Source: an uncultured Candidatus Saccharibacteria bacterium (GTDB lineage: Bacteria; Patescibacteriota; Minisyncoccia; Phycocordibacterales; CAIZLB01). Taken from it: a DNA stretch of 64,000 bases. Every line of letters begins with the position of its first letter. Positions within the stretch are counted from its first letter, which is position 1. The translations under genes and the position numbers were made by a program. Under the pieces are notes generated by a model. The model made no database searches. It had not been told where the DNA came from and worked only from the letters and a program-made list of their open reading frames with translations. This document shows positions 1-64,000 of this stretch, one piece after another. The DNA lies in contig CAZKAF010000002.1 in NCBI GenBank assembly GCA_964550955.1, positions 9,335-73,334 of the forward strand, written 5' to 3'.

Positions 1-774
1 AACCTGCTTGTCAAAGTCAGCAACGGCGCAGGCCTGAGCAACGAGGTGACGCACGTGATTCAGATGCCTTCGGGCGATCCGCTGATCACCACGGACGCGA
101 ACTACATCAGATGGCTGCTGAACGGAGACGTATCGACAAGCACCGCAACGACATCCCAGCCGGTTCAGCAGCAAGGCAGCAGCAACGGGCTGAACAGCTC
201 GTCAGGCAAGGTTGAGACCGAAGGCGACAGCTCGACGACGGGCGGAATCGAGAAGCTCATCGAGCTCAAGAAGCAGCTGAACCCCTTGGCAAAGATGAAG
301 ATTGAGAACAGCGAGAAGCTCATGGGCCTCATCATGGGCGGCGGTTCCGGCGGCAGCGGAGGAGGAGGCCTGGGCGGCGGAGGGAGCACCGGCGGAACCA
401 CGGGAGGAGGCGAAGCGGGCGGCGGTGGCGGCACGGCTACGCACTTCGGCGGGCAGATAAGCCAGGTAACATACTGCACGTGCAGCGGCTCGATACTTCT
501 CGGCATTCAGGATATTGCTACCAGCCAAAACATGCAGGTCATGTATCAATACGGACAGTCGACATTGCATTCAAACTACAACATCTTCATGAGCGGCATC
601 AATGTCATAGGGGGCGTCAACCAGAGCGGAGGCCAATGCCAGGTATACAGCGGAACGTCCTGCACCACTGAAGGCAATGCGCAGTACACCATAGACACGC
701 TTCGAGGCGTGGGAACTGCAACATTGCCTGCGGGCGGCGCCGGTGGCGCGGGCGGTGGAGCCGGAGGAGTTTAA
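1..774 (+). CDS. Glycine-rich secreted/surface protein, C-terminal fragment. The ORF is open to the window start, so the gene begins upstream.
   Basis: The reading frame has no stop from nt 1 to 774. It contains long GGSGGSGGGG and GGGGTATHFGG tracts and a Cys-containing C-terminal part. A terminator hairpin follows the stop. Confidence 0.45.
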   Translation, partial: NLLVKVSNGAGLSNEVTHVIQMPSGDPLITTDANYIRWLLNGDVSTSTATTSQPVQQQGSSNGLNSSSGKVETEGDSSTTGGIEKLIELKKQLNPLAKMKIENSEKLMGLIMGGGSGGSGGGGLGGGGSTGGTTGGGEAGGGGGTATHFGGQISQVTYCTCSGSILLGIQDIATSQNMQVMYQYGQSTLHSNYNIFMSGINVIGGVNQSGGQCQVYSGTSCTTEGNAQYTIDTLRGVGTATLPAGGAGGAGGGAGGV

Positions 775-821
775 TAATGTTTAGCAGACGACTCTCTATT
801 TCTTTTAAGTCACGTCAACAT

Positions 822-852
822 AAAAAAACCTCCATTCGCTGGAGGTTTTTTT
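822..852. terminator. Bidirectional Rho-independent terminator (A-run, then aacctcca-ttcgc-tggaggtt hairpin, then T-run)
   Basis: A perfect 8-bp GC-containing stem is flanked by A7 and T7 runs. It lies downstream of the 1..774 CDS on the + strand and downstream of the tRNA on the - strand. Confidence 0.6.
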
Positions 853-864
853 ATTGCTTTCTTT

Positions 865-940
865 TGGAGCCGCCTCCCAGATTCGAACTGGGGACCGACT
901 GTTTACAAAACAGTTGCTCTACCAACTGAGCTAAGGCGGC
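865..940 (-). tRNA. tRNA-Thr (anticodon UGU), with encoded CCA
   Basis: The reverse complement reads GCCGCCTTAGCTCAGTTGGTAGAGCAACTGTTTTGTAAACAGTCGGTCCCCAGTTCGAATCTGGGAGGCGGCTCCA. It shows a 7-bp acceptor stem, a D-arm GCTC/GAGC, an anticodon stem ACTGT/ACAGT with loop TTTGTAA, and a T-arm CCCAG-TTCGAAT-CTGGG. Confidence 0.85.
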
Positions 941-1004
941 ATGTCTTAAACCATGCATCTGAACGAATCGCGCGATTTATTCAGTAGTTACGATTCTAGC
1001 AGAA

Positions 1005-1406
1005 CTATATTTTTTTGCAACGGCCGGAATCGGCCGACATCCTGCTTTTCTTGCTCGCTTCGACATTCTTGAGGAAGAACGAAACGGAACCCCTGTTTTT
1101 GGGAATGTCCTTGCCCGTGATGATGTCGCTCACGGCCGCGAACCGGTGATTCAGCTTTTCAAACAGGCTGATCATGAGCTTTTCCGATGACAGCAGGGCC
1201 TTCCTGAAAAGCTGCCGGGTGGTCTTGACGCTCGCATGAGTAAGCATGTATATGACGAACTCGACCGTGTCATACACGGCCGTGTCCAGTTCGGGACTGC
1301 CAAGGGAAACCCACGGCTTTCCTCGCGCCACTTCCCTTCTCTTGTTAAGCAATATCAAAGCTGCCAAAAGGAATGCGATTGAAAAAATTGTCAAAGCTAA
1401 ATTCAT
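1005..1406 (-). CDS. Hypothetical membrane-anchored protein
   Basis: 133-aa ORF with an N-terminal hydrophobic helix (LALTIFSIAFLLAALILL). No recognisable family. Confidence 0.35.
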   Translation of the reverse strand: MNLALTIFSIAFLLAALILLNKRREVARGKPWVSLGSPELDTAVYDTVEFVIYMLTHASVKTTRQLFRKALLSSEKLMISLFEKLNHRFAAVSDIITGKDIPKNRGSVSFFLKNVEASKKSRMSADSGRCKKI

Positions 1407-1430
1407 AGATTTGCCCTCTGGGCGTTCCGA

Positions 1431-2024
1431 CTACTTGCCGATCTTCATTCGAACGAATCGGGCTACCTCGATTCGTTCGCCGAACTTCTGAGTGGCATTG
1501 TCAATCAATTGCTTGATCGTGAGATCAGGATTCTTGATGAACGGCTGCTCGAGGAGAATCCTGTCCTTGAAGTACGCGTCGAGCTTGCCCGCGAGAATCT
1601 GTTCCTTGAGATTCTCAGGCTTTCCTTCGACTTCAGCTTGGAAAACTTCGACTGCTTTCGCCTTGTCAGCTTCGCTGATTTCCTCAGTTCGGATGAACTC
1701 GGGATTAGCGGCCGAAATGTGCATGGCGATGTCGTATGCGAGAGTCTTGAACTCGGCGTTGTTCGAGACGAAGTCAGTTTCCGACACGAGCTCTACCATT
1801 GCGCCGATAGTTCCGTTTGAATGAATGTACGCCTGAACCACGCCTGCGCCGAATTCTCGGTCAGACTTCTTCGCCGCGATTTCTGCGCCTTTCTTTCGAA
1901 GAAGGATGAGGGCCTTTTCCTCGTCGCCGCCCGCTTCCTCGAGAGCTTTCTTGCACTGCATGACGGAGATGCCCGTCTTGTCTCGCAGCGCTTTCACTTG
2001 TTCCATTGATACTTCGGATGTCAT
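1431..2024 (-). CDS. tsf: Translation elongation factor Ts (short form)
   Basis: N-terminal UBA-like motif VKALRDKTGISVMQCKKALEEAGGD. 197 aa. Lies immediately downstream of rpsB in the conserved rpsB-tsf order. Confidence 0.9.
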   Translation of the reverse strand: MTSEVSMEQVKALRDKTGISVMQCKKALEEAGGDEEKALILLRKKGAEIAAKKSDREFGAGVVQAYIHSNGTIGAMVELVSETDFVSNNAEFKTLAYDIAMHISAANPEFIRTEEISEADKAKAVEVFQAEVEGKPENLKEQILAGKLDAYFKDRILLEQPFIKNPDLTIKQLIDNATQKFGERIEVARFVRMKIGK

Positions 2025-2107
2025 AGTTTTGGCTTAGGTATATTATATCAGATTTATAAGTAAGATAGAAAACAAAAAAACAGGCAGCGACATGCGCGCC
2101 CGATTGA

Positions 2108-2866
2108 TTATTTGACTTCCGGCTTGACTGCTTCAGGCTTCACGGCAAGCTTCTTTCCCTCAGCATAGGCTTCGGAAACCTTGTCCGTAAAGTATTTGAC
2201 GCTGTCGATTGAAGAATCGTTCGCCACGACAGGATAATTGACGACGGAGACGTCGCAGTCAGATCCCGCGAGCGCGATGACCGGAATCTTCTTTTCAATG
2301 GCTTCAGCGACGGCGATATGCTCTTTCTTTGAGTCGACGACGAAGATTGCTCCCGGAAGATGAGGCATGCCGGAGATGCCGCCGAAAAGGTCGTTAAGTC
2401 GCTCGATTTCTCGGTCGATCATCACTCGTTCCTTCTTAGTGTACTTCGTGAGCTCGCCTTTTTCCTTCTGGCTTGTCAGGTCGAGAAGCTTCTCGACTCT
2501 TTTTCGGATAACGTCGAAGTTCGTGAACGTGCCGCCGATCCATCGGCTTGCAACGTATGGCTGCGCGATTCGATCCGCAGCTTCCTTTATAGCCTGCCGC
2601 GCCTCGCTCTTGCTTCCGATGAAGAGAACCTGCTTGCCGGTGCTCGCGACTTTCTGTACGAAGTCGAGGGCCGATTCAAGCTGGCCTTCCGTCTTTTCCA
2701 AGTCGAAAATCTCAATCTTGTTCTTAACGCCGAAGATGAAAGGCTTGACCGTCGGATGCCGTCTTGATTTGATAAATCCGTAATGAGCGCCGATCTTGTA
2801 CATGGCCTCGATTATAGGGTTTTTTGATTCTGTATGTGCTGACATATGTAAATAGGAGTCTATCAC
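2108..2866 (-). CDS. rpsB: 30S ribosomal protein S2. The true start is probably the internal Met at about nt 2845 (MSAHTESK...).
   Basis: S2 signature KIGAHYGF...RRHP...FIFG and a central VLFIGSK...A region. Gene order rpsB-tsf is conserved. Confidence 0.9.
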   Translation of the reverse strand: MIDSYLHMSAHTESKNPIIEAMYKIGAHYGFIKSRRHPTVKPFIFGVKNKIEIFDLEKTEGQLESALDFVQKVASTGKQVLFIGSKSEARQAIKEAADRIAQPYVASRWIGGTFTNFDVIRKRVEKLLDLTSQKEKGELTKYTKKERVMIDREIERLNDLFGGISGMPHLPGAIFVVDSKKEHIAVAEAIEKKIPVIALAGSDCDVSVVNYPVVANDSSIDSVKYFTDKVSEAYAEGKKLAVKPEAVKPEVK

Positions 2867-2986
2867 AGGCCGTCTTTGAGTGCAAATACGACCGGAGGCC
2901 CGAGCAATGGGCTTAATTGCGAGTTTTTACATCTTCCTGACAACAAGGCGTTTTGCGGCAAAAAGGCGCATCAGGCAGGCTTCTTG

Positions 2987-3517
2987 CTATTTCTGCGTAG
3001 CAGATATGCATCGGCCCGAAGCGAAAGCGCCGGCAACTCCCTGTCCCCGCTCGTGCACCTGCTGGAACTGGCCGGAACTATTTGCGACCGAAGTGCCTAT
3101 GAAATACAGGAGATACTCCTCCCTTCCCGAAACAGGACCGCAGTCATAATAGATGCCATCGATGGGATTTACGTGATAATACACGTCAGGAGACGATAGA
3201 AGCGAAACTGGCATGACAGGAGCAGCCTTAATATATTGCGACAGATGCGTATTCACGAGAGCGGCGACTGATATTCCCTCCCCGTCGACGCCGGACGGCG
3301 GCAAGGACTTATTGTCCTGGCGGTACATCTCTATAGCTTGCGAGATTGCGCCGTACTCGCTCTGAACCTTCGCGACTTTCGCCTTCTCCCTTGACTGAGA
3401 CAGCGAGGCAGTTCCCACGCTGGCAAGAAGTCCGATGATGGCGATGACGACGATAAGCTCCATGAGCGTGAAGCCCGCTTCCGACTTATTGTATGCTGAG
3501 TATGTTTTCATGTTCAT
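2987..3517 (-). CDS. Type IV pilin / pseudopilin-like protein
   Basis: Class III (prepilin) signal: short basic leader then G|FTLMELIVVIAIIGLLA with the conserved Glu at +5. Size 176 aa. Confidence 0.75.
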   Translation of the reverse strand: MNMKTYSAYNKSEAGFTLMELIVVIAIIGLLASVGTASLSQSREKAKVAKVQSEYGAISQAIEMYRQDNKSLPPSGVDGEGISVAALVNTHLSQYIKAAPVMPVSLLSSPDVYYHVNPIDGIYYDCGPVSGREEYLLYFIGTSVANSSGQFQQVHERGQGVAGAFASGRCISATQK

Positions 3518-3522
3518 GATGA

Positions 3523-3831
3523 TTATCTGGACCGCCGCGAAGGCAGGGAGTTCAAATAAGCCGCCCGGTCCTGGGCAGGAATCAGGCGCAGTTCCGCCTC
3601 GGTAACGTCTTCCCTGTACGTCGCGTTCATCTCGTTGATCGCGAACGGATTATAAAAAAATTGAATGGCGACGGCGCCGGCCACGCAGACAATCGCGAAA
3701 AACAGCATGAATATCTTTTCCCAGACAGGCTGCGTCGCATAATTTTGAAGCCTGAAGCTGACATTCCGCACTTCGGCTATTTCCTGATCCTTTTCCAAAT
3801 CCCGCTGTTCCTCTTCAAATACGATAGGCAT
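3523..3831 (-). CDS. Hypothetical small membrane protein
   Basis: 102-aa ORF with one TM segment (IFMLFFAIVCVAGAVAIQFF). It is tightly spaced (6 nt) upstream of the pilin gene on the same strand. Confidence 0.3.
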   Translation of the reverse strand: MPIVFEEEQRDLEKDQEIAEVRNVSFRLQNYATQPVWEKIFMLFFAIVCVAGAVAIQFFYNPFAINEMNATYREDVTEAELRLIPAQDRAAYLNSLPSRRSR

Positions 3832-3858
3832 ACCAATATGGTACCATACCGGGATTAA

Positions 3859-4878
3859 TTACTCATCCGCGTCTTCCCCAGCGGACGAGACCCCTCCGTT
3901 CGCCTCGGCGTCGAGGACGGCCTGCACCATCATATCTATGTTTCCGAGCATGATGCTCTCGATATTGTGCCACGACTGCTTGATTCGATGGTCGGTAACC
4001 CGGTCCTGGAGGAAGTTATAGGTCCTGATCTTTTCGGACCTGTCCCCGGTCCCGATCTGATCTTTCCTGTCTTTTGAATATTTCTTCGCCTCCTCTTCTT
4101 CCTTGATGACCTGAAGCTTCGCGGCCAGAATCTGCATGGCCTTCTCCCTGTTCTTCAGCTGGCTTCGCTCCGACGTGCATCGAACATCGACGCCTGTCGG
4201 CTTGTGAATGAGGCGCACCGCCGTTTCCACCTTGTTCACGTTCTGGCCTCCCGCTCCGCCCGATCGCGAAAGCTCCATCTCGACATCGCCGGGACTTATC
4301 TCAAATTTAACTTTTTTCCGAATGGGCAAGATGGCGACTGACGCGGTAGACGTATGGATTCTTCCGGACTTTTCCGTAGCGGGCACTCGCTGCACCCGGT
4401 GAATGCCGGTCTCGTATCTAAAATATTTGTATATCTCCGGCCCCCTCATTTCATACGAAGCCTGCTTGAAGCCCCCAAGGGAACTTTCCGACGAATCGAC
4501 GAGCCTCGAAGACCAGCCCTTCATGATGGTGTAGTTCTGATACATCGAGGAAAGCTGCTCGGCAAAGAGGGCCGCCTCTTCCCCGCCGGTTCCCGCTCGG
4601 ACTTCCAGGATAATTTCGGAAGGATACTGGTCCGCCTCCTCGTCCTCTTTCGTGATCAGATCGATTTTCTCGACGATGCCCTTCAGCTGCTCGTCGATGA
4701 CCCCGAGCTCTTCTCCTGCCAGATCCGCCATCGACGCGTCAGCCGCCATCTGCTCGACTTCGAGCCTCTGGGCAAGCAGCCTCTCGAACTCATACGCGAA
4801 AAAGCCCGTCTTGTGATTCTGCTTCAGCTCGTCGAGCTCGTCTTTGGAATATTTTTCATGGAAGTTGGTTTCGGTCAT
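3859..4878 (-). CDS. prfA: Peptide chain release factor 1. The likely start is MTETNF; the ORF extends to 4950.
   Basis: GGQ motif [11 protein letters not shown]. The RF1-type stop-codon recognition tripeptide PAT is in [17 protein letters not shown] (RF2 would carry SPF). Confidence 0.9.
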
Positions 4879-5027
4879 TTTTTGCTGTTTGTTGTTTCGT
4901 CTTTGTTTCGGGGTTCCTGCGCCGCAGCGCGGGAATGCGATGATGCACATGATACCACCGGCAGATATTCATGTAAAAGAAAAAACTGCCCTGGCTGATG
5001 CATGACGGCAGTTTCTTCCCTGACAAG

Positions 5028-5249
5028 CTACTTCTTCGAAGTCTTTGCGGCCTGAGCTCGTCGAGTGTTGAACTTGTCCACTCGTCCGGCGGCATCAAGC
5101 ACCTTCTCTGTGCCGGTATAGAAAGGATGGCACTTTGAGCAGATTTCAACGCTGACAGACTCCTTGGTTGAACCCATGGTGAACACCGATCCGCATGCGC
5201 ATGTGAATTTAGCTTCTGTATTATATGTAGGATGGATATCTGATTTCAT
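5028..5249 (-). CDS. rpmE: 50S ribosomal protein L31
   Basis: MKSDIHPTY start, Cys pairs CAC...[10 protein letters not shown]. 73 aa. Confidence 0.9.
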
Positions 5250-5366
5250 GACCGCTACTATACCGTATTTTAGTTTTTAAGGCAAATCAAGGCGGTTCCG
5301 AGAACGCCTGAAAGGCGCAGCGGCATCGTCGCCCATCGCCGGAGGCAAAAAAGGACGGAAAAGGCT

Positions 5367-6728
5367 CTATAAGCCGGCAAGGATGTCTATATTGTCCTGA
5401 ATGGACTTGACCCGAGCCATTACCTGGTCGCCATAGAACACGTTCGTGCCCGAGCACGTTCGTCCTGAGTAATACCTGCATGCGGCATTGCGCTCGGTCG
5501 TATACGTCTTGTTATGCGCGCCCAAGTCGCCGAGATACATGGATGATGCCATGAACGCGTCCTGAGGATTCCACGGATCGGAAGCGGGCTTGCCGAGGGC
5601 TACGGCGATCCGCTGGGCAAATATCTGCCATGTGGACGGGATAAACTGAGCCGGACCCATGGCTCCTCCGTACCCGGTACTAAGCGGGCATGAGACCAGG
5701 GTCTTGTAAGGGTCGCGTCCCAGGTCAGCGGTGATTTTCAAGAAAGGCTGAACGTCCCGGTTCGCTTTCATCAAGTTTGAAAACACGGTGCCTGACGTGG
5801 CCCCGACGCCCGCGCCCGTTTCAGGGTTCGTCAGGTAGCACCGGCCCACGTTCGCGCCAAGATTGCTTTCCTGCTGAATGATGGCAAGCACGAACGCCGC
5901 GCGCACGCCCGTCCGAGCCTCGGCAGCCTTCGCATATGTCACCGCGTCGCCGAACTTGATAGGGCCCGCATCTCGAAGCTTGAAGAGCTGGTTTCTGATC
6001 TTGTCCGCTTCCTGCTTCTTGGTCGCTATGACCGTCTGATAGCCTTTCTGCTGATCCTTGTTCAAGCTCAGCAGGCGCTTCTTTTCGGCTTCCGCCTGCT
6101 TGATGACGTTCGTCTCCCTCTCGACGCTTACCTTGATGTCGATTTCCTTGTTTCTCTTGACGTCCAGCTCCTTCTTCACCGTCTCGTTTTCGGATTTGGC
6201 ATCCTTGATGCCGTCCAGATGCGTCTTCAGCGACTGATTAATCGACGCGAACGAATCGAGGTCGATAAAGAACTTCGAGATGTCCTGGTTGCTGAGGATT
6301 GCCTCGACCATGCTGTAATTGTCTATTTCCCTTGTCTTCTCGATAATTTGCGCGAGCGAATCCTTGCCGCTGTCAATTCTCGATCCGAGAGCGGTAATGG
6401 TATTGTTCTTGACCGAGATGTCCTTGCCGAGATTGTTTATGGTCAGCTCATGCTGCCGAATCTTCAGCTGCGCGGTCTTGATCTTGGAATTCAAGATGCT
6501 GACGTCTCGCTCGATGGACGCGCCTTCGGATTGCCTCTGCTTGAGAATCGTTTCCTGGTCCTTGATTTCAGCCTCGATTTGGGCGAGTTCCGCCCTCAGC
6601 TTTTGCTCCTGTTCAGGAGTCAGGTCCTGGGCAAAAATGGAGCCGACGTGAGCTGTAAGGAAAACGAATGCTGAAAATATCGCGATTAAAATGTATGACT
6701 TGCGGATAGTGCCGAACATGAGTTTCAT
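5367..6728 (-). CDS. Secreted coiled-coil protein with a C-terminal lytic transglycosylase (SLT-like) domain
   Basis: Signal peptide, then a roughly 230-aa heptad/charged coiled-coil region. The C-terminal part has the AIIQQESNLGANV catalytic-Glu motif and a GAMGPAQF motif, as in family-1 lytic transglycosylases. Confidence 0.7.
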   Translation of the reverse strand: MKLMFGTIRKSYILIAIFSAFVFLTAHVGSIFAQDLTPEQEQKLRAELAQIEAEIKDQETILKQRQSEGASIERDVSILNSKIKTAQLKIRQHELTINNLGKDISVKNNTITALGSRIDSGKDSLAQIIEKTREIDNYSMVEAILSNQDISKFFIDLDSFASINQSLKTHLDGIKDAKSENETVKKELDVKRNKEIDIKVSVERETNVIKQAEAEKKRLLSLNKDQQKGYQTVIATKKQEADKIRNQLFKLRDAGPIKFGDAVTYAKAAEARTGVRAAFVLAIIQQESNLGANVGRCYLTNPETGAGVGATSGTVFSNLMKANRDVQPFLKITADLGRDPYKTLVSCPLSTGYGGAMGPAQFIPSTWQIFAQRIAVALGKPASDPWNPQDAFMASSMYLGDLGAHNKTYTTERNAACRYYSGRTCSGTNVFYGDQVMARVKSIQDNIDILAGL

Positions 6729-6750
6729 TATATGCTACTTGGCGACATAT

Positions 6751-6787
6751 AAAAAGAGCATGATTATGAAGAATCATGCTCTTTTAT
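6751..6787. terminator. Rho-independent terminator downstream of rplY (agagcatgatt...aatcatgctct + TTTT)
   Basis: Perfect 11-bp inverted repeat flanked by A- and T-runs. Confidence 0.5.
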
Positions 6788-6832
6788 GAAAAACTGCTGA
6801 ACTTTTGAGGGAAAATCCAGAAAAACTGTGGA

Positions 6833-7468
6833 TTACTCGGCAACAGGCTCGCCTTCTTCCTCTTTCTTGCCTTTCTTTTCCGAGATGCCGATGGCAGACA
6901 TGTCGATAGCCGCCGGAGCCTCTTCGACTTCTTCCTTGGCCGCATTCACGAGAGCTACGACTTCGTCCGCATCGATCATCGCTTCGACTCCCTTTGGAAG
7001 CTTGAGGTCTGATACCTTGATTTGAGAATCAAAATCGACGATGGATGACACGTCCACTTCGATAGTGTGAGGAAGGTCTTTCGGAAAGGCTTCAATTTCG
7101 AGCTCGTGCATGACCTTGATAAGCGATCCGCCGAGGTTCTTGGCAGCTGGCGCCTCGCCGACGAATTCGAGAGGGATGGCAACCTGAACCTTCTTGCCCT
7201 TTTCAATTACGTAAAAGTCGACATGCTTGATGATGTCCGTAACCGCGTCTTTTTGGATGTCGTGGATAAGGGCGTCATGATCCTCATCTACTCCCGTAAG
7301 GGTGATGACTGCGGATTCTCCCGCTGATTTCCAAATTTTATTAAATTCTGATGCATTTGTGGCGATAGAAGTAGGCGTAACCTTCGGACCATAGAAAACA
7401 CCCGGGATTTTCCCCTGTGATCTTGTCGTTGCCGCGTCACCGCTTCGCTTTTCAATAGTCAATTTCAT
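6833..7468 (-). CDS. rplY: 50S ribosomal protein L25 / general stress protein Ctc
   Basis: MKLTIEKRSG...GKIPGVFYG N-terminus typical of L25/Ctc. Acidic C-terminal extension. Confidence 0.85.
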   Translation of the reverse strand: MKLTIEKRSGDAATTRSQGKIPGVFYGPKVTPTSIATNASEFNKIWKSAGESAVITLTGVDEDHDALIHDIQKDAVTDIIKHVDFYVIEKGKKVQVAIPLEFVGEAPAAKNLGGSLIKVMHELEIEAFPKDLPHTIEVDVSSIVDFDSQIKVSDLKLPKGVEAMIDADEVVALVNAAKEEVEEAPAAIDMSAIGISEKKGKKEEEGEPVAE

Positions 7469-7561
7469 GGTCTCCTGATTATATATATATTTGTCAAAAA
7501 GGCAAATACTAAAGGATTTGAGGCTCGGCGATGCCTGATCAGGCGATGATTCGGTTCGGAC

Positions 7562-8827
7562 CTACGGCGTCCAGACCCCTCCCGGCTGGCCGGTTGAATC
7601 CCATGTGCACTGGTAGTCGCCTCCGTCCTCCGGATACCAATTATTGCAGGAATATTCCCCTCCTCCGCCCGACGTCCAATAATAGCCGCAGTTGCCGTAG
7701 TCATCGCTCCATTCGGTACCGCACATGGCATTTTCGCATTCATAGGGATCAAGGAACCCAACCTGGCTGCCGCTCGAAGAATCCACGCAATATTCGTACA
7801 TGTCCTCCATGCACATCTCAGACAGGCAGGAAGGCTCGTCGCCGTGCCACGTCACGTTGAAGCCTTGATCTTGGCAATACCCGCCGCCGCCTCCGCCGCC
7901 GCACATGTTGGATTCGCAGGATCCCTGATCAGTCGAGTATCCGTCGCTGCACACGTACACTTCGGACTCGCACTCTTCCTGCGTTCCGTATTGCGCATCA
8001 GAGCATCCGCTCTCGCCGCCGACGATGCCCCCGTCGGAATCTTCCTCGATGCCGCTCGTTATGCCGAGCACCTTGTCAGCCACATACGGGCCGCTGCAAA
8101 AGCTGCCTCCGGAACCTGACGGATTGAAAACTGGATAGTAATCGAGGTTCGCGCTGCCGGTCACCTCGCAGATTGACCGCAAGAAATCGAGCGAAGCAGG
8201 ATCGGAATTTTTAGAAAGCACGAAGCCGATTTTCTTGTTTGCATGCGTAAAGACGTAGCGCTCTTCAAGATACGTGTAAACCGTCAGATTGTTCCCGTCA
8301 GACCAGGCTTTGTAGCAGATGCCTGACTCGGGGCTGTTCCTCGGATCTCGCGGCACGGAACCAAGATTGCCGGCAGCCACCAGCGTGTCGGCCATCGAGT
8401 TGAACCTGGTGCAGCCGGCTGACAGGGACTGCGCGTACGCGACAGGCGTGATCTTGGACAGGAAGCTTTGGACCGCGCCAAACGGCTTGGCCCGAGCGCC
8501 TTCGCCTTTCTCCGGCAGATCCGCCGCGAGCGAGCCGACCTGAAGAGCGTCGCCTTGAGAGAGGGCGGGATAGTTGCCCCTGGCCGTGTAATACACTTCC
8601 AAGGCAATTTTCAGCTGGGCCAATTCCTGAGACCTCTTCGAGTCATTTGCCCTCTTGCGGCCCTCCGAAAGGCTGCCTATTACCGCGGACGAGAGGAGTC
8701 CTATTATGGAAATGACGACCAGGAGCTCGATGAGCGTGAAGCCGAACATGCGCGACTTGGATGCGGCTTTCTTGAGGCATGAATCTTTCCCCGCCTTTCG
8801 TTTTCCAAATATAGGTATTAGTTTCAT
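7562..8827 (-). CDS. Type IV pilin-like protein with a long Cys-, Gly- and Asp-rich C-terminal region
   Basis: Prepilin signal ...SRMFG|FTLIELLVVISIIGLLSS. The 300-aa C-terminus contains many Cys (CSDGYSTDQGSCESNMCGGGGGGGYC...) and ends in W/Y/G-rich repeats. Confidence 0.65.
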   Translation of the reverse strand: MKLIPIFGKRKAGKDSCLKKAASKSRMFGFTLIELLVVISIIGLLSSAVIGSLSEGRKRANDSKRSQELAQLKIALEVYYTARGNYPALSQGDALQVGSLAADLPEKGEGARAKPFGAVQSFLSKITPVAYAQSLSAGCTRFNSMADTLVAAGNLGSVPRDPRNSPESGICYKAWSDGNNLTVYTYLEERYVFTHANKKIGFVLSKNSDPASLDFLRSICEVTGSANLDYYPVFNPSGSGGSFCSGPYVADKVLGITSGIEEDSDGGIVGGESGCSDAQYGTQEECESEVYVCSDGYSTDQGSCESNMCGGGGGGGYCQDQGFNVTWHGDEPSCLSEMCMEDMYEYCVDSSSGSQVGFLDPYECENAMCGTEWSDDYGNCGYYWTSGGGGEYSCNNWYPEDGGDYQCTWDSTGQPGGVWTP

Positions 8828-8842
8828 TGAGATTCGTATCCC

Positions 8843-9139
8843 CTATTGCAATCGTATTATGCCTGAATTTGATGAGGTTCTGTAAAAAATAATAATTGTG
8901 ATTACAATGACGATTACCAAAAATAGTATAACAAACAATTGCGCCTGCGTCTCGGTCTTAACAACACGGGTCTTGAGGATGAGCCGGATGATCATCGGGG
9001 GGGGGTTATCGACGCTCTGAAAACGGTCCTGCTGCATCGAGCGCATGTCGGTCTGATATCCCCTAAAACCCGCTTGCGGCGGCCTTGTCGGCAAAATCGG
9101 GTCTTCTTCGAATTGGAGGTCGGAGCTCATTAGTGTCAT
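8843..9139 (-). CDS. Possible small membrane protein (uncertain). The ORF spans the G9 homopolymer.
   Basis: 98-aa ORF ending in a strongly hydrophobic segment LFVILFLVIVIVITIIIF. No homology recognised, so it may be non-coding. Confidence 0.2.
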   Translation of the reverse strand: MTLMSSDLQFEEDPILPTRPPQAGFRGYQTDMRSMQQDRFQSVDNPPPMIIRLILKTRVVKTETQAQLFVILFLVIVIVITIIIFYRTSSNSGIIRLQ

Positions 9140-9278
9140 TGTATCAATCTATTGATACGGAGCCAAACAAAGGCGTTCTCCGCAATCGCGCGCGATTAGC
9201 GCGACGAGCTTTTCCTGCCCGAATCTTGTGCAAAACGATGCCGAACCCCGGCACATCTCTGTGCTATACTCAATTAAT

Positions 9279-10286
9279 ATGAATATCTTCAAAAAAGCAC
9301 CGGAATTCGTAGCTATCGGAGACATAGTTATCGACGCATTTATCAAGCTCAAGGACGCGCACGAAACCTTGAACAAGGAAACTCAGAAAACTGAAATATG
9401 CATGGTCTTCGGCACGAAGCTTCCTTTCGAATCGGCAGAAGAGGTCGTCGCGGTCGGAAACAGCGCCAACGCGGCCGTTTCGGCATCCAGACTGGGCCTC
9501 GGCTCGGGACTTATCGCCCATCTTGGCGATGACGAGAACGGCAAGAAATGCCTTGCAAAATTGAAGAGCGACAAGGTCGACACCCGCTACATAACAAGCC
9601 ACAAGGGACTCAGGACGAACTACCATTACGTGCTTTGGTTCGGCAGCGAAAGGACCATCCTCATCAAGCATGAGGACTTCCCCCTCACGCTTCCGGACAT
9701 CTCGTCGAGCAAATGGCTGTATCTCAGCTCGCTCAGCGAAAAGTCAGTGGAATTCCACCAGCAGCTTGCCGACTATCTGGAAAAAAATCCGGGCATCAAG
9801 CTCATCTTCCAGCCGGGAACATACCAGATCAAATTCGGAACTGAAAAGATCAAGCGCGTCTACGAAAAGGCGGAGCTTTTCTTCTGCAACCTCGAAGAGG
9901 CTCAGATAATACTCAAAAATAACACGCAGGACGTACGGGCGCTTCTCGAAGGATTGAAGGCTCTCGGCCCGAAGCTTCCGGTCATAACTGACGGACCGAA
10001 CGGCTCTTACGTCATCAACGAATCGAACCAGCTCGTGCACATACCCATCTATCCGGACATTGCCCCTCCGGTAGACCGAACGGGCGCAGGCGACGCGTTC
10101 GCTTCGACGTTCAGCACCGCTATCGCGCTCGGAAAAAGCCCCGAGGAAGCAATGAGATGGGGCTCGATAAACTCGATGAACGTATGCCAGCACGTCGGCG
10201 CCCAGGCAGGACTGCTTTCAAGGGAGCAGATAGAGGAATACGCCAAGAAAGCTCCGGAGAGCTGGAAGACCGAGATTATAAGCTAG
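9279..10286 (+). CDS. PfkB-family carbohydrate kinase (ribokinase-like). The ORF is open from 9228 but the start is probably MNIFKK.
   Basis: C-terminal PfkB signature DRTGAGDAFASTF. N-terminal Gly-rich sugar-binding region AVGNSANAA. Confidence 0.8.
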   Translation: MNIFKKAPEFVAIGDIVIDAFIKLKDAHETLNKETQKTEICMVFGTKLPFESAEEVVAVGNSANAAVSASRLGLGSGLIAHLGDDENGKKCLAKLKSDKVDTRYITSHKGLRTNYHYVLWFGSERTILIKHEDFPLTLPDISSSKWLYLSSLSEKSVEFHQQLADYLEKNPGIKLIFQPGTYQIKFGTEKIKRVYEKAELFFCNLEEAQIILKNNTQDVRALLEGLKALGPKLPVITDGPNGSYVINESNQLVHIPIYPDIAPPVDRTGAGDAFASTFSTAIALGKSPEEAMRWGSINSMNVCQHVGAQAGLLSREQIEEYAKKAPESWKTEIIS

Positions 10287-10311
10287 CCTCGCGCAAGAAT
10301 TTTAAAAGCAC

Positions 10312-12015
10312 ATGAACATTGAAAGCAAGCCATCGGCTGATCTGATACATTTTCTTGCCGCCAAGCAATACGACTTCAGCATGGACGAGTCGGTCCTTGA
10401 CTTGCATTCCAAAGACGCGAGCGTCTTTGTCGTTCCGCCATCCATCATCGTGTATCCCCGGAACGATGTCGAGATACGGGCCCTGGTACGAAAAGTCGGC
10501 GAAATAGATGCCGAGCATCGAAAAAACGCAAGCGGAAAGAAGTCGAAGCTCGAATCATTTTTCGAGTTCCTGAATCTCGGCACGCCCAAGCTGAATCAGG
10601 CTGCAATAACGCTTTCGACGAGAGCGGGAGGCACGTGCATGTCGGGAGGATCGCTGAGCACGGGTCTCATACTGAACCTCACCAAATACATGAACGCCTT
10701 CAAGGTGGACTACGAAAACAAGACGGCCTTAGTGGAAATGGGAGTGATGTACCGGGACCTGGAAACGGAGATGAACACCCGCAACCTTTTCTTTGCGGGA
10801 TACACTTCGTCGAAAGACATCTGCGGCATCGGCGGAATGATCGGAAACAATTCATCCGGCGAGAAGAGCCTCCTGTACGGGGCGACCATCGAAAATGTCG
10901 AGTCGGTCAAGGTCGTTCTCGCTGACGGAAACCTGTACTCATTCGGACCGATCCGGCCGGAAGAATTCGTGGCAAAAAGAGAGCGAGACGATGCCGAAGG
11001 GCTGATATACAGGAGAATCGGGGAAATTCTAAAGGAATATTCGTTCGAGATTCACGGCCTCAAGCATCCCGTTCCAAAATGCTCGTCCGGATACAGGATC
11101 GAAAAAATTTACAATAAGGACACGGGAGAATTCAACATCGCCCCGCTCTTCGTCGGAAGCCAGTCCACTTTGGGAATCGTCACCGAGGCGAAGATCAGGC
11201 TGCACGAATCGCGGAAGGCGCATGCCCTGCTCGCCATACCGGTCGAGTCGCTCGGCGATCTTCCGAAGATTCTCGGATTGACCATGTCATACGGGCCGGA
11301 ATCAGTCGAGACATTCGACATAAACACGCTGAACAGCGCCCAAAAATTCAAGCCGAACGAGGCGGGAATCGCGCGCACGTTTTTCAAGCAGAACACCGAG
11401 CTTATCATCCTTGCCGAGTTTGCCGGCGACACGATCGAGCAGGTTAACGCCTTGGCGGAAATCGTCAGGCAGCAGCTGGCGGTAAGCTCGACCGCATCCC
11501 CCGCTCATGTCGAGGACGTGCTCACGTACAAGAGCCTGTGGGCCATCAGGCGCTTCAGCTTCGGCGCCATGAGAGATGACGCGGACGGAACGCATCATGC
11601 GGTGCCCTGCATTGAGGACATCATCGTGCCCATTCAGAAGTTCGACGTGTTCATTCCCGAGCTGATCTCGATACTCAAGGAAAGAGGCATCAAGTACGGC
11701 TTTCACGGGCACATAGGCGACGGGGCCCTTCGCGTCATCCCGATATTCGACATGAGCCGGCCCGACGTGGTCGACCGCATCGCCGATTTGTCCAAGGCAG
11801 TCTTCGGCCTGGTCAGGAAGATGGGAGGAAACATGAGCGCCGACCACAGCGACGGAATAATCCGCTCTCCTTTTCTGAAGGCATTTTATGGCGCGCGGAC
11901 ATACAAGCTGTTCATGGACATAAAGAAGACATTCGATCCGGACAACATATGGAATCCGAACAAGAAAGTCGGAGGAACTGTCGCGGACATAGAAAAATAC
12001 ATCATCAGAAAATAG
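10312..12015 (+). CDS. FAD-linked oxidase / FAD-binding PCMH-domain dehydrogenase (GlcD / D-lactate dehydrogenase-like)
   Basis: RAGGTCMSGGS and GGMIGNNSSGEKSLLYG motifs, typical of the FAD-binding domain of the vanillyl-alcohol-oxidase/GlcD family. 567 aa. Confidence 0.8.
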   Translation: MNIESKPSADLIHFLAAKQYDFSMDESVLDLHSKDASVFVVPPSIIVYPRNDVEIRALVRKVGEIDAEHRKNASGKKSKLESFFEFLNLGTPKLNQAAITLSTRAGGTCMSGGSLSTGLILNLTKYMNAFKVDYENKTALVEMGVMYRDLETEMNTRNLFFAGYTSSKDICGIGGMIGNNSSGEKSLLYGATIENVESVKVVLADGNLYSFGPIRPEEFVAKRERDDAEGLIYRRIGEILKEYSFEIHGLKHPVPKCSSGYRIEKIYNKDTGEFNIAPLFVGSQSTLGIVTEAKIRLHESRKAHALLAIPVESLGDLPKILGLTMSYGPESVETFDINTLNSAQKFKPNEAGIARTFFKQNTELIILAEFAGDTIEQVNALAEIVRQQLAVSSTASPAHVEDVLTYKSLWAIRRFSFGAMRDDADGTHHAVPCIEDIIVPIQKFDVFIPELISILKERGIKYGFHGHIGDGALRVIPIFDMSRPDVVDRIADLSKAVFGLVRKMGGNMSADHSDGIIRSPFLKAFYGARTYKLFMDIKKTFDPDNIWNPNKKVGGTVADIEKYIIRK

Positions 12016-12023
12016 CGGACAGG

Positions 12024-12064
12024 AAAAAGCCCGCGACATGCATGGGATGCGCGGGCTTTTTTTA
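12024..12064. terminator. Bidirectional Rho-independent terminator between convergent genes
   Basis: aaaaa-GCCCGCG-...-CGCGGGC-ttttttt hairpin. Confidence 0.6.
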
Positions 12065-12091
12065 TTATTGAAACTAAGGACAAACTAAAAT

Positions 12092-13177
12092 CTACTTTCG
12101 GGCCAGCGCCTTGCGCACCGCCTCCTTTATATGGCTTTCCCCCATCTCATAATGCTCGATAAGCTGGTCCGGAGTTCCCGATTGGCCGAACTGATCGCGC
12201 ACTCCGACAAACTCCAGGGGAATAGGCAGGGACTCGGCCAAAAACTCGGCCACCGCGCTTCCCATGCCGCCGGCAACCTGATGCTCCTCGACGGTGACGA
12301 GCGCTCCGGTTTCCTTGGCCAATTGGTAAATGGCTTCGGTGTCCAGCGGCTTGATCGTCGAGAGATTCATGACGGTGACCGCGACCCCTTCCGCCTTGAG
12401 CGACTCGGCAACTCGGATTGCCTTGTGAACGAGCGACCCGCAGGCGATGATGCCCACGTCATGCTTTATATTGTGCTCGCCGTCGAGCTTGAAAGTGACG
12501 GATCCGCTGCTTTTCCTTGACTTGGTCTCGACGAACTCTTCCTCGCTGAGCGAGTACAGGATCTGAGCCTTGCCGATCTGAAAAGGAGTCTCGTCCGTCG
12601 TTATGACCGGAGTCTTCTCGCGGGCCAGGCGCAGATACACGGGCGTCGATACTCCCCCTTCCTCCGTGGTCAGCGCCGAAGCCTCAGTCGCCTTGCGCGC
12701 CTCGATGGCATCGCACGGCACGATGACGGTCATGTTCGGAATGACTCTCGTGATGGCGATGTCTTCTATTGCCTGATGCGTTCCGCCGTCCGGACCGACC
12801 GACACTCCGGCATGAGATCCGGCGATGATTACCTTGCGATCGTTGTACGCGACGGTAGTCCGTATCTGCTCCCAATTTCTTCCCGGACTGAACATCGCGT
12901 ACGAAGTCATGAACGGAATCTTGCCCATGGCCGCCATGCCGGAAGCGACGGATGCCATGTTCTGCTCAGCGATGCCTATCTCGACGAACCGCCCGGGAAA
13001 TTTCTTCTTGAATTCGAGCATCTGAGTGGACTCGGTCAGGTCCGCGCAGAGCCCGACGACAGCCGGATTCTTTTCGGCGGCCAGCACGAGCCCTTCGCCG
13101 AACCCCTTTCGAATGGGAACCTGCTCGATGTCTTCGTCGAATATTTTCGGATTTAGATTTTGCTTGTTGTTTTGCAT
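12092..13177 (-). CDS. Transketolase, C-terminal subunit (pyrimidine-binding plus C-terminal domains)
   Basis: EIGIAEQNMASVASGMA and HAGVSVGPDGGTHQ motifs. Sits adjacent to the N-terminal subunit gene, i.e. a split transketolase. Confidence 0.9.
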   Translation of the reverse strand: MQNNKQNLNPKIFDEDIEQVPIRKGFGEGLVLAAEKNPAVVGLCADLTESTQMLEFKKKFPGRFVEIGIAEQNMASVASGMAAMGKIPFMTSYAMFSPGRNWEQIRTTVAYNDRKVIIAGSHAGVSVGPDGGTHQAIEDIAITRVIPNMTVIVPCDAIEARKATEASALTTEEGGVSTPVYLRLAREKTPVITTDETPFQIGKAQILYSLSEEEFVETKSRKSSGSVTFKLDGEHNIKHDVGIIACGSLVHKAIRVAESLKAEGVAVTVMNLSTIKPLDTEAIYQLAKETGALVTVEEHQVAGGMGSAVAEFLAESLPIPLEFVGVRDQFGQSGTPDQLIEHYEMGESHIKEAVRKALARK

Positions 13178-13196
13178 GAGCGTGATGATTAAAATT

Positions 13197-14063
13197 CTAA
13201 ACCTTCAAATCTTCCAGGGCCTTCTGCACCTGCTCGGCCTTGTCCGGCGCGCCCGAAACGTTCGAGATGCCGGGAGGAGTGCCGTGCCATTCGTATCTCC
13301 GTTCCATATATGAGACGCCCTTGCCGGGAATGGTATGAGCGATGATTACCGAAGGTCGCTCAAAGACGGCCTGAGCCTCCTTCATCGCCCCGACGATGGA
13401 CCTCATGTCATGCCCGTCTATCTCCTGAACATGCCATCCGAATGCTTTCCACTTGTCATAGACCGGAGCCAAAGGCATCACGTCTTCGGTGTATCCGTCA
13501 ATCTGGATGTTGTTCCTGTCGACTATCGCTATCAAATTTCCCAATTTCTCCTTCGAGGCAAGCATGATGGCTTCCCAGTTCTGCCCCTCATTGAGCTCGC
13601 CGTCGCCGAGAGAGCAGTACACGAACCGCGGAATCATTCTTCCGAAATCCATCTTGTCCGCGATGGCCATGCCGACTGCCTGCGACAAGCCCGAGCCGAG
13701 CGGGCCGGAGCTGTTTTCGAGCGCCGGCAGGAATTCCCTATGAGGATGACCCTGAAGCCTGCTTCCGAACTTTCTCAAGGTCTTCAATTCTTCCACCGGA
13801 AAATAGCCCGAATGAGCCATCGTCGAGTAAAGGACCGGGCAAATATGACCGTTCGACAGGATGAACCTGTCCCGTTCCGGCCATGACGGATTCTTCGGAT
13901 CGTGCTTCAGGACATTGAAGTACAGCGCGGCGAAGACATCGGCCATGCCGAGCGGGCCGCCGGGATGTCCCGACTTCGCCTCGGCGAGCATTTCGATGAT
14001 GCTCACCCGAATGCCTCGGGCTTTCTCTTCCAGCTCCTTTACTTGTTCGTCCGTAAGAAACAT
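13197..14063 (-). CDS. Transketolase, N-terminal subunit (thiamine-diphosphate-binding)
   Basis: SGHPGGPLGMADV and GDGELNEG TPP-binding motifs. 288 aa. Confidence 0.9.
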   Translation of the reverse strand: MFLTDEQVKELEEKARGIRVSIIEMLAEAKSGHPGGPLGMADVFAALYFNVLKHDPKNPSWPERDRFILSNGHICPVLYSTMAHSGYFPVEELKTLRKFGSRLQGHPHREFLPALENSSGPLGSGLSQAVGMAIADKMDFGRMIPRFVYCSLGDGELNEGQNWEAIMLASKEKLGNLIAIVDRNNIQIDGYTEDVMPLAPVYDKWKAFGWHVQEIDGHDMRSIVGAMKEAQAVFERPSVIIAHTIPGKGVSYMERRYEWHGTPPGISNVSGAPDKAEQVQKALEDLKV

Positions 14064-14150
14064 ATTGCGTACAGTATACCAACAAAACGCGCAGATATAA
14101 AATAATTCATGAAATGACTCGCGATGATTCGCGCCGTCAAGGGCAAATAT

Positions 14151-14891
14151 TTAAAATTCCATGTCGCCGCAGACTTCTTCAAGCCGCTCGATAGTATCTC
14201 TCGGCATTTCAGATTCGAATATGAGCGATCCCGAGACAAGCCTCGAAGCGCCCGCGTCGACAAGCGCCCGGGCATTGTCCAAGCTGACGGCGCCGTCAAC
14301 CGAGATGAGGAGGTCCGGCCATTCCTTATGGATGTCAGAAATGAGCTTCAGGACTTTCGGATTGAATTCCTGATTCTGAAAGCCGACCCTGTCGATGCCC
14401 ATGCACTGTATGCCGTCAAGCAGGCCGTATCCCGCCACGCCGTCAACATAATCCCTGACCGATTCAATCGTTTCGCTCGGCTCGAATGCGATCATGAACT
14501 CGACGCCCTTGTCCTTGATGACATGCGCCAATTTCAGGCATGATTCCTTGTCGATATTTCTCTTGTGCACGATTACCCTCGAAGCGCCGGCGGCAATCCA
14601 TTGGTCGACTGCGAATTCAGGATTCTGCGCCATCACGTCGACTTCGAACTCGACGTCTTCCCAGCGGGGAATGCCGACCTCCTGCCGGACTATTTTTGAA
14701 AATTCGCCCTTTCCGTCGCCGGCATCGCCTTCGGTAAAGGGCCAGGTCTTGTTCGTGCCGAATGACCCGTCGACGACGTCTATCTGCACCCAAGGGACGA
14801 TGTCCGCGACAAGGTCGAGCTGCTCCGTGAAATGCGCGTAGCTTCTTGCCATCACGGCCGGGATAACATGCCTGATTTGCTCTTTATTCAT
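14151..14891 (-). CDS. rpe: Ribulose-phosphate 3-epimerase family protein
   Basis: IDVVDG motif (compare H-x-D-V-M-DG in Rpe) and a predicted TIM-barrel layout. Lies in a pentose-phosphate cluster with tkt and rpiB. Confidence 0.75.
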   Translation of the reverse strand: MNKEQIRHVIPAVMARSYAHFTEQLDLVADIVPWVQIDVVDGSFGTNKTWPFTEGDAGDGKGEFSKIVRQEVGIPRWEDVEFEVDVMAQNPEFAVDQWIAAGASRVIVHKRNIDKESCLKLAHVIKDKGVEFMIAFEPSETIESVRDYVDGVAGYGLLDGIQCMGIDRVGFQNQEFNPKVLKLISDIHKEWPDLLISVDGAVSLDNARALVDAGASRLVSGSLIFESEMPRDTIERLEEVCGDMEF

Positions 14892-15423
14892 ACAATGGTT
14901 TGTGTTTTATTTCTTCTATGTCGTGTAATCTTCTGACATGCCTCGAATCCCCGGAAAAAGGAGCGTTCAGCCACTTGAGGACGAGCTCCAGCGCCTGATC
15001 GCTCGAAAGGAATCTCGCGCCGAGCGACAGGACATTCGCGTCGTTATGCTCGCGCGAAAGGGTCACGATGTCTTCGGCCGGCTCGCCTCCGTAGCAAAGC
15101 GCGGCCCGCACATGCGGAAACTTGTTCGCCACTATCGCCTCTCCCTGTCCCGATCCTCCGATGACGATTCCGCGCGTAACATTCGAATGCCCCGCCTCTC
15201 TCGATTCCGCGACCAGGCTCGAGGAATCGTCATCTGATTTTTGAATCGCTTCGGCTTCTGATACGGCGCGAGCCACTTTTGAAATGAAAAGCGGGTAATC
15301 GTCAGTCGGCTGATAGGCATATGCGCCGCAGTCTATGACCCGATATCCGATGTCGCCCAAAGACTCCCTTAAGAATTCCTTAAGCTCGAAGCCGGCATGA
15401 TCTGATCCGATGAATATGTTCAT
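14884..15423 (-). CDS. rpiB: Ribose-5-phosphate isomerase B (RpiB/LacAB family)
   Basis: MNIFIGSDHAGFELK N-terminus and VIGGSGQGEAIVANK motif. Confidence 0.85.
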   Translation of the reverse strand: MNIFIGSDHAGFELKEFLRESLGDIGYRVIDCGAYAYQPTDDYPLFISKVARAVSEAEAIQKSDDDSSSLVAESREAGHSNVTRGIVIGGSGQGEAIVANKFPHVRAALCYGGEPAEDIVTLSREHNDANVLSLGARFLSSDQALELVLKWLNAPFSGDSRHVRRLHDIEEIKHKPLYE

Positions 15424-15453
15424 GATTTATTTTAATTGGCCGGCAGGCTTGGG

Positions 15454-15777
15454 CTAATTGTCGAGACCTTTTTCCATGGCCCGGCGAATCGCATCCGCCG
15501 CCGCTTCCTTGGCATCAGCGGTCGTCGTCTCCGACAGATATGTTCGCACGAACTCGTTAAATCTGGGCGCATGCTCGTCGGGAATGAAGGCGACTTCCGC
15601 AGGGCTCCTTCCGGTAACTCGCGCGAGCGCGTCAGCTATCCGCTGCTGCGTCTCGATGTCAAGCTGCTTCCAGCTTTCGGCAAGGCGTCCTCCGACGTCA
15701 TCGAACATGCCGACTTTTTCTTCCTCCATCTTTCCATCTTCCTCTTCTGCGGGTATGTGAGATTCAAATCTGCTCAT
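15454..15777 (-). CDS. Hypothetical acidic protein
   Basis: ORF without recognisable motifs. The start is taken as MSRFESH; the ORF extends to 15825. Confidence 0.3.
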   Translation of the reverse strand: MSRFESHIPAEEEDGKMEEEKVGMFDDVGGRLAESWKQLDIETQQRIADALARVTGRSPAEVAFIPDEHAPRFNEFVRTYLSETTTADAKEAAADAIRRAMEKGLDN

Positions 15778-15824
15778 TTTTTTTCGATTCGTGAATTTGA
15801 TGAATAAGAAAACGGCAGCCTGCA

Positions 15825-16853
15825 CTATACGAGCTTCGCCGCCTCGACCACGTGCTTTACGAGCGCGTGAGTATACCCCGCTTCGTTGTCATACCACGCA
15901 AGAACCTTTACGAGATTGCCGTCCACGACTCGAGTCATCTTGAGATCGGCGATGGACGCATGCGGATTGCCGATGATGTCCCTTGAAACCAGCTCATCGT
16001 CAGTCGCGTCGAATACTCCTTCCCATCGGCTTTCCTTCGCGGCCGTCCGAAGCAAGTCGTTCACCTCATCGACCGTCGTAGGCCTCTTCGCGATAAATGT
16101 CACGTCAACAAGGGAACCCGTAATGACCGGAACCCGAACGGCGATGCCGTCGAACTTGCCCTTGAGGTCCGTGATGACTTTCGTGGTCGCGATAGCCGCG
16201 CCTGTCGAAGACGGAGCCATGTTCATGGCAGCCGCCCTTCCCTCTCTCCAGTCTTTCTTGTTCGGAGCGTCGACGAGCGCCTGGCTCGCGGTATATGCAT
16301 GAGTAGTATTGAGGATGGCTTTTTCGATGCCTATCTTCTCATGCAGGATGGAGATAAGCGGACTCGCGGCATTCGTCGTGCATGACGCGTTCGAAGAGAT
16401 GGGGCATGTTGCCATCTCGGCGACATTGATGCCCATGAGCACCGTAGCGGCTTGCTGCGCGCCCGCCTCATCCTTTGTAGGGGCGGAAATGACGACTCGC
16501 TTGGCGCCCGCCGCTATGTGAGCGCTGGCTTTTTCGTACGAAGTGAAAAGCCCCGTCGATTCGAGCACGATGTCAACCTCCAAATCTTTCCAAGGCAAGT
16601 TCGCGGGATCCTTCTCGCTCAAGTACTTGACCTCCGAACCGTTAATGACGAGAATGTTCTTTTCAGTGTCCGCCTTTATGTCGAGATTGCTTCTTCCGTA
16701 TGCGCTGTCATATTTCATCAAGTATGCGATGTTTCCGATTTCGGCGAGGTCATTGATAGCAACTACTTGCAAATCCGGATTTTCAACTGCTAATTTCAGG
16801 AACGCTCTTCCGATTCTGCCGGCACCGTTGATTGCTATTTTTTTCTGTGACAT
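15825..16853 (-). CDS. gap: Glyceraldehyde-3-phosphate dehydrogenase
   Basis: NAD-binding INGAGRIGR motif and active-site ASCTTN motif. Confidence 0.9.
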   Translation of the reverse strand: MSQKKIAINGAGRIGRAFLKLAVENPDLQVVAINDLAEIGNIAYLMKYDSAYGRSNLDIKADTEKNILVINGSEVKYLSEKDPANLPWKDLEVDIVLESTGLFTSYEKASAHIAAGAKRVVISAPTKDEAGAQQAATVLMGINVAEMATCPISSNASCTTNAASPLISILHEKIGIEKAILNTTHAYTASQALVDAPNKKDWREGRAAAMNMAPSSTGAAIATTKVITDLKGKFDGIAVRVPVITGSLVDVTFIAKRPTTVDEVNDLLRTAAKESRWEGVFDATDDELVSRDIIGNPHASIADLKMTRVVDGNLVKVLAWYDNEAGYTHALVKHVVEAAKLV

Positions 16854-16878
16854 GAGTATTTCTTGCTATTTTAAATTA

Positions 16879-17430
16879 TTATTCCGAAGTTGAAGTTCCC
16901 TGGCTGGTCGAGTTTGAGCTAGTCTGAGTCGTGTTCGTGCCCGAAGCAGCTCCGCCTTGAGGCCTTTGAAGGACGACAGGAAGAATGTTCACGATCTTGT
17001 TCCTTGAAGGACTGTATACGATCGCCTTTCCGCTCGTGACATATAGGAGAATCTTGTCGCCCGTGATGACGCCGGCAAGATTCGGCTGCTCCTTGATGGC
17101 CAATTCCGCATCGTTGATAGTGAGGACTTCAGGAACCTCGTCTCCTTCGGGAAGAAGGGCTATCTGCGAAGCTTGAGCCGCGACCTCAACCGCTTCCTTT
17201 CGCGCAACTTCAGCTGCCGCAGCGGGATCCCTGAGCATCTTCAGCTCGTTTCGCTTTTCATAATACATGTATCCGAGCGCCGCGACGGCGATGATTAGGA
17301 TGATGTTCAGAATCTTGCCAAGCACCCTTTTCGGCTTCTTCTTTTTCTGGCTTGCAATGGGCGACCCTGTTGTCTGCGATTCGACTTGCGAAGGCATGAC
17401 CGGTTCTTTTGATATTTCTTGAGGTGACAT
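16879..17430 (-). CDS. Hypothetical membrane-anchored protein with a Ser/Thr-rich C-terminus
   Basis: Single TM helix (ILNIILIIAVAALGYMYY) after a basic stretch. C-terminal TNTTQTSSNSTSQGTSTSE. Confidence 0.4.
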   Translation of the reverse strand: MSPQEISKEPVMPSQVESQTTGSPIASQKKKKPKRVLGKILNIILIIAVAALGYMYYEKRNELKMLRDPAAAAEVARKEAVEVAAQASQIALLPEGDEVPEVLTINDAELAIKEQPNLAGVITGDKILLYVTSGKAIVYSPSRNKIVNILPVVLQRPQGGAASGTNTTQTSSNSTSQGTSTSE

Positions 17431-17533
17431 TTTTATTTCAATAAATAATTAATAAGATATGCATACAATTGTATCATATTTCCTTTTTGAGAGCCCGCAA
17501 ATTGTGAATACAGCCCGCAGCGCGGCGCGCGTC

Positions 17534-20500
17534 TTATGCAGACGGATTATCCGGTCCGGACGCCGGAGCAGGAGTCGGCTCCGGAGCAGTAGCTGGAGTT
17601 TCAGGACCAGGAGCCGGTTCCTCAGGAGGCGTGGTAAGCCCGGAAGCCGGAGGCGTCACGGAATCCCCGCCCCCTTGCTGGTCCTCGTCGGCAAGCTCGT
17701 CAGCTTCTTCTTCAGCCGGAATTTCCTCAGGCTCGTCAGGAATGGTCACCGGGTCAGGCGCGACCGTCGGCGCAGGAGCAGGGACAGTTCCGCACTTGCC
17801 CGGAACGCTGACCATCGAGCCGCCCTTCATCTTCAAGCAGTACGGCTCGTTCGTCGTCTCGTCGTAGATGGTGATGCCGGCAGGCTTCTCCCGGCTTCCG
17901 ACCGTCAAGCCTTCGACGGATATCTTCGCGAAGTAAACGATGCCGTTCTTGACCTCCTTGGCAATTCCGTCCACTTTCACCTTGAGCTCCTTCACCGCCT
18001 CTATAAGAAGACCGACAAGGTTCGCGATCTTGACCGACTTGTATTCGCCGCCTGATGACACCACTTCCGGAACCACCTGCTCCACTTCCTGGGCGATGAC
18101 GCCTATCTCGGTGGAAGTGCCGAATCGCGCCTTGTCGAGCCATTCGTATGAGACTCCCCTGAGCTGCATCACCTTGTCGAGCGCCCCTTCTATGGTATTG
18201 ATATTTTCCTTGAGCGACTCGTCCGAAGGAGACCGGATGATGTTTCCGTTCGCGTCCGTCGAGAGCGTCGTCGCGCCTCCGAGAAGGTTGGACGCGAAGA
18301 TGGTTCCGGCCACGGACAGCTTCTGCGCCGGAGTGGACGTGCCTATTCCGACATTGCCTCCCGACGTGATCCTGAGCCATTCGGTGTTGCCGCCGGCAGC
18401 GAACGTGAGGTTCCCGGCGGATCTCATTCCGAATTCGGATGCCGTATTGGCCGCAATGAAGTAAGCGGCAGATCCGACGTATCCGACATCGGAAGAGCCG
18501 TTGTTCCATGTCGTATATCCGCCATACTGGCCCTCGAACCTTCCGACGAGGCCTCCCGGATCAAGAGTCTTGACGTGGAGCGGAGCGACAGGGGTCGAGA
18601 TGCCTATTCCGACATAGCCGCTTTCGTGAATGGTGAGGTATTCATTGTCACCGCCGAGGTTGGAGAACTTCGCCGTGCCGGTAAACACCGAGCTGCCTGC
18701 CACCGCAAACGCAGTGGTAGGATCGGCGCTGCCGGTCAAGCTGTATGTCTGCATCTCGCAGCCTATCTTCGTGCCTCCGTCGTTACAGTTGGTGGCGCTC
18801 GCGGCCTTCGTGATGAATACATGGCCGTTTGCCACGAAGACGTCGTTGAAGGCGGCGGAATCAAATCCGGCATTGACGCTGCCCGATGCATCCGCGCCCG
18901 CAACATAGCGCGGAACGGCAGGATTGGAGATATCGAATACCATCAGCTCGCAGCCAGTGCCGTCCGCAAGCGAACATTCAGCAGCGCTCGCGCCTTTTGT
19001 AACATACAGATATTTGCCCGAGATGAACAAGTCATCGAATGCGAGGGTCGACGTGCCTCCATTTGCAGTACCCGAAGAGTCCGCGCCTCCCACAAGCACG
19101 GGATTGGCCGGATTAGAAACATTGAAAATCTTAAGCTCGCAGCCGAGCCTTACGAGACCGCAATCGCTGTTGTTTCCGGCCTGTCCCACATACGCGTATC
19201 CGTTTCGCACGACCACGGCATTGAATGCGATGCTTCCCGCTCCGGAATTTGTCGCGCCGGAGGAATCAGCACCGCTGACAAAGACAGGGCTGGCAGGGTT
19301 GCTGACATCCCAAATCTGAAGCTCGCAGCCGTTCCTGTTAGCGCCGGCATCGCAGGTAGTAGCGTTCGCCTTCGCGATATACATGTAGTTGCCCGAAACG
19401 AACACGTCATTGAAGGCGCTGTTCGTCGTTCCGGTTGCCACCTGACCGGACGCGTCGATGCCGGTAACGTAAGACGGCGCGGTAGAAGAAGAGACATTGT
19501 AGATGTGCAGCTCGCAGCCTATCTTCGTGCTTCCGTCGTTACAGTTGGTAGCGTTTCCGAGCTTTGCGACGAACGCATAGTTGCCGGAGACGAAGACGGT
19601 GCGGAAAGCGAGGCTTCCCGCGCCTGAATTAACCGAGCCGGACGCGTCGATGCCGCTCTGATATACCGGGTTGGAGGGATCGCTGACGTCCCAAATCTGG
19701 AATTCGCAGCCGGCCCGGTTGGCGCCGTTATCGCACGTGGTAGCAGCAGCCTTTCCTATATATGCATAGTTGCCGGAGACGAAGACGCTGTTGAAGGCAA
19801 CGTTGCCCACGCCGGCGTTCGCGGCACCGGCCGCGTCGGCTCCGCCGACATAGACGGGAGTCGCAGGATTGGAGACGTCATATATCTGAAGCTCGCAGCC
19901 CGCCTTGTTGTTCGCAGTGTTACAGTTGGTGGCAAGGGCAGCTTTCGCCACGAACGCATAGTTGCCGGAGACGAAGACGTCGGACAAGATGCCGCTGACG
20001 GTTCCGGTCGCTGTCAGGCTCGAAGCGTCCACGCCGCTGGCATACGCAAGCACCGGCGGTTCGGACAAGGAGCCCTGCACGGAAAGCTTTGCCGCAGGCG
20101 AGTCCGTTCCGATTCCCACGTTGCCTGCATTATAAGAAGCGATGTCTACTCCATGAGTAATCCACTGCGCCGCGCCTCCGTCCGCCGTGAAGAGCACCCC
20201 ATTCTGGTAGATATTGCCCGTGAAGTTGATGTCGCCGGCGACCGTCAGCGTATGGCTCGGGCTGCTGGTTCCGATTCCCACGTTGCCGGTCGACCTTAAT
20301 GTCATGACCTCGGTCAGCGAATTGCCGAGCTTGAAGGCAAGGTTCCAAACTCCGCCAGTTCTCGAAAGGGCTTCTATGGAAGCGCCGTTATACGCTCCCG
20401 CGCCGTTTGATGAGCCCGTGAACAATATGCCAGGACTGCCCCAGCTTCCCGATGAATCTATCCTGATGGCATGCGTCGAGGAAGCCGGCTCAAATCCGTA

Positions 20501-23500
20501 ATTCGTAGGATCGACAATGGTCAGTCCGTGCGTAGGAGTAGTTGTCCCGATTCCGACATTTCCGTTCTGAGTTATGGCAAACAGGCTTGTTCCGGTAGAA
20601 GACGCGACATTGAACGGATTGATTCCGGCGAGGCCTTTCTGGTCGAATGCGTACTGAGGGCTGTTATTGTTGACGCCGACTCTTCCGAACCTGTTGACCG
20701 TAAACGCCTCGGAGCCATGATCGTACGGCCTGACGTTGAACACGCTGGCTGATCCGAGATCGATGTTGACGGCGCCGCTGTTGCCTACCCCAACTGTAGT
20801 ATTCGCTCCTCCCTGAAGCCTCATGACATTGCTTGAGGCTCCGACATATCCTATGTCAGTTCCGGCTGTCGTAAATAGGACCTGATTGAAGCCGAGAGGA
20901 TTGCTGTTGACCATCATGAATCGGGTATTTGCACTTCCTCCAAAGCTCATCTGGGCATCGTTCTCAATTGGATTGACCGTAAAATACGTGTTCGTGTTGC
21001 CCGCATTGATGCTGAGACGCGCGCCCGGAGTAGATGTTCCGATTCCCACGTTTCCAGTGCTCTTGATGGTAAAGAGCCTCGCGTTCGTAGAGGACGCGAC
21101 GGTAAAGATGTCGGCCGTTCCAGCCGTTCCCGTGATCGCGAGCTTCGCGGACGGGGTGGTGGTGCCGATTCCGATATTTCCGGTGCTCTTGACGGTAAGG
21201 AGCTGCGCGTTCGTCGAGGAGGCGACGATAAAAACATCGCTTGTGCCCGCAGTGCCGGTAACGGCGAGCCGTGCCATCGGCGTGGTCGTGCCGATTCCGG
21301 TGAATCCGGTCGAAAGTATCGTGAGCTTCGCGCTGTTGTTCGGGCCTATCATGAGGCTGCCCCCGGTGGAGTTCGAGATATTGCCTCCGAACGCGAACGT
21401 GGCCGAACCGCCGTTCACGCTATTTCCGTATCCGAACGCGTAAGATGTCTGACTGTAAACATTATTTCCGTATCCGAACGATCCCGAATAAGCACTGTAG
21501 ACGCCGTTCGCGTATCCGACTATCGTGGAGTAATCGACCCACCCTGACATGGCATTGCTCGTGCCGATGACCGTAGGCGAATACGTGCCGGATACCGAGA
21601 CGCTGTTTCTGTAACCGATCGCGATTCCTTCATATGAATGCAGTACGTTCTGATAGCCGATCGCGATGGTATAGTCATCGGATGTCTCATTGAGATCTCC
21701 TAATATGTATGAATAGGAAGCATAGGCAGCGTTACTGAATCCCAAGGCAATTGAATAGACGGAATCGGCTGAAATCGTGTTGCTCTTTCCAAATGCATAG
21801 GACACGTATCCGTGCACCGTATTGGTTGATCCGATAGCGCTCGATTCGGTCCCGCCGGCATAATTTCCATATCCGGCGGCAAGTCCGTACGTCGACGCAA
21901 TATTCTGAACGCCAAGAGCGGTCGCGTACTGTCCGGCAGCTTGGTTCAAGTGGCCAAGAGCCGTAGCCCCGAGGCCCGCAGTGGTGTTCGCCGCGCCGAA
22001 TGCCGAAGAATCGGTACCGGTGACCGTATTCCTATTTCCGACAGCCGTGGATCTGACGCCCGAAGCAACCTGGCCGGCAGATACTCGGAAAGCCTGCATG
22101 TCAAGCGAGTTCGTATTGCGCGTATTGCCAGTCACGTCTCCGATGATTACAGGACTCGTGCCTGTTCCCATTCTGAGCGGACCCGTTATGTGGGCATTGC
22201 CTGCCACAACCAGCGTTGAGCCGGGCGTCGTAGTTCCGATGCCAACCGCTCCGGCAAACGTGCTCGTCGCCGTCGTGGAAGTGGCGACGAAGAAGGCGGC
22301 GCGGATAGCGTCAGTCGAAGTCGCCGTGGCGAGGAAGCCGCTGCCGAGCGTCAGGTAGTTTGAAGATGATCCGCCGGAAATGCCAAGCGTCGATGTTGCG
22401 ACCCACTTGGTGCCGGTGCCGGTAGTCTGAAGCACCATGCCGGCGGTGCCGGCCGATGAAAGCCCGTCGTAAAATATCCCCTGAAGTTCCATGTTTCCGT
22501 ACACCTCAAGGCCCACGGTGTCTACGCCCTGTACGGATACGCTGTTTCCCAGGAATCCGAGAGCGTTTACGTAACCAGTAACCGTGGCGCTTCCCGCTAC
22601 GGTCAGTTTATCCGTAGGAGTAGACGTCCCAATCCCGACGTTTCCAGTGCTCTTGACGGTAAAGAGCCTCGCGTTCGTAGAGGACGCGACGGTAAAGATG
22701 TCGGCCGTTCCAGCCGTTCCCGTGATCGCGAGCTTCGCGGACGGGGTGGTGGTGCCGATTCCTACGCTGCCTTGAAAGTAATTTCTTCCGCCTTCCGCAT
22801 AAACTGAGTAGCCGCTTGAATTATCCTGAAGGGCATAAAGCGCCTGGCCTCCCGATGCGTTGCTGTAGCCGGAAACGCCGATATGGCCTTCTCCTCGCAC
22901 GCCCTGGTACCCGCCGGTACCCAGCACTCCGGCAGATCCGAAATAGATGGACGGAGCGTAGCCGTAGATGGCATATGTGCCTGGCCCGTCGCTGTCAGCA
23001 TCCGGCACTTCAGCATACACGCCATATGTACTGCCAAAATCCCCGACATTGCCCGATATGATGGAGCGTATGCCGGACACGGACTGGTCAGGAATTGCCG
23101 AAGTCACGACAACCAGCTTCGAGCCGGGCGTCGTTGTTCCGATTCCGAAAGACCCGTTTGCCGTAACAACGCTTAGCGAACTCGAAGCCGCATCCTGCCA
23201 TTCCTGGAGGTTCGCAGTTTGAGAAGTGAAGCCTCGAACGATGAGGGCTCTTTGTCCGGCTGAAGTGGTATGAATCTCAGCTCTTGCGATATTCGCCACG
23301 CTCTCGCTTGAAAGAGAACTTACGAGCTTCAACGTAGCGCTTACCTCAAACGCGACCCTGCCCATCGAGTTGGCGATGAGGGTCGTGCCGGCAACTCCAG
23401 CATTGCCGTCCAATCGAGTCGGAAGATAGAGACCGTTGCTGAACCGGACAGATTCCGCTTGAAACCAGATGGCGCTTTGACCGCCTGCGCCCAATGTGTA

Positions 23501-25210
23501 TGTCTGAATTGACGCCTCACGACCAGTACTGTCCGTAAAACGTATTAATTTTGTAGCGTTAGCGAGATTGGATCGGAACAAAGTTCCATTTCCCTCCACA
23601 GCAAGAGTTGTGCTGCCGTTGGACCCTTGCCATTCCTGAATATTTGAAGTCTGAGTCGAATTAGCTCTTACTATTAACTGAGGTATGTCTGTTGAACCCT
23701 GGATGTGAAGCCGTGCGGCCGGAGTAGTAGTGCCTATGCCTACGCTGCCGTTGAATATTCCGCCGTGCGCACTAATGGTCGCAAACCCAGAATCATCCGC
23801 GAGTCGGAAATCGATTCCTGCTCCATTTCGCTTGATTGCAGGGAAAGACGAAGTCGTTCCTCCAAACGAAAGTCGTCCGAATGAAGTGCCTGCATTATCG
23901 TACAGCACTATATTGCCCACTCCATTAGGCCAAATGGAGGCATTGTTCTTGAGCAAAAGACCTCTGGTTTCTCCGACGGTTATATCCCAATTTGAAACAA
24001 TGGCCCCAGATGAAATGGACAATGAGCTAAGTGCACCTGTAAAAGATCCAGTACCCTGAACGGTGAGATTGCTGCCCGGCGTCGTTGTTCCGATTCCCAC
24101 GTTTCCAGTGCTCTTGATGGTAAAGAGCCTCGCGTTCGTAGAGGACGCGACGGCGAAGATGTCGGCCGTTCCGGCCGTTCCCGTGATCGCGAGCTTGGCT
24201 GATGGTGTAGTACTGCCGATACCGACGTCGCCCGTATTGTAATAAATATTTGCGCCGGAGGTTATCCACTGGCTGCTCACCTTGCTCGCCCACTCGGTCG
24301 TAGACGCGGTGAGAGGGATGGTATAGCCGACAGCAAGAGCCAGATCTCCCGTACCTGCAGTGTATGTCAGCCCTGTCGCAGAGCTCGAAAACATATTCCG
24401 GATAGTCGTGCTTGCAAGGCCTATTCGAGCGTCAGCTCGTTCGTTCGTGAAGTACAAGTTCGTGCCTTCTGCGATGTCAGTCGTGATGAGCCCGAGCGTC
24501 GAAGTCGAGATGGCGGAAACGGAACCGTTCGTGCCAACGAGCAGTCCTGTCAGCGAGCTGATTCGAAGCGTGCCAGTAACATTCGTAGTGCTTGCCGTGA
24601 GATTCGCCGCGTAAAAATTAGTACTCGTCGCATTCGTCGTCCTCAAGTTAGTCGACGTCGCATTCGTCGCATCAAGAGCTTTTGCAGTGTCAGCGACAAA
24701 GGCAGTCGGCACGGACGCGAACTTCTTTCGCGGAGACATCTCGCCGTCCCATGAAGGCGAAGCCGTTCCTCCGATATTCACGCCGAGGTAGATTGCCTGA
24801 TCGAAGTTGATGCCGGCAAGCGAGCTCACTGAGCCGAGAAGGACGCTGAAGAGTCCGTTCGTGACCTGGACCCTGTTGCCGCCCGTTCGAGTCTCAGTCC
24901 AGATGGCAGTTCCGCCGGAAGAAACCGTATAGAGCTTGAACTCCATGTTGTAGATGCCGTCAGGCACCGCGACGTTCGAAGACGTCATGAGCTTGCCCTG
25001 ATAGTTGATCTCGGTCGCCGCCTCCGCGCTTCCCGCAAGCGAAGGATGAACGAGGCTCGCCAGGATGATGACATTTGAAAAAATTAATAACACCGCACAT
25101 AAAAAATGGGCAGTGAGAGTCTTTTTGCTTTTTGGTGAAAAAATACCGTATTTCATGAAAAGGTTTCCGGCCGTTTTTTCGCAAGACTTTGATACCTGCT
25201 CGGTTATCAT
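17534..25210 (-). CDS. Giant (about 2558 aa) cell-surface protein. It combines tail-fibre-like GNVGIGTTTP repeats, LVIVD-type beta-propeller repeats, a C-terminal intramolecular-chaperone (endosialidase-chaperone / peptidase S74-like) domain, and a Pro/Glu-rich tail.
   Basis: The signal peptide/TM segment is near MKYGIFSPKSKKTLTAHFLCAVLLIF (start likely about 25156). There are more than 8 copies of G(N/T)VGIGT(T/S)TP(S/G)AKL(A/S)I.GTAGT(A/S)D(I/V)F.VASSTNA.L(F/L)T(I/V)KSTGN(V/I)GIGT. Six or seven tandem copies, about 75 aa each, carry VFVSGNYAY(I/V)...GCE(L/F)QI(W/Y)DVSNP..PV, which is LVIVD-like. The C-terminus has SDESLKENINTIEGALDKVMQLRGVSYEW, matching the tail-fibre intramolecular-chaperone motif, and then a PAPAPTVAPDP...PEEPAPGPETP tail. 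Confidence 0.85.
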   Translation of the reverse strand: MITEQVSKSCEKTAGNLFMKYGIFSPKSKKTLTAHFLCAVLLIFSNVIILASLVHPSLAGSAEAATEINYQGKLMTSSNVAVPDGIYNMEFKLYTVSSGGTAIWTETRTGGNRVQVTNGLFSVLLGSVSSLAGINFDQAIYLGVNIGGTASPSWDGEMSPRKKFASVPTAFVADTAKALDATNATSTNLRTTNATSTNFYAANLTASTTNVTGTLRISSLTGLLVGTNGSVSAISTSTLGLITTDIAEGTNLYFTNERADARIGLASTTIRNMFSSSATGLTYTAGTGDLALAVGYTIPLTASTTEWASKVSSQWITSGANIYYNTGDVGIGSTTPSAKLAITGTAGTADIFAVASSTNARLFTIKSTGNVGIGTTTPGSNLTVQGTGSFTGALSSLSISSGAIVSNWDITVGETRGLLLKNNASIWPNGVGNIVLYDNAGTSFGRLSFGGTTSSFPAIKRNGAGIDFRLADDSGFATISAHGGIFNGSVGIGTTTPAARLHIQGSTDIPQLIVRANSTQTSNIQEWQGSNGSTTLAVEGNGTLFRSNLANATKLIRFTDSTGREASIQTYTLGAGGQSAIWFQAESVRFSNGLYLPTRLDGNAGVAGTTLIANSMGRVAFEVSATLKLVSSLSSESVANIARAEIHTTSAGQRALIVRGFTSQTANLQEWQDAASSSLSVVTANGSFGIGTTTPGSKLVVVTSAIPDQSVSGIRSIISGNVGDFGSTYGVYAEVPDADSDGPGTYAIYGYAPSIYFGSAGVLGTGGYQGVRGEGHIGVSGYSNASGGQALYALQDNSSGYSVYAEGGRNYFQGSVGIGTTTPSAKLAITGTAGTADIFTVASSTNARLFTVKSTGNVGIGTSTPTDKLTVAGSATVTGYVNALGFLGNSVSVQGVDTVGLEVYGNMELQGIFYDGLSSAGTAGMVLQTTGTGTKWVATSTLGISGGSSSNYLTLGSGFLATATSTDAIRAAFFVATSTTATSTFAGAVGIGTTTPGSTLVVAGNAHITGPLRMGTGTSPVIIGDVTGNTRNTNSLDMQAFRVSAGQVASGVRSTAVGNRNTVTGTDSSAFGAANTTAGLGATALGHLNQAAGQYATALGVQNIASTYGLAAGYGNYAGGTESSAIGSTNTVHGYVSYAFGKSNTISADSVYSIALGFSNAAYASYSYILGDLNETSDDYTIAIGYQNVLHSYEGIAIGYRNSVSVSGTYSPTVIGTSNAMSGWVDYSTIVGYANGVYSAYSGSFGYGNNVYSQTSYAFGYGNSVNGGSATFAFGGNISNSTGGSLMIGPNNSAKLTILSTGFTGIGTTTPMARLAVTGTAGTSDVFIVASSTNAQLLTVKSTGNIGIGTTTPSAKLAITGTAGTADIFTVASSTNARLFTIKSTGNVGIGTSTPGARLSINAGNTNTYFTVNPIENDAQMSFGGSANTRFMMVNSNPLGFNQVLFTTAGTDIGYVGASSNVMRLQGGANTTVGVGNSGAVNIDLGSASVFNVRPYDHGSEAFTVNRFGRVGVNNNSPQYAFDQKGLAGINPFNVASSTGTSLFAITQNGNVGIGTTTPTHGLTIVDPTNYGFEPASSTHAIRIDSSGSWGSPGILFTGSSNGAGAYNGASIEALSRTGGVWNLAFKLGNSLTEVMTLRSTGNVGIGTSSPSHTLTVAGDINFTGNIYQNGVLFTADGGAAQWITHGVDIASYNAGNVGIGTDSPAAKLSVQGSLSEPPVLAYASGVDASSLTATGTVSGILSDVFVSGNYAFVAKAALATNCNTANNKAGCELQIYDVSNPATPVYVGGADAAGAANAGVGNVAFNSVFVSGNYAYIGKAAATTCDNGANRAGCEFQIWDVSDPSNPVYQSGIDASGSVNSGAGSLAFRTVFVSGNYAFVAKLGNATNCNDGSTKIGCELHIYNVSSSTAPSYVTGIDASGQVATGTTNSAFNDVFVSGNYMYIAKANATTCDAGANRNGCELQIWDVSNPASPVFVSGADSSGATNSGAGSIAFNAVVVRNGYAYVGQAGNNSDCGLVRLGCELKIFNVSNPANPVLVGGADSSGTANGGTSTLAFDDLFISGKYLYVTKGASAAECSLADGTGCELMVFDISNPAVPRYVAGADASGSVNAGFDSAAFNDVFVANGHVFITKAASATNCNDGGTKIGCEMQTYSLTGSADPTTAFAVAGSSVFTGTAKFSNLGGDNEYLTIHESGYVGIGISTPVAPLHVKTLDPGGLVGRFEGQYGGYTTWNNGSSDVGYVGSAAYFIAANTASEFGMRSAGNLTFAAGGNTEWLRITSGGNVGIGTSTPAQKLSVAGTIFASNLLGGATTLSTDANGNIIRSPSDESLKENINTIEGALDKVMQLRGVSYEWLDKARFGTSTEIGVIAQEVEQVVPEVVSSGGEYKSVKIANLVGLLIEAVKELKVKVDGIAKEVKNGIVYFAKISVEGLTVGSREKPAGITIYDETTNEPYCLKMKGGSMVSVPGKCGTVPAPAPTVAPDPVTIPDEPEEIPAEEEADELADEDQQGGGDSVTPPASGLTTPPEEPAPGPETPATAPEPTPAPASGPDNPSA

Positions 25211-25235
25211 TAATCTTTTTGGATGTCAAAACTGA

Positions 25236-26786
25236 CTACTCGCGAGACGCTCTCTTTTGCAAGAACCGTATAGCTAAAACGACTATGAGAAGAAGGAACG
25301 AAAATGAAAGAATCTTTCGAAAATCGATTCCAAACAGGGCACTTTGTCGATCAGCGCTTGAGTGCTGCTTGATTGTAAATTCTCCGCTGGCCAAAACGGT
25401 CTCTTTACTCTTATATTTTAGCATTCCGACGTAAAATTCATAGCTGTGCGTGCTGAAAAATGTGGGTATCTCCACTTCAAATTTTCGCGTTGCCGTGTTG
25501 TAAGAAAACATGTACCCCCTGCGCACTTCCGGAATGCGATTATTGATGCAAAATGCCAGCGCGCGAGCGTCATCGAGCGCCGCGTCGGTCGCATTCAGCT
25601 CGATTCGAACGGGCAGATTCGGTTCCAGGACAATCCTTGAATTCGTGAACGATATTTTCTTTCCGGCCTGAGTGATGGACAGGTCTTCGATCCTGATTTC
25701 CCTCAATCCCTTGTTCGAAAATCCGCCTTTGGAATTGCAGAACGTGTATTCGTAAAACGGATTGCTGTAATCGGGCACGACGTACGGGAAATTGTCATCG
25801 AGAAGAGGATCGTATGGCACGCCGGTTCCGTCAGGACCCATGCCCGGACCCGTGACAGGATCGGACGAATCGTCAGGATTGATCGGGTCAGTATCCAGAT
25901 TCGTTTTCGGACCCTTGTCATCGGGACTGAGCGGATAATACACCGCGGCTATGGCGGGCGCGGAGACGTTGCCGCTGCGGTCATACGCGAAGAGCGAATA
26001 AAAATACAGCGTGCCCGGCACCAGGCTGCTGTCAGTCACCTGAGTGCCTCTTCCTTCGTACACAACCTTTCCTTCAAGCGGAGTGCGCGGATAGAAGATA
26101 TCAGACCTCACGAGCCTCACGTACGAGAAGTCAGAGTCCGTAGGAACTTTCCAGTTCAGGACTATCTGGTTCGCATTCAGATACGCCGCGAGATCGGCCG
26201 GGGCGCTCGGAGGCGAGACGTCAGGCAAGCTCAGCGTGGTGAACTGGCCTAAATAATTTATCGTATCGCCGAGAGAATCCTTCAGGGTCAGGTTGAAATA
26301 ATAGCGAGTGCCTGGCTTCAGGTTCTCTATCTTGACGTTGAAGTCGTTGTGATACCAGGCCTCGGAAAGGCTTCCTATCTCGTAGTCGGGAGTCTCTCCC
26401 CACGAGATGGACGCGATCGAGGCGAAAAGAGTCTTCAGACTCAGGGTGGCGCTGTAAAAATCAGGCGAAATCTGTATGTTCCTGATTTCGTTCGGAGTGG
26501 TGCTTGTCGAAGACGTGACCGTTGAGCCTGACCCGCCTCCTACGGGCGGCGTCGAAGTCGGAGCGGGCGGCGCGGGACAGTCGCTCGGACATGACAGGTA
26601 ATCTTCGCCGATAACGTCTTCGCATATCGCATTGTTGTTGCAGATGAGGACCTGAAGCTGCACCGTGGTCGAATTGGCGGCAGCCTGTTTCGGGCTGACG
26701 CCGCCGAAGGAAGCCAGGCCGATGAGAACGAGAAAAAAGCAAGCGAGCAGGAAACCTTCGAATTTTTTAGCAAGCTTGTCAGGCAC
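25236..26786 (-). CDS. Surface protein with fibronectin type III-like domains and a C-terminal TM anchor
   Basis: N-terminal signal/TM segment, a Cys-containing stalk, then two FN3-like modules (one with WKVP...YVRLVRSD...GTLYFYSLFAYDRSGNVSAP), then a C-terminal hydrophobic helix plus KRASRE. Confidence 0.6.
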   Translation of the reverse strand: MPDKLAKKFEGFLLACFFLVLIGLASFGGVSPKQAAANSTTVQLQVLICNNNAICEDVIGEDYLSCPSDCPAPPAPTSTPPVGGGSGSTVTSSTSTTPNEIRNIQISPDFYSATLSLKTLFASIASISWGETPDYEIGSLSEAWYHNDFNVKIENLKPGTRYYFNLTLKDSLGDTINYLGQFTTLSLPDVSPPSAPADLAAYLNANQIVLNWKVPTDSDFSYVRLVRSDIFYPRTPLEGKVVYEGRGTQVTDSSLVPGTLYFYSLFAYDRSGNVSAPAIAAVYYPLSPDDKGPKTNLDTDPINPDDSSDPVTGPGMGPDGTGVPYDPLLDDNFPYVVPDYSNPFYEYTFCNSKGGFSNKGLREIRIEDLSITQAGKKISFTNSRIVLEPNLPVRIELNATDAALDDARALAFCINNRIPEVRRGYMFSYNTATRKFEVEIPTFFSTHSYEFYVGMLKYKSKETVLASGEFTIKQHSSADRQSALFGIDFRKILSFSFLLLIVVLAIRFLQKRASRE

Positions 26787-26904
26787 GAAAACAGTATACC
26801 ATTCGAATAATAAAAATATCCAATTGCTTTTGCGGAGCGAGCTATCGATGTCCGGAACCGAAGTCGGAGTCGGCGGTCCTTGCTCGCCGGCAGGGCGCCG
26901 AAGA

Positions 26905-27669
26905 TTAAAGCGCGGTCGCAGTCACGGTAATCGACGCCGAATATCCGGAAGACGAATCCTGAATCACGTCAGCGCCGATATGCACCCTGTACTTGATTGT
27001 TGTCGTCGCGCCGGAGGGCTCGTTTGCCGTGGCGCCTTGAGAAATAATTTTCGGAGTCGTCGAGAATCCGTCCCAGCATGCATTCGCGGTATCGCCTGAG
27101 CCGAAATTGCAGACCGATCCGTTGTCCTTATACTTGCCGAGGATGTCGACGCCTTCCGGACTGAAGCCGAAAGAGCTCGATGCGGTCGAGGCGCTGTATG
27201 CAAAATCAGGATCGGCCCCTGACGGAGAATAATCGGCAATGCTCGATTGGCTCGCCCGCAATGCCGGGTTAGTCGAGGCTGAAACCGTCAGCTGATACCC
27301 GAGCGCATTGTTCGTGGTGACGTTCCATGAAGAAGAGCTCGTGCTTTGACCTCCGATCAATCCGCTGATAGATCCAAGATCGACGTCATCGACCGCGTTT
27401 ATGGAAACGTACGTGTCCTCCGGTATCCAGTATCCGGCCGACATGCGGTAATTGGTCGAGGATGAAAACCCGGTGCCCGCTTCGCCGACGGTCGAGCCGA
27501 GAGAGTAGCTGCTGCTTGTCGAGAACGATGTCCCTCCGGAATTTATGCTGTCCGTGTCGATGCGATAATTGGAGCTGCCCATGGTGTACGCGTCGATGCA
27601 GAAAGGAAGCAGCCCGATAAGCGAGAGCACGAAGAGGACGTATATTTTTCTAAGCAGCGGAATGTTCAT
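26905..27669 (-). CDS. Secreted Ser/Thr-rich surface protein, paralogue of the 28794..29450 gene
   Basis: Signal peptide. Shares blocks with the paralogue: SSWNVTTNNALGYQLTVSASTNPALRAS..SIADY and a C-terminal SGYSASITVTATAL. Shows a WxL-domain-like alternating pattern but lacks the tryptophans. Confidence 0.5.
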   Translation of the reverse strand: MNIPLLRKIYVLFVLSLIGLLPFCIDAYTMGSSNYRIDTDSINSGGTSFSTSSSYSLGSTVGEAGTGFSSSTNYRMSAGYWIPEDTYVSINAVDDVDLGSISGLIGGQSTSSSSWNVTTNNALGYQLTVSASTNPALRASQSSIADYSPSGADPDFAYSASTASSSFGFSPEGVDILGKYKDNGSVCNFGSGDTANACWDGFSTTPKIISQGATANEPSGATTTIKYRVHIGADVIQDSSSGYSASITVTATAL

Positions 27670-27762
27670 ATTTTAAAGCCGGCCCTTTTCGCCCGTCAAT
27701 TCGCCCGGCAAGTTCTGACAAAAATCACGTCTTCGCAGGCCGGAGCGAGTTGGCGGCAGGGC

Positions 27763-28719
27763 CTATTTTCTCTTGAGCTCAAACTTCTTGCCGAACAGGT
27801 ACATGCCAGTCACGACCAGGAAGACGACGAGAACCAGGCCTGCGACGTATTTCCATGGAATTGCCCAGAAGGATATTTTCTGCTCGTCAACGACGTCGCC
27901 GTAACCTCGATTCAGGGAAAGGGTCGCGGTATATCGCCCGAAGAGAGTTTCCTTGTCCCAATTGACCTGACGATACCTGAGCGAATCAGGAAGCGAGAAA
28001 TACGCATCTACGGGAACCGCGGCAACTTCCCTGCCGAAGATGTTTCTCACCTTGACCATGCCGTATGGCACCAAGTGCACGCTTCCCTCGTTCTTGTAAA
28101 GTATTTCGAAAGTAATCGGACCATTTTGAATGATTCCGGGCTTCGGACCCTTGGCCCTGAAGTCTTCGAGCCTTCCTGATTCGTTGACCGGGCCGTTTAC
28201 CCTGATGAAGAAGAGGACTCCGAGTCGGGAGACGATTCTGGTTCTGCCCGCCGAAACGTCGGATGCGTTATCGGGAGGGATGCTGGCAACGATGACCGAA
28301 GAGTAGTAACCGCCCGGCGCAGTTTCCGCAGGAACCGTTATGGTCACGGGAATCTGAATTCTCTGGCCCAAGTCAAGGGAGAAATTGTCAACGCTGGGAT
28401 TGATGTTGTTTCGGAAAGAGTGAGGGCTCGAGTCGTCGTCAAGAAGAAGCACCGGAGTCTCGGGATCCTGCGTGCCGACGAAGTCTTCAGTCACCACTTG
28501 GAATCGCGTGTTCGGCGCGAGGCGGCTGATTACGGAAATGTTCTTAGTGACCGTCTCCCCCGGATTAAGGAAAACCTCTATCTTTCCGGGCTCCAGAACG
28601 AAGTCTCCTCGCGCGTCGACGCCTGTCGGAGTTATGGCCTGGGCGAAAGATTCGCTAGCCGCCGAAAACAGCAATGCGACCAAGAGTGCGGATGTTGCTA
28701 TTTTTCGGAAGGGGTTCAT
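27763..28719 (-). CDS. CscA/DUF916-like cell-surface protein (signal peptide plus C-terminal TM anchor with a KRK tail)
   Basis: Signal peptide. A central NFSLDLGQRIQIPVTITVPAETAPGGYY block resembles the DUF916 core. The C-terminus has a hydrophobic helix followed by KKFELKRK. It is flanked by two paralogous secreted proteins, as in Gram-positive csc (WxL) clusters. Confidence 0.5.
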   Translation of the reverse strand: MNPFRKIATSALLVALLFSAASESFAQAITPTGVDARGDFVLEPGKIEVFLNPGETVTKNISVISRLAPNTRFQVVTEDFVGTQDPETPVLLLDDDSSPHSFRNNINPSVDNFSLDLGQRIQIPVTITVPAETAPGGYYSSVIVASIPPDNASDVSAGRTRIVSRLGVLFFIRVNGPVNESGRLEDFRAKGPKPGIIQNGPITFEILYKNEGSVHLVPYGMVKVRNIFGREVAAVPVDAYFSLPDSLRYRQVNWDKETLFGRYTATLSLNRGYGDVVDEQKISFWAIPWKYVAGLVLVVFLVVTGMYLFGKKFELKRK

Positions 28720-28793
28720 ATGTGGAAGATTATACCAGAAACTTAGCTAAGTAAAGATTGCCCGAAGAGCAGTCAAATACTCCGGATTGGCTT

Positions 28794-29450
28794 TTAAGAA
28801 GCGGTTGCCGTCGCGGTGATTATCGCCTGATACGTTCCTGACGGGATATAGAATGTGTTCTGTCCGACGGCATAGCATACGGTCGTGTCGATGCCGGTAG
28901 TAGTTGTCGTCGAAGTTCTCGTGAGCACGGTAAAGTTGGACGTAGTGAATCCCTTATAGTTCAAGGTCGTTGACGGGATATGGGCACCGCCTGATGCGCA
29001 AGTCGAGCCAGTTCCCCATGTGCCGGTAACAACGCCCGTTCCGAATACTGAGTATCCGAACGCCGCCGCGCCGGGAGAAACGGACCATGTGTTAGGCGAT
29101 CCTGTCTGGTAGTCCGCAATCGAAGCGGAAGTCGTGGCTTCCCTCATTGCCGGAGAAGTGGAAGCTCGGAGGGCCAGGGTATAGCCTGCCGAGTTGTTCG
29201 TCTTCACGTTCCATGTCGTCGTGCCTACGGCAGTGTCGGAAGAGACGCCGAGCGACGTGCTCATCGTTGAGTCAGCAGGAGAAGTGATTGAAATACCAGT
29301 CGTAACATTCAAAGTAATAACGACGGTGTCAGTAGCTTGAGCCTCTGACAGCGAAGGTTCAATTAAGGTAAAGCCCAGCATCAGGCAGAGCGTCGTGATG
29401 AGGGTTGAACTAATTATTTTTTTCATGTTTTTTTTCATTTGTAAATGCAA
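28794..29450 (-). CDS. Secreted Thr/Ser-rich surface protein, paralogue of the 26905..27669 gene
   Basis: Signal peptide. Shares blocks TTWNVKTNNSAGYTLALRASTSPAMRE..SIADY and a C-terminal GTYQAIITATATAS. Confidence 0.5.
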   Translation of the reverse strand: MHLQMKKNMKKIISSTLITTLCLMLGFTLIEPSLSEAQATDTVVITLNVTTGISITSPADSTMSTSLGVSSDTAVGTTTWNVKTNNSAGYTLALRASTSPAMREATTSASIADYQTGSPNTWSVSPGAAAFGYSVFGTGVVTGTWGTGSTCASGGAHIPSTTLNYKGFTTSNFTVLTRTSTTTTTGIDTTVCYAVGQNTFYIPSGTYQAIITATATAS

Positions 29451-29463
29451 CTTGGTAATTTAT

Positions 29464-29510
29464 AGTAAATATTATACCCGATATTTACTATGATAGCACC
29501 CCCCCCCCCC
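29464..29510. promoter_or_regulatory. Promoter-region elements upstream of the surface-protein locus: a 10-bp inverted repeat (TAGTAAATAT-N8-ATATTTACTA) followed by a C12 homopolymer (29499..29510). This is a candidate slipped-strand phase-variation site.
   Basis: Read directly from the sequence. The tract lies 49-60 bp upstream of the ATG at 29450 (minus strand) and downstream of the gatB stop. Confidence 0.4.
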
Positions 29511-29619
29511 GCAAAAGAAGCGTTTACCTGTGGACAACTGCAGCGACCTGTCAAAGCTCTCTCGATTCAATCCTTGAGCCGCTCATCAGGCATCAGGCGC
29601 GATTGCTTCAATTATTTAT

Positions 29620-31371
29620 TTAATTTTTATTTAAAAATTCTACAACCGCCTCTTTGGCAAGCTGCGGATTTACCGAGCCTTTGCTCAATTTCATGATTTG
29701 CCCGACAAAAAACTGAAGCGAGGCCTCCTTGCCGCCGAGATAATCTGCCACGACTGTCGGATGAGCGGAGACGAGCCCCTCAACCATCTTTTTCAGGGCT
29801 TCCGGGTCGTTTTTCTGAATCATCCCCTTCTCTTCGGCAATCTGCGCCGGTTTCTTTCCAACAAACTTCTCGCCATCAAGAAACGCGTCCTTAGGGTCCG
29901 TGACAGCCACTCCGTATTCGGCAAACAGACTTGCAGACCACAGATGCGCCAGAAGATCCTTGGCGCCTCGCGAAATGATGTCGCCTTTCTTGAGCATTTC
30001 CACTATCTGCGCGAAATCATCAGTCGAAACGCAAATGTCACCGGCATGCTTCGCGCCCGAAGTCTTGCCGGCAGTTTCGCCGACAAGCTTCGTCGTCTTC
30101 GCAACAAGCCCCGCGATGTCAGACGTGATGTAGTTGACCGCCAGCTTGGTCTTCTCGACGCCGGCAGCATCTGAGCCGAATGCGGCCGCGACAGTTTCGA
30201 AAAATGTCCTGAACTTCTCATTCTGCACGAACATTTCCGCGTCCTCTTCCTTCATGCCGAACGTCTCAACGTATCGGGACCGCAATTCCCATGGCAGCGC
30301 GGCCATCTCGGCCCGAAGAAGCTCGGGCTTGAATTCCGGAATCTCCGAAATCATCAGCTTCGGAAGATCCGGGTCCGGAAAATATCGGTAGTCATGCGAA
30401 TCCTCCTTCGCTCTCTGAGAAAAGGTTTTTCCTGTCGTCTCATCGAAGCCCCTTGTCTCCTGGACAATGACCAGTCCGGCTTTTTTCAGGTCATCTTCCG
30501 TCACGGCGCTGCCACTCCCCGCGCCAGTACTTGCACTTGCATCAAGCTCGACAGCCCTCCGTTCAAGGATGTCTATATGTCGTTCAATTTCGAACTCGAT
30601 CGCCCGTTCGACCGACTTGAACGAGTTAAGGTTCTTGACTTCGACTTTTCTGCCGAAATTTTTCAGATCGTATGGCAGCTGATGAGCAAGCGGATTTTCC
30701 GAAACGGAAATGTTCGCTTCCACGCGCATCTCTCCCTTTTCCATGTTCGCATCGCCCGCTCCGAGCGACCGGAGAAGCAGCTGCAGCTCTTTCGCGAAGT
30801 TCGCGGCGGTCTTGGCATCGTAAATGACAGGCTCAGTTACAAGCTCCATCAGCGGAAGTCCGGCTCGATTGAAATCGACGAGGCTGTACGAGCTGCCATC
30901 CGTATCTTTCGGCGCGTCGTGAGACGAGCTCGCCGTATCTTCTTCCAAGTGGATGCGGGTCAGCTCGACTCTCTGAAGCTTGGCCTGATTGGTTGCAGGG
31001 TCGACATCCTTAGGATCGCCCTTAACCAGAAGAGAGCCTCCTTTTATGAGCGGATATGCGAACTGGCTGATCTGGTACCCTTTCGGAATGTCAGGATAAA
31101 AATAATTCTTTCGATCCCATTCCGTGTAATCCGCAATTTCAGATCCGAGCGCCAGGCCGGCCTTGAGCACGTGCTTGATCGCCTGCTTGTTCAGCGTCGG
31201 CAGCGTTCCGGGATGCCCCATGCAGATGGCGCAAATGTTAGCGTTCGGCTTTTCTTCATCCGGGTCATTCCTGCAGCTGCAAAACATCTTTGACTTGGTC
31301 TTGAGCTCGGCATGTATCTCGAGTCCGATGACCGGATAATATTTTTTTCCGTTTGGCCTGATGATTACCAT
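29620..31371 (-). CDS. gatB: Asp-tRNA(Asn)/Glu-tRNA(Gln) amidotransferase subunit B
   Basis: YYPVIGLEIHAELKT N-terminus, CAICMGHPGTLP motif, C-terminal YqeY-like GatB domain. Confidence 0.9.
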   Translation of the reverse strand: MVIIRPNGKKYYPVIGLEIHAELKTKSKMFCSCRNDPDEEKPNANICAICMGHPGTLPTLNKQAIKHVLKAGLALGSEIADYTEWDRKNYFYPDIPKGYQISQFAYPLIKGGSLLVKGDPKDVDPATNQAKLQRVELTRIHLEEDTASSSHDAPKDTDGSSYSLVDFNRAGLPLMELVTEPVIYDAKTAANFAKELQLLLRSLGAGDANMEKGEMRVEANISVSENPLAHQLPYDLKNFGRKVEVKNLNSFKSVERAIEFEIERHIDILERRAVELDASASTGAGSGSAVTEDDLKKAGLVIVQETRGFDETTGKTFSQRAKEDSHDYRYFPDPDLPKLMISEIPEFKPELLRAEMAALPWELRSRYVETFGMKEEDAEMFVQNEKFRTFFETVAAAFGSDAAGVEKTKLAVNYITSDIAGLVAKTTKLVGETAGKTSGAKHAGDICVSTDDFAQIVEMLKKGDIISRGAKDLLAHLWSASLFAEYGVAVTDPKDAFLDGEKFVGKKPAQIAEEKGMIQKNDPEALKKMVEGLVSAHPTVVADYLGGKEASLQFFVGQIMKLSKGSVNPQLAKEAVVEFLNKN

Positions 31372-31440
31372 TTTTTTATTGCGTTATTTGGGATTACGGC
31401 TGATTTTGGCTGCCCTGATCCAATTGCCCTCGATTATATC

Positions 31441-32427
31441 TTATTTTTTGTTCGTAATATATTCCCCGAACGTTTTCAGCGCCTCGATGTCATAAACTGA
31501 TATGGCCTGAACCTCCTTGCCTTCCCATTCCGGAACGGCCTTTCTGATCGAGACCAGCCGAGCCTCAAGCTCGTCGGGAGGAACGACGTCAGTTTTCGTG
31601 AGAAGGATGATTTCTTCCTTCTTGCCGAGTTCAGGGTCATACGACTCAAGCTCGTTCCTGATTGTCTTGTATGCGCTCGCTATCTCCTCGGCCGTTTCGT
31701 GCTCAAGCGAAATGCAGTGTATGAGTTTTTTAGTCCTTCTAATATGTCTTAAAAATTTATGCCCGAGCCCCTTGCCTTCCGAAGCGCCCTCGATGAGGCC
31801 GGGAATGTCCGCCAAGATGTATCCGTACAGGCTTCCGAGGTTCGGCTCAAGCGTCGTGAACTGGTACGCGCCGACTTTCACGTTCGCTTTCGTCAGCGCG
31901 TTCAGAAGGGATGACTTGCCGGCATTCGGCAGCCCGATGAAGCCGGCATCGGCAATAAGTTCCACCTCTATATAAAAAGTCGCCTCCTCGCCGTTTTTGC
32001 CCGGAGTCCATTGTTCAGGCCTCTGGTTGGTCGAACCTTTAAAGTGCTCATTGCCAAGCCCGCCGTTTCCGCCCTTAAGAAGAAGGATCTCCTGGCCCTC
32101 CTCGTCGAGGCGATACACCTCGTCCGTCGAAAGGTTCTTGATGATGCTTCCGACAGGCAATTCTACGTACATCGCCTCGCCGTTTGCCCCATGCTTGCTG
32201 TTCCCTCCTCCCGGCTCGCCGTTCTCGGCCTGAAACTCCTTGGTGTTCTTGTACCGTACCAGCATCAGGGCATCATGAACGCCTCGTACATATATATGTC
32301 CGCCTCGGCCGCCGTCGCCTCCCGAAGGACCGCCGAATTCCTTGAACTTCTCGTGAAGCCATCGAACGACGCCGTTTCCCCCTCTTCCAGCCCTCATATG
32401 AACCGTCATTTCATCGATAAATGCCAT
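31441..32427 (-). CDS. obg: GTPase Obg/CgtA
   Basis: Gly-rich Obg fold (GGDGGRGGHIY, GGNGGLGNEHF) and G-domain motifs GLPNAGKSS, DIPGLIEGA and TKTD. Confidence 0.9.
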   Translation of the reverse strand: MAFIDEMTVHMRAGRGGNGVVRWLHEKFKEFGGPSGGDGGRGGHIYVRGVHDALMLVRYKNTKEFQAENGEPGGGNSKHGANGEAMYVELPVGSIIKNLSTDEVYRLDEEGQEILLLKGGNGGLGNEHFKGSTNQRPEQWTPGKNGEEATFYIEVELIADAGFIGLPNAGKSSLLNALTKANVKVGAYQFTTLEPNLGSLYGYILADIPGLIEGASEGKGLGHKFLRHIRRTKKLIHCISLEHETAEEIASAYKTIRNELESYDPELGKKEEIILLTKTDVVPPDELEARLVSIRKAVPEWEGKEVQAISVYDIEALKTFGEYITNKK

Positions 32428-32437
32428 AGTTGTATGA

Positions 32438-32674
32438 CTATATCATATTATCGGGAGAATTGGGCTTTTTGACATGCGCGTGATTTCCGAGCGCCGAAAA
32501 TGCCGCTTTGAGGTAATTTCCGACAGAAAAATCCAGCAATTCGATTCCCACGATTTTTGATTCTTCATTGAAATCAAGAATGACTTTTTCAGTAAGCGCC
32601 TTCGTTCTCTGGATGGAGTCCTTTCTTATTTTTACATACGCGCTTTTTGTCTCCTTATCGTAGGTTATGTTCAT
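32438..32674 (-). CDS. DUF2283-family small protein (putative antitoxin partner)
   Basis: 78 aa. YDKETKSAYVKI...VGIELLDFS pattern typical of DUF2283. Its start overlaps the stop of the upstream DUF4258-like ORF by 4 nt. Confidence 0.5.
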   Translation of the reverse strand: MNITYDKETKSAYVKIRKDSIQRTKALTEKVILDFNEESKIVGIELLDFSVGNYLKAAFSALGNHAHVKKPNSPDNMI

Positions 32675-32892
32675 ATGTAGTATGACGTGATTATAATGTA
32701 AGTATTACCCATTTTATTGGCCACAACAAGCAGGTTTTCATCCCCAATTCCCTTAATAAACCTAAGTTTTGATATATCTTTCCTGTCGACCTCCACTGAG
32801 TCTGGCTCCTTCAAGCATTTCCTTATCTTTTCAATGCTTATGCCCCGCTCGAACAGCCGAATCTGGGCATGATAGGTCAGAACGAGATTCAT
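32671..32892 (-). CDS. DUF4258-family small protein (putative toxin partner)
   Basis: 73 aa. HAQIRLFERGIS motif, as in DUF4258 (RelE-fold-like) proteins that are commonly paired with DUF2283. Confidence 0.5.
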   Translation of the reverse strand: MNLVLTYHAQIRLFERGISIEKIRKCLKEPDSVEVDRKDISKLRFIKGIGDENLLVVANKMGNTYIIITSYYI

Positions 32893-33004
32893 CCCTGATA
32901 CAATAAATAACCAGGATTAAGAACGCATAAATTGTAGATGAAAACCGAATCCAGCGGCCATCCATGGACAAAAGAAGCGCCCTCTGCTAATATGGACACC
33001 AACG

Positions 33005-33238
33005 ATGGAAACGCAAGCCATTCTGCCTATTATTCAAATAATCCTAGCGATACTCCTAACGGTCGCAGTCCTTTTTCAGCAGTCTGAAGCGGGCGCTGGC
33101 GGTGCCTTTGGCGGCGGAAGCGATTCCGTCTCTTCATGGAGAACCCGACGAGGCTTTGAAAAAACTCTGTTTACCGCAACAATCATCCTTGCCGCCCTTT
33201 TCGTGGCGTCAGCAATAGTTGCCCTCAGAATCGCATAG
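33005..33238 (+). CDS. secG: Preprotein translocase subunit SecG
   Basis: 77 aa. Two TM helices separated by a Gly-rich loop: LAILLTVAVLFQQSEAGAGGAFGGGSD...RGFEKTLFTATIILAALFVA. Confidence 0.75.
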   Translation: METQAILPIIQIILAILLTVAVLFQQSEAGAGGAFGGGSDSVSSWRTRRGFEKTLFTATIILAALFVASAIVALRIA

Positions 33239-33333
33239 CCTGACCGCCCCGAGCGGGCTGCAAGTCAGCATTTGTGAAAATAGGTAAATCAACCCCGTTT
33301 CTCATCACATTCAACCGTTCGTAAGTACAAATA

Positions 33334-35109
33334 TTGCGTTCTTTCTGCTGTACTCTACCTCCTCATTACTATAACAACCCACCTATCGTGAAAAAACTGA
33401 TTAACGCTCTCCGTCCGACGGAAAGACTTCTCTTCTTCGCATGCGGATTCCTTCTGGTCCTGAGCGGCCTTTACATACTCGACCGAGTCAATAAGAACTA
33501 TTCCGTGGAGATTCCCGTTCAAGGCGGATCTTACATCGAGGGAATCGTCGGATACGCGCGATACATAAACCCCGTCCTCGCATATACTGATGCCGACAAG
33601 GACATGATTCACCTGGTCTACTCGGGCCTCCTCAAGCCTTCGGCCGAAGGGCGGCTCGTGGGCGACCTTGCCGAATCGTGGAATATCTCCGAAGACGGGC
33701 TGACATACTCGTTCAAGCTGAAGCCGGACCTGACTTTTCACAACAACGCCCCCCTGACGACCGAGGACATCGCGTTCACGATCGAGAAGATGCGCGATCC
33801 CGCAACCAAGAGTCCCAAGGCGGACATCTGGAACGGAGTCAAGGTAGAGACGATCAGCGATCAGGAAATCACCTTTACCCTGAAGACGGCGTATTCGCCT
33901 TTTCTTGAAAACCTCACCTTCGGCGTCCTGCCGAAAAGCCTTTGGAGAAATATCCAGCCAGAAGCGTTCGACATCAACACCCTCAACCGCGAGCCTGTCG
34001 GATCGGGACCGTACATGATCAAGAAGGCGCACAAGAACGCCGAGGGAATTTATGAATACTACGACCTCGTGCCGTTCAGGAAGCACAGCCTCGGCACCGC
34101 GTACATCAAAAGCCTGAGGATCAAGTTCTTCAAGAGCGAGCAAGACGCTCTTGCCGCGTACAAGGAACGATCCATCGACGCGCTCGGAGGAATCGATCCC
34201 AAATCCGCGTCCGAACTGAAGGAAGCGGGATACAACGTCACGAGCGCTTCCCTGCCGAGGACATTTGCCGTCTTCCTCAATCAGAGCGAATCTCCGGTGC
34301 TTCTCAACAAGGAAGTGCGCGAGGCGCTGAACGTTTCGGTGGACAGAGGCGAACTGATAGACACCGTCCTCAGCACGTGGGGCGTGCCGGTGACAGGACC
34401 GATACCGGTAGACTTGGTGAATCAGGAAACCGGGCAATCCCTGACGAACAGCTCTTCGACGACCTCGTCGGACTTCGTCGAAGCAGGAAAATCAATCCTG
34501 GCTCAAAAAGGCTGGACGGCGAACGAGAACGGAATCCTTCAGAAGCAGGTCAGGAACGGGACAAGGACCGACACCCAGCTGCTTCAGTTCTCCATCTCGA
34601 CTTCGAACACGCCCGAATTGAAAGCGAGCGCGGAATTCCTGCAGCAAACTTGGACAAAATTGGGAGCCGATGTTAAAGTTGAAGTATTCGAACCATCTGA
34701 TCTGACCCAGAAAATCATTCGCCCGAGAAAATACCAATCCCTTCTCTTCGGAAACGTGATAGGGCGAGACCTGGACCTCTATCCGTTCTGGCATTCATCC
34801 GAACGAAACGATCCCGGCCTCAACATCGCGCTTTACACGAATATCAAGGCAGACAAGGCTCTCGAGACGCTCAGAAGCACTTCGGAAGAATCGAAGAAAC
34901 TGGAATCAAGGCAGGCTTTCCAAGCAGAGATGCAGAATGATATCCCGGCAATATTCCTCTACTCGCCAAGCTATATCTACGCCACGCACAAGAAGGTCAA
35001 GGACGTGACGCTGACGAACATGACTTCGACTTCGGAGCGGTTCATGAACGTCGAGCAATGGTATATCGAGACGGAGCGAGTCTGGAATTTCTTCCTTGCG
35101 ACGAAATAG
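33334..35109 (+). CDS. ABC transporter substrate-binding protein, family 5 (peptide/nickel, Opp/Dpp-like), membrane-anchored. The start is possibly GTG at 33388.
   Basis: N-terminal TM anchor, then the SBP_bac_5 architecture (LVGDLAESWNISEDGLTYSFKLKPDLTFHNNAPLTTEDIAFTIE, GSGPYMIKK). Confidence 0.8.
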   Translation: MRSFCCTLPPHYYNNPPIVKKLINALRPTERLLFFACGFLLVLSGLYILDRVNKNYSVEIPVQGGSYIEGIVGYARYINPVLAYTDADKDMIHLVYSGLLKPSAEGRLVGDLAESWNISEDGLTYSFKLKPDLTFHNNAPLTTEDIAFTIEKMRDPATKSPKADIWNGVKVETISDQEITFTLKTAYSPFLENLTFGVLPKSLWRNIQPEAFDINTLNREPVGSGPYMIKKAHKNAEGIYEYYDLVPFRKHSLGTAYIKSLRIKFFKSEQDALAAYKERSIDALGGIDPKSASELKEAGYNVTSASLPRTFAVFLNQSESPVLLNKEVREALNVSVDRGELIDTVLSTWGVPVTGPIPVDLVNQETGQSLTNSSSTTSSDFVEAGKSILAQKGWTANENGILQKQVRNGTRTDTQLLQFSISTSNTPELKASAEFLQQTWTKLGADVKVEVFEPSDLTQKIIRPRKYQSLLFGNVIGRDLDLYPFWHSSERNDPGLNIALYTNIKADKALETLRSTSEESKKLESRQAFQAEMQNDIPAIFLYSPSYIYATHKKVKDVTLTNMTSTSERFMNVEQWYIETERVWNFFLATK

Positions 35110-35186
35110 AGAGCGGAAACGGGCAGGCGAAAAGCAAAGACGGATGGAAAAAATTTAATATTACAAGATAAAAACACTTAACAATC

Positions 35187-37319
35187 ATGAACAACAGAAA
35201 ACCATATCACGGCCGACCCAATGACAGCCGCCCCGCAGAGCGAGGCGGATATTCGTCAGGACCAAGAAGGCCGCGGATAGACAATCGACCGCAAATCGCC
35301 CCTATCACCGCGCCGGTGCTTACTCCTCCGGCCGCAAGAAATCCGAGCTCTCAAGCGGCACCTCGGCAGAATGCTCCAGCTTCAAGCGCGGCAAGCAGCC
35401 GAGCGCCTCTCGGGCGACCGCTCCTCGTTCCGACAAGGCCGAGCGCGAGGCCTGCCAGCCAGGCAAATCGCGGCGAGCGCCCGCAAGGCGCGGCAGGCAA
35501 TCGATCTGACAAGAAGCCGTCAGGAGGCGGAGGCAACGGCGGAAACCGAAGAAGGATGATGCGCCGGCCCGAACCGCCTCAAAAGCGGCTCACGGGCGTC
35601 GTCAACCGGCCAAACGAAACCGGCCACTTGCCGAAAGTAGCCGAAGGAAACATCAGGATCATTCCGCTTGGCGGAGTGGAGAAAATCGGCATGAACATGA
35701 CCGCCATTGAAATCGGCAATGACATCATCGTCATTGACGCGGGCTTTGCCTTCACCGACGAAGGAACGCCTGGCGTGGACTACATCCTTCCGAACACGAA
35801 ATACCTCGAGGAGCGAAGGGACCGAGTCAAGGCCATCATCATCACGCACGGGCACCTCGACCATATCGGAGGCATTCCGTACATCATGGAGCGAATCGGC
35901 AATCCTCCGATGTACACGAGAAACCTGACCGCCCTGATGATCAAGAAGAGGCAGACCGAATTCCCTCACCTCGAGCCGATCGACTACAAGATCGTGGAGA
36001 AGAACGACCGGATCAAGATCGGAGAGGTTTCAGTCCAGTTCTTCGGCATCACCCACACCATCCCCGACTGCATCGGCATCGCCATCAACACGCCGCACGG
36101 ATACATCGTCACTCCGGGCGACTTCAAGCTCGATCACGTCGACGAAAAGCCGACGGACGAGGAAGAGAAGGCGTATGCGTTCTTCGACGACAAGAAAGTG
36201 CTCCTGCTTCTCGCCGACTCGACGAACGTCGAGAACCCGGGCTTCTCTACCCCGGAACGAATCGTGCTTGAAAACCTCGACACCATCGTGAGGGACATAA
36301 AAGGACGGCTCATCGTGGGCATGTTCGCGTCGCATTTCCACAGATGCGCGGCCATCATCGCGTCTGCCGAGAAATACGGAAAGAAAGTCATCATCGAGGG
36401 CAGAAGCATGAAGAACAACGTGGACGTTGCCATTCAGGCAGGAATGCTCATCATCAAGAAAGGAACGATCATCGCTCCGCAGGATATCGACAGCTACCCG
36501 CCTGACAAGGTAGTGGTGCTCGCGACAGGCGCGCAAGGCGACGAATTCGCCGCGCTCATGCGAATGGCCACGGGCAGCTACAAGCATTTCAAGCTCAGCA
36601 ACAAGGACACCGTCCTTCTCTCCTCATCCATCATTCCCGGCAACGAGCGGGCCGTGGACAAGCTCAAGGACAGGCTGGCGAGAATGGGCGCGAAAATTAT
36701 CCATTACAGAACGTCTGAAGTTTTCATCCACTCTACGGGACATGCGAACCGGGGCGAGCTCGAATGGCTGCACCGAAAGCTCAAGCCGAGATTCTTCGTT
36801 CCGATTCACGGAACCCACTACAAGCTCAAGCTGCACGCTGAGCTCGCGATGCAGCTCGGCATGCCGGCCGACCACATCGTAGTTCCGGACAACGGAACGA
36901 TTATCGAAGTGCGGGACAACGGCGAAAAGCTCGTCAGGCTTTCTGAAAAAGCTCCGGACAACGTCGTCATGGTTGACGGATTCACCATCGGCGACATCCA
37001 GGACGTCGTGATCCGGGACCGGCAAGTGCTCTCCCAGGACGGCATCTTCGTCGTCATCGCGCTCATAAACGCGGCGACGGGAAAGCTCAAGAAGTCTCCG
37101 GACATCATCTCGAGAGGGTCAGTATACCTTCGGGAATCTCAGGACCTTCTTCGGGAGACGCGACACCTCGTCAAGCACGTGGTCGAGCAGACAACCGAGA
37201 ACATGCATCCTATCAACATCGATTACGTCAAGGATTCCGTATCCGAAGCCCTCAGCAAGTTCATCTTCCAGCACACGGCAAAGCGGCCGATTGTCATTCC
37301 GGTGATGATCTGCGTCTAA
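35187..37319 (+). CDS. rnj: Ribonuclease J, with an N-terminal extension of about 150 aa that is low-complexity and Arg/Pro/Ala-rich
   Basis: Metallo-beta-lactamase motif IITHGHLDHIGG, the beta-CASP region and the RNase J C-terminal domain. The N-terminal extension is read from the sequence. Confidence 0.9.
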   Translation: MNNRKPYHGRPNDSRPAERGGYSSGPRRPRIDNRPQIAPITAPVLTPPAARNPSSQAAPRQNAPASSAASSRAPLGRPLLVPTRPSARPASQANRGERPQGAAGNRSDKKPSGGGGNGGNRRRMMRRPEPPQKRLTGVVNRPNETGHLPKVAEGNIRIIPLGGVEKIGMNMTAIEIGNDIIVIDAGFAFTDEGTPGVDYILPNTKYLEERRDRVKAIIITHGHLDHIGGIPYIMERIGNPPMYTRNLTALMIKKRQTEFPHLEPIDYKIVEKNDRIKIGEVSVQFFGITHTIPDCIGIAINTPHGYIVTPGDFKLDHVDEKPTDEEEKAYAFFDDKKVLLLLADSTNVENPGFSTPERIVLENLDTIVRDIKGRLIVGMFASHFHRCAAIIASAEKYGKKVIIEGRSMKNNVDVAIQAGMLIIKKGTIIAPQDIDSYPPDKVVVLATGAQGDEFAALMRMATGSYKHFKLSNKDTVLLSSSIIPGNERAVDKLKDRLARMGAKIIHYRTSEVFIHSTGHANRGELEWLHRKLKPRFFVPIHGTHYKLKLHAELAMQLGMPADHIVVPDNGTIIEVRDNGEKLVRLSEKAPDNVVMVDGFTIGDIQDVVIRDRQVLSQDGIFVVIALINAATGKLKKSPDIISRGSVYLRESQDLLRETRHLVKHVVEQTTENMHPINIDYVKDSVSEALSKFIFQHTAKRPIVIPVMICV

Positions 37320-37347
37320 GGCTGACAATATTTACAGAAAAGGGTCG

Positions 37348-37385
37348 AAAAGCGCGCTTGGCTAAAACTTGCCAAGCGCGCTTTT
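37348..37385. terminator. Rho-independent terminator after rnj
   Basis: aaaAGCGCGCTTGGC-taaaactt-GCCAAGCGCGCTtttc hairpin. Confidence 0.55.
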
Positions 37386-37461
37386 CGCTTCCGGAGGAAT
37401 TTCTCAAACAGGGGCCATGCTGTGAACAGCCGGGACGGCGCGCCATGCTACAATACTGGGC

Positions 37462-38655
37462 ATGGAACACGTATTCGGAAAGCTCAAGAACATTCAGGCA
37501 ATGGTGTTAGTGTTTATGTCAGTATTGCTACTTTCATTCCATTACTCTTTCGTCTATTTTATAAACTCAACTTATTTAGCAACGTATTTCGGGACCGAGA
37601 ACATCGGATACATATTCACCGCCGGCGCCATTCTCAACATAGCGGTTTTCCTGTATGCGCCCAAATATCTCAGGAAGCATGGAAATTTCAAGATGACGGT
37701 GATATTGACGCTGCTGGAGCTGCTTGCGCTCCTGGGCCTGGCCTTCATACCGAACGCCTTCGTGGCAGTAGCTCTTTTCATAATCCACCAGGCCGCGGGA
37801 CCGACCCTTTTCTATTGCATGGACATCTTCATAGAAAGGTATGCTGACATCAAGGAAATGGGCAACGTCCGAGGCGTGTACCTCACGATGCAGAACATAC
37901 CGCCGATCATCACCCCCTTCATTTCCGGGCTCATACTGGTCCGGCCGGAATACTGGAAGCTCTATCTCATAGGCGTCGTGTTCCTCATACCGTTCCTGAT
38001 CGTCGTCGGACTGAACTTCAGGCAATTCAACGACCAGAAATATCCCATCATCAGCCTCAAGGAAGCGGCGAAGAAATTCTACGCGGACAAGAACGTGTTC
38101 GACATCTTCGTGGACCATTTCCTGCTTCACATGTTCTACGGCTGGACCGTCATCTACATGCCGCTGTACCTGAACCGATACATCGGCTTCGAATGGTCTG
38201 AAATCGGCATCATACTCAGCGTCATGCTGCTTCCTTTCATCCTGTTTCAGATTCCCATCGGCAGGATGGAAGACAGGTACAATGACGAGAAGCAGGTGCT
38301 CATGATCGGATTCTGCATCATGGCGGGAAGCTTCATGCTCATTCCGTTCATTCAGGAGAAAAGCATCGTCCTCTGGGCGGCAGTGCTCTTTATCAGCCGT
38401 ATCGGCGCAAGCTTCGTCGAGGTATCGAGCGAGAGCTATTTCTTCAAGCACGTGAATTCATCGAACGCGGGATTCATCAGCTTCTTCAGAATGACCCGAG
38501 CGCTGCCGTATCTCGTAAGCCCGATCATAGTCGGCATCACGCTCTCGTTCCTCGAGTTCAAGTACATATTCTTCGTGGCGGGAGCGATCATGCTCATCGG
38601 AGTCAGGTACACCCTGCTTCTCAGCGATGACAAGAAATCCGCGTCGGCCGAATAG
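37462..38655 (+). CDS. MFS-type transporter
   Basis: About 12 predicted TM helices in two halves of six. 397 aa. Confidence 0.7.
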   Translation: MEHVFGKLKNIQAMVLVFMSVLLLSFHYSFVYFINSTYLATYFGTENIGYIFTAGAILNIAVFLYAPKYLRKHGNFKMTVILTLLELLALLGLAFIPNAFVAVALFIIHQAAGPTLFYCMDIFIERYADIKEMGNVRGVYLTMQNIPPIITPFISGLILVRPEYWKLYLIGVVFLIPFLIVVGLNFRQFNDQKYPIISLKEAAKKFYADKNVFDIFVDHFLLHMFYGWTVIYMPLYLNRYIGFEWSEIGIILSVMLLPFILFQIPIGRMEDRYNDEKQVLMIGFCIMAGSFMLIPFIQEKSIVLWAAVLFISRIGASFVEVSSESYFFKHVNSSNAGFISFFRMTRALPYLVSPIIVGITLSFLEFKYIFFVAGAIMLIGVRYTLLLSDDKKSASAE

Positions 38656-38666
38656 CGGCAAATGCC

Positions 38667-39704
38667 TTATGCGGGATATTCTTCAAGCCCCGCGCACGTA
38701 TTGAAAGCCCTGACGCTGGCGTTGTATTCGGCGATGCTGTCCTTCAGGGAGTTCAGCTTGAGGTTGTATTCCGTGACGAGCACGTTGTATTCCGTCGCGA
38801 CTTTGGTGTATTCATCGCCCGTCGCCTTTTCCGTTTCGATTCTTTTGGCATTGATTGAGGATTCCATGACCACGATGTCCGACTTGATATTTTCTATGTG
38901 ATTCTTGGCCGTCGCGTTAGGCGAAGAGCAGGCGGAAAGGGGCTTGCCGAACTGCTGCACGATGAGCCACTGCCTCCTTCCCTGATATGTCCCCTGCCCG
39001 ACCGCCACTCCGATATCCTGATACCTGACGTCGAGAATGTTTTTCCTATGTCCGGGCGAGGCCATCCATGCGGCCACGACCTGATCGTCTCCGGCAAAAA
39101 CCCCGAGCGCCAAGTTCTCGCCGACGACGATGAATTCATATCCGGCCCTCTTGGCGACGTCCGAGACGCTCTCGCCTTTCGGCGACACGTGCTGAAAATA
39201 CTGATTCTGAAACATGTCCTGAAGCTTCATCTCGGCCGCCCTCGTAAGCTCGGAATCGCTCGCGAGAAATCCGAGCTTGGCTTTCGCGCGCTCCTGATTC
39301 GTGTATGAAATGATGTTCTTGACCGAAAGCCTCTCTTCGGCCTGATTCGAAGTGACCGGAAGCATCGAGGCGCCGTCATCATAAGCCGAGGCACCGGGTT
39401 TCGGCACGCTGCCGACCGTGGACACCGTTGACCCGTTGGTCTGCGTTACGGGAGTGATGGCAGGAACAGTGGTCGATCCGGTCACTGTCGAGCTGCCGAG
39501 AACCGAAGGAAAATAGTCAACCAGGCCGCCGAGCACCGACGTCGAAGAGGCATTTATGATTCCCTTGAACGTTTCCTTGAACGAGTCCGAATAATCCGAA
39601 TGCAGGGCGCCGAACTTCGCCGGAAGGGCCTGCAAGGGCTCCCTGAAATAATAAAGTCCGCCGAAAAACACCAGAAGAATGATAAGCGGGCGGATTAAAA
39701 ACAT
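38667..39704 (-). CDS. Membrane-anchored CAP-domain protein (SCP/PR-1-like)
   Basis: N-terminal TM anchor and Thr/Ser-rich linker. CAP motifs SPGHRKNIL and GYEFIVVGENLA, plus HV..Q.F.. motifs. Confidence 0.7.
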   Translation of the reverse strand: MFLIRPLIILLVFFGGLYYFREPLQALPAKFGALHSDYSDSFKETFKGIINASSTSVLGGLVDYFPSVLGSSTVTGSTTVPAITPVTQTNGSTVSTVGSVPKPGASAYDDGASMLPVTSNQAEERLSVKNIISYTNQERAKAKLGFLASDSELTRAAEMKLQDMFQNQYFQHVSPKGESVSDVAKRAGYEFIVVGENLALGVFAGDDQVVAAWMASPGHRKNILDVRYQDIGVAVGQGTYQGRRQWLIVQQFGKPLSACSSPNATAKNHIENIKSDIVVMESSINAKRIETEKATGDEYTKVATEYNVLVTEYNLKLNSLKDSIAEYNASVRAFNTCAGLEEYPA

Positions 39705-39776
39705 ATGTACACTATTCTAGGCTATCCAGGGGCGAAATGCCAGCTTTTGCCTATTTTGACCTACACGGAAGTTTGC

Positions 39777-40847
39777 TTAAGCCTCTTCTTCGTCATACAG
39801 CCGCATCAGCGCGAACAAGACGCTGATGATGAGCGGGCCGAGAATGAATCCTTCCGGACCGAAGAACTGAAGGCCGCCGAGAATCGAGAACAGGATGAGA
39901 AGCGGGTGTATGTTTATTCCCTTGTTTATGACGTACGGGGCAAGGACATTGTCGACCATTCCGACGAACACCGCCGACCAGATGAGCTGGCCGAGCCATG
40001 CGAATCCTCCGAATGCAGTGCTGTAAAATGCAAGATAAATGATTATCGGAGCGGAGACGATGCCGGTGCCAAGACCGGGAATGAGCGCCGCGAGTCCCGC
40101 TACCGTTCCCCAAAGCACCGGATTCGGAACGCCGAAGATCATGAAGCCGATGGTGCTCAGGATGCCCTGAACGACGGCGACGACGAGCGACCCGAGAACG
40201 ACCGACTTCACGGAGTTCTTGATGGCCGATTCGATTTTCTTGTCCTTGTCATCCGTAAAAGGGCTGATGACCTTGAGGCTCTTCTTGAACGCCTCGCCGT
40301 CCCGCAGGAAGTAGAAGAGCGCTATGAGAAACAGGAACGTCTTGAGGCCGAAATCCAGCGTTCCGGTGAATATCCCTCCGAGCCTGTCCACTACCCATGA
40401 AGAGAAAGTCGTCAGATACTGCCTCGTATCAAGCTTGAATTCCGGAATGAATTGCTGGACCAGCTCCTCGACTTTCAGGGTCGCGGCATCGGCGTTATAT
40501 GAAAATCTGCCGGGATTCGACTGGACGACGCCGTCAACCGTCACTGTCTGGGAAGGCGTGGAGAGCCTTGCATACAGGCCCTGCGCCTCGCTGACAATCT
40601 GATTTCCTAAAAACCAAAGCGGCGATCCGACGAGCACGAAAAGGAGGAGGATGGTTATGACGGCCGAAATCCCCTTGAGCTTGACATAAGAAAGAATCTT
40701 CCTGTCTACCGGCGCGAGCATGATTGCCAAAACCGCGGCCAAGGACAAGATGACGAGAAACGGCCAGAATATAAGAGTGGAGGCGACAAGCGCAATTAAT
40801 AAGAGGCTTACGTAAAAGACTGTCTGATACTTGGAAGTATTGCTCAT
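39777..40847 (-). CDS. AI-2E family transporter (UPF0118 / PerM-like permease)
   Basis: Eight predicted TM helices, with the conserved pattern FLRDGEAFKKSL ... GLGTGIVSAPI. Confidence 0.75.
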   Translation of the reverse strand: MSNTSKYQTVFYVSLLLIALVASTLIFWPFLVILSLAAVLAIMLAPVDRKILSYVKLKGISAVITILLLFVLVGSPLWFLGNQIVSEAQGLYARLSTPSQTVTVDGVVQSNPGRFSYNADAATLKVEELVQQFIPEFKLDTRQYLTTFSSWVVDRLGGIFTGTLDFGLKTFLFLIALFYFLRDGEAFKKSLKVISPFTDDKDKKIESAIKNSVKSVVLGSLVVAVVQGILSTIGFMIFGVPNPVLWGTVAGLAALIPGLGTGIVSAPIIIYLAFYSTAFGGFAWLGQLIWSAVFVGMVDNVLAPYVINKGINIHPLLILFSILGGLQFFGPEGFILGPLIISVLFALMRLYDEEEA

Positions 40848-40967
40848 GATGCCTATAGTATACGCTGTTCAATCGGTATTTCAAATTTCAGGCGCGAGCG
40901 CCTGCTTGCCACCGTCGAGGAAGCAGGCAGAAATCGGCACTGGCAGCAGAAAAGGCGCCGGGCAAAT

Positions 40968-43634
40968 CTAAGCCCCGTGGCACTTCTTGAACTTCTTTCC
41001 GCTTCCGCAAGGGCACGGATCGTTCCTGCCGATATTCGCGTATGCGCCCTGGACGGAAGCTCCGGGACCGGATACGATTCTCGCATCTCTGACGGACGTG
41101 CCTGAGCCGGAACCGTTTTGAGCGTCAATATCCGGAATGCCCGTTATGTATTCGTCCGCGTCAGGCCGAAGCTCTATCACGGGCGTGTTCTGGCCCGCAG
41201 TGACCTCGCCCTGGACCTGCGCGAGAATCCGAATGATTTCCTGATCGACTGACTGTTCCATATCCTTGAACATCCGAAGGCCCTCCTTCTTGTATTCGAC
41301 GAGCGGATCCCGCTGGCCGTACGCGCGCAAGTTAACGCTTGACCGAAGATGATCCATCATCTCAAGATGGTCAATCCAGAACAAGTCGATGGACTGAAGC
41401 ATCACGCCCTTCGCGGTTCTTGAGAACGCCATGATTTCCCCCGTCTTGGCATCAGGCTGCTCGCCCATGCTTCTTGCCAGGTCATTGAAGCGGACCCTGT
41501 TCTCGGTGATGAGCTTCTTCTCCTCATCGGTCGCCTTCTCAAGGACAGCTTCGAGAACGGCATTCAGCTCGGCAGGCTCGCCGGTCAGAATTCGCATTCT
41601 TCGCCTGTACACTTTCATTCGCTGCTGGTTCAGGACATCGTCGTATTCGAGAACATGCTTTCGCGAATCGAAATGCATGCCTTCTATCTTCGTCTGGGCC
41701 GTTTCGAGAGACCGGCTGATGATTCCGTGCATGATGGGCTCGTCTTCCGGAATGTTCAGCCGGGCCATCATCTTCTTGACCGTGTCGCTGGCGAAGATTC
41801 GCATCAGGTCGTCTTCGAGCGAGACGTAAAACTGAGTTTCTCCGGGATCGCCCTGTCGTCCGGACCGGCCTCGAAGCTGGTTGTCGATGCGGCGCGCTTC
41901 ATGCCGCTCGGTACCGATGACATAGAGGCCTCCCAGCGCCTTGATAGCCTCCGTTCTCTTCTTCGCGTCTTCAGCGGAAATATCGACGCTCGGAGCGCCG
42001 CCGAGCTTGATGTCCACGCCTCGCCCCGCCATGTTGGTGGCGATGGTAACCGCGCCTTTCTTGCCGGCTTCGGCAACGGTTTCTCCTTCGCGTTCCGCGA
42101 ACTCCGGCTTCGCGTTCAGGAGCGCATGAGGCACGCCCGCTTTCTTGAGATGATCCGAGAGCATCTGGTTCTTCTCGATGGAGACGGTACCGACGAGAAC
42201 CGGCTGGCCCTTTTCATGAAGCTCCTTGATTTTCTTCGTGATGGCCGCGAACTTGCCTTTCTCCGTCTGGAAAATGAAGTCGTTCTTGTCGATTCGGGCA
42301 ATGGGCCGATGCGTCGGAACTTCTATGACATCCAGCCCGTATACCTTGAGGAATTCTTCGGCGCTCGTCATGCCCGTTCCGGTCATGCCTGCGAGCTTCG
42401 GATACATCCTGAAATAGTTTTGGAACGTGATGGACGCATATGTCCGAGATTCTTTCTGGATGGCAACCCGTTCCTTGGCTTCGATTGCCTGGTGAAGGCC
42501 TTCCGACCACCTTCTGCCGGGCTGAAGTCGTCCCGTAGAAGGGTCGACGATGATGACCTCGTTGTCCTTCACGATGTATTCGACGTCGTTCGTGTACAGC
42601 GCCTTGGCCCGCACGGCAGTCTCGAGATGATGCACGTACTTGATGCCGCCTTCCGTATAGATATTTGACACGCCGAGAAGCTTTTCCGCCAAGTCGATGC
42701 CCGCGTCAGTCATGGCGATGCTCTTGAATTTTTCATCGACAGTATAATGAGTGTCCTTTTCCAGCTGCTTGGCGATGTCAGCAAAAGTCTCATACAGCTT
42801 TTCGGAGTCCACGGTCGGCGCGGAAATGATGAGGGGCGTTCGGGCCTCGTCGATGAGGATGGAGTCGACCTCGTCGACGATGGCGAAGCTGAATTCCCTC
42901 TGCCTCAGGCTCTCCGCCGAATGCTCGATGTTGTCCCGGAGGTAGTCGAAGCCGAACTGGTTGTTCGTGCCGTACGTGATGTCCGCGTGATACGCGTCGC
43001 GCTTTTCGCACGGCCTCAGGAACTCGTACCCTACCTTATATGAGCCCATGACGTCTTCGGCCTCGTCGGCCTTCTTGATGTCCGCGTCATCGGCTGCGGA
43101 AGCGTCGGTTCCGTCAGAATCTTTCTTGCCCGCATGCTGGATATCGAATACGTATGAGGCGTTGTCATTGACGACGCCGACGGAAAGTCCGAGCGCGTCG
43201 TAAATCTGTCCCATCCAAGTCGCGTCTCGCCGCGCGAGATAGTCGTTGACCGTTACGAGATGAACGCCCTTTCCGCCGAGCGCATTCAGATACACGGCAA
43301 GAGTCGCCATGAGCGTCTTTCCTTCGCCCGTCTTCATCTCAGCAATGCGCCCATCATGAAGGATCATGCCTCCGATAAGCTGAACGTCGTAATGCCGCTG
43401 GCCCAGAGTCCTATGCGAAGCTTCCCTGACTACCGCAAAAGCTTCCGGCAAGAGAGCGTCAAGGGACTCTCCTTCGGAATGCCGCTTTTTAAATTCTTCG
43501 GTTTTAGCCCTGAGCTCGACATTCGAAAGGGCCTTGATCGATTCTTCAAGAGCATTGACCTTGGCAACGACCGTCCTGTAACGGTTTACCTGCCTTACGG
43601 AATTGGACGGAAAAAGTGTTTTAAAAATATTCAT
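40968..43634 (-). CDS. secA: Preprotein translocase ATPase SecA
   Basis: Walker A MKTGEGKTL, DEVDSILIDEARTPLIIS, IATNMAGRGVDIKLGG, and a C-terminal Zn finger CPCGSGKKFKKCHG. Confidence 0.95.
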   Translation of the reverse strand: MNIFKTLFPSNSVRQVNRYRTVVAKVNALEESIKALSNVELRAKTEEFKKRHSEGESLDALLPEAFAVVREASHRTLGQRHYDVQLIGGMILHDGRIAEMKTGEGKTLMATLAVYLNALGGKGVHLVTVNDYLARRDATWMGQIYDALGLSVGVVNDNASYVFDIQHAGKKDSDGTDASAADDADIKKADEAEDVMGSYKVGYEFLRPCEKRDAYHADITYGTNNQFGFDYLRDNIEHSAESLRQREFSFAIVDEVDSILIDEARTPLIISAPTVDSEKLYETFADIAKQLEKDTHYTVDEKFKSIAMTDAGIDLAEKLLGVSNIYTEGGIKYVHHLETAVRAKALYTNDVEYIVKDNEVIIVDPSTGRLQPGRRWSEGLHQAIEAKERVAIQKESRTYASITFQNYFRMYPKLAGMTGTGMTSAEEFLKVYGLDVIEVPTHRPIARIDKNDFIFQTEKGKFAAITKKIKELHEKGQPVLVGTVSIEKNQMLSDHLKKAGVPHALLNAKPEFAEREGETVAEAGKKGAVTIATNMAGRGVDIKLGGAPSVDISAEDAKKRTEAIKALGGLYVIGTERHEARRIDNQLRGRSGRQGDPGETQFYVSLEDDLMRIFASDTVKKMMARLNIPEDEPIMHGIISRSLETAQTKIEGMHFDSRKHVLEYDDVLNQQRMKVYRRRMRILTGEPAELNAVLEAVLEKATDEEKKLITENRVRFNDLARSMGEQPDAKTGEIMAFSRTAKGVMLQSIDLFWIDHLEMMDHLRSSVNLRAYGQRDPLVEYKKEGLRMFKDMEQSVDQEIIRILAQVQGEVTAGQNTPVIELRPDADEYITGIPDIDAQNGSGSGTSVRDARIVSGPGASVQGAYANIGRNDPCPCGSGKKFKKCHGA

Positions 43635-43773
43635 ATATGACTGGATTTTAGCATATTTTTACCCCTGTTGCCCATGCAGAATATGTTGCATAATTTATCA
43701 AGGGCTGGCCGTGCCAGAGAATAAAAAAATCCCGCTCTTTCGAATGGGATTTTTTTAAAGATTTTGCTTGAGA

Positions 43774-43875
43774 TTATTTTCTCTTAGCTGTTTTCTTCTT
43801 CGCTGCTTTCTTTGCAACTTTCTTGACTGCTTTCTTTACAGTCTTCTTAGCTGCTTTCTTCTTTTTTGCTGCCAT
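43774..43875 (-). CDS. Possible small Lys/Ala-rich basic protein (33 aa: MAAKKKKAAKKTVKKAVKKVAKKAAKKKTAKRK)
   Basis: Hand translation of the minus strand. It is shorter than the ORF-track cutoff. Composition resembles small histone-H1-like or ribosome-associated basic proteins. No SD sequence was checked. Confidence 0.3.
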   Translation of the reverse strand: MAAKKKKAAKKTVKKAVKKVAKKAAKKKTAKRK

Positions 43876-44151
43876 GTTAGTGGTTGAAAGGAACAATTAT
43901 TTGTAAGTGTTCAACATGCCGACTCGCATATGAACCATGTAGTAATTATCTTTCACATTTCACTTACTCGCAATATTTTTTTGAGAAAAAGTGTGGATAA
44001 CTTTTTTTATTTAAAAAAGTTTTTTTGTTTCATTTATTTTATTTTTATTTTTTAGAAAGGATCTTTTTGTTTTTTAAAGTTTAATTTACTTTAATTTATC
44101 CTTGATGCGCGCACAGACGACCGCCAGCTTCCATCCGCGCAACTCTTGCAC

Positions 44152-44185
44152 AAAAGCCATATAGCAAATTTGCTATATGGCTTTT
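44152..44185. terminator. 34-bp perfect palindrome AAAAGCCATATAGCAAA|TTTGCTATATGGCTTTT. Candidate bidirectional terminator or dimeric-regulator operator.
   Basis: Read directly: the sequence equals its own reverse complement. It lies about 110 bp downstream of the fcl stop, next to a strongly AT-rich stretch at 43980..44100. Confidence 0.35.
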
Positions 44186-44297
44186 GACTTAACTTAACTG
44201 CGGACATCCGGATGAGAATGCCGGGCTGTCGAAGAGAGACGGGCTGATGACATGGATGACGAAACCGGCAAATCAACGAATCGATAAGCCGGCGGCG

Positions 44298-45251
44298 CTA
44301 ATCCAGCGATCCGTTTTCAGCCGCTTCCTTATATACGGATTCGATTCCCTGCCGAAGCCCTATGGAATGCTTCCAGCCGAGAGCGTGCAGCCTGCTTACG
44401 TCCATGAGCTTCCTCGGCGTGCCGTCAGGCTTCGTGGCATCAAACGCCAATGAGCCTTCATACCCGACGATGTTCGCCACCAATTCGGCCAAATCCCTGA
44501 TAGTAATGTCTTCGCCTACGCCGATATTTATGAAATCCATGCCATCATACGCATTCATCAGAAACACGCAGGCGGAAGCCAAATCGTCCACATGCATGAA
44601 TTCCCTGTACGGCGCGCCGGTCCCCCAAAGCTCCACCGTCGGCGCGCCTGACTTCTTTGCGGCATGGAACTTTCGCATGAGAGCAGGGAGGACGTGCGAA
44701 GTTTGCAGATCGTAATTATCATTCGGACCGTACAGGTTCGTCGGCATTACGGAAATGAAATTGTCGCCGTATTGATTCCTGTACGATTCGCACATCTTGA
44801 TGCCGGCAATCTTTGCGACCGCGTACGGCTCGTTCGTGTATTCAAGCGGGCCGGTCAGCAGGCTCTCTTCCTTGAGCGGCTGCGGAGCAAGCTTGGGGTA
44901 AATGCACGATGACCCGAGAAACAGCAGCTTCTTTCCTTTCGAAGAATCCTCCTTGTGAATCAGATGAGTCGCATGAATGACGTTGGACTGGATCATCAGG
45001 TTCTCATAAATGAAATCCGCGCGATACGCATCGTTCGCGACAATTCCTCCCACCTTGGCCGCGGCAAGAAAGACATATTCGGGCTTCTCTGATTTGAAGA
45101 ACTCAAGCACGGCAGCCTGATTCTTCAGGTCCAGTTCTTTCGAAGTTCGGCAGACGATGTTCGCGTATCCTTCGCGCTCCAAATGCCGCTTGATGGCAGA
45201 GCCGACCATGCCCTTGTGACCGGCTATATATATTTTTGATTCCTTATTCAT
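44298..45251 (-). CDS. fcl: GDP-L-fucose synthase (GDP-4-keto-6-deoxy-D-mannose 3,5-epimerase/4-reductase)
   Basis: [15 protein letters not shown] Rossmann motif, YAVAKIAG catalytic YxxxK, extended-SDR architecture. Lies directly downstream of gmd. Confidence 0.85.
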
Positions 45252-46362
45252 GCTGAAGCGGAACGTCAAATCCCCCGTTTTTCATATGCAGCTCTTTTTC
45301 AACTTCAGCCATGTCGGAAAGGACCATTTCTTTTACTAATTCATCAAGGCTGTATGTCGGAACCCAGCCGAGCTTTTCCCGCGCCTTCGTCGCGTCGCCG
45401 ACAAGCAAATCCACTTCAGCCGGCCTGAAGTACTCCGGGCTTACTTTTACGAGGACTTTCCCCGTCGCCTTGTCCGTACCGACCTCTTCAATGTCCGCGC
45501 CGCTCCATTCGATCTGAATGCCGGCATGCGCGAACGCCTTTGCCACGAATTCCCTTACGGATATCTTCTGGCCCGTCGCGAGCACGTAATCTTCAGGCGT
45601 TTCCTGCTGCAGAATCCTCCACATTCCTTCAACATAATCCTTGGCATGTCCCCAGTCCCGGAGCGAATTCAAATTTCCAAGATACAGGACTTCCTGCAAG
45701 CCGTGCTTGATTCGCGCGGCCGCTCTCGTAATCTTCCGAGTCACGAACGTCTCGCCACGAATGGGGCTTTCATGGTTAAACAATATGCCGTTTGTCGCAT
45801 ACATTCCATACGCCTCCCTGTAATTCTTCGTAATCCAATACCCGTACAGTTTTGCAACGCCGTACGGAGAACGCGGATAGAAAGGAGTCGTCTCTTTTTG
45901 AGGAACTTCCTGAACGAGGCCGTACAGTTCGGAAGTCGAAGCCTGATAGAAGCGGGTCTTCTTTTCAAGACCGAGAATCCTGATCGCCTCGAGAATGCGA
46001 AGCACGCCGATGCCGTCCGCATTGGCCGTATACTCGGGCGTTTCGAAAGACACCTGCACGTGCGACTGCGCGGCAAGATTGTATATTTCATCCGGCTGAA
46101 CCTGCTGAACGAGCCGGATCAGGTTAGTGGAATCGGTCATGTCGCCGTAATGCAGGAAAAACCGCACGCCCGCTTCATGCCGATCCTTGTACAGATGATC
46201 GATGCGGTCAGTGTTAAGAAGCGACGAGCGGCGCTTCATGCCGTGCACGACGTATCCTTTTTCCAAAAGGAGCTCTGCCAGATATGCGCCGTCCTGTCCC
46301 GTAATGCCGGTAATCAGCGCCACCTTGCCAGTGCCGCCGCTTTTTTGTTCGGATGAATTCAT
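45244..46362 (-). CDS. gmd: GDP-mannose 4,6-dehydratase
   Basis: [31 protein letters not shown] (YxxxK) and the NHESPIRG Gmd signature. Confidence 0.9.
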
Positions 46363-46393
46363 GAGGACATTATAAAGTACTTGTGAATTAATA

Positions 46394-46421
46394 CAAAAAG
46401 CCCCTCAAAAGGGGCTTTTTG
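46394..46421. terminator. Rho-independent terminator downstream of the 46458..48107 gene
   Basis: aaaaAGCCCCT-caaa-AGGGGCTtttt hairpin. Confidence 0.6.
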
Positions 46422-46457
46422 TATTAGGCAACTTTTAGGCTTAATCGAATCCGACCA

Positions 46458-48107
46458 TTAATCCTGACACTGGGCAGGATTGTATTGAGGGCAGTTGCTG
46501 TCGCAGGCATCAGCGTATCTGCAATCTTCCTCACGATCATCCTGACAATCAGGATCATCCCCGTCTACGTACCCATCGCCGTCGTTATCAATGCCGTCAT
46601 TGCAGATTTCCCCGGTAGGCGTCGGGCAATCGCGCGTGTCGGCCCTGTCTATGAGACCGTCGGCATCATTATCGATGCCGTCAACGCATGCATGCACTTC
46701 CGGATTGTAAGGAACCGCCCGTTCATTTTTTTCAGATATAGGGTACTGCGCCATTGCGCCGTAAGAACAATAAATGACGTATTGCTGAGCGGTTTCACTG
46801 TCCGTTCGATATCGCCACCCCACAGTCTGACCTTGGGCCAAAGGAACCCACCCAGGGGCTTTATTGAAATCATCCACTGTTGTACCAAGAGGCATCCACA
46901 CCAGCCTGTGGTTATTTATCATGGCACTGCAGTCAGGGACAACTAGCGGGTTATACGGAGTAGCGGGTACATTTTTAATATCATCCCATGTACCTGGCGG
47001 CGGCATGGAACCGTTGCCAGAACCGCCAGGACCTGAACCGCCCGCGCTATTTCCAGAACCGGTCGCCCCGGGATCCCTGAGAGAGACCTGTACGCCCGTG
47101 AGCTTCGCATACTGGGCCCGAAGTTGCTGAAGATATGCTTCTTCCGCCGTTCCTGCCAGCTGTATTGTCGCCCCGCCGCAGATGAATCCTCCCGAAGCCG
47201 CAAGCTTGGTTGCGAGCTTTGGCTGCTCCGTCTGCGCTTTCTTCAAATCGCCCTCAAGCTTCTTGAGAGCGGCCTTGTCGGCAGCAAGAGTCTTCTTCAC
47301 CGCGGCAAGCTCGGTCTGCTTCTGCGCGACCTTCGTTTTGGTATCCGAATAATCGGCATAATAGAACTTGAGTTCCTTTATCCTGGCTTCAATTGCAAAA
47401 ATATCAGATTCCGCCTTTGCAATCGCCTGCTTCTTTGCTCCGACCTGTGCCGGAAGGCTTGAGAGCTGTGACTGATACGCCTGAAGCGAATCGTAGTCAG
47501 CCTGCTTGATGCAGACGCACGACTTCTTTTTTGCATTAGCCAACTCAGTAGTGACGCTTGAGATTTGGGTCACAATGCCGTTTACCGCAGCCCTCGATTG
47601 AGCTGACTTGGCACGCAACTCCGCTATCTCCGCCTCTGTCGGCTGAGGAGGGCGCTGCGCCGCAGCCCGACTTGAGAGGTCTTGCATGGTCTTGATTTGC
47701 GCAGCCAGATCTCTTATTTCGCGATCGTCGCGCGCGGTCCTGTTCTTCTTTGCGACCAATTGGTCATGGTTTGCCTGCAGGCGATCCAAATCTCTCTGGA
47801 TCGTGAGGGCTGGAGCGAACGCGGCATTCGAAGCCGATCGCTCAATATCCCTCAGACGAATCGAGTATCTTTCGGACTCCGTGGACAATTCCATGTATCT
47901 CGAAGTAAGCTCCGCTTTTTTGGACTCAAGCGCCGCTATGTCTGCGGGCGTGTAGCATGACTTGGCAACGCCTGCCACCATCGCCTTCAATGCGGTTACC
48001 GGATTGAGGCTTCCGCCTACCTGAGCGGAGACGAACAAGGCTGACGCCGTTATGCCGACTACCGCCCCTGAAAGGGCGAGCGCTTTGGAAATTTTTGATG
48101 TAAACAT
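46458..48107 (-). CDS. Secreted coiled-coil protein with a C-terminal Cys/Asp-rich calcium-binding-like repeat region
   Basis: Signal peptide, then about 300 aa of heptad-like charged/Ala-rich sequence, then a Gly-rich linker, then a C-terminus with CVDGIDNDADGLIDRADTRDC and CNDGIDNDGDGYVDGDDPDC (thrombospondin-type-3 / putative metal-binding-motif-like repeats). Confidence 0.6.
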   Translation of the reverse strand: MFTSKISKALALSGAVVGITASALFVSAQVGGSLNPVTALKAMVAGVAKSCYTPADIAALESKKAELTSRYMELSTESERYSIRLRDIERSASNAAFAPALTIQRDLDRLQANHDQLVAKKNRTARDDREIRDLAAQIKTMQDLSSRAAAQRPPQPTEAEIAELRAKSAQSRAAVNGIVTQISSVTTELANAKKKSCVCIKQADYDSLQAYQSQLSSLPAQVGAKKQAIAKAESDIFAIEARIKELKFYYADYSDTKTKVAQKQTELAAVKKTLAADKAALKKLEGDLKKAQTEQPKLATKLAASGGFICGGATIQLAGTAEEAYLQQLRAQYAKLTGVQVSLRDPGATGSGNSAGGSGPGGSGNGSMPPPGTWDDIKNVPATPYNPLVVPDCSAMINNHRLVWMPLGTTVDDFNKAPGWVPLAQGQTVGWRYRTDSETAQQYVIYCSYGAMAQYPISEKNERAVPYNPEVHACVDGIDNDADGLIDRADTRDCPTPTGEICNDGIDNDGDGYVDGDDPDCQDDREEDCRYADACDSNCPQYNPAQCQD

Positions 48108-48238
48108 GATTATGACTTATTGGTAAATCTTCATATTAAATTCACAAGGAATTCATATGGGAACAACTGTGTCTAATAATAACGCCTATATCTGGCAAGC
48201 AACACCCTCAAGCTGTTGATAACATGCGAACCCCGGGC

Positions 48239-50536
48239 TTATTGTCCCGAAGACGGGTCCCTCCCTGCCTGAATGTCTCGGATGTACGCCTCGCCCTGCT
48301 CCTTGAAGTCAGGCACGAGCCCGATCACCTTCCGAATTTCAGCAATGGCATTCGCGGGCTGCTTCGCCCTGATGTACGCTCCCGCGAGCAGCATCTTGAA
48401 CTGGGGATTGCCCGGTTCAGAATCCGCCTTCATCTTCGCGACCCTGATCAGCTCGGCAAAATTCTTCGTCTCTTCGAGCACGCTGAGAACTCGCGAGTCC
48501 GTCCAGAGGTCCGTGCTCGAGCCGAAGAGAGCCTGCGTCTCGCTTAATTTGCCGACGTATATGAGCGAGATGCCGTAGAGCGTTTTTGCCTCCGGATTTT
48601 CCTCATGCAGCTCGTACGCTTTCCTGAAGACGTCGGACGCTTCGGTCATTTTCTGCTGCGCGACAAGCGTCAGGCCTTTCTGATACAGGAACGACTGCTT
48701 GGTCGGAGAAAGCGCGATGGCCCTGTCGATGTATGTCAGGGCGTCGTCATGCAATCCGAGGCGCTGGAAATACATGCCGTAGAATATGAACGGCCGCGGG
48801 TCCAGCGGAGTTTCCTTGAGCGACTGCTCATATCGGGCGGCCACGAGCTGAATCCATTCTTTCGCGGTCGCCTCGTTCTCGCCCATCTGAATCATCTGAG
48901 GCGCGATTTCGGCAATTCGCTCATTGATTTCGGTCGAAGCGAACGTGTTGTACGAAAGGGCTTTCTTGTAGAGACCGAGGAGGCGTTCCGGCGTCGCGCT
49001 TGTCGGCATGGGCTTCCCCTCGCTCGCGCCCTGAAGGGCCTGCGCGACCTGACTCTGAAGCTGCAGGGCCTGGATGAGCGTCCTGCCCGCCATGTATGGC
49101 TTGTAAACTATGGCATATGCCCCGGCGAGGAAGACAATAACCACGACAGTTCCGGCCACGTACTGAACAGGCTCCTTCGAGACAAGCGGTTCGGCGGCGA
49201 GAGACCTGATATCCGCTTCGGTCCTGCCGTCATGGCGAGCCGTAACGTACGCAAGAACCAGGAAGAACAATATGTAGCTCGTGAGATTGTCGAACACGAA
49301 CAGGTTGTGGACGAAGTATGCCGTGAGAAATCCGGTAATGATTGCCCGCTCAGTGATGGTCCATTCCGCTTCGGACGATCGCCGGATCCATATCATGTAG
49401 AGCACGGTTCCGAAAAGGCCGAGGTAGCTGATCAGGCCGAGAAAGCCGGACGCTATCAGCCAGTCCATGAACACGTTATGCGTCCGGTCGAACCACTGTT
49501 CCTGACCGTACATCGCGGGGTCATAGTATTTTGCAAATACGAATCCGAAGTTATCCTGTCCCCAGCCGACAAGCGGCCGTTCCTTGACGCCTTCCCAGGA
49601 CATTGCCCAGAGCATCTTTCGGGCCTTGCCCTGATCCTCGAGCACGCCAGCAACGTCAGTGGTAATCAGCGAGCTGAATCGATACAGCAGGTCATTGCCC
49701 TTGATGAATGCCGTGTTTTTCGACGCGCCGAGAATGGCGACGAAGACGAGAACGAGCGCAAGCAGGCCGACAGCCGATTTCCTGTACAGCTTGTTGCCCT
49801 TTTCAAAGATCGCCACGAGAACGGTGGCGACGAAGAGGCCTGCGACAAGGCCGGCGAACGATCCTCGGGTACCGGTGCTGTACATCACGATAAGGTTGAA
49901 CAATCCGATGGCGCCGACGCCGATGTATCTGCCGGGCGCCTCGACGAACGGCTTGACCTTAAGCAGGCATGTCACGAAGTAAATCGCGATGAAGACGTGC
50001 ATCAATGAATATATTCCAAGATACGACGAGTTGCCGAGCGCCCCTGACATTCGGAACGATCCGAAGATGCCGTTTTTGTCCGCAAGCTCGGAAAATCCCT
50101 GAAGGCCGACGGCGACGCTTGCGAGAAGCGACATTGAAAACAGCGTCGCCCACATGGCCCTCGTCCTAAGCACCGAAGCCGAGACTACGAAGAATGCCAG
50201 CAAGTGAAGAATGGTCACGTACCCCTCCATTCGCTCGAAATTGCTCCAGAACGATTTGAACGGATCGACGGACGTCATCGTGGCGATGCCGAGGATTGCC
50301 GCGAACGCGATGACGGACCAAAGGACGATGCTTTTTCTCGGCAGGAAAGACCGGTCCCTCATGATGAGGATGAGGTATGCGGCGGTCGCGACGAGCACCA
50401 GGAGCCTGAAGAGATGCGCCTTGCCCGTTATGTACGGGAAGAAAAGCGAAGTGCTGACAACGAGCGGAACGAGCAAAGTCAGGAAAATCGAGGAGACTGA
50501 CGTGTACTCCAGGATCTTGTTAAAGGTTCGGTTCAT
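48239..50536 (-). CDS. O-antigen ligase-family (Wzy_C domain) membrane protein fused to C-terminal TPR repeats. Could be WaaL/Wzy-like or a PglL-type O-oligosaccharyltransferase.
   Basis: About 12 TM helices with the Wzy_C-type loop YSTGTRGSFAGL. The C-terminal 280 aa are TPR-like (YKKALSYN, AIALSP, AYELHEENPEAK). Confidence 0.75.
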   Translation of the reverse strand: MNRTFNKILEYTSVSSIFLTLLVPLVVSTSLFFPYITGKAHLFRLLVLVATAAYLILIMRDRSFLPRKSIVLWSVIAFAAILGIATMTSVDPFKSFWSNFERMEGYVTILHLLAFFVVSASVLRTRAMWATLFSMSLLASVAVGLQGFSELADKNGIFGSFRMSGALGNSSYLGIYSLMHVFIAIYFVTCLLKVKPFVEAPGRYIGVGAIGLFNLIVMYSTGTRGSFAGLVAGLFVATVLVAIFEKGNKLYRKSAVGLLALVLVFVAILGASKNTAFIKGNDLLYRFSSLITTDVAGVLEDQGKARKMLWAMSWEGVKERPLVGWGQDNFGFVFAKYYDPAMYGQEQWFDRTHNVFMDWLIASGFLGLISYLGLFGTVLYMIWIRRSSEAEWTITERAIITGFLTAYFVHNLFVFDNLTSYILFFLVLAYVTARHDGRTEADIRSLAAEPLVSKEPVQYVAGTVVVIVFLAGAYAIVYKPYMAGRTLIQALQLQSQVAQALQGASEGKPMPTSATPERLLGLYKKALSYNTFASTEINERIAEIAPQMIQMGENEATAKEWIQLVAARYEQSLKETPLDPRPFIFYGMYFQRLGLHDDALTYIDRAIALSPTKQSFLYQKGLTLVAQQKMTEASDVFRKAYELHEENPEAKTLYGISLIYVGKLSETQALFGSSTDLWTDSRVLSVLEETKNFAELIRVAKMKADSEPGNPQFKMLLAGAYIRAKQPANAIAEIRKVIGLVPDFKEQGEAYIRDIQAGRDPSSGQ

Positions 50537-50621
50537 ACGGTCTATATATGTATTACTTATTTAATATGACAAGAAGTATACCATACCCAAGGAAGGGCAA
50601 AAGCTGGTATAATGAAGAAAA

Positions 50622-51947
50622 ATGGAATCTAATATGCATACTGAAGCCAATCCTGTCAGCCTGAAAAGCCGAATAATCAATTATCTGTCGCATGAAGGAT
50701 TCCAGAAATATTTTTGGAATACCGGCTGGCTATTCATCGGCCGAATCGCGAGCCTTGTCGTATCTTTCTTTGTCACCGCCTTCATCGTCAGGAGCCTCGG
50801 ACCTGCGAACTACGGCGAGCTCAGTTACGCGGTAAGCTTTATCTCGATTTTTTCATTCATCGCGACGCTCGGACTCGACACCGTCTTATATAGAGACATC
50901 ATCAAGTATCCTGAGCGTGCAGGAAGATACCTCGGAACGGCATTGATACTTCGAATTCTGGCTGGCGCGATCGGAGTCATCACCTGCCTGGCATTCGCCT
51001 TCTTCTCTTCGGTACAGGGAGACGTTTCGTATCTTCTCATAAGCATCCTGTCGCTCACGTTCGTCTTCAATTCGTTCAGCATATTGGGATACGAATTTCA
51101 GGCCAAAGTTCAGTCGAAGCATCTTTCCATCGCCTCGTTCATAATCCTGATAGCGCTGAATGCTCTTAAGATTGCGGCAATCCTGTCCGGCAAAGGCGTC
51201 ATATACCTCGCCTTGATCCTATTGTTCGAGCCGATACTTACCGGAATCGTATTTGTCACATACAGAGTCGCGCTATACGGCAGATTCAAGGATTGGAACT
51301 ATGACAGGGCAATTGCGCTGGACCTCCTGAAAAACTCATGGCCGATGATGCTGGCCGGAGCGTTTGCGGTCATATATTCGCGAATAGACCAAATATTCAT
51401 AAAGCACCTCCTTGACGCGTCAGCCGTCGGCTTCTATGATGCGGCAGTCAGAATATCCGAGGCGTGGCTTTTCATTCCGACAATCATCGTCTCCTCGCTG
51501 TTCCCGGCAATCATCAACGCAAGCAAGGTTTCGGACCTCGAATACTCGAAACGGCTCAAGCGGCTGTCCCTCCTGCTCTTCTGGATCGCAATCGGAATCG
51601 CGATTCCGATGACAGTTTTTGCGCCGCTTGTCATCTCGCTCTTATACGGGCCGGCATTCGTAAGCCAATCGACGATTATCTTGCAAATATATGTATGGGG
51701 CGGGGTCGGCCTGTCCGTCGGAGCGCTTACGACAAATTACCTCATCGCGGAGAATCTCAGAAAGGCCATTTTCGTATCGTCGCTCATAACGATGGCGCTG
51801 AACATCGCATTGAACATGATGCTCATTCCGAAGTACGGCATCGAAGGATCGGCATGGGCGACGGCGATCTCATACGCGGCGGTGCCTCTTTCGATCCTGC
51901 TATTCAAAATCCCGAGGCGGCGGATTTCCAGCATATTAAAGATATAA
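50622..51947 (+). CDS. wzx: Wzx-type polysaccharide flippase (MOP/PST family)
   Basis: 441 aa, about 12-14 TM helices, the typical polysaccharide-biosynthesis-protein N-terminus, and KYGIEGSAWATAISY near the C-terminus. Confidence 0.8.
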   Translation: MESNMHTEANPVSLKSRIINYLSHEGFQKYFWNTGWLFIGRIASLVVSFFVTAFIVRSLGPANYGELSYAVSFISIFSFIATLGLDTVLYRDIIKYPERAGRYLGTALILRILAGAIGVITCLAFAFFSSVQGDVSYLLISILSLTFVFNSFSILGYEFQAKVQSKHLSIASFIILIALNALKIAAILSGKGVIYLALILLFEPILTGIVFVTYRVALYGRFKDWNYDRAIALDLLKNSWPMMLAGAFAVIYSRIDQIFIKHLLDASAVGFYDAAVRISEAWLFIPTIIVSSLFPAIINASKVSDLEYSKRLKRLSLLLFWIAIGIAIPMTVFAPLVISLLYGPAFVSQSTIILQIYVWGGVGLSVGALTTNYLIAENLRKAIFVSSLITMALNIALNMMLIPKYGIEGSAWATAISYAAVPLSILLFKIPRRRISSILKI

Positions 51948-51971
51948 GATTTAGGTATATAATAGAAAACC

Positions 51972-53666
51972 ATGACAAACTCAGACTCGCCGAAAAGATC
52001 AATCATCACGTCCGCTTCAAGCAAATTCTTCCCTTCCTTGCTGAATCTCATCGGTTCCATCAAGAAAAACTATCCCGATCATCCCCCAATATATGTGTAT
52101 AATCTCGGGCTGTTCCCGACTTACAAGGCTGAATTGAAATCCATAGAGGGAGTCAGCCTCGTCGAGATGCCGAGGTTCTGCAGCTTTTGGAGAAAATGCT
52201 ACACATGGAAGACGTACATATTCAAGCATCCGTTCACTTCCACGACCCTGTACCTTGATGCCGGAAACGAGGTTTTGAAGCCGCTGAATCCGCTGTTCGA
52301 TCAGATAGAGCGAAACGGATATTTGGCCGTGCAGCAAGGCATAGAAAGCAAGGCGATAATACCCGAAGACTACGTCTCGCTTTTCGGCATCGACAAGGAA
52401 ATTTTGGGCAAGAAAGTGATAACGGCGGGCATTTTCGGATTCGATACGACAAGCGCGCTCGTGAAAAAGATTATCGCCGATCTGCATGACGCGTCGCTTG
52501 CAGGACTTTGCCTCGGCTATTCCCGGACTGAACTTTGGAAAAACAAGCATCCCAACAACAACTTCTTTGTTCGAAACTGCGCCCATTTCCGGCACGACAC
52601 GACGCTTCTGACAATCCTGCTATATGCTAGGATTCCGAACCTGATTTCAGAAGACGAATACAAGTTCGGGGCGCAGCGCGGCGAGCACAACAAGGCAGAT
52701 CAGATTATCCACAATCTGAGGATGAATTATGACACCCTTCATAACATACGAAGGTCGGTTCTCAAGCCGAAGGCCGTCCTGGCGGCGCAGGCGAATCGAT
52801 TCTTAATCAACGGCTTCTTCGTCCTGAAGAGAGCCAACAAGGCGGTCAAGGGCATCCTGCTTAACAGGAATATCTTCTCCCCGATATTCGGGGAGAACCT
52901 GAACATTGTCATGGATTCTTTTCATGAGTACCCGGGCGGACCTGAAAAGCTGTTTTCAAATGTTAGGCTATATCATCACCAAAAGGCATACATATGCAGC
53001 AAGTTCATCGAGAAGGAGGCATCCGCATCGGGAGCATTTCTTGATGCTGGCGCAGGAACCGGACCATACAGCAGAATAGCTTCGCCCTTGTACGGAAAGG
53101 TGTATGCATACGAATACAACGAGGCAGAACTCGAAAAGGCCAGGGAAAATTTAAAAAGCTCCCGAAACATCGAGTTCGGAGAGGTTGACCTCAGAAAGAT
53201 ACCTTTGGAGGACGAATCAATCGATGTTTTCATATGCTCGGAAGTGCTTGAGCACATACAAGACGAAGAACTCGCCGCAAAGGAGCTATTCAGGATACTT
53301 AAGCCGGGAGGCAAGGCCCTGATTTCCATGCCAAATAAAAATAGCATCTTCTACAGAAAGATAGCCCGGATGACTCAGGATCTGGTCTTGAAAAAGAGCA
53401 GCGGCGAAGAACTGTCGTACGGCGAATGGGAACGAATAAGGCACATAAGCTTCGGTTCGGCTGACATTGAAAAGATCGTGACGGACGCCGGATTTCGAAT
53501 AACGAAAAGGCATGGGGCGAATCTCATTCCGCTTCCTACCCCCATCAGAAAGTTTCTCATGACGAAGATGCCGGCGCTATTCTACATTTGGGCGATTCTC
53601 GAAAGGAACTTGTCAAAGCTGGCCCCTTCTTCTTGCTCATTTTATTTCGTGGAAATCGAGAAATAA
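51972..53666 (+). CDS. Bifunctional protein: N-terminal nucleotide-sugar glycosyltransferase-like domain fused to a C-terminal class I SAM-dependent methyltransferase
   Basis: The C-terminal domain has the SAM motif I FLDAGAGTGPYS, the acidic loop, and the post-I motif ICSEVLEHIQD...LKPGGKALISMPNKNS. The N-terminal 330 aa have a YLDAG (DxD-like) motif, but the family is not confidently recognised. Confidence 0.65.
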   Translation: MTNSDSPKRSIITSASSKFFPSLLNLIGSIKKNYPDHPPIYVYNLGLFPTYKAELKSIEGVSLVEMPRFCSFWRKCYTWKTYIFKHPFTSTTLYLDAGNEVLKPLNPLFDQIERNGYLAVQQGIESKAIIPEDYVSLFGIDKEILGKKVITAGIFGFDTTSALVKKIIADLHDASLAGLCLGYSRTELWKNKHPNNNFFVRNCAHFRHDTTLLTILLYARIPNLISEDEYKFGAQRGEHNKADQIIHNLRMNYDTLHNIRRSVLKPKAVLAAQANRFLINGFFVLKRANKAVKGILLNRNIFSPIFGENLNIVMDSFHEYPGGPEKLFSNVRLYHHQKAYICSKFIEKEASASGAFLDAGAGTGPYSRIASPLYGKVYAYEYNEAELEKARENLKSSRNIEFGEVDLRKIPLEDESIDVFICSEVLEHIQDEELAAKELFRILKPGGKALISMPNKNSIFYRKIARMTQDLVLKKSSGEELSYGEWERIRHISFGSADIEKIVTDAGFRITKRHGANLIPLPTPIRKFLMTKMPALFYIWAILERNLSKLAPSSCSFYFVEIEK

Positions 53667-53686
53667 AGGCGTGCTATAATTCCACC

Positions 53687-54406
53687 ATGAGAGCAAGCCT
53701 CATATCATCCCTCTACCGTACCGACGCCTACATACAGGCATGGCACCGACGAACGCGAAAAGTGCTTGACCAGCTCAATGCGTCAAATATTGAGGCCGAA
53801 ATAGTGGTAGTGGCAAATGACCCGACCAAAAAAGAGATGGCCGTGTTGGAACAGCTCAAGGAGGATTCAAGATTCAAAGTCCTGATTGTCGGGCGAGAAA
53901 GCATCTATGCATCTTGGAATCGGGGCTTGTCCGAATCTTCCGGAGACATCTGCGGCTTCTGGAACGTGGACGACGTCAGGTTCAGCAAGGCGATCATCGA
54001 TGCCGCGGAAAGATTTTCAAAGGGCGCGAGTCTCGTATACTTCCCTTTCATCTACAAGCGCTATGTCAAAGCGTTCGGTTTCTCAATATTGGCCAAGATA
54101 AAAATATTCAAACCGCCCGCGTACGATTCCGAAATTTTCAGAAAAGAGATGCATTGCGGTCCTTTTTTCATGTTTAAAAAGGACTTCTTCCAAAAAGTCG
54201 GGAATTTTGATGAGTCATATAAGATTTCCGGAGATTATGAATGGTGCACGCGCGCCGCAAAGATAAGCGCATTTGAGAAATCAGATACGCTTGGCGGAAT
54301 CTTCACCAATGACGGCACGACATTGAGCGGAAGCAAAAGCAAGCTTCAGGAAGAGGAGAACGCGCGGGTAATCAGCGAGCAGCCGAAGAACAATCAAATC
54401 GCATGA
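53687..54406 (+). CDS. Small GT2-like glycosyltransferase (family uncertain)
   Basis: Start chosen at MRASLIS; the ORF is open from 53588 and overlaps the previous gene. Contains DD-type motifs FWNVDDVRF and ISGDYEWC. Confidence 0.5.
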   Translation: MRASLISSLYRTDAYIQAWHRRTRKVLDQLNASNIEAEIVVVANDPTKKEMAVLEQLKEDSRFKVLIVGRESIYASWNRGLSESSGDICGFWNVDDVRFSKAIIDAAERFSKGASLVYFPFIYKRYVKAFGFSILAKIKIFKPPAYDSEIFRKEMHCGPFFMFKKDFFQKVGNFDESYKISGDYEWCTRAAKISAFEKSDTLGGIFTNDGTTLSGSKSKLQEEENARVISEQPKNNQIA

Positions 54407-55371
54407 ACAATCAAGCAAATTCAATGAAAGTCATCGTGCTGATGCCGACAAAAAATGAGGAGTGGATAATCGATTCAACCTTGAAAACTCTCAGTGCTTT
54501 TGCTGATCACATCATAATTGCGGACCAGCATTCGACCGACAGGACTCGCAAAATATGCGCCAATTACCCGAAAGTCCGCGTCGTTGACAACCATGAGACA
54601 TGTCATAGCAATAAAGTAAGATGGCTGCTTCTGGATGAAGCAAGGAAAATGCCGGGCGAAAACTTAATCTTGTGCGTGGATGCCGACGAGATGATTTCCA
54701 AATCATCAATTCAAAAAGTGCTTGAAAAGGCAGCCGAAGCCGGACCCGGTACGGCGTTCAGCTTTCCTTGGATTCAGCTTTGGAAAAACACCTCGCAGCA
54801 CAGAATCGACGGAGCATGGAACAGGAATTTCAAGATTGCAGGATTTTACGATGGCCGGACAACGGATTATCAGAGGACTTTCGTAATCAACGATCACACG
54901 AACAGAGTGCCGCTGAACCAAGAGGCCGGGATTATCGCGATGGAAGCCCCCCTTCTCCACTTTCAGTTTGCCGCATGGAACAGAACCCGGATAAAGCAAG
55001 CGTGGTACAGATGCTCGGAACTCATCGCGACGCCCGGAGCCGAACGCCGAATCAATCAGAAATACTCGCCAAGCGATGATTCGGAGACGGTAAAAACAGA
55101 ATCGGTGCCATCGAGCTGGACCGAGGGCATTTTCCTGCCCGAACAGGAAGTCCTTCAGGATACCGACGATGCGCGCAAAAAAGAGATATTGGGATGGTTC
55201 GACAAATACGGCATCTTATTTTTCGAAGGCCTGCAGATATGGCACGTTGACGAGCTTGAGCGGCTTTTTGTTTCAAGAATCGGCCGGCCGCCCAAACCGA
55301 AGACTTTTCCAAGAATGCTGGTAAAATTGAACGCATTGAAGAATTTCATTATAAGCAGGATAAAAGCGTAG
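54403..55371 (+). CDS. Glycosyltransferase family 2
   Basis: VIVLMPTKNEEWII N-terminus, a DxD at VDADEMIS, and a GT-A fold signature. The start codon overlaps the previous stop (ATGA). Confidence 0.75.
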   Translation: MNNQANSMKVIVLMPTKNEEWIIDSTLKTLSAFADHIIIADQHSTDRTRKICANYPKVRVVDNHETCHSNKVRWLLLDEARKMPGENLILCVDADEMISKSSIQKVLEKAAEAGPGTAFSFPWIQLWKNTSQHRIDGAWNRNFKIAGFYDGRTTDYQRTFVINDHTNRVPLNQEAGIIAMEAPLLHFQFAAWNRTRIKQAWYRCSELIATPGAERRINQKYSPSDDSETVKTESVPSSWTEGIFLPEQEVLQDTDDARKKEILGWFDKYGILFFEGLQIWHVDELERLFVSRIGRPPKPKTFPRMLVKLNALKNFIISRIKA

Positions 55372-55374
55372 ACA

Positions 55375-56277
55375 ATGCACAAGATAAAAAACATCATCCG
55401 AAACTTGGTCGAAAAAATGACGGGCAGGAAATTAATCTTCGCTCGAGACAAAGGCAGGCACACGGCCGCCCTGTCAAAGCTGGGCTTTTGGTATGCGGGA
55501 AACGTGTTTGATACCGCGGATATCGCATACGGCATATCGCAAAACGGCGTCGTCGAAGAGGAAGAGACGAATCTGGTAATACGAATAATGGATTTCCTGA
55601 CGAGCAAAAATGCGCTGACATCATTTTACGATATCGGCGCGAACACCGGATATTACGGAATCCTTGCTGGCTACAGATATGGAGCGTCAGTCGAAGTCAA
55701 TTCCTTCGAGCCCATCGAAGAACATGCGGACTGCATCAAGAAAAGCATGTATCTGAACAGGCTGGAAAGCATCATGCGGGTTCACAGCCTGGCGCTTGGC
55801 AATGAAAACAAGACTGAAAAGATATATGTTGCCGGATCCGGAACTTCCCTGAACAAGGATTTCATACAGGGCAATTTTGAATCGACCGCGCAAATCGAAG
55901 TCAGAAGGCTTGACGATATCGTCCTCGGAGGCAAAGAGGGTAAATCATCAATTAGGCTTCCGGACTTCGTCAAGATAGATGTCGAGGGATATGAGCAGCA
56001 GGTGCTTGAAGGAGCGATGACGACGCTGAGAGAAGGACTGCCCGTTCTTTATGTCGAAATCGCCAAAACTCTCAAGAACTTAGGAAGAGACGGTTTTGAA
56101 AGTTCTTCTTGCTTGGAAACATTCGGCCTCTTGAGCAAGCTCGGGTACGAGCCATTCATTCTCAAAGAATCCAAGATTGCAAAGTTTGATCCGGCAAACT
56201 TTGCAGACGGAGTGATGATGTATCTGTTCCTTCATGCGGCCAAGCACAAGGACATAAGGGAGATGCTCTTGCAATAA
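55375..56277 (+). CDS. FkbM-family SAM-dependent methyltransferase
   Basis: FYDIGANTGYYG and the FkbM signature FVKIDVEGYEQQVLEGA. Confidence 0.8.
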   Translation: MHKIKNIIRNLVEKMTGRKLIFARDKGRHTAALSKLGFWYAGNVFDTADIAYGISQNGVVEEEETNLVIRIMDFLTSKNALTSFYDIGANTGYYGILAGYRYGASVEVNSFEPIEEHADCIKKSMYLNRLESIMRVHSLALGNENKTEKIYVAGSGTSLNKDFIQGNFESTAQIEVRRLDDIVLGGKEGKSSIRLPDFVKIDVEGYEQQVLEGAMTTLREGLPVLYVEIAKTLKNLGRDGFESSSCLETFGLLSKLGYEPFILKESKIAKFDPANFADGVMMYLFLHAAKHKDIREMLLQ

Positions 56278-56278
56278 C

Positions 56279-57571
56279 ATGACAAGCCTCAGAACGAAAA
56301 TCAAAAAGGTCGCATTGCTGCTGCCCAAACCAGCAAGGATTCTGGCGATAAGAACATACGAAAGTTTTTTCTTCCATAAGACCCTCTACAGGGTTCGGAA
56401 TGAATTAAGCACGAAAGACCTGTTCAGCGCGCATGTGCAGAACAAGAAGCCTCGCGTTTTGTTCTACCACGTATCCGGCTTAAGCTTCGGCGGCACTGAA
56501 AAGTTTCTGCAGATTATCGCCAAGCACATAGACAAAAACAAATACGATGCCTATTTCATGTATTCGCCGAAACCGAGAGGCAGTTCCGGGAACATTCGTC
56601 TTGACGGAAGAAAAGAATACGTCAATGAGACAGACATCGAGCTCATTGAATTTGATTATCAGGCAATCGAGCTGGCATATCCGCATGTTGTCACGGAAAT
56701 GAAGCCGAGCATTTTTAATATTTTGAAAGAAAGAAATATCGACTTATTAATCACGACAGGCGCCGGTTACAGCGAATATCCGTTCAATATAATTAGAAAT
56801 ATTCCGATAATCCTTATTAACATATTCGGATCTCCGGCAATTCAGGACAATATTTCAAAGCACATATCAATATCAAAAGCGGTGGATTCAAAAATAAAAT
56901 CGATAATACCGACAAGCAAAAGAGATGTCATCTACATACAATCAGAGCGGCCCGATCCAAGTTACAAGGCGGCGGGGCAAGAGCTGAGGAAAAAGTTCGG
57001 AATCAAGGAAACTGACACGGTGTTCGGAAGAATCGGCAGGGCTGACGACGGCATATTTGATCCGATAGGAATAATGGCTTTCAAGTCCGTCGTAAGGAAC
57101 AATCCAGATGCGCATTACATCGTCATGTCGCCGCCTCCTGTTCTTATCGAACTCGTAAAAACCGAGAACATTCAGAATGTTCATTACTGCACGACTAGTG
57201 CAGTAGAGCGAGATGTGTGGAGCTTTCATTATTCGCTTGACGCCCTGGCCCATTTCAGGCTCGACGGCGAATCTTTCGGGCTCAATATTGCAGAATCAAT
57301 GATTGCCGGAAATCCGATCATCACGCACAAATCTCATATCTGGAATGGGCATCTGGAATATCTTGATTCTGCATTCAGTTTCGTAGCGGAAAAGGATGAC
57401 GTGAAAAAGTATGCGGAACACATGGAATCAATCATCAAGGCGAAGAAGGACGGAACGATTGCGCAAATGAAGGAAGCATCTCTCAGGGCCGGAGAAAGGC
57501 TATTCCTTGTTGAGAACTCTATTGGTAAGATAGAAGGCCTAATCGACGAAGCCATAGCTAATTTCAAATAA
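56279..57571 (+). CDS. Glycosyltransferase, GT-B fold (GT4-like)
   Basis: C-terminal E-x7-E motif ESFGLNIAESMIAGNPII. Confidence 0.75.
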   Translation: MTSLRTKIKKVALLLPKPARILAIRTYESFFFHKTLYRVRNELSTKDLFSAHVQNKKPRVLFYHVSGLSFGGTEKFLQIIAKHIDKNKYDAYFMYSPKPRGSSGNIRLDGRKEYVNETDIELIEFDYQAIELAYPHVVTEMKPSIFNILKERNIDLLITTGAGYSEYPFNIIRNIPIILINIFGSPAIQDNISKHISISKAVDSKIKSIIPTSKRDVIYIQSERPDPSYKAAGQELRKKFGIKETDTVFGRIGRADDGIFDPIGIMAFKSVVRNNPDAHYIVMSPPPVLIELVKTENIQNVHYCTTSAVERDVWSFHYSLDALAHFRLDGESFGLNIAESMIAGNPIITHKSHIWNGHLEYLDSAFSFVAEKDDVKKYAEHMESIIKAKKDGTIAQMKEASLRAGERLFLVENSIGKIEGLIDEAIANFK

Positions 57572-57574
57572 CCC

Positions 57575-58513
57575 ATGCTCATCATCTACACTCGACCCAA
57601 CGGCATATTCAAGAAAGAGCGCCTGAAGCACGTCCTTTCGCGCATTACCGGAAAGCTCCGGGGACCGAGGGCCGTGCTTGAAAGCATGAGGCGCGGATTG
57701 AATGCGCTTCATGTTCCCTACCGCGTCAACCCGTCGTACAGGAAAATACGGCCCGAGGATGTCGTTCATGTCGTGTCAGGCGCCGAAACCTTGAGGGAAT
57801 GCGTCGAGCTGAAGAAGCAAGGCATCATCAGGAAACTGATCGCCGGGCCGAGCATCGCCGTCATTCCGAGCGAAGAGCAAGAACTGCTTCTTGACCCGAG
57901 CATAGACGCGGTGCTCGTGCCTTCGGATTGGGTAAAGGACCTGTACGCGCGCCTGAATCCTGAATTGTCGGGAAAGACATTCGCATGGTTCGCGGGCGTC
58001 AATGTCTCAAAGTCGAAACCGAGAAAGAATTCTGAAAAGGAAATCGACTATCTCATTTATTACAAGAACGCTGATCCGTCGCTCCTGACATTCGTCGAGT
58101 CGCAGCTCGTGAAGCGGCACAAGAGCTTCAAGAAAGTCATCTACGGAGAATTCGAGCAGGCTGATTTTTTCAGGAAGCTCAAGAAATCAAAAGCCATGAT
58201 CTATCTCTCGCCTTCCGAAAGCCAGGGACTGGCATTGAACGAGGCCTGGATGCGCGACGTTCCGACGCTCGTATGGGACCGCGGATATTGGGAATACAAG
58301 GACGTCAGATGGGAACATGAGAAGATAAGCGCGCCGTACCTGACGGACGAGCTCGGACTGACATTCGGCGGAGAATCTGACTTTGTCCAGAAGCTGGAAC
58401 TCTTCGAACTGAAGCTTGCGGATTTCAGGCCGAAAGAATATTCCCTTGAGCACTTTACCGACGAGAAATCCGTCCAGAACCTCTTGGGCATAATCGATTC
58501 AAATAACGTATAA
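57575..58513 (+). CDS. Putative glycosyltransferase (GT-B-like C-terminal half)
   Basis: SESQGLALNEAWMRDVPTL resembles the E-x7-E donor-binding motif of GT4/GT1 enzymes. The N-terminal part is divergent. Confidence 0.5.
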   Translation: MLIIYTRPNGIFKKERLKHVLSRITGKLRGPRAVLESMRRGLNALHVPYRVNPSYRKIRPEDVVHVVSGAETLRECVELKKQGIIRKLIAGPSIAVIPSEEQELLLDPSIDAVLVPSDWVKDLYARLNPELSGKTFAWFAGVNVSKSKPRKNSEKEIDYLIYYKNADPSLLTFVESQLVKRHKSFKKVIYGEFEQADFFRKLKKSKAMIYLSPSESQGLALNEAWMRDVPTLVWDRGYWEYKDVRWEHEKISAPYLTDELGLTFGGESDFVQKLELFELKLADFRPKEYSLEHFTDEKSVQNLLGIIDSNNV

Positions 58514-58541
58514 TGAGTCCCATATAACAAACCAAAGACCA

Positions 58542-59300
58542 ATGAACCACCTTCTGCAGAATTCAAAAGAGCTTATCAAGAAAGCTATCAGGTACTCCCT
58601 GTCCCCCTTTATCCTCGGAGATTATTACGCATACAAGAAAGTGAGAGGGTCGGACCGCTTCATGGTCAGCCCCGCAGATTTCTACCCGTGCATCAAGGAC
58701 AAGACGATCGCGACCGGATTCGACCGGCATTATGTGTACCACACTTCCTGGGCGGCGCGAGTAGTCAGGGAAATAAACCCCGAATATCATGTGGACATTT
58801 CATCAAGCCTGTTCTTTTGCGGAATAGTCTCCGCATTCGTTCCGGTTCGCTTTTATGACTACCGGCCGGCTGACCTCAGGCTGAGCGGCCTGGAAACGGA
58901 ACGAGCGGACCTGCACGACCTCCAGTTCCCGGATGAAAGCGTCAAGTCGCTCTCATGCATGCATACCCTCGAGCATATCGGCCTCGGCAGATACGGCGAC
59001 CCCATCGATGCCGAAGGCGACCTCAAGGCCATCGAGAGCTTGAAACGAGTGACGGCGAAAGACGGCTCGCTTCTGATAGTAGTCCCTATCGGCAAGCCGA
59101 AAATCGAGTTCAACGCGCATCGCATTTATTCATACGAGCAAATCATTTCATACTTTGCAGACGAAGACATGTACCTTCACGAATTCTCATTTATCCCCGA
59201 ATTCGAAAAAGACGGCGGCCTCGTAAGAAACGCCGATCCGAAAATTTCCGAGAACGAGCACTATGCATGCGGATGTTTTTGGTTTAAAAAGAAAGCGTAG
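58542..59300 (+). CDS. DUF268-family putative sugar O-methyltransferase
   Basis: HTLEHIGLGRYGDPID motif characteristic of DUF268 methyltransferase-fold proteins. Confidence 0.5.
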   Translation: MNHLLQNSKELIKKAIRYSLSPFILGDYYAYKKVRGSDRFMVSPADFYPCIKDKTIATGFDRHYVYHTSWAARVVREINPEYHVDISSSLFFCGIVSAFVPVRFYDYRPADLRLSGLETERADLHDLQFPDESVKSLSCMHTLEHIGLGRYGDPIDAEGDLKAIESLKRVTAKDGSLLIVVPIGKPKIEFNAHRIYSYEQIISYFADEDMYLHEFSFIPEFEKDGGLVRNADPKISENEHYACGCFWFKKKA

Positions 59301-59406
59301 TCTGGTGGCAGCAGTCGAGTCGTGTCGTCGCGACAATCGCGCCGTCGCGTCCAGAACGCATGACAATGGACAAGGTCGGCCCCGAAAGAGCCGGCGTTGA
59401 AAGTTT

Positions 59407-60267
59407 TTACTTAGTGAACAGATAGTCGCATGCCTTTGACTCGACAAGCGAGAATCCTGCGTCCTGAATCAGCCCGATGCATTTGTCACGATTCCTGTCG
59501 CTGATTTCTATCATCATATACGAGCCCGCTGGCATTGCGGCCAGGGTCGCAGTCATGCCTGACAAGACTTCGAACTCGAAGCCCTCCACGTCCATTTTCA
59601 CGAAGTCGATTTCGGATTGGCGCATGTTCTGGTCAAGGCACAGCGCGTCGACGGGCACGGCCTGTACGGTCACGACGGTGTCCCAGACAGCACCGGATTC
59701 CTTGTCCACGATTCTCCCTCCTCCCAAGTGCCGGGTATCGACTTCAAAGGTGACCGGGTCCGCATTATTGCTGACAGCTTTTTGAACGAGGGTGACTTTG
59801 TCTTCGAGATCATTGAGCCCGATATTTGCCTTCAAGACATCAAACGTAATCGGGTTCGCCTCGACGGCAACAGTTCTCTCATAGCCGAATGCCAGCGCGG
59901 CGAGCAGCGAATAGCGTCCGATGTTCGCGCCAATATCCAGCGCGATTCTTTTCTGCTTGGGCATGCCGACCCAGCGCCTCAAATCTGACTCGAAATACGG
60001 AGCGGAGATGGTGAAGCTGTCATTGAACGGCCGTACCAGAAATTTGCCGACGCTGTTTGAAATCACGAATCGCTTGGCCGAATTGTCCAGAAGATGCGCG
60101 ACCGGCGCCGGAAACTTTCGGAGCGCCGACTTGGCAACATTCACGCCATGCGTGAGGAAAAAATAAAATATAAATGAAAGCTTGCCTCCTTTGATGACTT
60201 TGGTCTGGAATGCAGTGTCCCATATCTGGCTGATTTTGTTCAATTTCATGCCCAAATTATATACCAT
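59407..60267 (-). CDS. FkbM-family SAM-dependent methyltransferase (second copy, opposite strand)
   Basis: LDIGANIGRYS and FVKMDVEGFEFEVLSG motifs. Confidence 0.8.
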   Translation of the reverse strand: MVYNLGMKLNKISQIWDTAFQTKVIKGGKLSFIFYFFLTHGVNVAKSALRKFPAPVAHLLDNSAKRFVISNSVGKFLVRPFNDSFTISAPYFESDLRRWVGMPKQKRIALDIGANIGRYSLLAALAFGYERTVAVEANPITFDVLKANIGLNDLEDKVTLVQKAVSNNADPVTFEVDTRHLGGGRIVDKESGAVWDTVVTVQAVPVDALCLDQNMRQSEIDFVKMDVEGFEFEVLSGMTATLAAMPAGSYMMIEISDRNRDKCIGLIQDAGFSLVESKACDYLFTK

Positions 60268-60356
60268 CGAGGGCGTATTGGCAGGCCCGGCAGGCCGTCG
60301 CGCCTGGCCAGCCGTCCGGCTTGACCTCCGCTTTCTTATGCTATGATATTTCCCAT

Positions 60357-61307
60357 ATGATAGTCCTCAAGCTCAAAGCCGGCCTCGGAAACCAGATGTT
60401 TCAATATGCCTATGCAAGAGCCCTCGCGCTTAGAAGCAACGCCGAGCTTGCCTTAGATTTAAGCTGGTTTAACAGCGTATCTGAACGCGACACGAAGCGG
60501 GAGTATGGCTTGCATCATTTCAACATAGGCGCGGACGTCAGGATCAAGGCTGAATTGCCCGGCAAGACCGAGAAAGGATCCGCCGGAAAACTATTTCACA
60601 GAATCTTAAATAAGATGCGCCGACTTGCGCTCAACAGAAGGGATTATGTTTTCTATCCGGCGCTTATCCGTCCGCGGAAACATGCCGTAGTAGAGGGATA
60701 TTGGAATTCCGAAAAGTATTTTAAGGACTTCGCGGACGCGATCAGGGACGAACTTTCCATAAAGGCCCAGCTCGGGCGGGGCGCGATGGCCGCGCATGAA
60801 GAATTGATAAAATTAAAAGAAACAAATGCTCTGACATGCATCCATGTTCGGCGAGGCGACTACGTAAGCAGCAGCCGCGCTTCCGCGCATCACGGCCTGT
60901 CGGGAGTCGAATACTACGAGAAAGCCGTCGAGGTTCTGGTCGAGAAAATGAAAAATCATTCAGCTTCTTCAACAGCCTCAACGGCTTCAAGACCGCTGAT
61001 GTTCATTCTGGCATCGGACGACATCGAATGGACGAAGGAAAACATCGTGCCCTTGCTCCCCGAAGGATCAGCGCACAGGGCGATTTCGAACCCTGCCGAA
61101 ATAAAGGATTACGAGGAAATGCATCTCATGTCTCTGTGCGATCACTTCATAATCGCGAACAGCACGTTCAGCTGGTGGCCGGCATGGCTGTCGGAGAGCG
61201 CGGAAAAGTCAGGACAAGAAAAAATCGTAATCGGACCGAAGCGCTGGATCGCCGATCCGTCCGCAGACACGACAGATGTGATGCCCGAAAGGTGGATTAG
61301 GATTTAA
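60357..61307 (+). CDS. Alpha-1,2-fucosyltransferase (glycosyltransferase family 11). The start is probably MIVLKLK; the ORF is open from 60321.
   Basis: GT11 N-terminal signature IVLKLKAGLGNQMFQYAYARALA, GYWNSEKYF, HVRRGDYV and SDDIEW motifs. Confidence 0.8.
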   Translation: MIVLKLKAGLGNQMFQYAYARALALRSNAELALDLSWFNSVSERDTKREYGLHHFNIGADVRIKAELPGKTEKGSAGKLFHRILNKMRRLALNRRDYVFYPALIRPRKHAVVEGYWNSEKYFKDFADAIRDELSIKAQLGRGAMAAHEELIKLKETNALTCIHVRRGDYVSSSRASAHHGLSGVEYYEKAVEVLVEKMKNHSASSTASTASRPLMFILASDDIEWTKENIVPLLPEGSAHRAISNPAEIKDYEEMHLMSLCDHFIIANSTFSWWPAWLSESAEKSGQEKIVIGPKRWIADPSADTTDVMPERWIRI

Positions 61308-61317
61308 ATAAGCAAAA

Positions 61318-61962
61318 ATGCAAACAGAATACAAAGAAATACTGGGCAATCAAAATATAAAAGGCCTGCTGGTTGATTTTGACAACACGATATACAAATA
61401 CGACCCCTGTCACGACAAGGCAATAAAGGCAGTCCACTCGAACCATTTTTCAGATATTGAATTTGAGGAATTCAACGACTCATACAAAGCCGCCCAGAAA
61501 CAGGTAAAGGCGAGGATACCGAATCAGGCAGCGAGCCATTCGAGACTTCTTTATTTTCAGAACCTGTTAGAAAAAATGGAGGGCAAGAGCAATCCAAAAA
61601 AATCCCTCGTCCTGGAGGACGAATACTGGTCTGCGTTCAGGGAGCAGATGGAAATCGATCCTGAGATAATTGATTTCATCGGACTTTGCCGGAAAAACGG
61701 CCTGAAAATATGCATGGTGACGGACTTGACCGCCTCGGTACAATTCCATAAGATGTGCGCATCAGGGATATCCGAACTCTTCGATTTCATCGTAACTTCA
61801 GAGGAAGCCGGCGCCGAAAAGCCTGGTAAAGCCATATTTCAACTTGCTCTTGAGAAAATGAGGCTTTCAGAGTCAGAAGTCGTCATGATTGGCGACGACG
61901 ACACAAAAGACATATATGGAGCGAACACACTTGGAATTAAAGCATATTCTGTCAAGAATTGA
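61318..61962 (+). CDS. HAD-superfamily hydrolase
   Basis: Motif I LLVDFDNTIY, motif III K, and motif IV IGDDDTKDIYGA. Confidence 0.75.
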   Translation: MQTEYKEILGNQNIKGLLVDFDNTIYKYDPCHDKAIKAVHSNHFSDIEFEEFNDSYKAAQKQVKARIPNQAASHSRLLYFQNLLEKMEGKSNPKKSLVLEDEYWSAFREQMEIDPEIIDFIGLCRKNGLKICMVTDLTASVQFHKMCASGISELFDFIVTSEEAGAEKPGKAIFQLALEKMRLSESEVVMIGDDDTKDIYGANTLGIKAYSVKN

Positions 61963-64000
61963 GGCCACGCTCGCTGCAGGCAAAGAGGCCTTTTTGCCGA
62001 TTTTAAGATCCCCGCTCTTCTTGATTCCTCTTTCGATTAAAATTATCGCGAGCTTTTTCTTTGCATCAGGCGCGGCCGTCGATTCCTTCATTCCTTTCTT
62101 GAAATATTTTGCGCTGGCAAATGTCGCAGACATATATTCGCATGCCGCAACGCTAAATCCGGAAATGCTTTTTCCGTATCCAAACCCGGTGCCGTGGATT
62201 TTTTCAATCGCATACGCGTCAGGATCATTCTTTTTCGGAACGGCGCTGGCTGCAGTGACACATTTGGACCTATTCTTGCTCAGGATACCCGTACTGCTGG
62301 CTGACACGGGCATACTTCTGATATTGGTCGCATGGTTCAAAAATAAGGAAAAAGCATTGCTCGCGCTTTACTGGTGCTCGCCGATTACCTTTTACATAAG
62401 CTACGTGCACGGGCAATTGGACGCAGTTCCCGTGTTTTTCTTATTTTGCTTTCTATACCTTTTCTTCAGGGAAAGAGATTGGGCGGCCCTCTTCTTCTTA
62501 GGACTATCCATTGCTTCAAAAACCGGGATGATCCTTGTCCTCCCTTTCACCTTCCTGTATTTCTTGAGAGAAAGGGGCTTCAGCATCAAGACTCTGTTAA
62601 AAATACTCCTGCCGCCGGCAATATTTCTAATGCTGAACGCGGCGAATCTGCTAAATCCGCATTTCATCGATTCGGCGCTCATCAACCAGCAGCAGCTCAG
62701 GATATTCGATTTAAGAATAATGTTCAACGAGAAAACCGTCTTGTACGTGCTGCCTATCGTATACACGATGCTCCTGTTTAAATTTGCGACGTTCAAGCGT
62801 TACAGCAGGGACCTGTTTATGACTTTTCTCGGATTCAGCTTTTTTACCATCACTCTTTTCATACCACCAATACCAGGGCTGTATTTTTGGATAATCCCTT
62901 TTGCCGTTTATTTCTTCGCGAAGGCGGAGGGCAGGCAAAGAACGCTGTACCACCTGCTTTCTTTTGCATATTTTCTCTTCTTCATCATGACGCAAGACTC
63001 GGACCTGATCGAATCCTTTCGTCCGTTCGCCGAATCCGATATTGAGAACGTTTATGCCTTCATGGAGGCAAATTGGTCTTCACCCGCAATCATAAGCAAC
63101 CTGTCATTCACCTTTTTGCAGGGAGTATTGCTCGCAAACATATATTGGATTTCAAAGAAAGGCATAGAGCAGTATACGAGATACAAGATGCACTATAAGC
63201 CATTCTTGATCGGGGTTGCCGGAGATTCCGGAAGCGGAAAGAGCACTTTTGCGGACCTGATGGTTGACATATTTGCCCAAAAGCACGTTTCCGTAATTGC
63301 GGGAGATGATATGCACAAATGGGAACGCGGCGATGAAAAATGGACAAGGTACACCCACCTTGACCCTCAGGCCAATGAGCTGCATTCAGAGATAAACTGC
63401 CTCTACAAGCTGAGAGACGGGTCTTCCATCATCAGGCGCAATTATGACCATGCTTCCGGAAAGTTCGCATTGCCCAAGGTGCATGATTCGAAGAGGCTGG
63501 TTATCTTCGAAGGCCTTCATTCATTATTTTTGGAAAAAGCCAGGGAGATATTCGACCTCAAGGTATTTATCTCGCCGGAAGAGCAGCTGAAATTGCACTG
63601 GAAAATCATGCGGGACCAGGCAAAGAGAGGCTACACGAAAGAAGCGGTTTTGGAGCAGGTCAAATCGAGGCAAGGCGATGTCGAAAAATACATCAACGTG
63701 CAGGAAAAGCATTCCGACATATCGATTTCGCTAAAAAATACTTTTGATTTGGGCGACCGCATCGGCAATCAGGATGTCGAATTATGCCTGTATCTTGAGA
63801 TTGGCTGCACGAACAATGTCAATCTGGCCCCGCTGCTGGAAGAGCTCTCGGCTCACTTGGACACGGATTTCAAGGTAAATGATGAAAGGCAGACAATGAA
63901 ATTTTCAGGCAATATTGACCGGGAATCCCTTGACAGGATTTCAAGAATTGCGGTTCCAGAATTAGACGAAATCGGAATCAGCCAAAGAAAGTGGAGCGAC
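61916..64000 (+). CDS. 3'-partial ORF that continues past the window end: polytopic membrane domain fused to a phosphoribulokinase/uridine-kinase-family P-loop domain. Not present in the supplied ORF track.
   Basis: Hand translation of the frame with codon starts congruent to 2 mod 3. It is open from the stop at 61886 to nt 64000. The first ATG is at 61916 (overlapping the HAD gene by 47 nt); another ATG is at 62165. The first roughly 330 aa form about 10 hydrophobic helices. Then comes the Walker A KPFLIGVAGDSGSGKSTFADLM (compare PRK VIIGVAADSGCGKST and Udk IGIAGGSGSGKTT), followed by ISPEEQLKLHWKIMRD. The start is uncertain. Confidence 0.6.
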   Translation, partial: MERTHLELKHILSRIEATLAAGKEAFLPILRSPLFLIPLSIKIIASFFFASGAAVDSFIPFLKYFALANVADIYSHAATLNPEMLFPYPNPVPWIFSIAYASGSFFFGTALAAVTHLDLFLLRIPVLLADTGILLILVAWFKNKEKALLALYWCSPITFYISYVHGQLDAVPVFFLFCFLYLFFRERDWAALFFLGLSIASKTGMILVLPFTFLYFLRERGFSIKTLLKILLPPAIFLMLNAANLLNPHFIDSALINQQQLRIFDLRIMFNEKTVLYVLPIVYTMLLFKFATFKRYSRDLFMTFLGFSFFTITLFIPPIPGLYFWIIPFAVYFFAKAEGRQRTLYHLLSFAYFLFFIMTQDSDLIESFRPFAESDIENVYAFMEANWSSPAIISNLSFTFLQGVLLANIYWISKKGIEQYTRYKMHYKPFLIGVAGDSGSGKSTFADLMVDIFAQKHVSVIAGDDMHKWERGDEKWTRYTHLDPQANELHSEINCLYKLRDGSSIIRRNYDHASGKFALPKVHDSKRLVIFEGLHSLFLEKAREIFDLKVFISPEEQLKLHWKIMRDQAKRGYTKEAVLEQVKSRQGDVEKYINVQEKHSDISISLKNTFDLGDRIGNQDVELCLYLEIGCTNNVNLAPLLEELSAHLDTDFKVNDERQTMKFSGNIDRESLDRISRIAVPELDEIGISQRKWSD

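Follow-up and report, generated by a model that had tools for sequence, protein, structure and literature searches.

Bacteria of the CPR (Patescibacteria) make up a large part of bacterial diversity and are attached to host cells, and their attachment machinery is mostly unannotated; to our knowledge, CPR bacteria have no outer membrane. One surface fibre is that of Candidatus Mycosynbacter amalyticus (CPR, Saccharimonadia), in whose Pam pilus operon Troman et al. describe the pilins PamA, PamB and PamE, the protein PamT, the chaperones PamC and PamD and the anchor PamR (bioRxiv 10.64898/2026.03.03.709456). According to the same work PamA and PamB are two-domain major pilins (an N-terminal domain, a linker donor strand and a truncated Ig C-terminal domain), PamC and PamD combine a signal peptide and a FimC/PapD-like fold with a C-terminal TM helix, and PamR has tandem FnIII domains, a C-terminal TM helix and an extra N-terminal strand; a tail-fibre-like protein is consistently co-localised with pam operons, ATP synthase being the other reported neighbour. 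The WxL/Csc clusters of Lactobacillales and Listeria are composed of genes for a small WxL protein, a WxLIP (DUF916-DUF3324-TM, CscA) and a large WxL protein (PMC10599100; PMC1534035), and such a cluster is defined by one WxLIP together with two WxL proteins (PMC10599100). In E. faecium pEfm12493 the three products are 232 aa (WxL), 340 aa (WxLIP) and 237 aa (WxL), and the PDB entry 9i25 represents a WxLIP bound to a WxL protein.

Here we report, from an ultrasmall CPR bacterium, on a gene module within a 64,000-nt stretch of DNA (hereafter the window), which we read, with a probability of roughly 0.55, as a Paceibacteria variant of a Pam-type, usher-less and chaperone-assisted surface fibre. 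Calling of ORFs gave five genes on the minus strand, in the order gene B (28794-29450), the gene for a 318-aa protein (27763-28719), gene A (26905-27669), the FN3 protein gene (25236-26786) and a giant gene (17534-25210). The intergenic gaps are 74, 93, 118 and 25 nt, and the same-strand order with gaps of 25-118 nt given in the preliminary description is hence borne out. Hydropathy analysis predicts an N-terminal hydrophobic signal segment in all five proteins. Scans for sigma-70 promoters (9 found, 7.1 +/- 2.9 expected) and terminators (12 found, 14.4 +/- 4.2 expected) were both at chance level and therefore speak neither for nor against a predicted operon. Direct reading of the region upstream of gene B (29471-29510) revealed a TATAAT at 29476-29471 (minus strand) and, 22 nt further upstream, a G12 tract (C12 on the plus strand, 29499-29510) that is the longest homopolymer in the whole window; this region may act as a promoter, and 63 relatives have no G12 tract upstream of their first pilin gene. 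We found no LPXTG-like motif near the C-termini of any of the five proteins, no sortase signature within the window, no ATP synthase when the window was scanned for simple signatures and no usher-like beta-barrel among the five genes of the conserved module.

Of 80 species-level CPR genomes, 72 have contiguous genes for the 318-aa protein, A and the FN3 protein, separated by median gaps of 7 nt and, between A and the FN3 gene, 2 nt; in 66 of these 72 loci a pilin gene lies upstream. In 25 of the 33 loci with enough downstream sequence, the FN3 gene is followed by an ORF of at least 900 aa; the supposed link of the gene set to the giant gene is conserved in relatives. At least 85 species-level genomes carry the module in conserved form, and databases annotate it wholly as 'hypothetical'. 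It had been suggested that a cluster of this kind would not be expected here; on the contrary, it is native to this CPR lineage and widespread, related to the CPR Pam pilus operon (bioRxiv 10.64898/2026.03.03.709456) and no import from Firmicutes.

The 318-aa protein is, as judged by AF2, Foldseek, Pfam and hhalign, a membrane-anchored chaperone-like protein and WxLIP/DUF916 homologue with PamC/D-like architecture. Its AF2 model (pLDDT 88.8) consists of a signal peptide, two Ig-like beta-sandwich domains (residues about 27-176, nt 28192-28641, and about 177-288, nt 27856-28191) and a TM helix (residues 289-313, nt 27781-27855) with a KRK tail after it; by hydropathy, a hydrophobic 19-mer (292-310) is followed by KKFELKRK. 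PF06030 (DUF916, WxLIP_PGBD) matched 11 of 40 family members (best E=1.4e-8), while the window copy on its own gave no Pfam match. The family profile detected EfmWxLIP1 in the PDB (E=3.4e-5) and aligned with eight Firmicutes WxLIPs at 92.6% (hhalign, E=4.7e-7), domain 1 alone reaching 89.6% to WxLIP. The top PDB match of the model in Foldseek was WxLIP 9i25_C (E=1.3e-11; 9i1y was also matched), with an alignment of 269 columns covering both domains; next came a Vpr fibril (8jmw) and RbmA from V. cholerae, and the chaperone-usher chaperones CfaA, Caf1M, CsuC, FimC and DraB accounted for most of the remaining top 50 (E 5e-9 to 1e-6). By these matches the protein is truly, if remotely, homologous to the WxL-interacting protein (DUF916/CscA), and the preliminary description of it as CscA/DUF916-like, with signal peptide and TM-KRK anchor, was correct in this respect. 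The other WxLIP domain, DUF3324, for which similarity had also been anticipated, is undetectable by sequence, with no match to PF11797 in the 40 family members and a non-significant hhalign value of 3.3% for domain 2, which AF2 models as a second Ig-like domain. Pam-named NCBIfam models gave no match in the family at E<=1, in a library that may hold no PamC/D model; when PamC and PamD are compared by description, the protein has the fold matches, signal peptide and TM helix of a membrane-anchored FimC/PapD-like chaperone.

Proteins A and B are clearly paralogous on sequence comparison, well above chance, with 31% identity over 170 aa (BLASTP, E=1e-13) and a profile-profile match of 99.9% between the two families (hhalign, E=8e-31). 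The blocks by which the two had originally been related, TWNV.TNN..GY.L, SIADY and the C-terminal GxY.A.IT.TATA, are indeed present and are among the invariant columns in both families. A non-filamentous complex of the WxL/Csc type is the alternative that survives best. It holds, as first proposed, that A and B are very divergent WxL-like wall-binding modules, positioned non-covalently on peptidoglycan and retained by the WxLIP-like protein, the three together providing a base on which the FN3 protein and the giant adhesin could dock. The homology of the 318-aa protein to WxLIP argues for it, as do a gene order and gene sizes that fit real WxL clusters, the definition of such clusters by a single WxLIP plus a pair of WxL proteins (PMC10599100), the WxLIP-WxL complex seen in 9i25 and the C-terminal position of the core in larger relatives, as in 'large WxL' proteins. 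Moreover, in a relaxed hhalign alignment GYxL falls against GWxL, and the C-terminal Y.A.I.ATA against Y..TI.W.L. The two WxL motifs themselves are nevertheless missing, the aligned positions being YxL and AxA, and PF13731 (WxL) matched none of 45 B-family and 42 A-family members even at E<=10 (0/87) compared with nine of nine Firmicutes WxL controls, so that the two or more WxL-domain proteins expected within four genes of a WxLIP were not found beside the homologue. The hhalign probability between the WxL profile and those of A and B was below 3%, with a score (17.7) barely higher than the 9.6-16.4 of reversed-profile nulls, and the WxL chain of 9i25 was not in the top 50 Foldseek matches of A. 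In addition, the C-termini of A and B are flush whereas WxL tails vary, and A matches the pilus protein PamT instead. Accordingly, of the Csc/WxL-like triad first proposed, the WxLIP-like protein and the small/WxLIP-like/small order, which mirrors csc clusters such as that in E. faecium pEfm12493, are retained, but A and B as divergent WxL domains are not, neither by sequence nor by the structural comparison of A; the supposed loss of Trp is also not total, since W80 and W122 are invariant in the B family and W145 is kept in at least 90% of its members. We regard the WxL/Csc-type complex as unlikely, although it may merge with the fibre model if WxL clusters themselves use strand complementation.

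Within the Pam-type fibre model, gene B (28794-29438; ORF, signal segment and family evidence) would encode the major subunit, a secreted single-domain pilin-like protein. Its start is more probably the ATG at 29438 (214 aa) than the TTG at 29450 (218 aa), as in an identical database protein (P0121). The family includes 317+ CPR proteins and 624 cluster representatives among 1.84 billion; its Cys pair C151/C192 is invariant, and 45 of 45 sequences end at the same alignment column. Residues 38-52 (QATDTVVITLNVTTG, 218-aa numbering; nt 29295-29339) constitute a conserved N-terminal strand, which follows directly after the predicted signal cleavage at the invariant A37 and lies outside the core common with A (in BLASTP this core starts at B residue 53). 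Positions V43, I45, L47 and V49 are hydrophobic in 96-100% of the family and alternate with conserved T46 and N48; we propose the segment as a donor strand. While B has a single domain (214 aa), two-domain relatives with a C-terminal core exist elsewhere in the family, and in larger relatives (387-970 aa), some of which bear a lectin domain, the core is always at the extreme C-terminus, the same layout as in PamA/B and tip adhesins. One of 45 members matched NF058581 'CPR_Pam_pilin_C' (E=1e-3), suggesting a marginal tie to Pam pilins.

Gene A (26905-27669) encodes a secreted PamT-like subunit of 254 aa, proposed to have a tip or adaptor role. It matched NF058579 'CPR-type pilus protein PamT' (NCBIfam, E=7.9e-13), as did 42 of 42 family members (best E=2.6e-17); the match of A is confined to its N-terminal half (residues 9-134), and its score of 48 bits lies far below the 240 set as the equivalog cutoff; A is thus by sequence related to PamT without being an equivalog. 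Towards the N-terminus lies a conserved module of SxxY repeats (residues 30-85, nt 27415-27582), modelled by AF2 with pLDDT <50; the pilin-like core (residues 88-254, nt 26908-27408) reaches pLDDT >90. The top fold matches of the core are to donor-strand pilins (PapE 1n12, CS20, FimA/G/I and the pilin domain of PapG) and to the TasA fibre, each individually weak (best E=4.7e-3, none <=1e-3). The family has an invariant Cys pair and a C-terminus that is flush in 42 of 42 members; in chaperone-usher pilins, C-terminal residues are needed for chaperone binding. Some relatives have further domains fused N-terminally to the A unit, including a ConA-like lectin.

The TasA fibre (8aur), second among the fold matches of A, makes it conceivable that the fibre forms by strand donation without a chaperone, in the way of TasA and archaeal bundling pili: B would self-polymerise through its N-terminal strand, with the 318-aa and FN3 proteins serving as anchors or accessory parts and not as chaperone and terminator. 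TasA homologues have been reported in Patescibacteria (PMC9245690). The fold match is weak, however (E=5.8e-3), Peptidase_M73/TasA (PF12389) was found in none of the 87 A- and B-family members at E<=10, the conserved module includes no SipW-type peptidase, and a protein with a chaperone-type fold is tightly linked in 72 of 80 loci; we consider this arrangement very improbable. That B is a type IV pilin, as GFTLIE at residues 22-27 (214-aa numbering) might indicate, is effectively refuted by non-conservation (such a motif in two of 45 B-family members only) and by the wrong topology, its hydrophobic segment lying before the motif and not after it as in type IV pilins. As a separate observation, a canonical type IV prepilin is encoded elsewhere in the window (7562-8827).

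Returning to the Pam-type fibre, the proposed membrane anchor and terminator is the 516-aa FN3 protein (25236-26786), which is PamR-like in architecture. After the N-terminal signal segment come a conserved strand (residues 40-48, nt 26643-26669), a Cys-rich knot and a Pro-rich linker; two FN3-type domains occupy about residues 100-285, and beyond a further domain a TM segment (residues 492-510, nt 25257-25313; hydropathy) is followed by KRASRE. Pfam fn3 was matched with 29 bits (cutoff 25), together with the FN3-like Pur_ac_phosph_N domain, in keeping with its early assignment as an FN3-domain anchored protein. In the strand, VQLxVLxCN, V42 is invariant in an alignment of five orthologues. 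Tandem FnIII domains, the C-terminal TM segment and the N-terminal strand are shared with PamR at the architecture level only.

The giant gene (17534-25210) encodes a secreted, tail-fibre-like protein of 2558 aa, with a conserved N-terminal region (residues 60-330, nt 24221-25033), a variable repeat-rich middle, LVIVD repeats (Pfam, E=1.1e-16), a Peptidase_S74 intramolecular-chaperone domain (residues 2329-2384, nt 18059-18226; E=2.8e-17) and a Pro-rich tail. Among giants in relatives the N-terminal region is common to 35 of 48 and S74 is present in seven of 48.

Taken together, we propose that all five products would be exported by Sec. The 318-aa protein would remain in the membrane through a C-terminal helix and, in the manner of PapD/FimC, use its pair of Ig-like domains to cap A and B, whose Ig-like cores would be incomplete. 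The small single-domain subunit B would then polymerise by insertion of its N-terminal strand 38-52 into the preceding subunit, and PamT-like A, some relatives of which carry an extra lectin-type N-terminal domain, would take a distal or adaptor position. The FN3 protein would terminate the fibre by its own conserved N-terminal strand and, through its C-terminal helix, fasten the fibre to the membrane, and the giant tail-fibre-like protein may be a variable adhesin that acts with, or on, the fibre.

Such a fibre would provide a testable function for five gene families and extend a pilus class first described in 2026 to Paceibacteria-type lineages; with one chaperone, one anchor and two small subunits, it would also serve as a minimal system in which to study usher-less donor-strand assembly. 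The relation between the chaperone and WxLIP connects two systems so far regarded as unrelated, and at the sequence level it provides a tie to the virulence-associated WxL loci of Enterococcus and Listeria, the mechanism of which is still debated. This is the sole module examined here in which a DUF916/WxLIP-recognisable chaperone and a PamT-recognisable subunit are side by side in one locus. We tentatively raise the further idea, less likely to be right than wrong, that it is a bridge form, and that Firmicutes WxL/WxLIP (Csc) clusters and CPR Pam pili go back to a single ancient monoderm ancestor, a system whose PapD-like chaperone, tethered to the membrane, would have assembled incomplete-Ig subunits without an usher. 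If so, enterococcal, Listeria and lactobacilli WxL clusters would also work by strand complementation, and might make short fibres beyond sitting on peptidoglycan.

Compared with the chaperone-usher pili (Pap, Fim, CFA/I, Caf1 and Csu), the module has a 318-aa protein with a fold resembling CfaA, Caf1M, CsuC, FimC and DraB, an A core weakly resembling PapE, FimA/G/I, CS20 and the PapG pilin domain, and lectin plus pilin-domain fusions in relatives. It differs in having no outer membrane and no usher and a chaperone that is tethered by a TM helix; the sequences have no detectable similarity, and donor-strand exchange is here a prediction. With the WxL/Csc clusters it shares a WxLIP homologue, by sequence and structure, with the same order of signal peptide, two Ig-like domains, TM helix and basic tail, a gene order of small secreted protein, WxLIP and second secreted paralogue, large variants in relatives with the shared domain C-terminal, and an adjoining large adhesin. 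In contrast to those clusters, A and B have no detectable WxL domain and neither of its motifs, DUF3324 is undetectable by sequence, an FN3-TM protein, together with a giant S74 fibre, is present in place of the small LPXTG (CscD-like) protein that is common in them, and the host is a CPR bacterium and not a Firmicute. Relative to Pam, the lineage is of the Paceibacteria/Parcubacteria type, which is unmentioned in the Pam report (bioRxiv 10.64898/2026.03.03.709456), the subunits are single-domain (about 180-225 aa mature) where Pam has two-domain pilins with masses of 38-55 kDa, a single chaperone gene stands in place of two, the PamT similarity of A is confined to the N-terminal half and far under the equivalog cutoff, the ATP synthase found beside the pam operon was not seen in the window, and Pam is a described pilus whereas the Paceibacteria fibre is one predicted from genes. 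Shared with Pam are the CPR host, predicted Sec-exported parts, the absence of both usher and ATPase, a membrane-anchored chaperone with PapD/FimC fold and C-terminal TM helix, a PamT-related subunit (42/42), an FN3 protein with TM segment and N-terminal strand, and an adjacent tail-fibre-like giant.

Five ORFs on the minus strand constitute the module, and all five that had been claimed in the preliminary description are found in the window: gene B (28794-29450, where the ATG at 29438 is the likelier start and gives 214 aa, as in an identical database protein), the gene for a 318-aa protein (27763-28719), gene A (26905-27669, 254 aa), the gene for an FN3-domain protein (25236-26786, 516 aa) and a giant gene (17534-25210, 2558 aa), with intergenic gaps of 74, 93, 118 and 25 nt. 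As judged from hydropathy, all five products have an N-terminal hydrophobic signal segment, and the 318-aa and 516-aa proteins carry an additional C-terminal TM segment followed by basic residues. Given the homologies, architectures and synteny that we observe for the module, we favour, with a probability of roughly 0.55, that it encodes a Paceibacteria variant of the Pam-type fibre, i.e. a usher-less and chaperone-assisted fibre such as that specified by the pilus operon of the CPR bacterium Candidatus Mycosynbacter amalyticus. In this fibre, for which we infer polymerisation, donor strands and the order of the subunits, the 318-aa protein would be a tethered chaperone, B the major fibre subunit, A a PamT-like distal or adaptor subunit, the FN3 protein the membrane anchor/terminator, and the giant an associated variable adhesin.

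Simple promoter and terminator scans across the module gave results at chance level and are silent on co-transcription. The sequence TGGTATAAT at 28729-28737, the end of which is 9 nt upstream of the 318-aa gene's ATG, is extended -10-like and points to a possible internal promoter or to a transcript that is nearly leaderless; having no -35, it was missed by the consensus scan. A C12 run on the plus strand (G12 on the coding strand; 29499-29510), the longest homopolymer in the window, is located 22 nt upstream of a TATAAT (29471-29476) preceding gene B. In the equivalent region of 63 relatives no G/C run of at least eight is present, so we reject a conserved phase-variation switch; the tract may be either a strain-specific switch of expression by slipped-strand mispairing, of the kind present in some fimbrial promoters, or an artefact of assembly.

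Scanned directly with Pfam and NCBIfam, the five window proteins gave no match to WxL, DUF916 or DUF3324 at E≤1, and comparing the 318-aa protein and A with PDB sequences (phmmer) gave nothing meaningful; the DUF916 link is visible to family-level and profile methods only. PF06030 (WxLIP_PGBD, formerly DUF916) matched 11 of 40 family members of the 318-aa protein (best E=1.4e-8), and the family profile matched the PDB sequence of the E. faecium WxL-interacting protein WxLIP1 (9i25_C, 9i1y_A; E=3.4e-5) as well as eight Firmicutes WxLIPs taken from plasmids (hhalign; 92.6%, E=4.7e-7). Domain 1 of the family aligned with DUF916 (hhalign; 89.6%, E=1.9e-6) with clean cross-controls, and the comparison of domain 2 with DUF3324 was not significant. 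The AF2 model (pLDDT 88.8) has a signal helix ahead of two beta-sandwich domains, with a TM helix at 289-313. In domain 1 a low-confidence loop (153-157) precedes the conserved last strand (about residues 164-174), which is the candidate for a chaperone strand that would insert into a subunit. The best PDB fold matches of the model were 9i25_C, annotated as WxLIP from E. faecium locus A bound to long WxL (E=1.3e-11), and apo WxLIP, followed by the Vpr fibril (8jmw) and V. cholerae RbmA. Periplasmic chaperones of chaperone-usher systems (CfaA, Caf1M, CsuC, FimC, DraB, CupB2) made up most of the remaining top 50. The family-level profile and fold matches therefore bear out the original assignment of this protein as CscA/DUF916-like. 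The Pam chaperones PamC (WP_260763277.1) and PamD (WP_260763284.1) are described as FimC/PapD-like proteins that have a signal peptide and, at the C-terminus, a TM helix (bioRxiv 10.64898/2026.03.03.709456), a description that the 318-aa protein also fits.

That A and B are paralogues, as first suggested, was evident both from BLASTP (E=1e-13, 31% identity over 170 aa) and from profile-profile comparison (99.9%, E=8e-31). Their proposed identity as divergent WxL proteins, which was tested by Pfam scans of 87 family members, by hhalign (three query profiles and three alignment modes), by reversed-profile nulls and by a Foldseek search of the PDB, was unsupported in every test and did not hold. 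PF13731 matched none of the 45 B-family and 42 A-family members even at E≤10, whereas all nine positive controls, WxL proteins of Firmicutes, were matched by it (best E=5e-51), and with the B, A or merged A+B core profile the hhalign probability against the WxL profile was <3%. In a relaxed alignment GYxL faces GWxL, and the C-terminal Y.A.I.ATA faces Y..TI.W.L, with a score of 17.7; the reversed-profile nulls score 9.6-16.4, so this is barely higher. The WxL chain of 9i25 was absent from the top 50 fold matches of A.

In contrast to WxL proteins, the tails of which vary, the C-terminus lies at an identical alignment column in all 45 B-family and all 42 A-family members. Each family has one invariant Cys pair, and in B a conserved strand with alternating hydrophobics (V43, I45, L47, V49), outside the core common to A, directly follows the invariant cleavage-site Ala37. 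Residues 38-52 of B are the candidate donor strand. On sequence grounds the flush ends, the Cys pairs and the N-terminal strand of B speak more for a strand-exchange subunit than for a WxL domain. A matched NCBIfam NF058579, 'CPR-type pilus protein PamT', with E=7.9e-13, although only its N-terminal half aligned and the score was far below the equivalog cutoff; all 42 A-family members matched this model (best 2.6e-17). In the AF2 model of A, residues 88-254 form a core of high confidence (pLDDT >90), and residues 30-85, a strongly conserved N-terminal module with three SxxY-type repeats, are unordered in the monomer. Foldseek matches of A were mostly donor-strand subunits (PapE, CS20, FimA/G/I, the PapG pilin domain, the TasA fibre), each of them weak and none with E≤1e-3.

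An exhaustive profile search yielded 624 cluster representatives in 1.84 billion, and in all longer relatives (387-970 aa) the core is at the extreme C-terminus; one large relative combines a 355-aa N-terminal region with a complete A unit and another has a ConA-like lectin domain (E=3e-25). An extra N-terminal region ahead of a C-terminal core is the layout of tip adhesins, of the PamA/B pilins and of 'large WxL' proteins. Among the module loci from relatives' genomes, the gene at the position of A is enlarged to 509-609 aa in L005:11027-12856, L092:9155-10684 and L088:8566-10161, with an extra N-terminal region (in L092 a Laminin_G_3/ConA-like lectin domain) and a complete A unit. Two relatives have a DsbA/thioredoxin-like gene at most 3.3 kb upstream of the module (L004:6472-7242, L005:6053-6832), in keeping with the Cys pairs that are invariant in A and B. 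Moreover, B-family signal peptides have a conserved Glu-Pro 5-6 residues before the cleavage-site Ala (E31 91%, P32 78%, A37 100%; window 29343-29360, residues 31-36 of B), which is unusual for a Sec signal c-region.

The main rival, a non-filamentous wall complex of the WxL type, has in its favour the WxLIP likeness of the 318-aa protein and against it the WxL tests of A and B; we regard it as unlikely, and it may in the end be the same mechanism as the Pam-type fibre. A TasA-type fibre, to which the TasA match of A would point, is a good deal less probable, and the TasA family identity of A and B was rejected given no match in the Pfam scans of the 87 members at E≤10. That B is a type IV pilin by virtue of its GFTLIE is very hard to credit, since the motif occurs in two of 45 family members and is a coincidence. 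The N-terminus of a 421-aa ORF (7562-8827, minus strand) is that of a canonical type IV prepilin (...SRMFG|FTLIELLVVISIIGLLSS...), and therefore type IV pilin-like proteins are also encoded, apart from the module.

The 516-aa protein has two FN3-type domains (Pfam) and a C-terminal TM segment, and five orthologues share, directly behind the signal peptide, a short conserved strand (VQLxVLxCN, V42 invariant) and then a Cys-rich knot and a Pro-rich linker. PamR, the Pam anchor, is described with tandem FnIII domains and a C-terminal TM helix, and with one more strand at the N-terminus that by prediction inserts into the last pilin (bioRxiv 10.64898/2026.03.03.709456); this described architecture matches that of the 516-aa protein. 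Pfam identifies LVIVD repeats in the giant, together with a Peptidase_S74 domain (endosialidase/tail-fibre intramolecular chaperone). The N-terminal 270 residues of the giant are common to 35 of 48 giants in related loci and the distal parts vary, as expected of a protein that attaches by a conserved end and binds by a variable one; a tail-fibre-like protein is consistently co-localised with pam operons (bioRxiv 10.64898/2026.03.03.709456). Eight loci have no giant ORF in the 1.5 kb after the FN3 gene; six of them (L060, L066, L073, L084, L091, L093) have in its place, on the same strand, a recurring trio of ORFs (about 340, 160 and 216-250 aa), which may serve as alternative cargo or as accessory genes. 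In L080:6153-11915, L083:10772-16768 and L090:10784-20725 A is directly followed by an ORF of 1900-3300 aa, the start of which is matched by the FN3-protein HMM, and these loci gave no match for a chaperone-like gene; they may represent a fused anchor-adhesin variant.

The three small proteins have 520, 317 and 281 family hits (45-80% identity), annotated as hypothetical proteins only, in MAGs of Paceibacterota, Parcubacteria, Nomurabacteria, Kaiserbacteria and 'Patescibacteria group'. Scanning species-representative genomes with the A profile gave 85 confirmed loci, of which 80 were kept and searched with HMMs of four families; the scan relied on one peptide pattern, taken from the C-terminal half of A, and thus stayed within A's family, without getting as far as the pam operon in M. 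amalyticus. The chaperone-like gene, A and the FN3 gene are contiguous on the same strand in 72 of the 80 loci (median gaps 7 and 2 nt), a pilin-like gene is directly upstream in 66 of these 72 (four of the other six are cut off by a contig end), and of the 33 loci with 3 kb or more of downstream sequence, 25 have an ORF of ≥900 aa after the FN3 gene. The genes flanking the module vary between relatives; here they are housekeeping genes (gatB upstream, a GAPDH-type gene downstream), and the base composition of the module is like that of the remainder of the window. The large conserved families, the recurring gene order and the differing flanks show that the module is native to this CPR lineage and is maintained in it vertically, and the earlier statement that such a cluster would not be expected here was wrong. 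Import from Firmicutes was rejected on account of the GC content, the differing housekeeping flanks and the confinement of the families to CPR-labelled genomes, a few oddly labelled bins aside. The module is present in bins titled 'uncultured archaeon' (L044), 'Clostridia bacterium' (L054) and 'Nanoarchaeia archaeon' (L058), and many further loci are labelled 'uncultured Candidatus Saccharibacteria'; because identity to A is 44-46% in the former and 38-57% in the latter, the labels seem to reflect errors of binning or naming and not true spread beyond the lineage.

Pam pilins have been placed mainly in Saccharimonadia and Microgenomatia, in a preprint without mention of WxL, DUF916, Paceibacteria or Parcubacteria (bioRxiv 10.64898/2026.03.03.709456). 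In M. amalyticus the Pam pilins rank 2nd and 9th in protein abundance. In the WxLIP literature the protein is seen as a peptidoglycan/host-binding linker, and an AlphaFold prediction has a DUF916 hairpin strand inserted into WxL (PMC10599100); a full-text literature search found no paper tying DUF916 to chaperone-usher or donor-strand assembly. The locus described here holds both a DUF916-recognisable chaperone and a PamT-recognisable subunit, and for this reason our comparisons suggest that the WxL/WxLIP and Pam systems are related.

Follow-up and report, generated by a model that had tools for sequence, protein, structure and literature searches.

In Neisseria meningitidis, the surface-protein genes opc and porA carry promoter tracts of approximately 9–15 nt in the -35/spacer region—poly-C in opc and poly-G in porA—the slippage of which results in high, intermediate or no transcription. 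In Bordetella pertussis, a poly-C tract of the fimbrial genes fim2 and fim3 lies between the region of the activator BvgA and the -10 element, and its length sets the geometry between activator and polymerase, turning the fimbria on or off; homopolymeric tracts of this species are reportedly the subject of a study on phase variation and microevolution. Promoter element spacing and phasing can also be altered by the copy number of longer repeat units, such as (TAAA)n at Neisseria nadA and (TA)n at Haemophilus influenzae hifA/hifB, again in adhesin or fimbrial genes. G/C runs of about 8 nt or more are hypermutable in Neisseria, Campylobacter and Haemophilus. A different type of switch is represented by fimS, where inverted repeats flank a promoter segment of approximately 100–400 bp that is acted upon by a site-specific recombinase.

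Bacteria of the Candidate Phyla Radiation (CPR; Patescibacteria) have very small genomes and are considered to be host-attached, with pili being the leading candidates for host contact. In the searchable literature (full-text search; Patescibacteria, Candidate Phyla Radiation, Saccharibacteria), phase variation mediated by repeats was not found to be reported for any CPR bacterium; the papers retrieved deal either with the hosts or with a coding repeat that is hypervariable in a Gracilibacterium (PMC6851277).

A close counterpart among described surface structures is the recently reported Pam pilus, which is encoded by a CPR-specific operon of secreted Ig-like pilins (bioRxiv 10.64898/2026.03.03.709456). 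Its further components are PapD-like chaperones with a C-terminal transmembrane helix, PamT as a tip pilin of one domain, a membrane anchor of the FnIII (RbmA-like) type and, encoded alongside, a tail-fibre-like protein. Pam pilins have been placed mainly in Saccharimonadia and Microgenomatia; that work mentions neither Paceibacteria nor promoters or regulation, and describes no phase variation (bioRxiv 10.64898/2026.03.03.709456).

The locus described here is contained in a 64-kb stretch of DNA, in the following referred to as “the window”. An original prediction, made from this DNA, had pointed to a run of cytosines together with an inverted repeat as a candidate phase-variation switch in the promoter region of a surface-protein locus. 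Based on the analysis below, we consider it an evenly balanced proposition that this run—G12 on the strand of the genes—is a hypermutable homopolymer, specific to its lineage, within what is predicted to be the promoter of a Paceibacteria (CPR) pilus operon of the donor-strand type. The relevant genes are all encoded on the minus strand, in the order obg, gatB, a spacer of 181 nt, and a five-gene operon spanning positions 17534–29438 (Table 1; genes g1 to g5).

Table 1. Genes and candidate regulatory features at the pilus-like locus (window coordinates)
Feature	Position	Strand	Remarks
obg	31441-32427	-	upstream of gatB
gatB	29620-31371	-	Pfam GatB_N, E = 7e-104; stop codon at 29620, the upstream end of the spacer
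Upstream box TTGTCCACA	29529-29537	-	one mismatch to the family element TTATCCACA (= DnaA-box consensus)
Homopolymer G12 (C12 on +)	29499-29510	-	candidate slipped-strand tract; present in the sequence
Promoter candidate P1, extended -10 TGcTATCAT	29490-29498	-	directly 3' of the tract; read from the sequence
Promoter candidate P2, perfect -10 TATAAT	29471-29476	-	falls within the repeat's loop and right arm
Inverted repeat, 11+11 nt, 8-nt loop	29462-29491		overlaps both -10 candidates; lineage-specific; possibly an operator
g1, secreted pilin-like, 214 aa, signal peptide	28794-29438	-	first gene of the operon
g2, chaperone-like, 318 aa, two Ig-like domains, signal peptide, C-terminal transmembrane helix	27763-28719	-	
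g3, PamT-like pilin, 254 aa	26905-27669	-	NCBIfam NF058579 CPR_pilus_PamT, E = 8e-13
g4, FnIII protein, 516 aa, C-terminal transmembrane helix, PamR-anchor-like	25236-26786	-	Pfam fn3, hydrophobic C-terminus
g5, giant tail-fibre-like surface protein, 2558 aa	17534-25210	-	Pfam Peptidase_S74, LVIVD, YadA_head

The five genes encode pilin-like, chaperone-like, PamT-like, FnIII-anchor and tail-fibre-like products, so that the proposed surface-protein locus is rightly named. Because this list of parts parallels that of the CPR Pam pilus, the description can be sharpened, and the operon may be read, on the strength of modelled folds and profile matches, as a Pam-like/WxL-like donor-strand fibre (pilus-like) operon. 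No regulator gene is found near the operon; beyond g5, GAPDH and pentose-phosphate genes follow.

The 191 homologues of the first gene product, g1, derive, wherever a source name is given, from MAGs of Paceibacteria, Parcubacteria or Patescibacteria, which identifies the uncultured organism as a CPR bacterium; its genome is a Paceibacteria MAG. Neither a Pfam nor an NCBIfam family was assigned to g1, a sequence search of the PDB gave no match, and exact-protein look-up of the 210-aa form starting from the second ATG returned no record. An AlphaFold (AF2) model built on 49 homologues (pLDDT 88) yields weak Foldseek matches in the PDB (E about 0.02), mainly to chaperone-usher pilins, among them CsuA/B, FimA, PapE and the pilin domain of PapG, and also to TasA. 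The products g1 and g3 are paralogues (31% identity, E = 1e-12). For g2, in which the C-terminal hydrophobic helix comprises residues 282–313, the AF2 model (pLDDT 89) matches the Enterococcus WxLIP structure 9i25_C with E = 1e-11 and the pilus chaperones CfaA, CsuC, Caf1M and FimC with E-values of 1e-9 to 1e-6, and 4 of the 49 members of its family match Pfam WxLIP_PGBD.

In comparison with the Pam pilus, all five kinds of parts have counterparts in g1 to g5, including the chaperone with its C-terminal transmembrane helix (g2), the FnIII anchor (g4) and the tail-fibre neighbour with its Peptidase_S74 domain (g5). However, g1 is a single-domain protein of 214 aa, unlike the two-domain PamA/B, and g3 reaches 48 bits against NF058579, where the cut-off for PamT is 240. 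Judged by these profile scores, g3 is related to PamT and not an equivalog, and the operon is not a curated member of the Pam family. The second point of comparison is provided by the WxL/WxLIP surface-protein loci of Enterococcus and Lactobacillus (PDB 9i25, 9i1y), with which g2 shares the signal peptide, the two Ig-like domains and the C-terminal membrane anchor. These loci belong to a different phylum, however, and neither g1 nor g3 shows a WxL domain; kinship extends to the fold and to weak profile matches only.

Twelve consecutive cytosines are present on the plus strand at 29499–29510, exactly where the original prediction had placed them. In a scan of the whole window, this run is the sole homopolymer of at least 10 nt, the second-longest being G9 at 8997–9005. 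Given the base composition (52.4% G+C), chance alone would yield 0.006 C12 runs and 0.004 G12 runs in the window; the earlier statement that a 12-nt homopolymer is improbable in 64 kb is, therefore, confirmed, with about 0.006 expected and one present. Its length exceeds the limit of approximately 8 nt from which G/C runs are hypermutable in other bacteria. The tract is located within the 181-nt spacer between gatB and the pilin gene, which is the only intergenic region upstream of the operon and is single-copy, ruling out an origin of the spacer from a mobile element or repeat. The distance to the first gene needs correction: position 29450, given earlier as the ATG, is an in-frame TTG, and gene callers place the ATG at 29438; the tract consequently lies 61–72 nt 5' of the start codon.

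For a comparison across relatives, orthologous loci were collected from GTDB genomes (80 loci) and from metagenomes (80 loci), with upstream sequence being available for 80 and 71 of them, respectively. The order of gatB followed by the pilin gene, which the predicted locus shares, is kept in relatives; the tract itself is absent from the approximately 150 loci. No G/C run of at least 10 nt occurs upstream of the gene in the 80 genome and 71 metagenome loci, and the closest relative, with 79% protein identity, lacks the tract as well. It is found in one strain only, and its absence from the orthologous loci indicates a recent, lineage-specific acquisition rather than a conserved spacer.

In an unbiased k-mer count over the 80 orthologous genome loci, the most enriched upstream 8-mer is TATCCACA, present in 23 loci against 1.0 expected. 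The full conserved element is (G)TTATCC[AC]CA, the same as the DnaA-box consensus; of the 80 genome loci, 46 have it 5' of the gene, as do 31 of the 71 metagenome loci. Since the box also precedes unrelated genes, it is regarded as a general promoter-upstream element of these bacteria; e.g., a box at window positions 43992–44000, 41 nt from GATAAT, precedes the genes for a small basic protein and for SecA. Naming DnaA as the factor that may bind TTATCC[AC]CA is a guess from the motif. For 119 strict boxes surveyed in about 0.94 Mb, the spacing between box and strong -10 hexamer is bimodally distributed, with 27 cases at 29–33 nt and 29 cases at 39–43 nt, and troughs of five cases at 34–38 nt and four at 44–48 nt. 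The two spacing classes differ by one helical turn.

On the gene strand, the arrangement upstream of the operon is TTGTCCACA - 18 nt - G12 - TGC - TATCAT - AGTAAATATCGGG - TATAAT. Three -10-like hexamers compete in this region, at 33, 42 and 52 nt from the box. The distance of candidate P1 from the box corresponds to tract length + 21, i.e., 33 nt at G12, which is the edge of the 29–33 peak; under P1, tracts of G8–G12 fall in the preferred range and those of G13–G17 in the trough. For candidate P2, the distance is tract length + 40, i.e., 52 nt, and the -35 position at a 17-nt spacer is occupied by GTGCTA (29494–29499), beginning with the last G of the tract. Transcription would be expected to begin near 29483 from P1 and near 29464 from P2. 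The suggestion that -35/-10 elements be mapped relative to the tract led to a mixed picture: the box is found on one side of the tract and all -10 candidates on the other, but the promoter is a predicted one, the -35 candidates near the tract are poor, and a consensus promoter scanner makes no call here on the minus strand. Given that position, tract length would set both the distance and the helical phase between the box and the predicted core promoter. MAFFT aligns the G run with the -35 hexamer TTGACT and the adjacent spacer of two relatives, L085 and L005, and pairs TGCTATCATAGTAAAT with TGTTATCAATGTAAAC of L085, which suggests that the tract has replaced an ancestral -35 element.

Shorter tracts are found in the same position of other pilin promoters. 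In 877 kb of orthologous loci, just three G/C runs of at least 8 nt occur, and all of them touch the box in a pilin promoter. Locus L041 reads GTTATACAAA-C8-ACA, and loci L124 and L145, which have the same sequence and come from two samples, read GTTATCCACA-G9-TTGATT-16-GATAAT, with G9 in both. In a third lineage, poly-T runs are present in the -35/-10 spacer of L075, L083 and L138 (T10) and of L142 (T11). With the window included, at least three independent long homopolymers occupy the same functional slot, which argues against pure neutrality.

The second element of the original prediction, a 10-bp inverted repeat next to the tract, exists, with arms that are one base longer than claimed: ATAGTAAATAT at 29462–29472 and ATATTTACTAT at 29481–29491 are separated by 8 nt. 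The 10-mers themselves are located at 29463–29472 and 29481–29490, so that the start given as 29464 is off by 1–2 bases. As one of 28 short-loop inverted repeats with arms of at least 10 nt in the window, the repeat is unremarkable by itself. No second copy of its sequence exists within the window, and no counterpart was found in 70 related promoters, where the distribution of arm lengths equals that of shuffles and the longest arm over the -10 element is 8 nt versus 11 nt here. A conserved operator is ruled out on these grounds, given that repeats over the -10 element are no commoner in those 70 promoters than in shuffles and that the window holds no second copy. An invertible, fimS-type promoter switch is likewise rejected, since the arms are just 8 nt apart and no recombinase is encoded in the genes scanned on either side; these comprise SBP_bac_5, DUF4258, DUF2283, obg and gatB upstream and, beyond the operon down to position 7562, GAPDH, rpiB, rpe, tkt, an FAD oxidase, PfkB and a type IV pilin-like gene. 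Concerning RNA, the folding of the intergenic region and leader is not significantly better than that of shuffles (z = -0.8), no Rfam match with E ≤1 was obtained, and a terminator scan detected no intrinsic terminator in the spacer. The repeat over the -10 region is probably a separate, lineage-specific operator outside the slippage mechanism.

Evidence on tract length comes from contigs of the same strain, which were recovered by exact-protein look-up from Logan assemblies of two SRA runs, SRR16797981 and SRR16797977. Contig L001 is 100% identical to window positions 29508–24124 (5385 nt) and begins with G10, i.e., a tract of at least 10 nt. Contig L002 is 100% identical to positions 29511–28300 (1212 nt) and begins with C followed by G12. 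On the gatB side, contig L003, which shares its run with L001, matches positions 34371–29499 (4873 nt) at 100% identity and ends with GC followed by G14; hence, this tract is at least 14 nt long, two G more than in the window. All three contigs terminate at the tract, while identity elsewhere is 100% over more than 10 kb. As a control, the C9 tract at 8997–9005 is spanned intact and at equal length by a 20-kb and a 6-kb contig of the same two runs; the 98-aa ORF containing it gave no record by exact-protein look-up. The full-length observations of the promoter tract, in the window and in L002, both give 12 nt. Three independent assemblies contain the tract with identical flanks, and the junction between gatB and the pilin gene is not chimeric because the same gene order is present in L004, L005, L006 and L085. 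The flank plus C7 had no match among the JGI metagenome contigs scanned. The G12 site is the one place where the assemblies of the same strain disagree or fail, as a hypermutable tract would produce, which is suggestive of length variation. The contig breaks and the G14 end could, instead of population heterogeneity, reflect slippage in the library PCR or in sequencing; 12-nt homopolymers are the worst place for both.

Taken as a switch, the tract would operate as follows. Slipped-strand mispairing during replication would add or remove G:C pairs of the tract, which is situated between the box TTGTCCACA and every candidate -10 element, where the nearest alignable relatives hold a -35 hexamer. 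With each slippage unit, the core promoter would change its distance from the box and its helical phase relative to it; in relatives, this distance is kept to 29–33 or 39–43 nt. Under P1, lengths of 8–12 nt would represent the preferred range and lengths of 13–17 nt the trough, and the alleles of 12 and at least 14 nt would straddle this boundary. As an outcome, the pilus operon would be expressed in an ON/OFF or graded manner that is stochastic, heritable and reversible. Regarding the switch that was originally predicted, several of its parts hold: a pilus-like operon, a tract in its predicted promoter, a length in the hypermutable range, and assemblies that disagree or break there. In contrast, the ON/OFF behaviour is what we infer, and the repeat is no part of an invertible switch. 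The tract is, in our view, probably a contingency locus, the switching itself being the step added by reasoning, and to a functional phase-variable switch at this site we assign about equal chances of being right and of being wrong.

Such a switch has precedents. As in opc and porA, a G/C homopolymer is placed in the -35/spacer region of a surface-protein gene promoter, which in the present case is predicted; there, in a cultured pathogen, the promoters are mapped and the tract lies between defined -35 and -10 elements, whereas here its partner appears to be a box 18 nt 5' of the tract. The nearest analogy is provided by fim2/fim3 of Bordetella, comprising a pilus gene, an activator site—here the candidate box—and a tract in the -35 position. 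However, the activator of that system, BvgA, is known, while for the box TTATCC[AC]CA DnaA is a guess from the sequence, and the pilus systems are unrelated. In nadA and hifA/hifB, tetra- and dinucleotide repeats take the place of the homopolymer found here, and the host is a different one.

The same observations can be accommodated without a switch. A hypermutable tract might have no functional effect, with slippage occurring in a poorly constrained, lineage-specific promoter whose -10 element is insensitive to it, for instance P2 acting without the box; the tract would then be polymorphic but would cause no phase variation. P2 is a perfect TATAAT that lies, at 52 nt from the box, outside both populated spacing classes, a box cannot be recognised in roughly every second orthologous promoter, and the tract is confined to a single lineage; all of this is in line with neutrality. 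However, the three G/C tracts in the orthologous loci all adjoin the box in pilin promoters, which argues for an association that is not neutral, and from what is generally known of sigma-70 promoters, G12 at or inside the -35 position probably affects the contacts of RNA polymerase. A tract devoid of function is considered unlikely, at a weight that is not small. A static cis element of fixed length—a rigid poly(dG).poly(dC) spacer, a protein site, or a composite operator formed with the inverted repeat—with slippage being incidental would explain why both complete observations give the same length and why G9 is identical in L124 and L145 from two samples, and the unusual 11-bp inverted repeat adjoining the tract suggests protein binding. 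Both SRA assemblies, however, break at the tract, one of them reaching G14, and the motif is kept in none of the approximately 150 orthologues, with the repeat lacking a second copy in the window; a fixed element is, on balance, improbable.

Slightly more doubtful still is an action of the tract at the RNA level, within the 5' leader of a transcript from an upstream start site, where it would affect stability, processing or translation, or in setting the frame of the plus-strand ORF 29490–29696, in which the tract encodes PPPP. A TTGACA hexamer is present upstream at 29548–29553, the ORF spans the tract, and the promoter scanner reports a promoter-like plus-strand site at 29439–29466. Yet no acceptable -10 element follows that hexamer, the leader folds no better than shuffles (z = -0.8) and has no Rfam match, and the ORF lacks a ribosome-binding site, is antisense to gatB where the two overlap, and lies in an intergenic stretch that is unconserved in relatives. 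As to an artefact of sequencing or assembly, poly-G is known from two-colour Illumina chemistry, and contigs do end at the tract, as they might at a chimeric join. In L001 and L002, however, the G run is located at the 5' end and continues into unique sequence, whereas poly-G read tails would be 3' and thus oriented the other way; the flanking C is correctly present in L002, the three assemblies agree on both flanks, gatB is followed by the pilin gene in relatives, too, and the intergenic sequence is single-copy. Synteny and strand orientation, thus, rule out both a chimeric join and a poly-G tail, leaving an artefactual origin with next to no credence.

Beyond this strain, slippage of a homopolymer between a DnaA-box-like element and the core promoter might represent a recurrent pilus switch that has evolved independently in Paceibacteria, with the G12 tract of the window, G9 of L124/L145, C8 of L041, and T10/T11 of the L075 group as its instances. 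This extension is tentative, and we would sooner doubt it than adopt it.

Homopolymer-based promoter phase variation is already known; what the present locus would contribute is its occurrence in a lineage and in a pilus system where none has been described, which is credible but unproven. Because the mechanism is classical, the advance lies in taxonomic and biological scope and not in principle. Being short, unique and embedded in invariant flanks, the tract offers a practical handle for sequencing existing samples. If the slippage switch is true, it would be an inexpensive means, requiring no regulator, of diversifying attachment in a population or of evading phages or hosts by which the fibre is recognised. 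If pilus switching is recurrent, no earlier contingency locus would have been described for the Candidate Phyla Radiation, and the finding would point to the TTATCC[AC]CA box, possibly bound by DnaA, as a general transcription-activating element of the lineage—in Paceibacteria, that is, in ultrasmall and probably host-attached bacteria with few regulators.

A sequence matching the DnaA-box consensus, (G)TTATCC[AC]CA, occurs at two sites in the window (with one mismatch at 29529-29537) as well as in the orthologous loci from other genomes and metagenomes (L004-L165). Strict copies of the motif number 119 in about 0.94 Mb, and their distances to a strong -10 element form sharp peaks at 29-33 and 39-43 nt, i.e., one helical turn apart. 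Judged from sequence, this box is a general promoter-upstream element of Paceibacteria; in the literature, no paper was found tying the motif to CPR promoters. The promoter slot that holds the C12 run (G12 on the gene strand) upstream of the pilin-like gene g1 is occupied by homopolymers in further lineages, comprising G, C and T tracts (see table).

Coordinates of the features discussed (window positions unless a locus is named; L numbers denote orthologous loci)
Feature	Position	Strand	Particulars
DnaA-box-like motif	29529-29537; 43992-44000	-	
G9 tract	L124:1339-1347 = L145:130-138		directly between box and TTGATT -35
C8 tract	L041:3907-3914		adjoins degenerate box
Poly-T tract	L075 group		-35/-10 spacer; T10 in three loci (L075, L083, L138), T11 in L142
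A8 and A7 runs	29417-29435		5' end of g1; in-frame ATGs 29438 and 29426
g2, chaperone-like	27763-28719		
g5 internal repeats	21073-21174; 22663-22766; 24124-24225		
gatB	29620-31371		583 aa
68-aa ORF	29490-29696	+	antisense to gatB 3' end, overlapping
G/C run	8997-9005	+/-	G9 on +, C9 on -
98-aa ORF	8843-9139	-	contains the C9 run
Type IV pilin-like gene	7562-8827		421 aa, N_methyl motif
DUF4258/DUF2283 pair	32438-32892	-	73 and 78 aa; 5' of obg
Lys/Ala-rich ORF	43774-43896	-	33-40 aa

Of the genes bordering the C12 tract, gatB encodes a protein that appears, from its sequence, to contain insertions relative to the Pfam models, since the GatB_N profile, with its 277 positions, is spread over residues 14-343, and the GatB_Yqey match is limited to residues 505-578. 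The 68-aa ORF on the opposite strand, in which the C12 run is translated as PPPP and whose start lies where the inverted repeat ends, is probably spurious.

The second-longest G/C run of the window codes for PPP on the minus strand, within an ORF that has a C-terminal transmembrane segment and lies immediately 5' of a type IV pilin-like gene. The run is intact as C9 in the assemblies of both SRA runs; a 95-aa ORF at this site is present in the gene call of one run and absent from that of the other.

Within the pilus-like operon, the 5' end of g1 carries two A runs, made up of Lys codons, between and after two in-frame ATGs, the second of which (29426) would stay usable after slippage in the A8 run. 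The giant tail-fibre-like gene g5 contains internal segments of ~100 nt with a mutual identity of 88-89%, and L001, a Logan contig of the same strain, terminates at one of them. Elsewhere in the window, the small DUF4258/DUF2283 gene pair resembles a toxin-antitoxin-like module, and a short ORF (MAAKKKKAAKKTVKK...), extremely rich in lysine and alanine, is situated between a box-type promoter and secA.

Concerning the CPR chaperone-like protein g2, the top structural matches are the Enterococcus faecium WxLIP proteins 9i25 and 9i1y, which rank above the Gram-negative chaperone-usher chaperones, and the Pfam WxLIP_PGBD model is matched by 4 of the 49 g2 family members. Taken from these structural and profile matches, there are hints of a link between the Pam-like pili of CPR bacteria and the WxL surface loci of Firmicutes.

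What the first reader, a model, noticed from the sequence alone, without database searches (positions are those of the whole stretch)
44298..64000. Large fucose- and methyl-rich glycan assembly locus, possibly a protein O-glycosylation system
A contiguous locus of more than 19 kb encodes the following. gmd and fcl for GDP-fucose synthesis. A GT11 alpha-1,2-fucosyltransferase. Three to four further glycosyltransferases. Four methyltransferase domains (two FkbM, one DUF268-like, one fused class I). A Wzx flippase, a HAD phosphatase, and a Wzy_C-family protein with a TPR tail. The organism's gene content looks LPS-free and streamlined. Wzy_C-family enzymes include PglL/PilO-type O-oligosaccharyltransferases that glycosylate pilins, and two type IV pilin-like genes lie in the same window. 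The locus could therefore build a heavily O-methylated, fucosylated glycan that is transferred to surface proteins (pilins or the giant adhesin) rather than to lipid A.
Basis: inference. Interest (0 to 1): 0.65.

Follow-up and report, generated by a model that had tools for sequence, protein, structure and literature searches.

The report
Variable surface-sugar island with conserved ligase
An ultrasmall bacterium with no lipopolysaccharide carries a swappable gene island for a fucose-containing, heavily methylated sugar chain, next to a phylum-wide conserved enzyme that most likely attaches finished chains to a surface target, possibly proteins.

Summary
The gene inventory is real: gmd/fcl, a Wzx-like flippase, three Pfam-supported glycosyltransferases plus a GT11 fucosyltransferase, four methyltransferase domains and a Wzy_C+TPR membrane protein. 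The organism is a Paceibacteria/Parcubacteria (CPR) bacterium. The key gene is the Wzy_C-TPR protein (48239-50536, minus strand). It has a WaaL-like 12-helix core, a 13th helix and a TPR domain predicted to lie outside the cell. It belongs to a large, well-conserved family (at least 585 species genomes) at a fixed site upstream of murB/secA. Next to it lies a lower-GC glycan island whose gene content differs between genomes: Wzx-type in 25 of 56 loci, Wzm/Wzt ABC-type in 9 of 56, never both. This fits an en-bloc ligase or oligosaccharyltransferase, not a Wzy polymerase. The acceptor is unresolved. The WsfB architecture and the lineage's lack of LPS favour protein. The PglL_A motif is absent, and pilin genes are unlinked (1 of 84 loci). 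The locus runs about 10 kb past the window. The HAD gene and the unnoticed last ORF (a GT-C-like/PRK-like kinase fusion) belong to a separate nine-gene cassette inserted into the island. Verdict: a new member of a known kind, with a plausible but unproven O-glycosylation reading.

The parts
44298..45269 (-). fcl-like GDP-L-fucose synthase
   Evidence: NF047922 scores 496.3 bits, just under the 500 cutoff. PF01370 gives 2.4e-60.
45244..46362 (-). gmd, GDP-mannose 4,6-dehydratase
   Evidence: TIGR01472 scores 600 bits against a cutoff of 415. PF16363 gives 7.8e-158.
46458..48107 (-). Secreted or anchored coiled-coil protein (549 aa) with a Gly/Ser/Pro-rich linker and a Cys/Asp-rich C-terminus. 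Not a glycan enzyme. It lies between the ligase and gmd and is lineage-specific.
   Evidence: No Pfam family matches, and there is one N-terminal hydrophobic segment. A homologue is found only in the closest relative, L003/L004.
48239..50536 (-). Wzy_C-TPR protein (765 aa). It has a WaaL-like 12-TM core, a 13th TM helix (about 455-483) and an extracytoplasmic TPR domain (about 490-765). This is the proposed en-bloc glycan ligase/O-OTase.
   Evidence: PF04932 scores 64.3 bits. The AF2 model has pLDDT 90.6. The N-terminal domain's best PDB match is WaaL 7tpg, E 7.8e-6, TM 0.52/0.61. R224, R286, R306 and H353 are invariant in 56 homologues. There are 2173 hits with E<=1e-5 in the homologue search, relatives in at least 585 species genomes, and 3753 cluster representatives at E<=1e-30.
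50622..51947 (+). Wzx-like MOP-family flippase, divergent from the ligase gene across an 85-bp spacer
   Evidence: PF01943 gives 6.6e-25 and there are about 10 TM segments. NF041871 matches weakly. A Wzx-like gene occupies this position in 25 of 56 orthologous loci.
51972..53666 (+). Two-domain protein: an N-terminal domain of about 320 aa with no Pfam assignment, and a C-terminal class I SAM methyltransferase
   Evidence: Methyltransf_11 gives 2.6e-21 at residues 357-451. The N-terminal domain also occurs as a free-standing protein of about 290 aa, with no Pfam domains on record for the listed homologues. Its only Pfam hint is a weak DUF1647 match, E 0.048.
53687..54406 (+). GT2 glycosyltransferase (a)
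   Evidence: PF00535 gives 6.7e-9. The gene start is taken from the gene call on the same contig.
54403..55371 (+). GT2 glycosyltransferase (b)
   Evidence: PF00535 gives 4.3e-13.
55375..56277 (+). FkbM-family methyltransferase 1
   Evidence: PF05050 gives 1.6e-14.
56279..57571 (+). GT-B glycosyltransferase (Glycos_transf_1, GT4-like)
   Evidence: PF00534 gives 6.4e-8.
57575..58513 (+). Soluble 312-aa protein of unknown family that travels with the DUF268/GT11 genes. It may be a divergent glycosyltransferase, but that is inference only.
   Evidence: There are no Pfam, NCBIfam or PDB sequence hits. Orthologues are present in L003, L005 and L035 at 39-62% identity.
58542..59300 (+). DUF268-type class I methyltransferase
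   Evidence: PF03269 gives 8.8e-15, with an overlapping Methyltransf_11 match at 6.5e-4.
59407..60249 (-). FkbM-family methyltransferase 2, with weak similarity to the V. cholerae RfbT family
   Evidence: PF05050 gives 4.1e-19. PF05575 gives 7.8e-6, below its cutoff.
60357..61307 (+). GT11-family (alpha-1,2-fucosyltransferase family) glycosyltransferase
   Evidence: PF01531 gives 3.2e-26. Orthologues lie next to DUF268 in L003, L005, L015 and L035.
61318..61962 (+). HAD-IA phosphatase, the first gene of an inserted nine-gene cassette and not part of the Wzx/ligase pathway
   Evidence: PF00702 gives 2e-21. The best NCBIfam match is the RuBP 5-phosphatase-like model, 179 bits against a cutoff of 330. 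The gene is absent from all 84 orthologous ligase loci. It travels with the PRK fusion in other phyla.
61916..64000 (+). The first 694 of 719 aa of a membrane domain (GT-C-like) fused to a PRK/uridine-kinase-family P-loop kinase. It runs off the window and belongs to the cassette.
   Evidence: The frame is open from 61916 to the window end. PF00485 gives 1.6e-40 at residues 431-605. The full gene is seen in L001. Some homologues carry MptA_B, ALG3 or ALG6/8 Pfam hits, and some are fused to Aldolase_II.

Best explanation
The region is the surface-glycan island of a Paceibacteria (CPR) bacterium. It is served by a conserved terminal transferase.

Shown:
- gmd and fcl can supply GDP-L-fucose.
- The island encodes a Wzx-like flippase. 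It has three Pfam-supported glycosyltransferases plus a GT11 fucosyltransferase-family enzyme, with one more GT2 beyond the window, and four SAM-methyltransferase domains. It has no second polytopic (Wzy-like) protein and no Wzz.
- The neighbouring Wzy_C-TPR protein has a WaaL-like fold and invariant Arg/Arg/His residues.
- It is conserved at the same chromosomal site in hundreds of species, while the adjacent island varies and uses either Wzx or Wzm/Wzt export.
- By helix count and the positive-inside rule, its TPR domain lies on the same extracytoplasmic side as the catalytic loop.

Inferred mechanism:
1. A phosphoglycosyltransferase encoded elsewhere primes undecaprenyl phosphate.
2. Cytoplasmic transferases build one oligosaccharide of roughly 6-7 sugars that includes fucose.
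3. The FkbM, DUF268 and class I enzymes O-methylate it.
4. Wzx flips it across the membrane.
5. The Wzy_C-TPR enzyme transfers it en bloc, without polymerisation, to an acceptor outside the membrane.

The lineage is reported to lack lipid A. The architecture matches WsfB-type O-oligosaccharyltransferases. By analogy it also resembles GT-C+TPR protein O-mannosyltransferases. The acceptor is therefore most likely Ser/Thr/Tyr of exported surface proteins, with the TPR domain holding the acceptor or a partner protein.

Sub-confidences: ligase rather than polymerase, about 0.75. Protein as the acceptor, about 0.45.
For: - Gene functions.
- Lineage. Absence of lpxC/kdsA is reported for a Parcubacterium in PMC5220378.
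- Fold: AF2 pLDDT 90.6 and 83.4. The best PDB hit is WaaL 7tpg at E 7.8e-6, followed by FtsW.
- Catalytic residues: R224, R286, R306 and H353 are invariant in 56 sequences. PMC3643930 reports that WaaL R215/R288/H338 and PglL R224/R298/H349 are conserved between the two families.
- Conserved site: SecA begins within 6 kb downstream in 48 of 55 loci, often with murB in between.
- Variable island: 143 upstream ORFs from 18 loci are dominated by GT2, GT1, FkbM and other methyltransferases, epimerases, GMD, Wzx or ABC2/ABC/Wzt_C.
- Export type: 25 of 56 loci are Wzx-type and 9 of 56 are ABC-type, and the two are mutually exclusive. L015 is a concrete example, with Wzm+Wzt+DUF268+GT11 directly upstream of the ligase.
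- GC content: backbone and ligase gene 0.535-0.539, island 0.491.
- Topology: four helices lie between the catalytic loop and the TPR domain, and every cytoplasmic loop is Arg/Lys-rich.
- Architectural precedents: WsfB has Wzy_C plus a C-terminal TPR, and WsaB has the adjacent TPR protein WsaA (PMC2943079). TMTC1-4 have a GT-C domain plus TPR (PMC7801869).
Against: - No acceptor has been identified.
- The PglL_A motif (PF15864) is not detected, even at E<=10.
- No pilin, S-layer or other obvious target gene is conserved beside the ligase. A pilin-like ORF is present in 1 of 84 loci.
- No initiating PGT is found in the window or in the 8-kb extension.
- The strong conservation of the outer loops, and the murB neighbour, would fit an invariant non-protein acceptor such as peptidoglycan or a glycolipid equally well.
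- 22 of 56 loci could not be assigned to Wzx or ABC type by my crude criteria.
- LPS absence was not checked in this genome. Only 72 kb was visible.
Confidence: 0.5

Rival explanations
1. The ligase and glycan chemistry are the same, but the acceptor is not a protein. The Wzy_C-TPR enzyme attaches the flipped glycan to an invariant envelope component. This could be peptidoglycan (a secondary cell-wall glycopolymer) or a membrane glycolipid (an LPS-like lipoglycan in a single-membrane cell).
For: - The extracytoplasmic loops are unusually conserved across the class. The motifs are FFPYITGK, FWSNxERMEG, GWGQDNF, QEQWFDRTHN and HNxFxFDN. This suggests an invariant acceptor.
- murB, a peptidoglycan precursor gene, is the commonest immediate downstream neighbour.
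- The closest solved fold is WaaL, which uses a lipid-linked acceptor.
- No target-protein gene is linked to the ligase.
Against: - In well-studied Gram-positive bacteria, glycopolymers are attached to peptidoglycan by LCP phosphotransferases, not by Wzy_C enzymes (general knowledge).
- TPR domains are typically protein-binding modules.
- WsfB has the same architecture and is the predicted S-layer protein O-OTase (PMC2943079).
- The murB/secA linkage may simply be inherited gene order.
Confidence: 0.3
2. The Wzy_C-TPR protein is the Wzy-type polymerase of a Wzx/Wzy-dependent capsule or exopolysaccharide. The TPR tail acts as an export or chain-length scaffold.
For: - PF04932 also matches many Wzy polymerases.
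- The gene sits head-to-head with wzx.
- No other polytopic candidate polymerase exists in the island.
- TPR domains do occur in polysaccharide export scaffolds (general knowledge: BcsC, PgaA, PelB).
Against: - Orthologues sit next to Wzm/Wzt ABC-type clusters, which need no polymerase, in 9 of 56 loci. Examples are L015 and the ABC-type loci among those scanned.
- The protein stays 33-72% identical while the island's gene content changes completely. Wzy polymerases normally co-vary with the repeat unit (general knowledge).
- No Wzz/PCP or outer export component is present in the window locus.
Confidence: 0.1
3. This is a pilin-specific TfpO/PilO-like system, in which the glycan is added to the type IV pilins encoded at 2987-3517 and 7562-8827.
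For: Two genuine pilin-like genes with G|FTL(I/M)EL N-termini lie in the window. Wzy_C enzymes include the pilin O-OTases PilO and PglL (PMC2943079, PMC3643930).
Against: - The pilin genes are about 40 kb from the ligase.
- Only 1 of 84 orthologous loci has a pilin-like ORF within 10 kb.
- PglL genes are often adjacent to their pilin targets (PMC3643930).
- The PglL_A motif is absent.
Confidence: 0.05

Closest known systems
WsfB / WsaB(+WsaA) S-layer O-oligosaccharyltransferases and slg glycan clusters of Paenibacillus alvei and Geobacillus stearothermophilus (PMC2943079)
   Same: - A Wzy_C-domain membrane enzyme in a bacterium without LPS.
- A C-terminal TPR (WsfB) or an adjacent TPR protein (WsaA).
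- Location in or next to a glycan biosynthesis cluster.
- ABC-transporter-dependent versions exist.
- O-methylated sugars and methyltransferase-fusion enzymes (WsaE) are present.
   Different: - No S-layer structural gene lies beside the ligase here.
- The initiating transferase (WsaP/WsfP-type) is not in the cluster.
- This window's version is Wzx-dependent and probably makes a single unit.
- The CPR family has its own invariant outer-loop motifs.
PglL/PglO general O-glycosylation systems (Neisseria, Acinetobacter, Burkholderia; PMC3643930)
   Same: - Wzx-type flippase plus a Wzy_C-family OTase with no Wzy polymerase.
- En-bloc transfer of a short Und-PP-linked oligosaccharide.
- Conserved Arg/Arg/His residues.
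- The same enzyme serves variable glycans.
   Different: - The PglL_A signature is not detected.
- There is no adjacent pilin or target gene.
- The CPR protein has an extra 13th TM helix and a 275-aa external TPR domain.
- The organism belongs to a lineage reported to lack LPS (general knowledge: probably a single membrane).
WaaL O-antigen ligase (PDB 7tpg)
   Same: It is the best structural match for the 12-TM core (Foldseek E 7.8e-6, TM 0.52/0.61). The catalytic residues sit in a large external loop. WaaL serves both Wzx- and ABC-exported glycans.
   Different: Sequence identity is only 16%, and a profile search found no PDB sequence hit. WaaL has no TPR tail. WaaL's acceptor, lipid A-core, is not expected in this lineage. 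The gene here is not in an LPS core locus.
TMTC1-4 / TMEM260 eukaryotic protein O-mannosyltransferases (PMC7801869, PMC10214176)
   Same: This is an analogy only. TMTC1-4 combine a membrane-embedded GT-C-type N-terminal region with a TPR region and act in protein O-mannosylation. TMEM260 is a further protein-specific O-mannosyltransferase.
   Different: They belong to a different GT-C clan (PMT-like). The donor is Dol-P-Man, a single sugar, rather than an Und-PP-oligosaccharide. No homology is claimed.
O-antigen/capsule loci at fixed chromosomal sites (for example, between conserved flanking genes in Enterobacteria; general knowledge)
   Same: A lower-GC gene island whose content differs between genomes, carrying sugar-nucleotide, GT, modification and export genes at a conserved position. 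Here that position is between the ligase-murB-secA side and a TrwB/VirB4-like ATPase gene.
   Different: The ligase itself is the conserved flank, and the glycan is not destined for lipid A.

Membership tests
Wzy_C superfamily (PF04932; WaaL/PglL/Wzy-like GT-C membrane enzymes) | Wzy_C domain above the Pfam gathering score | tested here: met
   64.3 bits against a cutoff of 31.7, residues 212-372.
Wzy_C superfamily (PF04932; WaaL/PglL/Wzy-like GT-C membrane enzymes) | WaaL-like polytopic fold | tested here: met
   The AF2 N-terminal model's best PDB hit is 7tpg_B WaaL, E 7.8e-6, TMq 0.52, TMt 0.61. The next hit is FtsW.
Wzy_C superfamily (PF04932; WaaL/PglL/Wzy-like GT-C membrane enzymes) | Conserved Arg, Arg and His in or near the large external loop (E. 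coli WaaL R215/R288/H338; PglL R224/R298/H349) | tested here: met
   R224, R286, R306 and H353 are invariant in 56 homologues. Residue equivalence is inferred from motif position (TGTRGS, RTHN), not from a superposition. Reference residues come from PMC3643930.
WaaL O-antigen ligase sensu stricto | A lipid A-core acceptor is made by the organism | not testable with these tools
   Only 72 kb of the genome is visible. The lineage is reported to lack lpxC/kdsA (PMC5220378).
WaaL O-antigen ligase sensu stricto | Gene located among LPS core genes | tested here: not met
   The neighbours are murB/secA on one side and a glycan island on the other.
PglL-type O-oligosaccharyltransferase | PglL_A motif (PF15864), which distinguishes PglL from WaaL | tested here: not met
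   There is no hit at E<=0.01 on the full protein, or at E<=10 on residues 253-765.
PglL-type O-oligosaccharyltransferase | Frequent adjacency to a pilin or other target gene | tested here: not met
   A pilin-like ORF lies within 10 kb in 1 of 84 loci. The window's pilin genes are 40 kb away.
PglL-type O-oligosaccharyltransferase | Transfer of Und-PP-glycan to Ser/Thr of proteins | not testable with these tools
   This needs glycoproteomics or reconstitution.
WsfB-type (Gram-positive S-layer) O-OTase | Wzy_C domain plus a C-terminal TPR | tested here: met
   The architecture is described for WsfB in PMC2943079.
WsfB-type (Gram-positive S-layer) O-OTase | Encoded in or next to the glycan biosynthesis cluster, including ABC-transporter-dependent clusters | tested here: met
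WsfB-type (Gram-positive S-layer) O-OTase | Linked S-layer structural gene or demonstrated S-layer glycoprotein | tested here: inconclusive
   No recognisable S-layer gene lies beside the ligase. A lineage-specific secreted coiled-coil protein (46458-48107) is adjacent only in this clade.
WsfB-type (Gram-positive S-layer) O-OTase | Sequence relatedness to WsfB/WsaB closer than to WaaL | not tested
Wzy O-unit polymerase | Works only with Wzx-flipped units and is absent from ABC-transporter pathways | tested here: not met
   Orthologues sit beside Wzm/Wzt clusters with no Wzx-like gene in 9 of 56 loci.
Wzy O-unit polymerase | Sequence co-varies with the repeat unit (poor conservation between serotypes) | tested here: not met
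   Identity is 33-72% over the full length across at least 585 species, with unrelated island contents.
Wzx-dependent lipid-linked glycan assembly locus | MOP-family flippase, nucleotide-sugar genes and glycosyltransferases clustered together | tested here: met
Wzx-dependent lipid-linked glycan assembly locus | Initiating phosphoglycosyltransferase (Bac_transf or Glycos_transf_4) in the locus | tested here: not met
   Neither family matched any of the ORFs scanned in the window (those of at least 150 aa upstream, and the locus genes) or in the 8-kb extension. It is presumably encoded elsewhere.
GDP-L-fucose de novo pathway | Gmd and Fcl equivalogs | tested here: met
   gmd scores 600 bits against 415. 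fcl scores 496.3 against 500, marginally under the cutoff, with full-length alignment.

The most novel reading that the evidence does not exclude
The Wzy_C-TPR family is the general protein O-oligosaccharyltransferase of Paceibacteria. It sits beside secA because it glycosylates Sec-exported surface proteins as they emerge, with the external TPR domain capturing them. The strain-variable, methyl-rich glycan island beside it is then the functional equivalent of an O-antigen locus displayed on proteins. It would set host recognition and phage or immune evasion in these episymbiotic ultrasmall bacteria.
Probability: 0.3. Interest if true: 0.7.

Novelty: new member of a known kind. Interest (0 to 1): 0.5.

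Why it matters
CPR/Patescibacteria make up a large share of bacterial diversity. They are mostly uncultured, and their envelope is described as unclear (PMC5220378). This analysis gives a concrete, testable handle on it. A single conserved WaaL-like transferase with an external TPR domain is present in at least 585 species genomes. It is paired with a gene island of differing content, enriched in methyltransferases. If the acceptor is protein, this would be a phylum-scale O-glycosylation system and a likely determinant of host attachment and phage susceptibility. If the acceptor is cell wall or lipid, it would define a new envelope glycoconjugate in bacteria that lack LPS. The enzyme's apparent tolerance of many glycans could also interest glycoengineering. 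I found no paper on this family in four searches of the held library.

Tried and rejected
- **Foldseek with the full model:** it returned only TPR proteins such as OGT and APC subunits. I re-modelled the N-terminal 492 aa alone to reach WaaL.
- **Profile of the N-terminal domain against PDB sequences:** no hit, even at E<=10.
- **PDB sequence and low-stringency Pfam searches:** I ran these on the unknown 312-aa protein, the N-terminal domain of the 564-aa protein, the membrane part of the PRK fusion and the 579-aa membrane protein. Nothing usable came back.
- **BLASTP of the 312-aa protein against the neighbouring GT4-like protein:** no similarity, so the idea that it is a GT-B rests only on my reading of a motif.
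- **The 549-aa coiled-coil protein as a Wzz-like co-polymerase:** rejected. It has no Wzz/GNVR hit, only one hydrophobic segment, and is conserved only in the nearest relative.
- **A conserved acceptor gene between the ligase and secA:** not found. The intervening gene is usually murB.
- **First pilin regex:** too strict, since it missed the window's own pilins. I loosened it.
- **Literature searches for this family in CPR:** nothing relevant was found.
- **The WaaL structure paper:** not held, so I could not confirm WaaL topology from it.

Full report
**1. Observation**

| Gene | Coordinates | Evidence |
|---|---|---|
| fcl | 44298-45269, minus | NF047922, 496.3 bits vs cutoff 500 |
| gmd | 45244-46362, minus | TIGR01472, 600 bits vs cutoff 415 |
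| Wzy_C+TPR protein | 48239-50536, minus | PF04932, 64.3 bits, plus many TPR families |
| Wzx-like flippase | 50622-51947 | Polysacc_synt, 6.6e-25 |
| Unknown domain + class I methyltransferase (564 aa) | 51972-53666 | Methyltransf_11, 2.6e-21 |
| Two GT2 enzymes | 53687-54406; 54403-55371 | PF00535 |
| Two FkbM methyltransferases | 55375-56277; 59407-60249, minus | PF05050 |
| GT1/GT4-like enzyme | 56279-57571 | PF00534 |
| DUF268 methyltransferase | 58542-59300 | PF03269 |
| GT11 enzyme | 60357-61307 | PF01531, 3.2e-26 |
| HAD hydrolase | 61318-61962 | PF00702 |

Corrections:
- The 549-aa ORF at 46458-48107 is a secreted coiled-coil, Cys-rich protein with no enzyme signature.
- The final 2 kb is a single ORF running off the window. 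It is a multi-pass membrane domain fused to a PRK/uridine-kinase-family domain (PF00485, 1.6e-40).
- A 312-aa soluble protein (57575-58513) has no detectable family.
- No initiating phosphoglycosyltransferase family matched among the scanned window ORFs or in the extension.

**2. Organism and context**

The rest of the window encodes the following:
- a short EF-Ts, ribosomal proteins and RNase J;
- a split transketolase with RpiB, Rpe and GAPDH;
- two type IV pilin-like proteins;
- a 2558-aa LVIVD-repeat protein.

Homologues of the Wzy_C-TPR protein that carry a source name are almost all labelled Paceibacterota, Parcubacteria or Patescibacteria. A curated Parcubacteria genome paper reports no lipid A/LPS genes (lpxC, kdsA). 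It calls the CPR envelope unclear and speculates about glycoproteins or a glycosylated S-layer (PMC5220378). So "LPS-free" is reasonable at lineage level. It was not tested on this genome.

**3. The locus extends beyond the window and is composite**

An exact look-up of the HAD protein retrieved the same contig (L001; its start matches window position 51318). After HAD come, in order:
- the 719-aa membrane/PRK fusion;
- an Aldolase_II protein;
- an unknown 217-aa protein;
- an NTP_transf_3 protein;
- an unknown 211-aa protein;
- GtrA;
- a GT2;
- a 579-aa protein with no Pfam assignment (its counterparts in other phyla are also large unassigned proteins);
- another GT2 ("GT2c");
- a TrwB/VirB4-like ATPase.

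In the orthologous locus L005, GT11 is followed directly by the GT2c orthologue and the same ATPase. In L003 a GT2 likewise follows GT11 directly. None of HAD, the PRK fusion or Aldolase_II occurs in any of 84 orthologous ligase loci. The nine genes from HAD to the 579-aa protein are therefore an insertion. GC content falls in steps that fit this picture:

| Segment | GC |
|---|---|
| Backbone | 0.535 |
| fcl to ligase | 0.539 |
| Wzx to GT11 | 0.491 |
| Inserted cassette | 0.456 |

**4. The Wzy_C-TPR protein**

*Family size and conservation.*
- The homologue search gave 2173 hits with E<=1e-5, and the listed ones are mostly near full length.
Of 600 matched stretches, 585 encode relatives.
- A profile of the N-terminal 490 positions found 3753 cluster representatives (50% identity clusters) at E<=1e-30. 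Of the best 150, 144 are at least 650 aa long, so they keep the tail.
- Fifty-six aligned homologues share invariant residues including R224, R286, R306, E346, D350, R351, H353, D358, H410, N411 and D416.
- They also share family-specific motifs: FFPYITGK, FWSNxERMEG and GWGQDNF.

*Structure.*
- AlphaFold2 models are confident: pLDDT 90.6 for the full protein and 83.4 for the N-terminal domain.
- The N-terminal domain's only strong PDB match is the WaaL ligase 7tpg (E 7.8e-6, TM 0.52/0.61), followed by FtsW.
- The full model matched only TPR proteins.
- A sequence profile found nothing in the PDB.

*Topology.*
- The model has 12 core helices, with the large loop (272-354) between helices 9 and 10.
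- After that loop come three more core helices, a short Arg/Lys-rich segment, a 13th helix (455-483) and then about seven TPR-like helix pairs.
- The R/R/H residues lie in WaaL's periplasmic loop (cited in PMC3643930).
- Four helices separate that loop from the TPR domain, and every predicted cytoplasmic loop is Arg/Lys-rich.
- The TPR domain is therefore predicted to be extracytoplasmic, beside the active site. This is inference from topology rules, not a measurement.

**5. Comparative genomics: ligase or polymerase**

- Among loci with at least 4 kb downstream, secA begins within 6 kb in 48 of 55.
- The intervening gene is commonly murB, confirmed by Pfam in the complete Campbellbacteria genome locus L033.
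- Upstream, 143 ORFs from 18 loci are dominated by glycan genes:

| Pfam family | ORFs |
|---|---|
| GT2 | 19 |
| Methyltransf_23 | 13 |
| GT1 | 12 |
| FkbM | 12 |
| Epimerase | 11 |
| GDP_Man_Dehyd | 10 |
| Polysacc_synt | 9 |
| ABC_tran | 7 |
| ABC2_membrane | 5 |
| DUF268 | 5 |
| Wzt_C | 4 |
| GT11 | 3 |
| TylF | 3 |

- A heuristic classification of 56 loci gave three groups. There were 25 with a Wzx-like protein, usually head-to-head with the ligase. There were 9 with an adjacent Wzm/Wzt pair and no Wzx-like protein. There were 22 with neither.
- The Pfam counts on the subset agree with this heuristic.
- L015 is a concrete ABC-type example: Wzm, Wzt, a methyltransferase fusion, GTs, DUF268 and GT11 lie directly upstream.
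- Island contents differ radically between loci. For example, L006 carries aminotransferase, C-methyltransferase and transketolase-type sugar genes.
- Meanwhile the ligase stays 33-72% identical.

ABC-transporter pathways finish the polymer in the cytoplasm and use a Wzy_C-family enzyme only as the terminal ligase or OTase. That is the scheme for WsaB in G. stearothermophilus (PMC2943079). A conserved enzyme serving variable donors through both export routes therefore behaves as a ligase/OTase, not a Wzy polymerase.

In this window no second polytopic protein or Wzz exists. The product is therefore probably a single oligosaccharide unit.

**6. Which acceptor**

For protein:
- The lineage is reported to lack lipid A.
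- The Wzy_C + C-terminal TPR layout is described for WsfB. WsaB has a separate TPR partner, WsaA (PMC2943079).
- TMTC enzymes offer an analogy: GT-C-type membrane enzymes with a TPR region that act in protein O-mannosylation (PMC7801869; see also TMEM260, PMC10214176).

Against, or neutral:
- PglL_A is absent.
- Pilin genes are not linked (1 of 84 loci).
- No S-layer gene is adjacent.
- The strongly conserved outer face and the murB neighbour would suit an invariant non-protein acceptor.
- WaaL and PglL are reported as not distinguishable by simple sequence analyses such as BLAST (PMC3643930). No PglL or Wzy structure appeared among the PDB matches.

I put about 0.75 on ligase rather than polymerase, and about 0.45 on protein as the acceptor.

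**7. Glycan chemistry (inferred)**

- GDP-L-fucose comes from gmd and fcl.
- A GT11-family enzyme adds fucose. The alpha-1,2 linkage is assumed from the family name only.
- Two GT2 enzymes, one GT4-like enzyme and GT2c add further sugars. The 312-aa protein and the N-terminal domain of the 564-aa protein may also do so.
- Four SAM-methyltransferase domains imply several O-methyl groups.
- FkbM 2 has a sub-threshold match to the V. cholerae RfbT family. From memory, RfbT methylates a terminal O-antigen sugar.
- Methyltransferases are abundant across the sampled islands, so methylated surface glycans look like a general Paceibacteria trait.

**8. The inserted cassette (side finding)**

- The PRK fusion has only about 100 homologue clusters. 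They occur in Patescibacteria, Bacteroidota, Alphaproteobacteria and Elusimicrobia.
- Some are further fused to Aldolase_II (about 1058 aa).
- Some carry MptA_B, ALG3 or ALG6/8 (GT-C) Pfam hits, and one JGI record is named "Gpi18-like mannosyltransferase".
- In Flexibacter, Muricauda and another CPR genome the fusion again sits with several partners. These are HAD, Aldolase_II, NTP_transf_3, GT2 and a large unassigned protein. GtrA is present in two of the three: fused to the protein in Flexibacter and free-standing in Muricauda.
- The HAD's best NCBIfam match is an RuBP 5-phosphatase model. The kinase's best match is a phosphoribulokinase model. Both score below their cutoffs.
- A plausible but unproven reading is a pathway that turns a pentulose phosphate into a polyprenyl-phosphate-linked sugar, which the GT-C domain then uses to decorate a surface glycan.

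**9. Verdict**

This is a glycan island of differing gene content, served by a conserved WaaL/PglL/WsfB-like terminal transferase, in bacteria from a lineage reported to lack LPS. Protein O-glycosylation is the leading hypothesis but is unproven, and the pilin link is not supported. I rate it a new member of a known kind, of moderate interest. The conserved CPR ligase family and the GT-C-like/PRK-like cassette are both worthwhile experimental targets.

Noticed in passing
window 61318-64000, continuing as L001 10001-19050: A nine-gene cassette is inserted between GT11 and the next GT2. It comprises HAD, a GT-C-like membrane domain fused to a PRK-like kinase, Aldolase_II, an unknown 217-aa protein, NTP_transf_3, an unknown 211-aa protein, GtrA, GT2 and a 579-aa unassigned protein. 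A similar gene set recurs in Flexibacter (L087), Muricauda (L088) and another CPR genome (L089). Some homologues fuse the kinase to Aldolase_II. The substrate is unknown, and the family is rare, with about 100 clusters.
   Followed up: partly
window 40968-50536; loci L005-L086: The gene order ligase, then murB (often), then secA is conserved. SecA begins within 6 kb downstream of the Wzy_C-TPR gene in 48 of 55 loci. In this window murB is replaced by the 549-aa coiled-coil protein, gmd and fcl. Whether this reflects a functional link to Sec export or the cell wall, or only inherited gene order, is open.
   Followed up: partly
upstream 10 kb of 18 loci, including L003, L007, L013 and L073: Methyltransferases (FkbM, Methyltransf_23/11, DUF268, TylF) are abundant among ORFs in the Paceibacteria glycan islands sampled. 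Heavily methylated surface glycans therefore seem to be a lineage-wide trait, not a peculiarity of this window.
   Followed up: partly
window 46458-48107 (minus strand): This is a secreted or anchored 549-aa protein. It has a long coiled coil, a Gly/Ser/Pro-rich low-complexity linker and a Cys/Asp-rich C-terminus, and it lies directly downstream of the ligase gene. It is conserved only in the closest relative. It is a speculative acceptor candidate, because PglL targets such as AniA are glycosylated in low-complexity regions (PMC3643930).
   Followed up: no
window 51972-52940 (plus strand): The N-terminal domain (about 320 aa) of the 564-aa methyltransferase fusion usually occurs as a free-standing protein of about 290 aa in CPR and in Margulisiibacteriota, with no Pfam domains on record for the listed homologues. 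Its only hint is a weak match to the nematode family DUF1647. The neighbouring DUF268 is also a Caenorhabditis-named family.
   Followed up: partly
window 17534-25210 (minus strand): A giant 2558-aa protein has LVIVD repeats and a Peptidase_S74 domain (the intramolecular chaperone of phage endosialidase and tail-fibre proteins) near its C-terminus. It is followed by an fn3-containing protein and by three secreted Ser/Thr-rich proteins at 26905-29450.
   Followed up: no
L001 20029-20645; L005 1-679: A TrwB/VirB4-like ATPase gene flanks the far end of the glycan island, both in this contig and in a 48%-identical relative. The island is therefore bracketed by conserved genes on both sides.
   Followed up: no
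window 12092-16853 (minus strand): This is a compact central-carbon cluster: split transketolase (N- and C-terminal halves as separate genes), ribulose-phosphate 3-epimerase, RpiB and GAPDH. From general knowledge, this is typical of streamlined CPR metabolism. It may be relevant to the pentulose-phosphate reading of the cassette.
   Followed up: no
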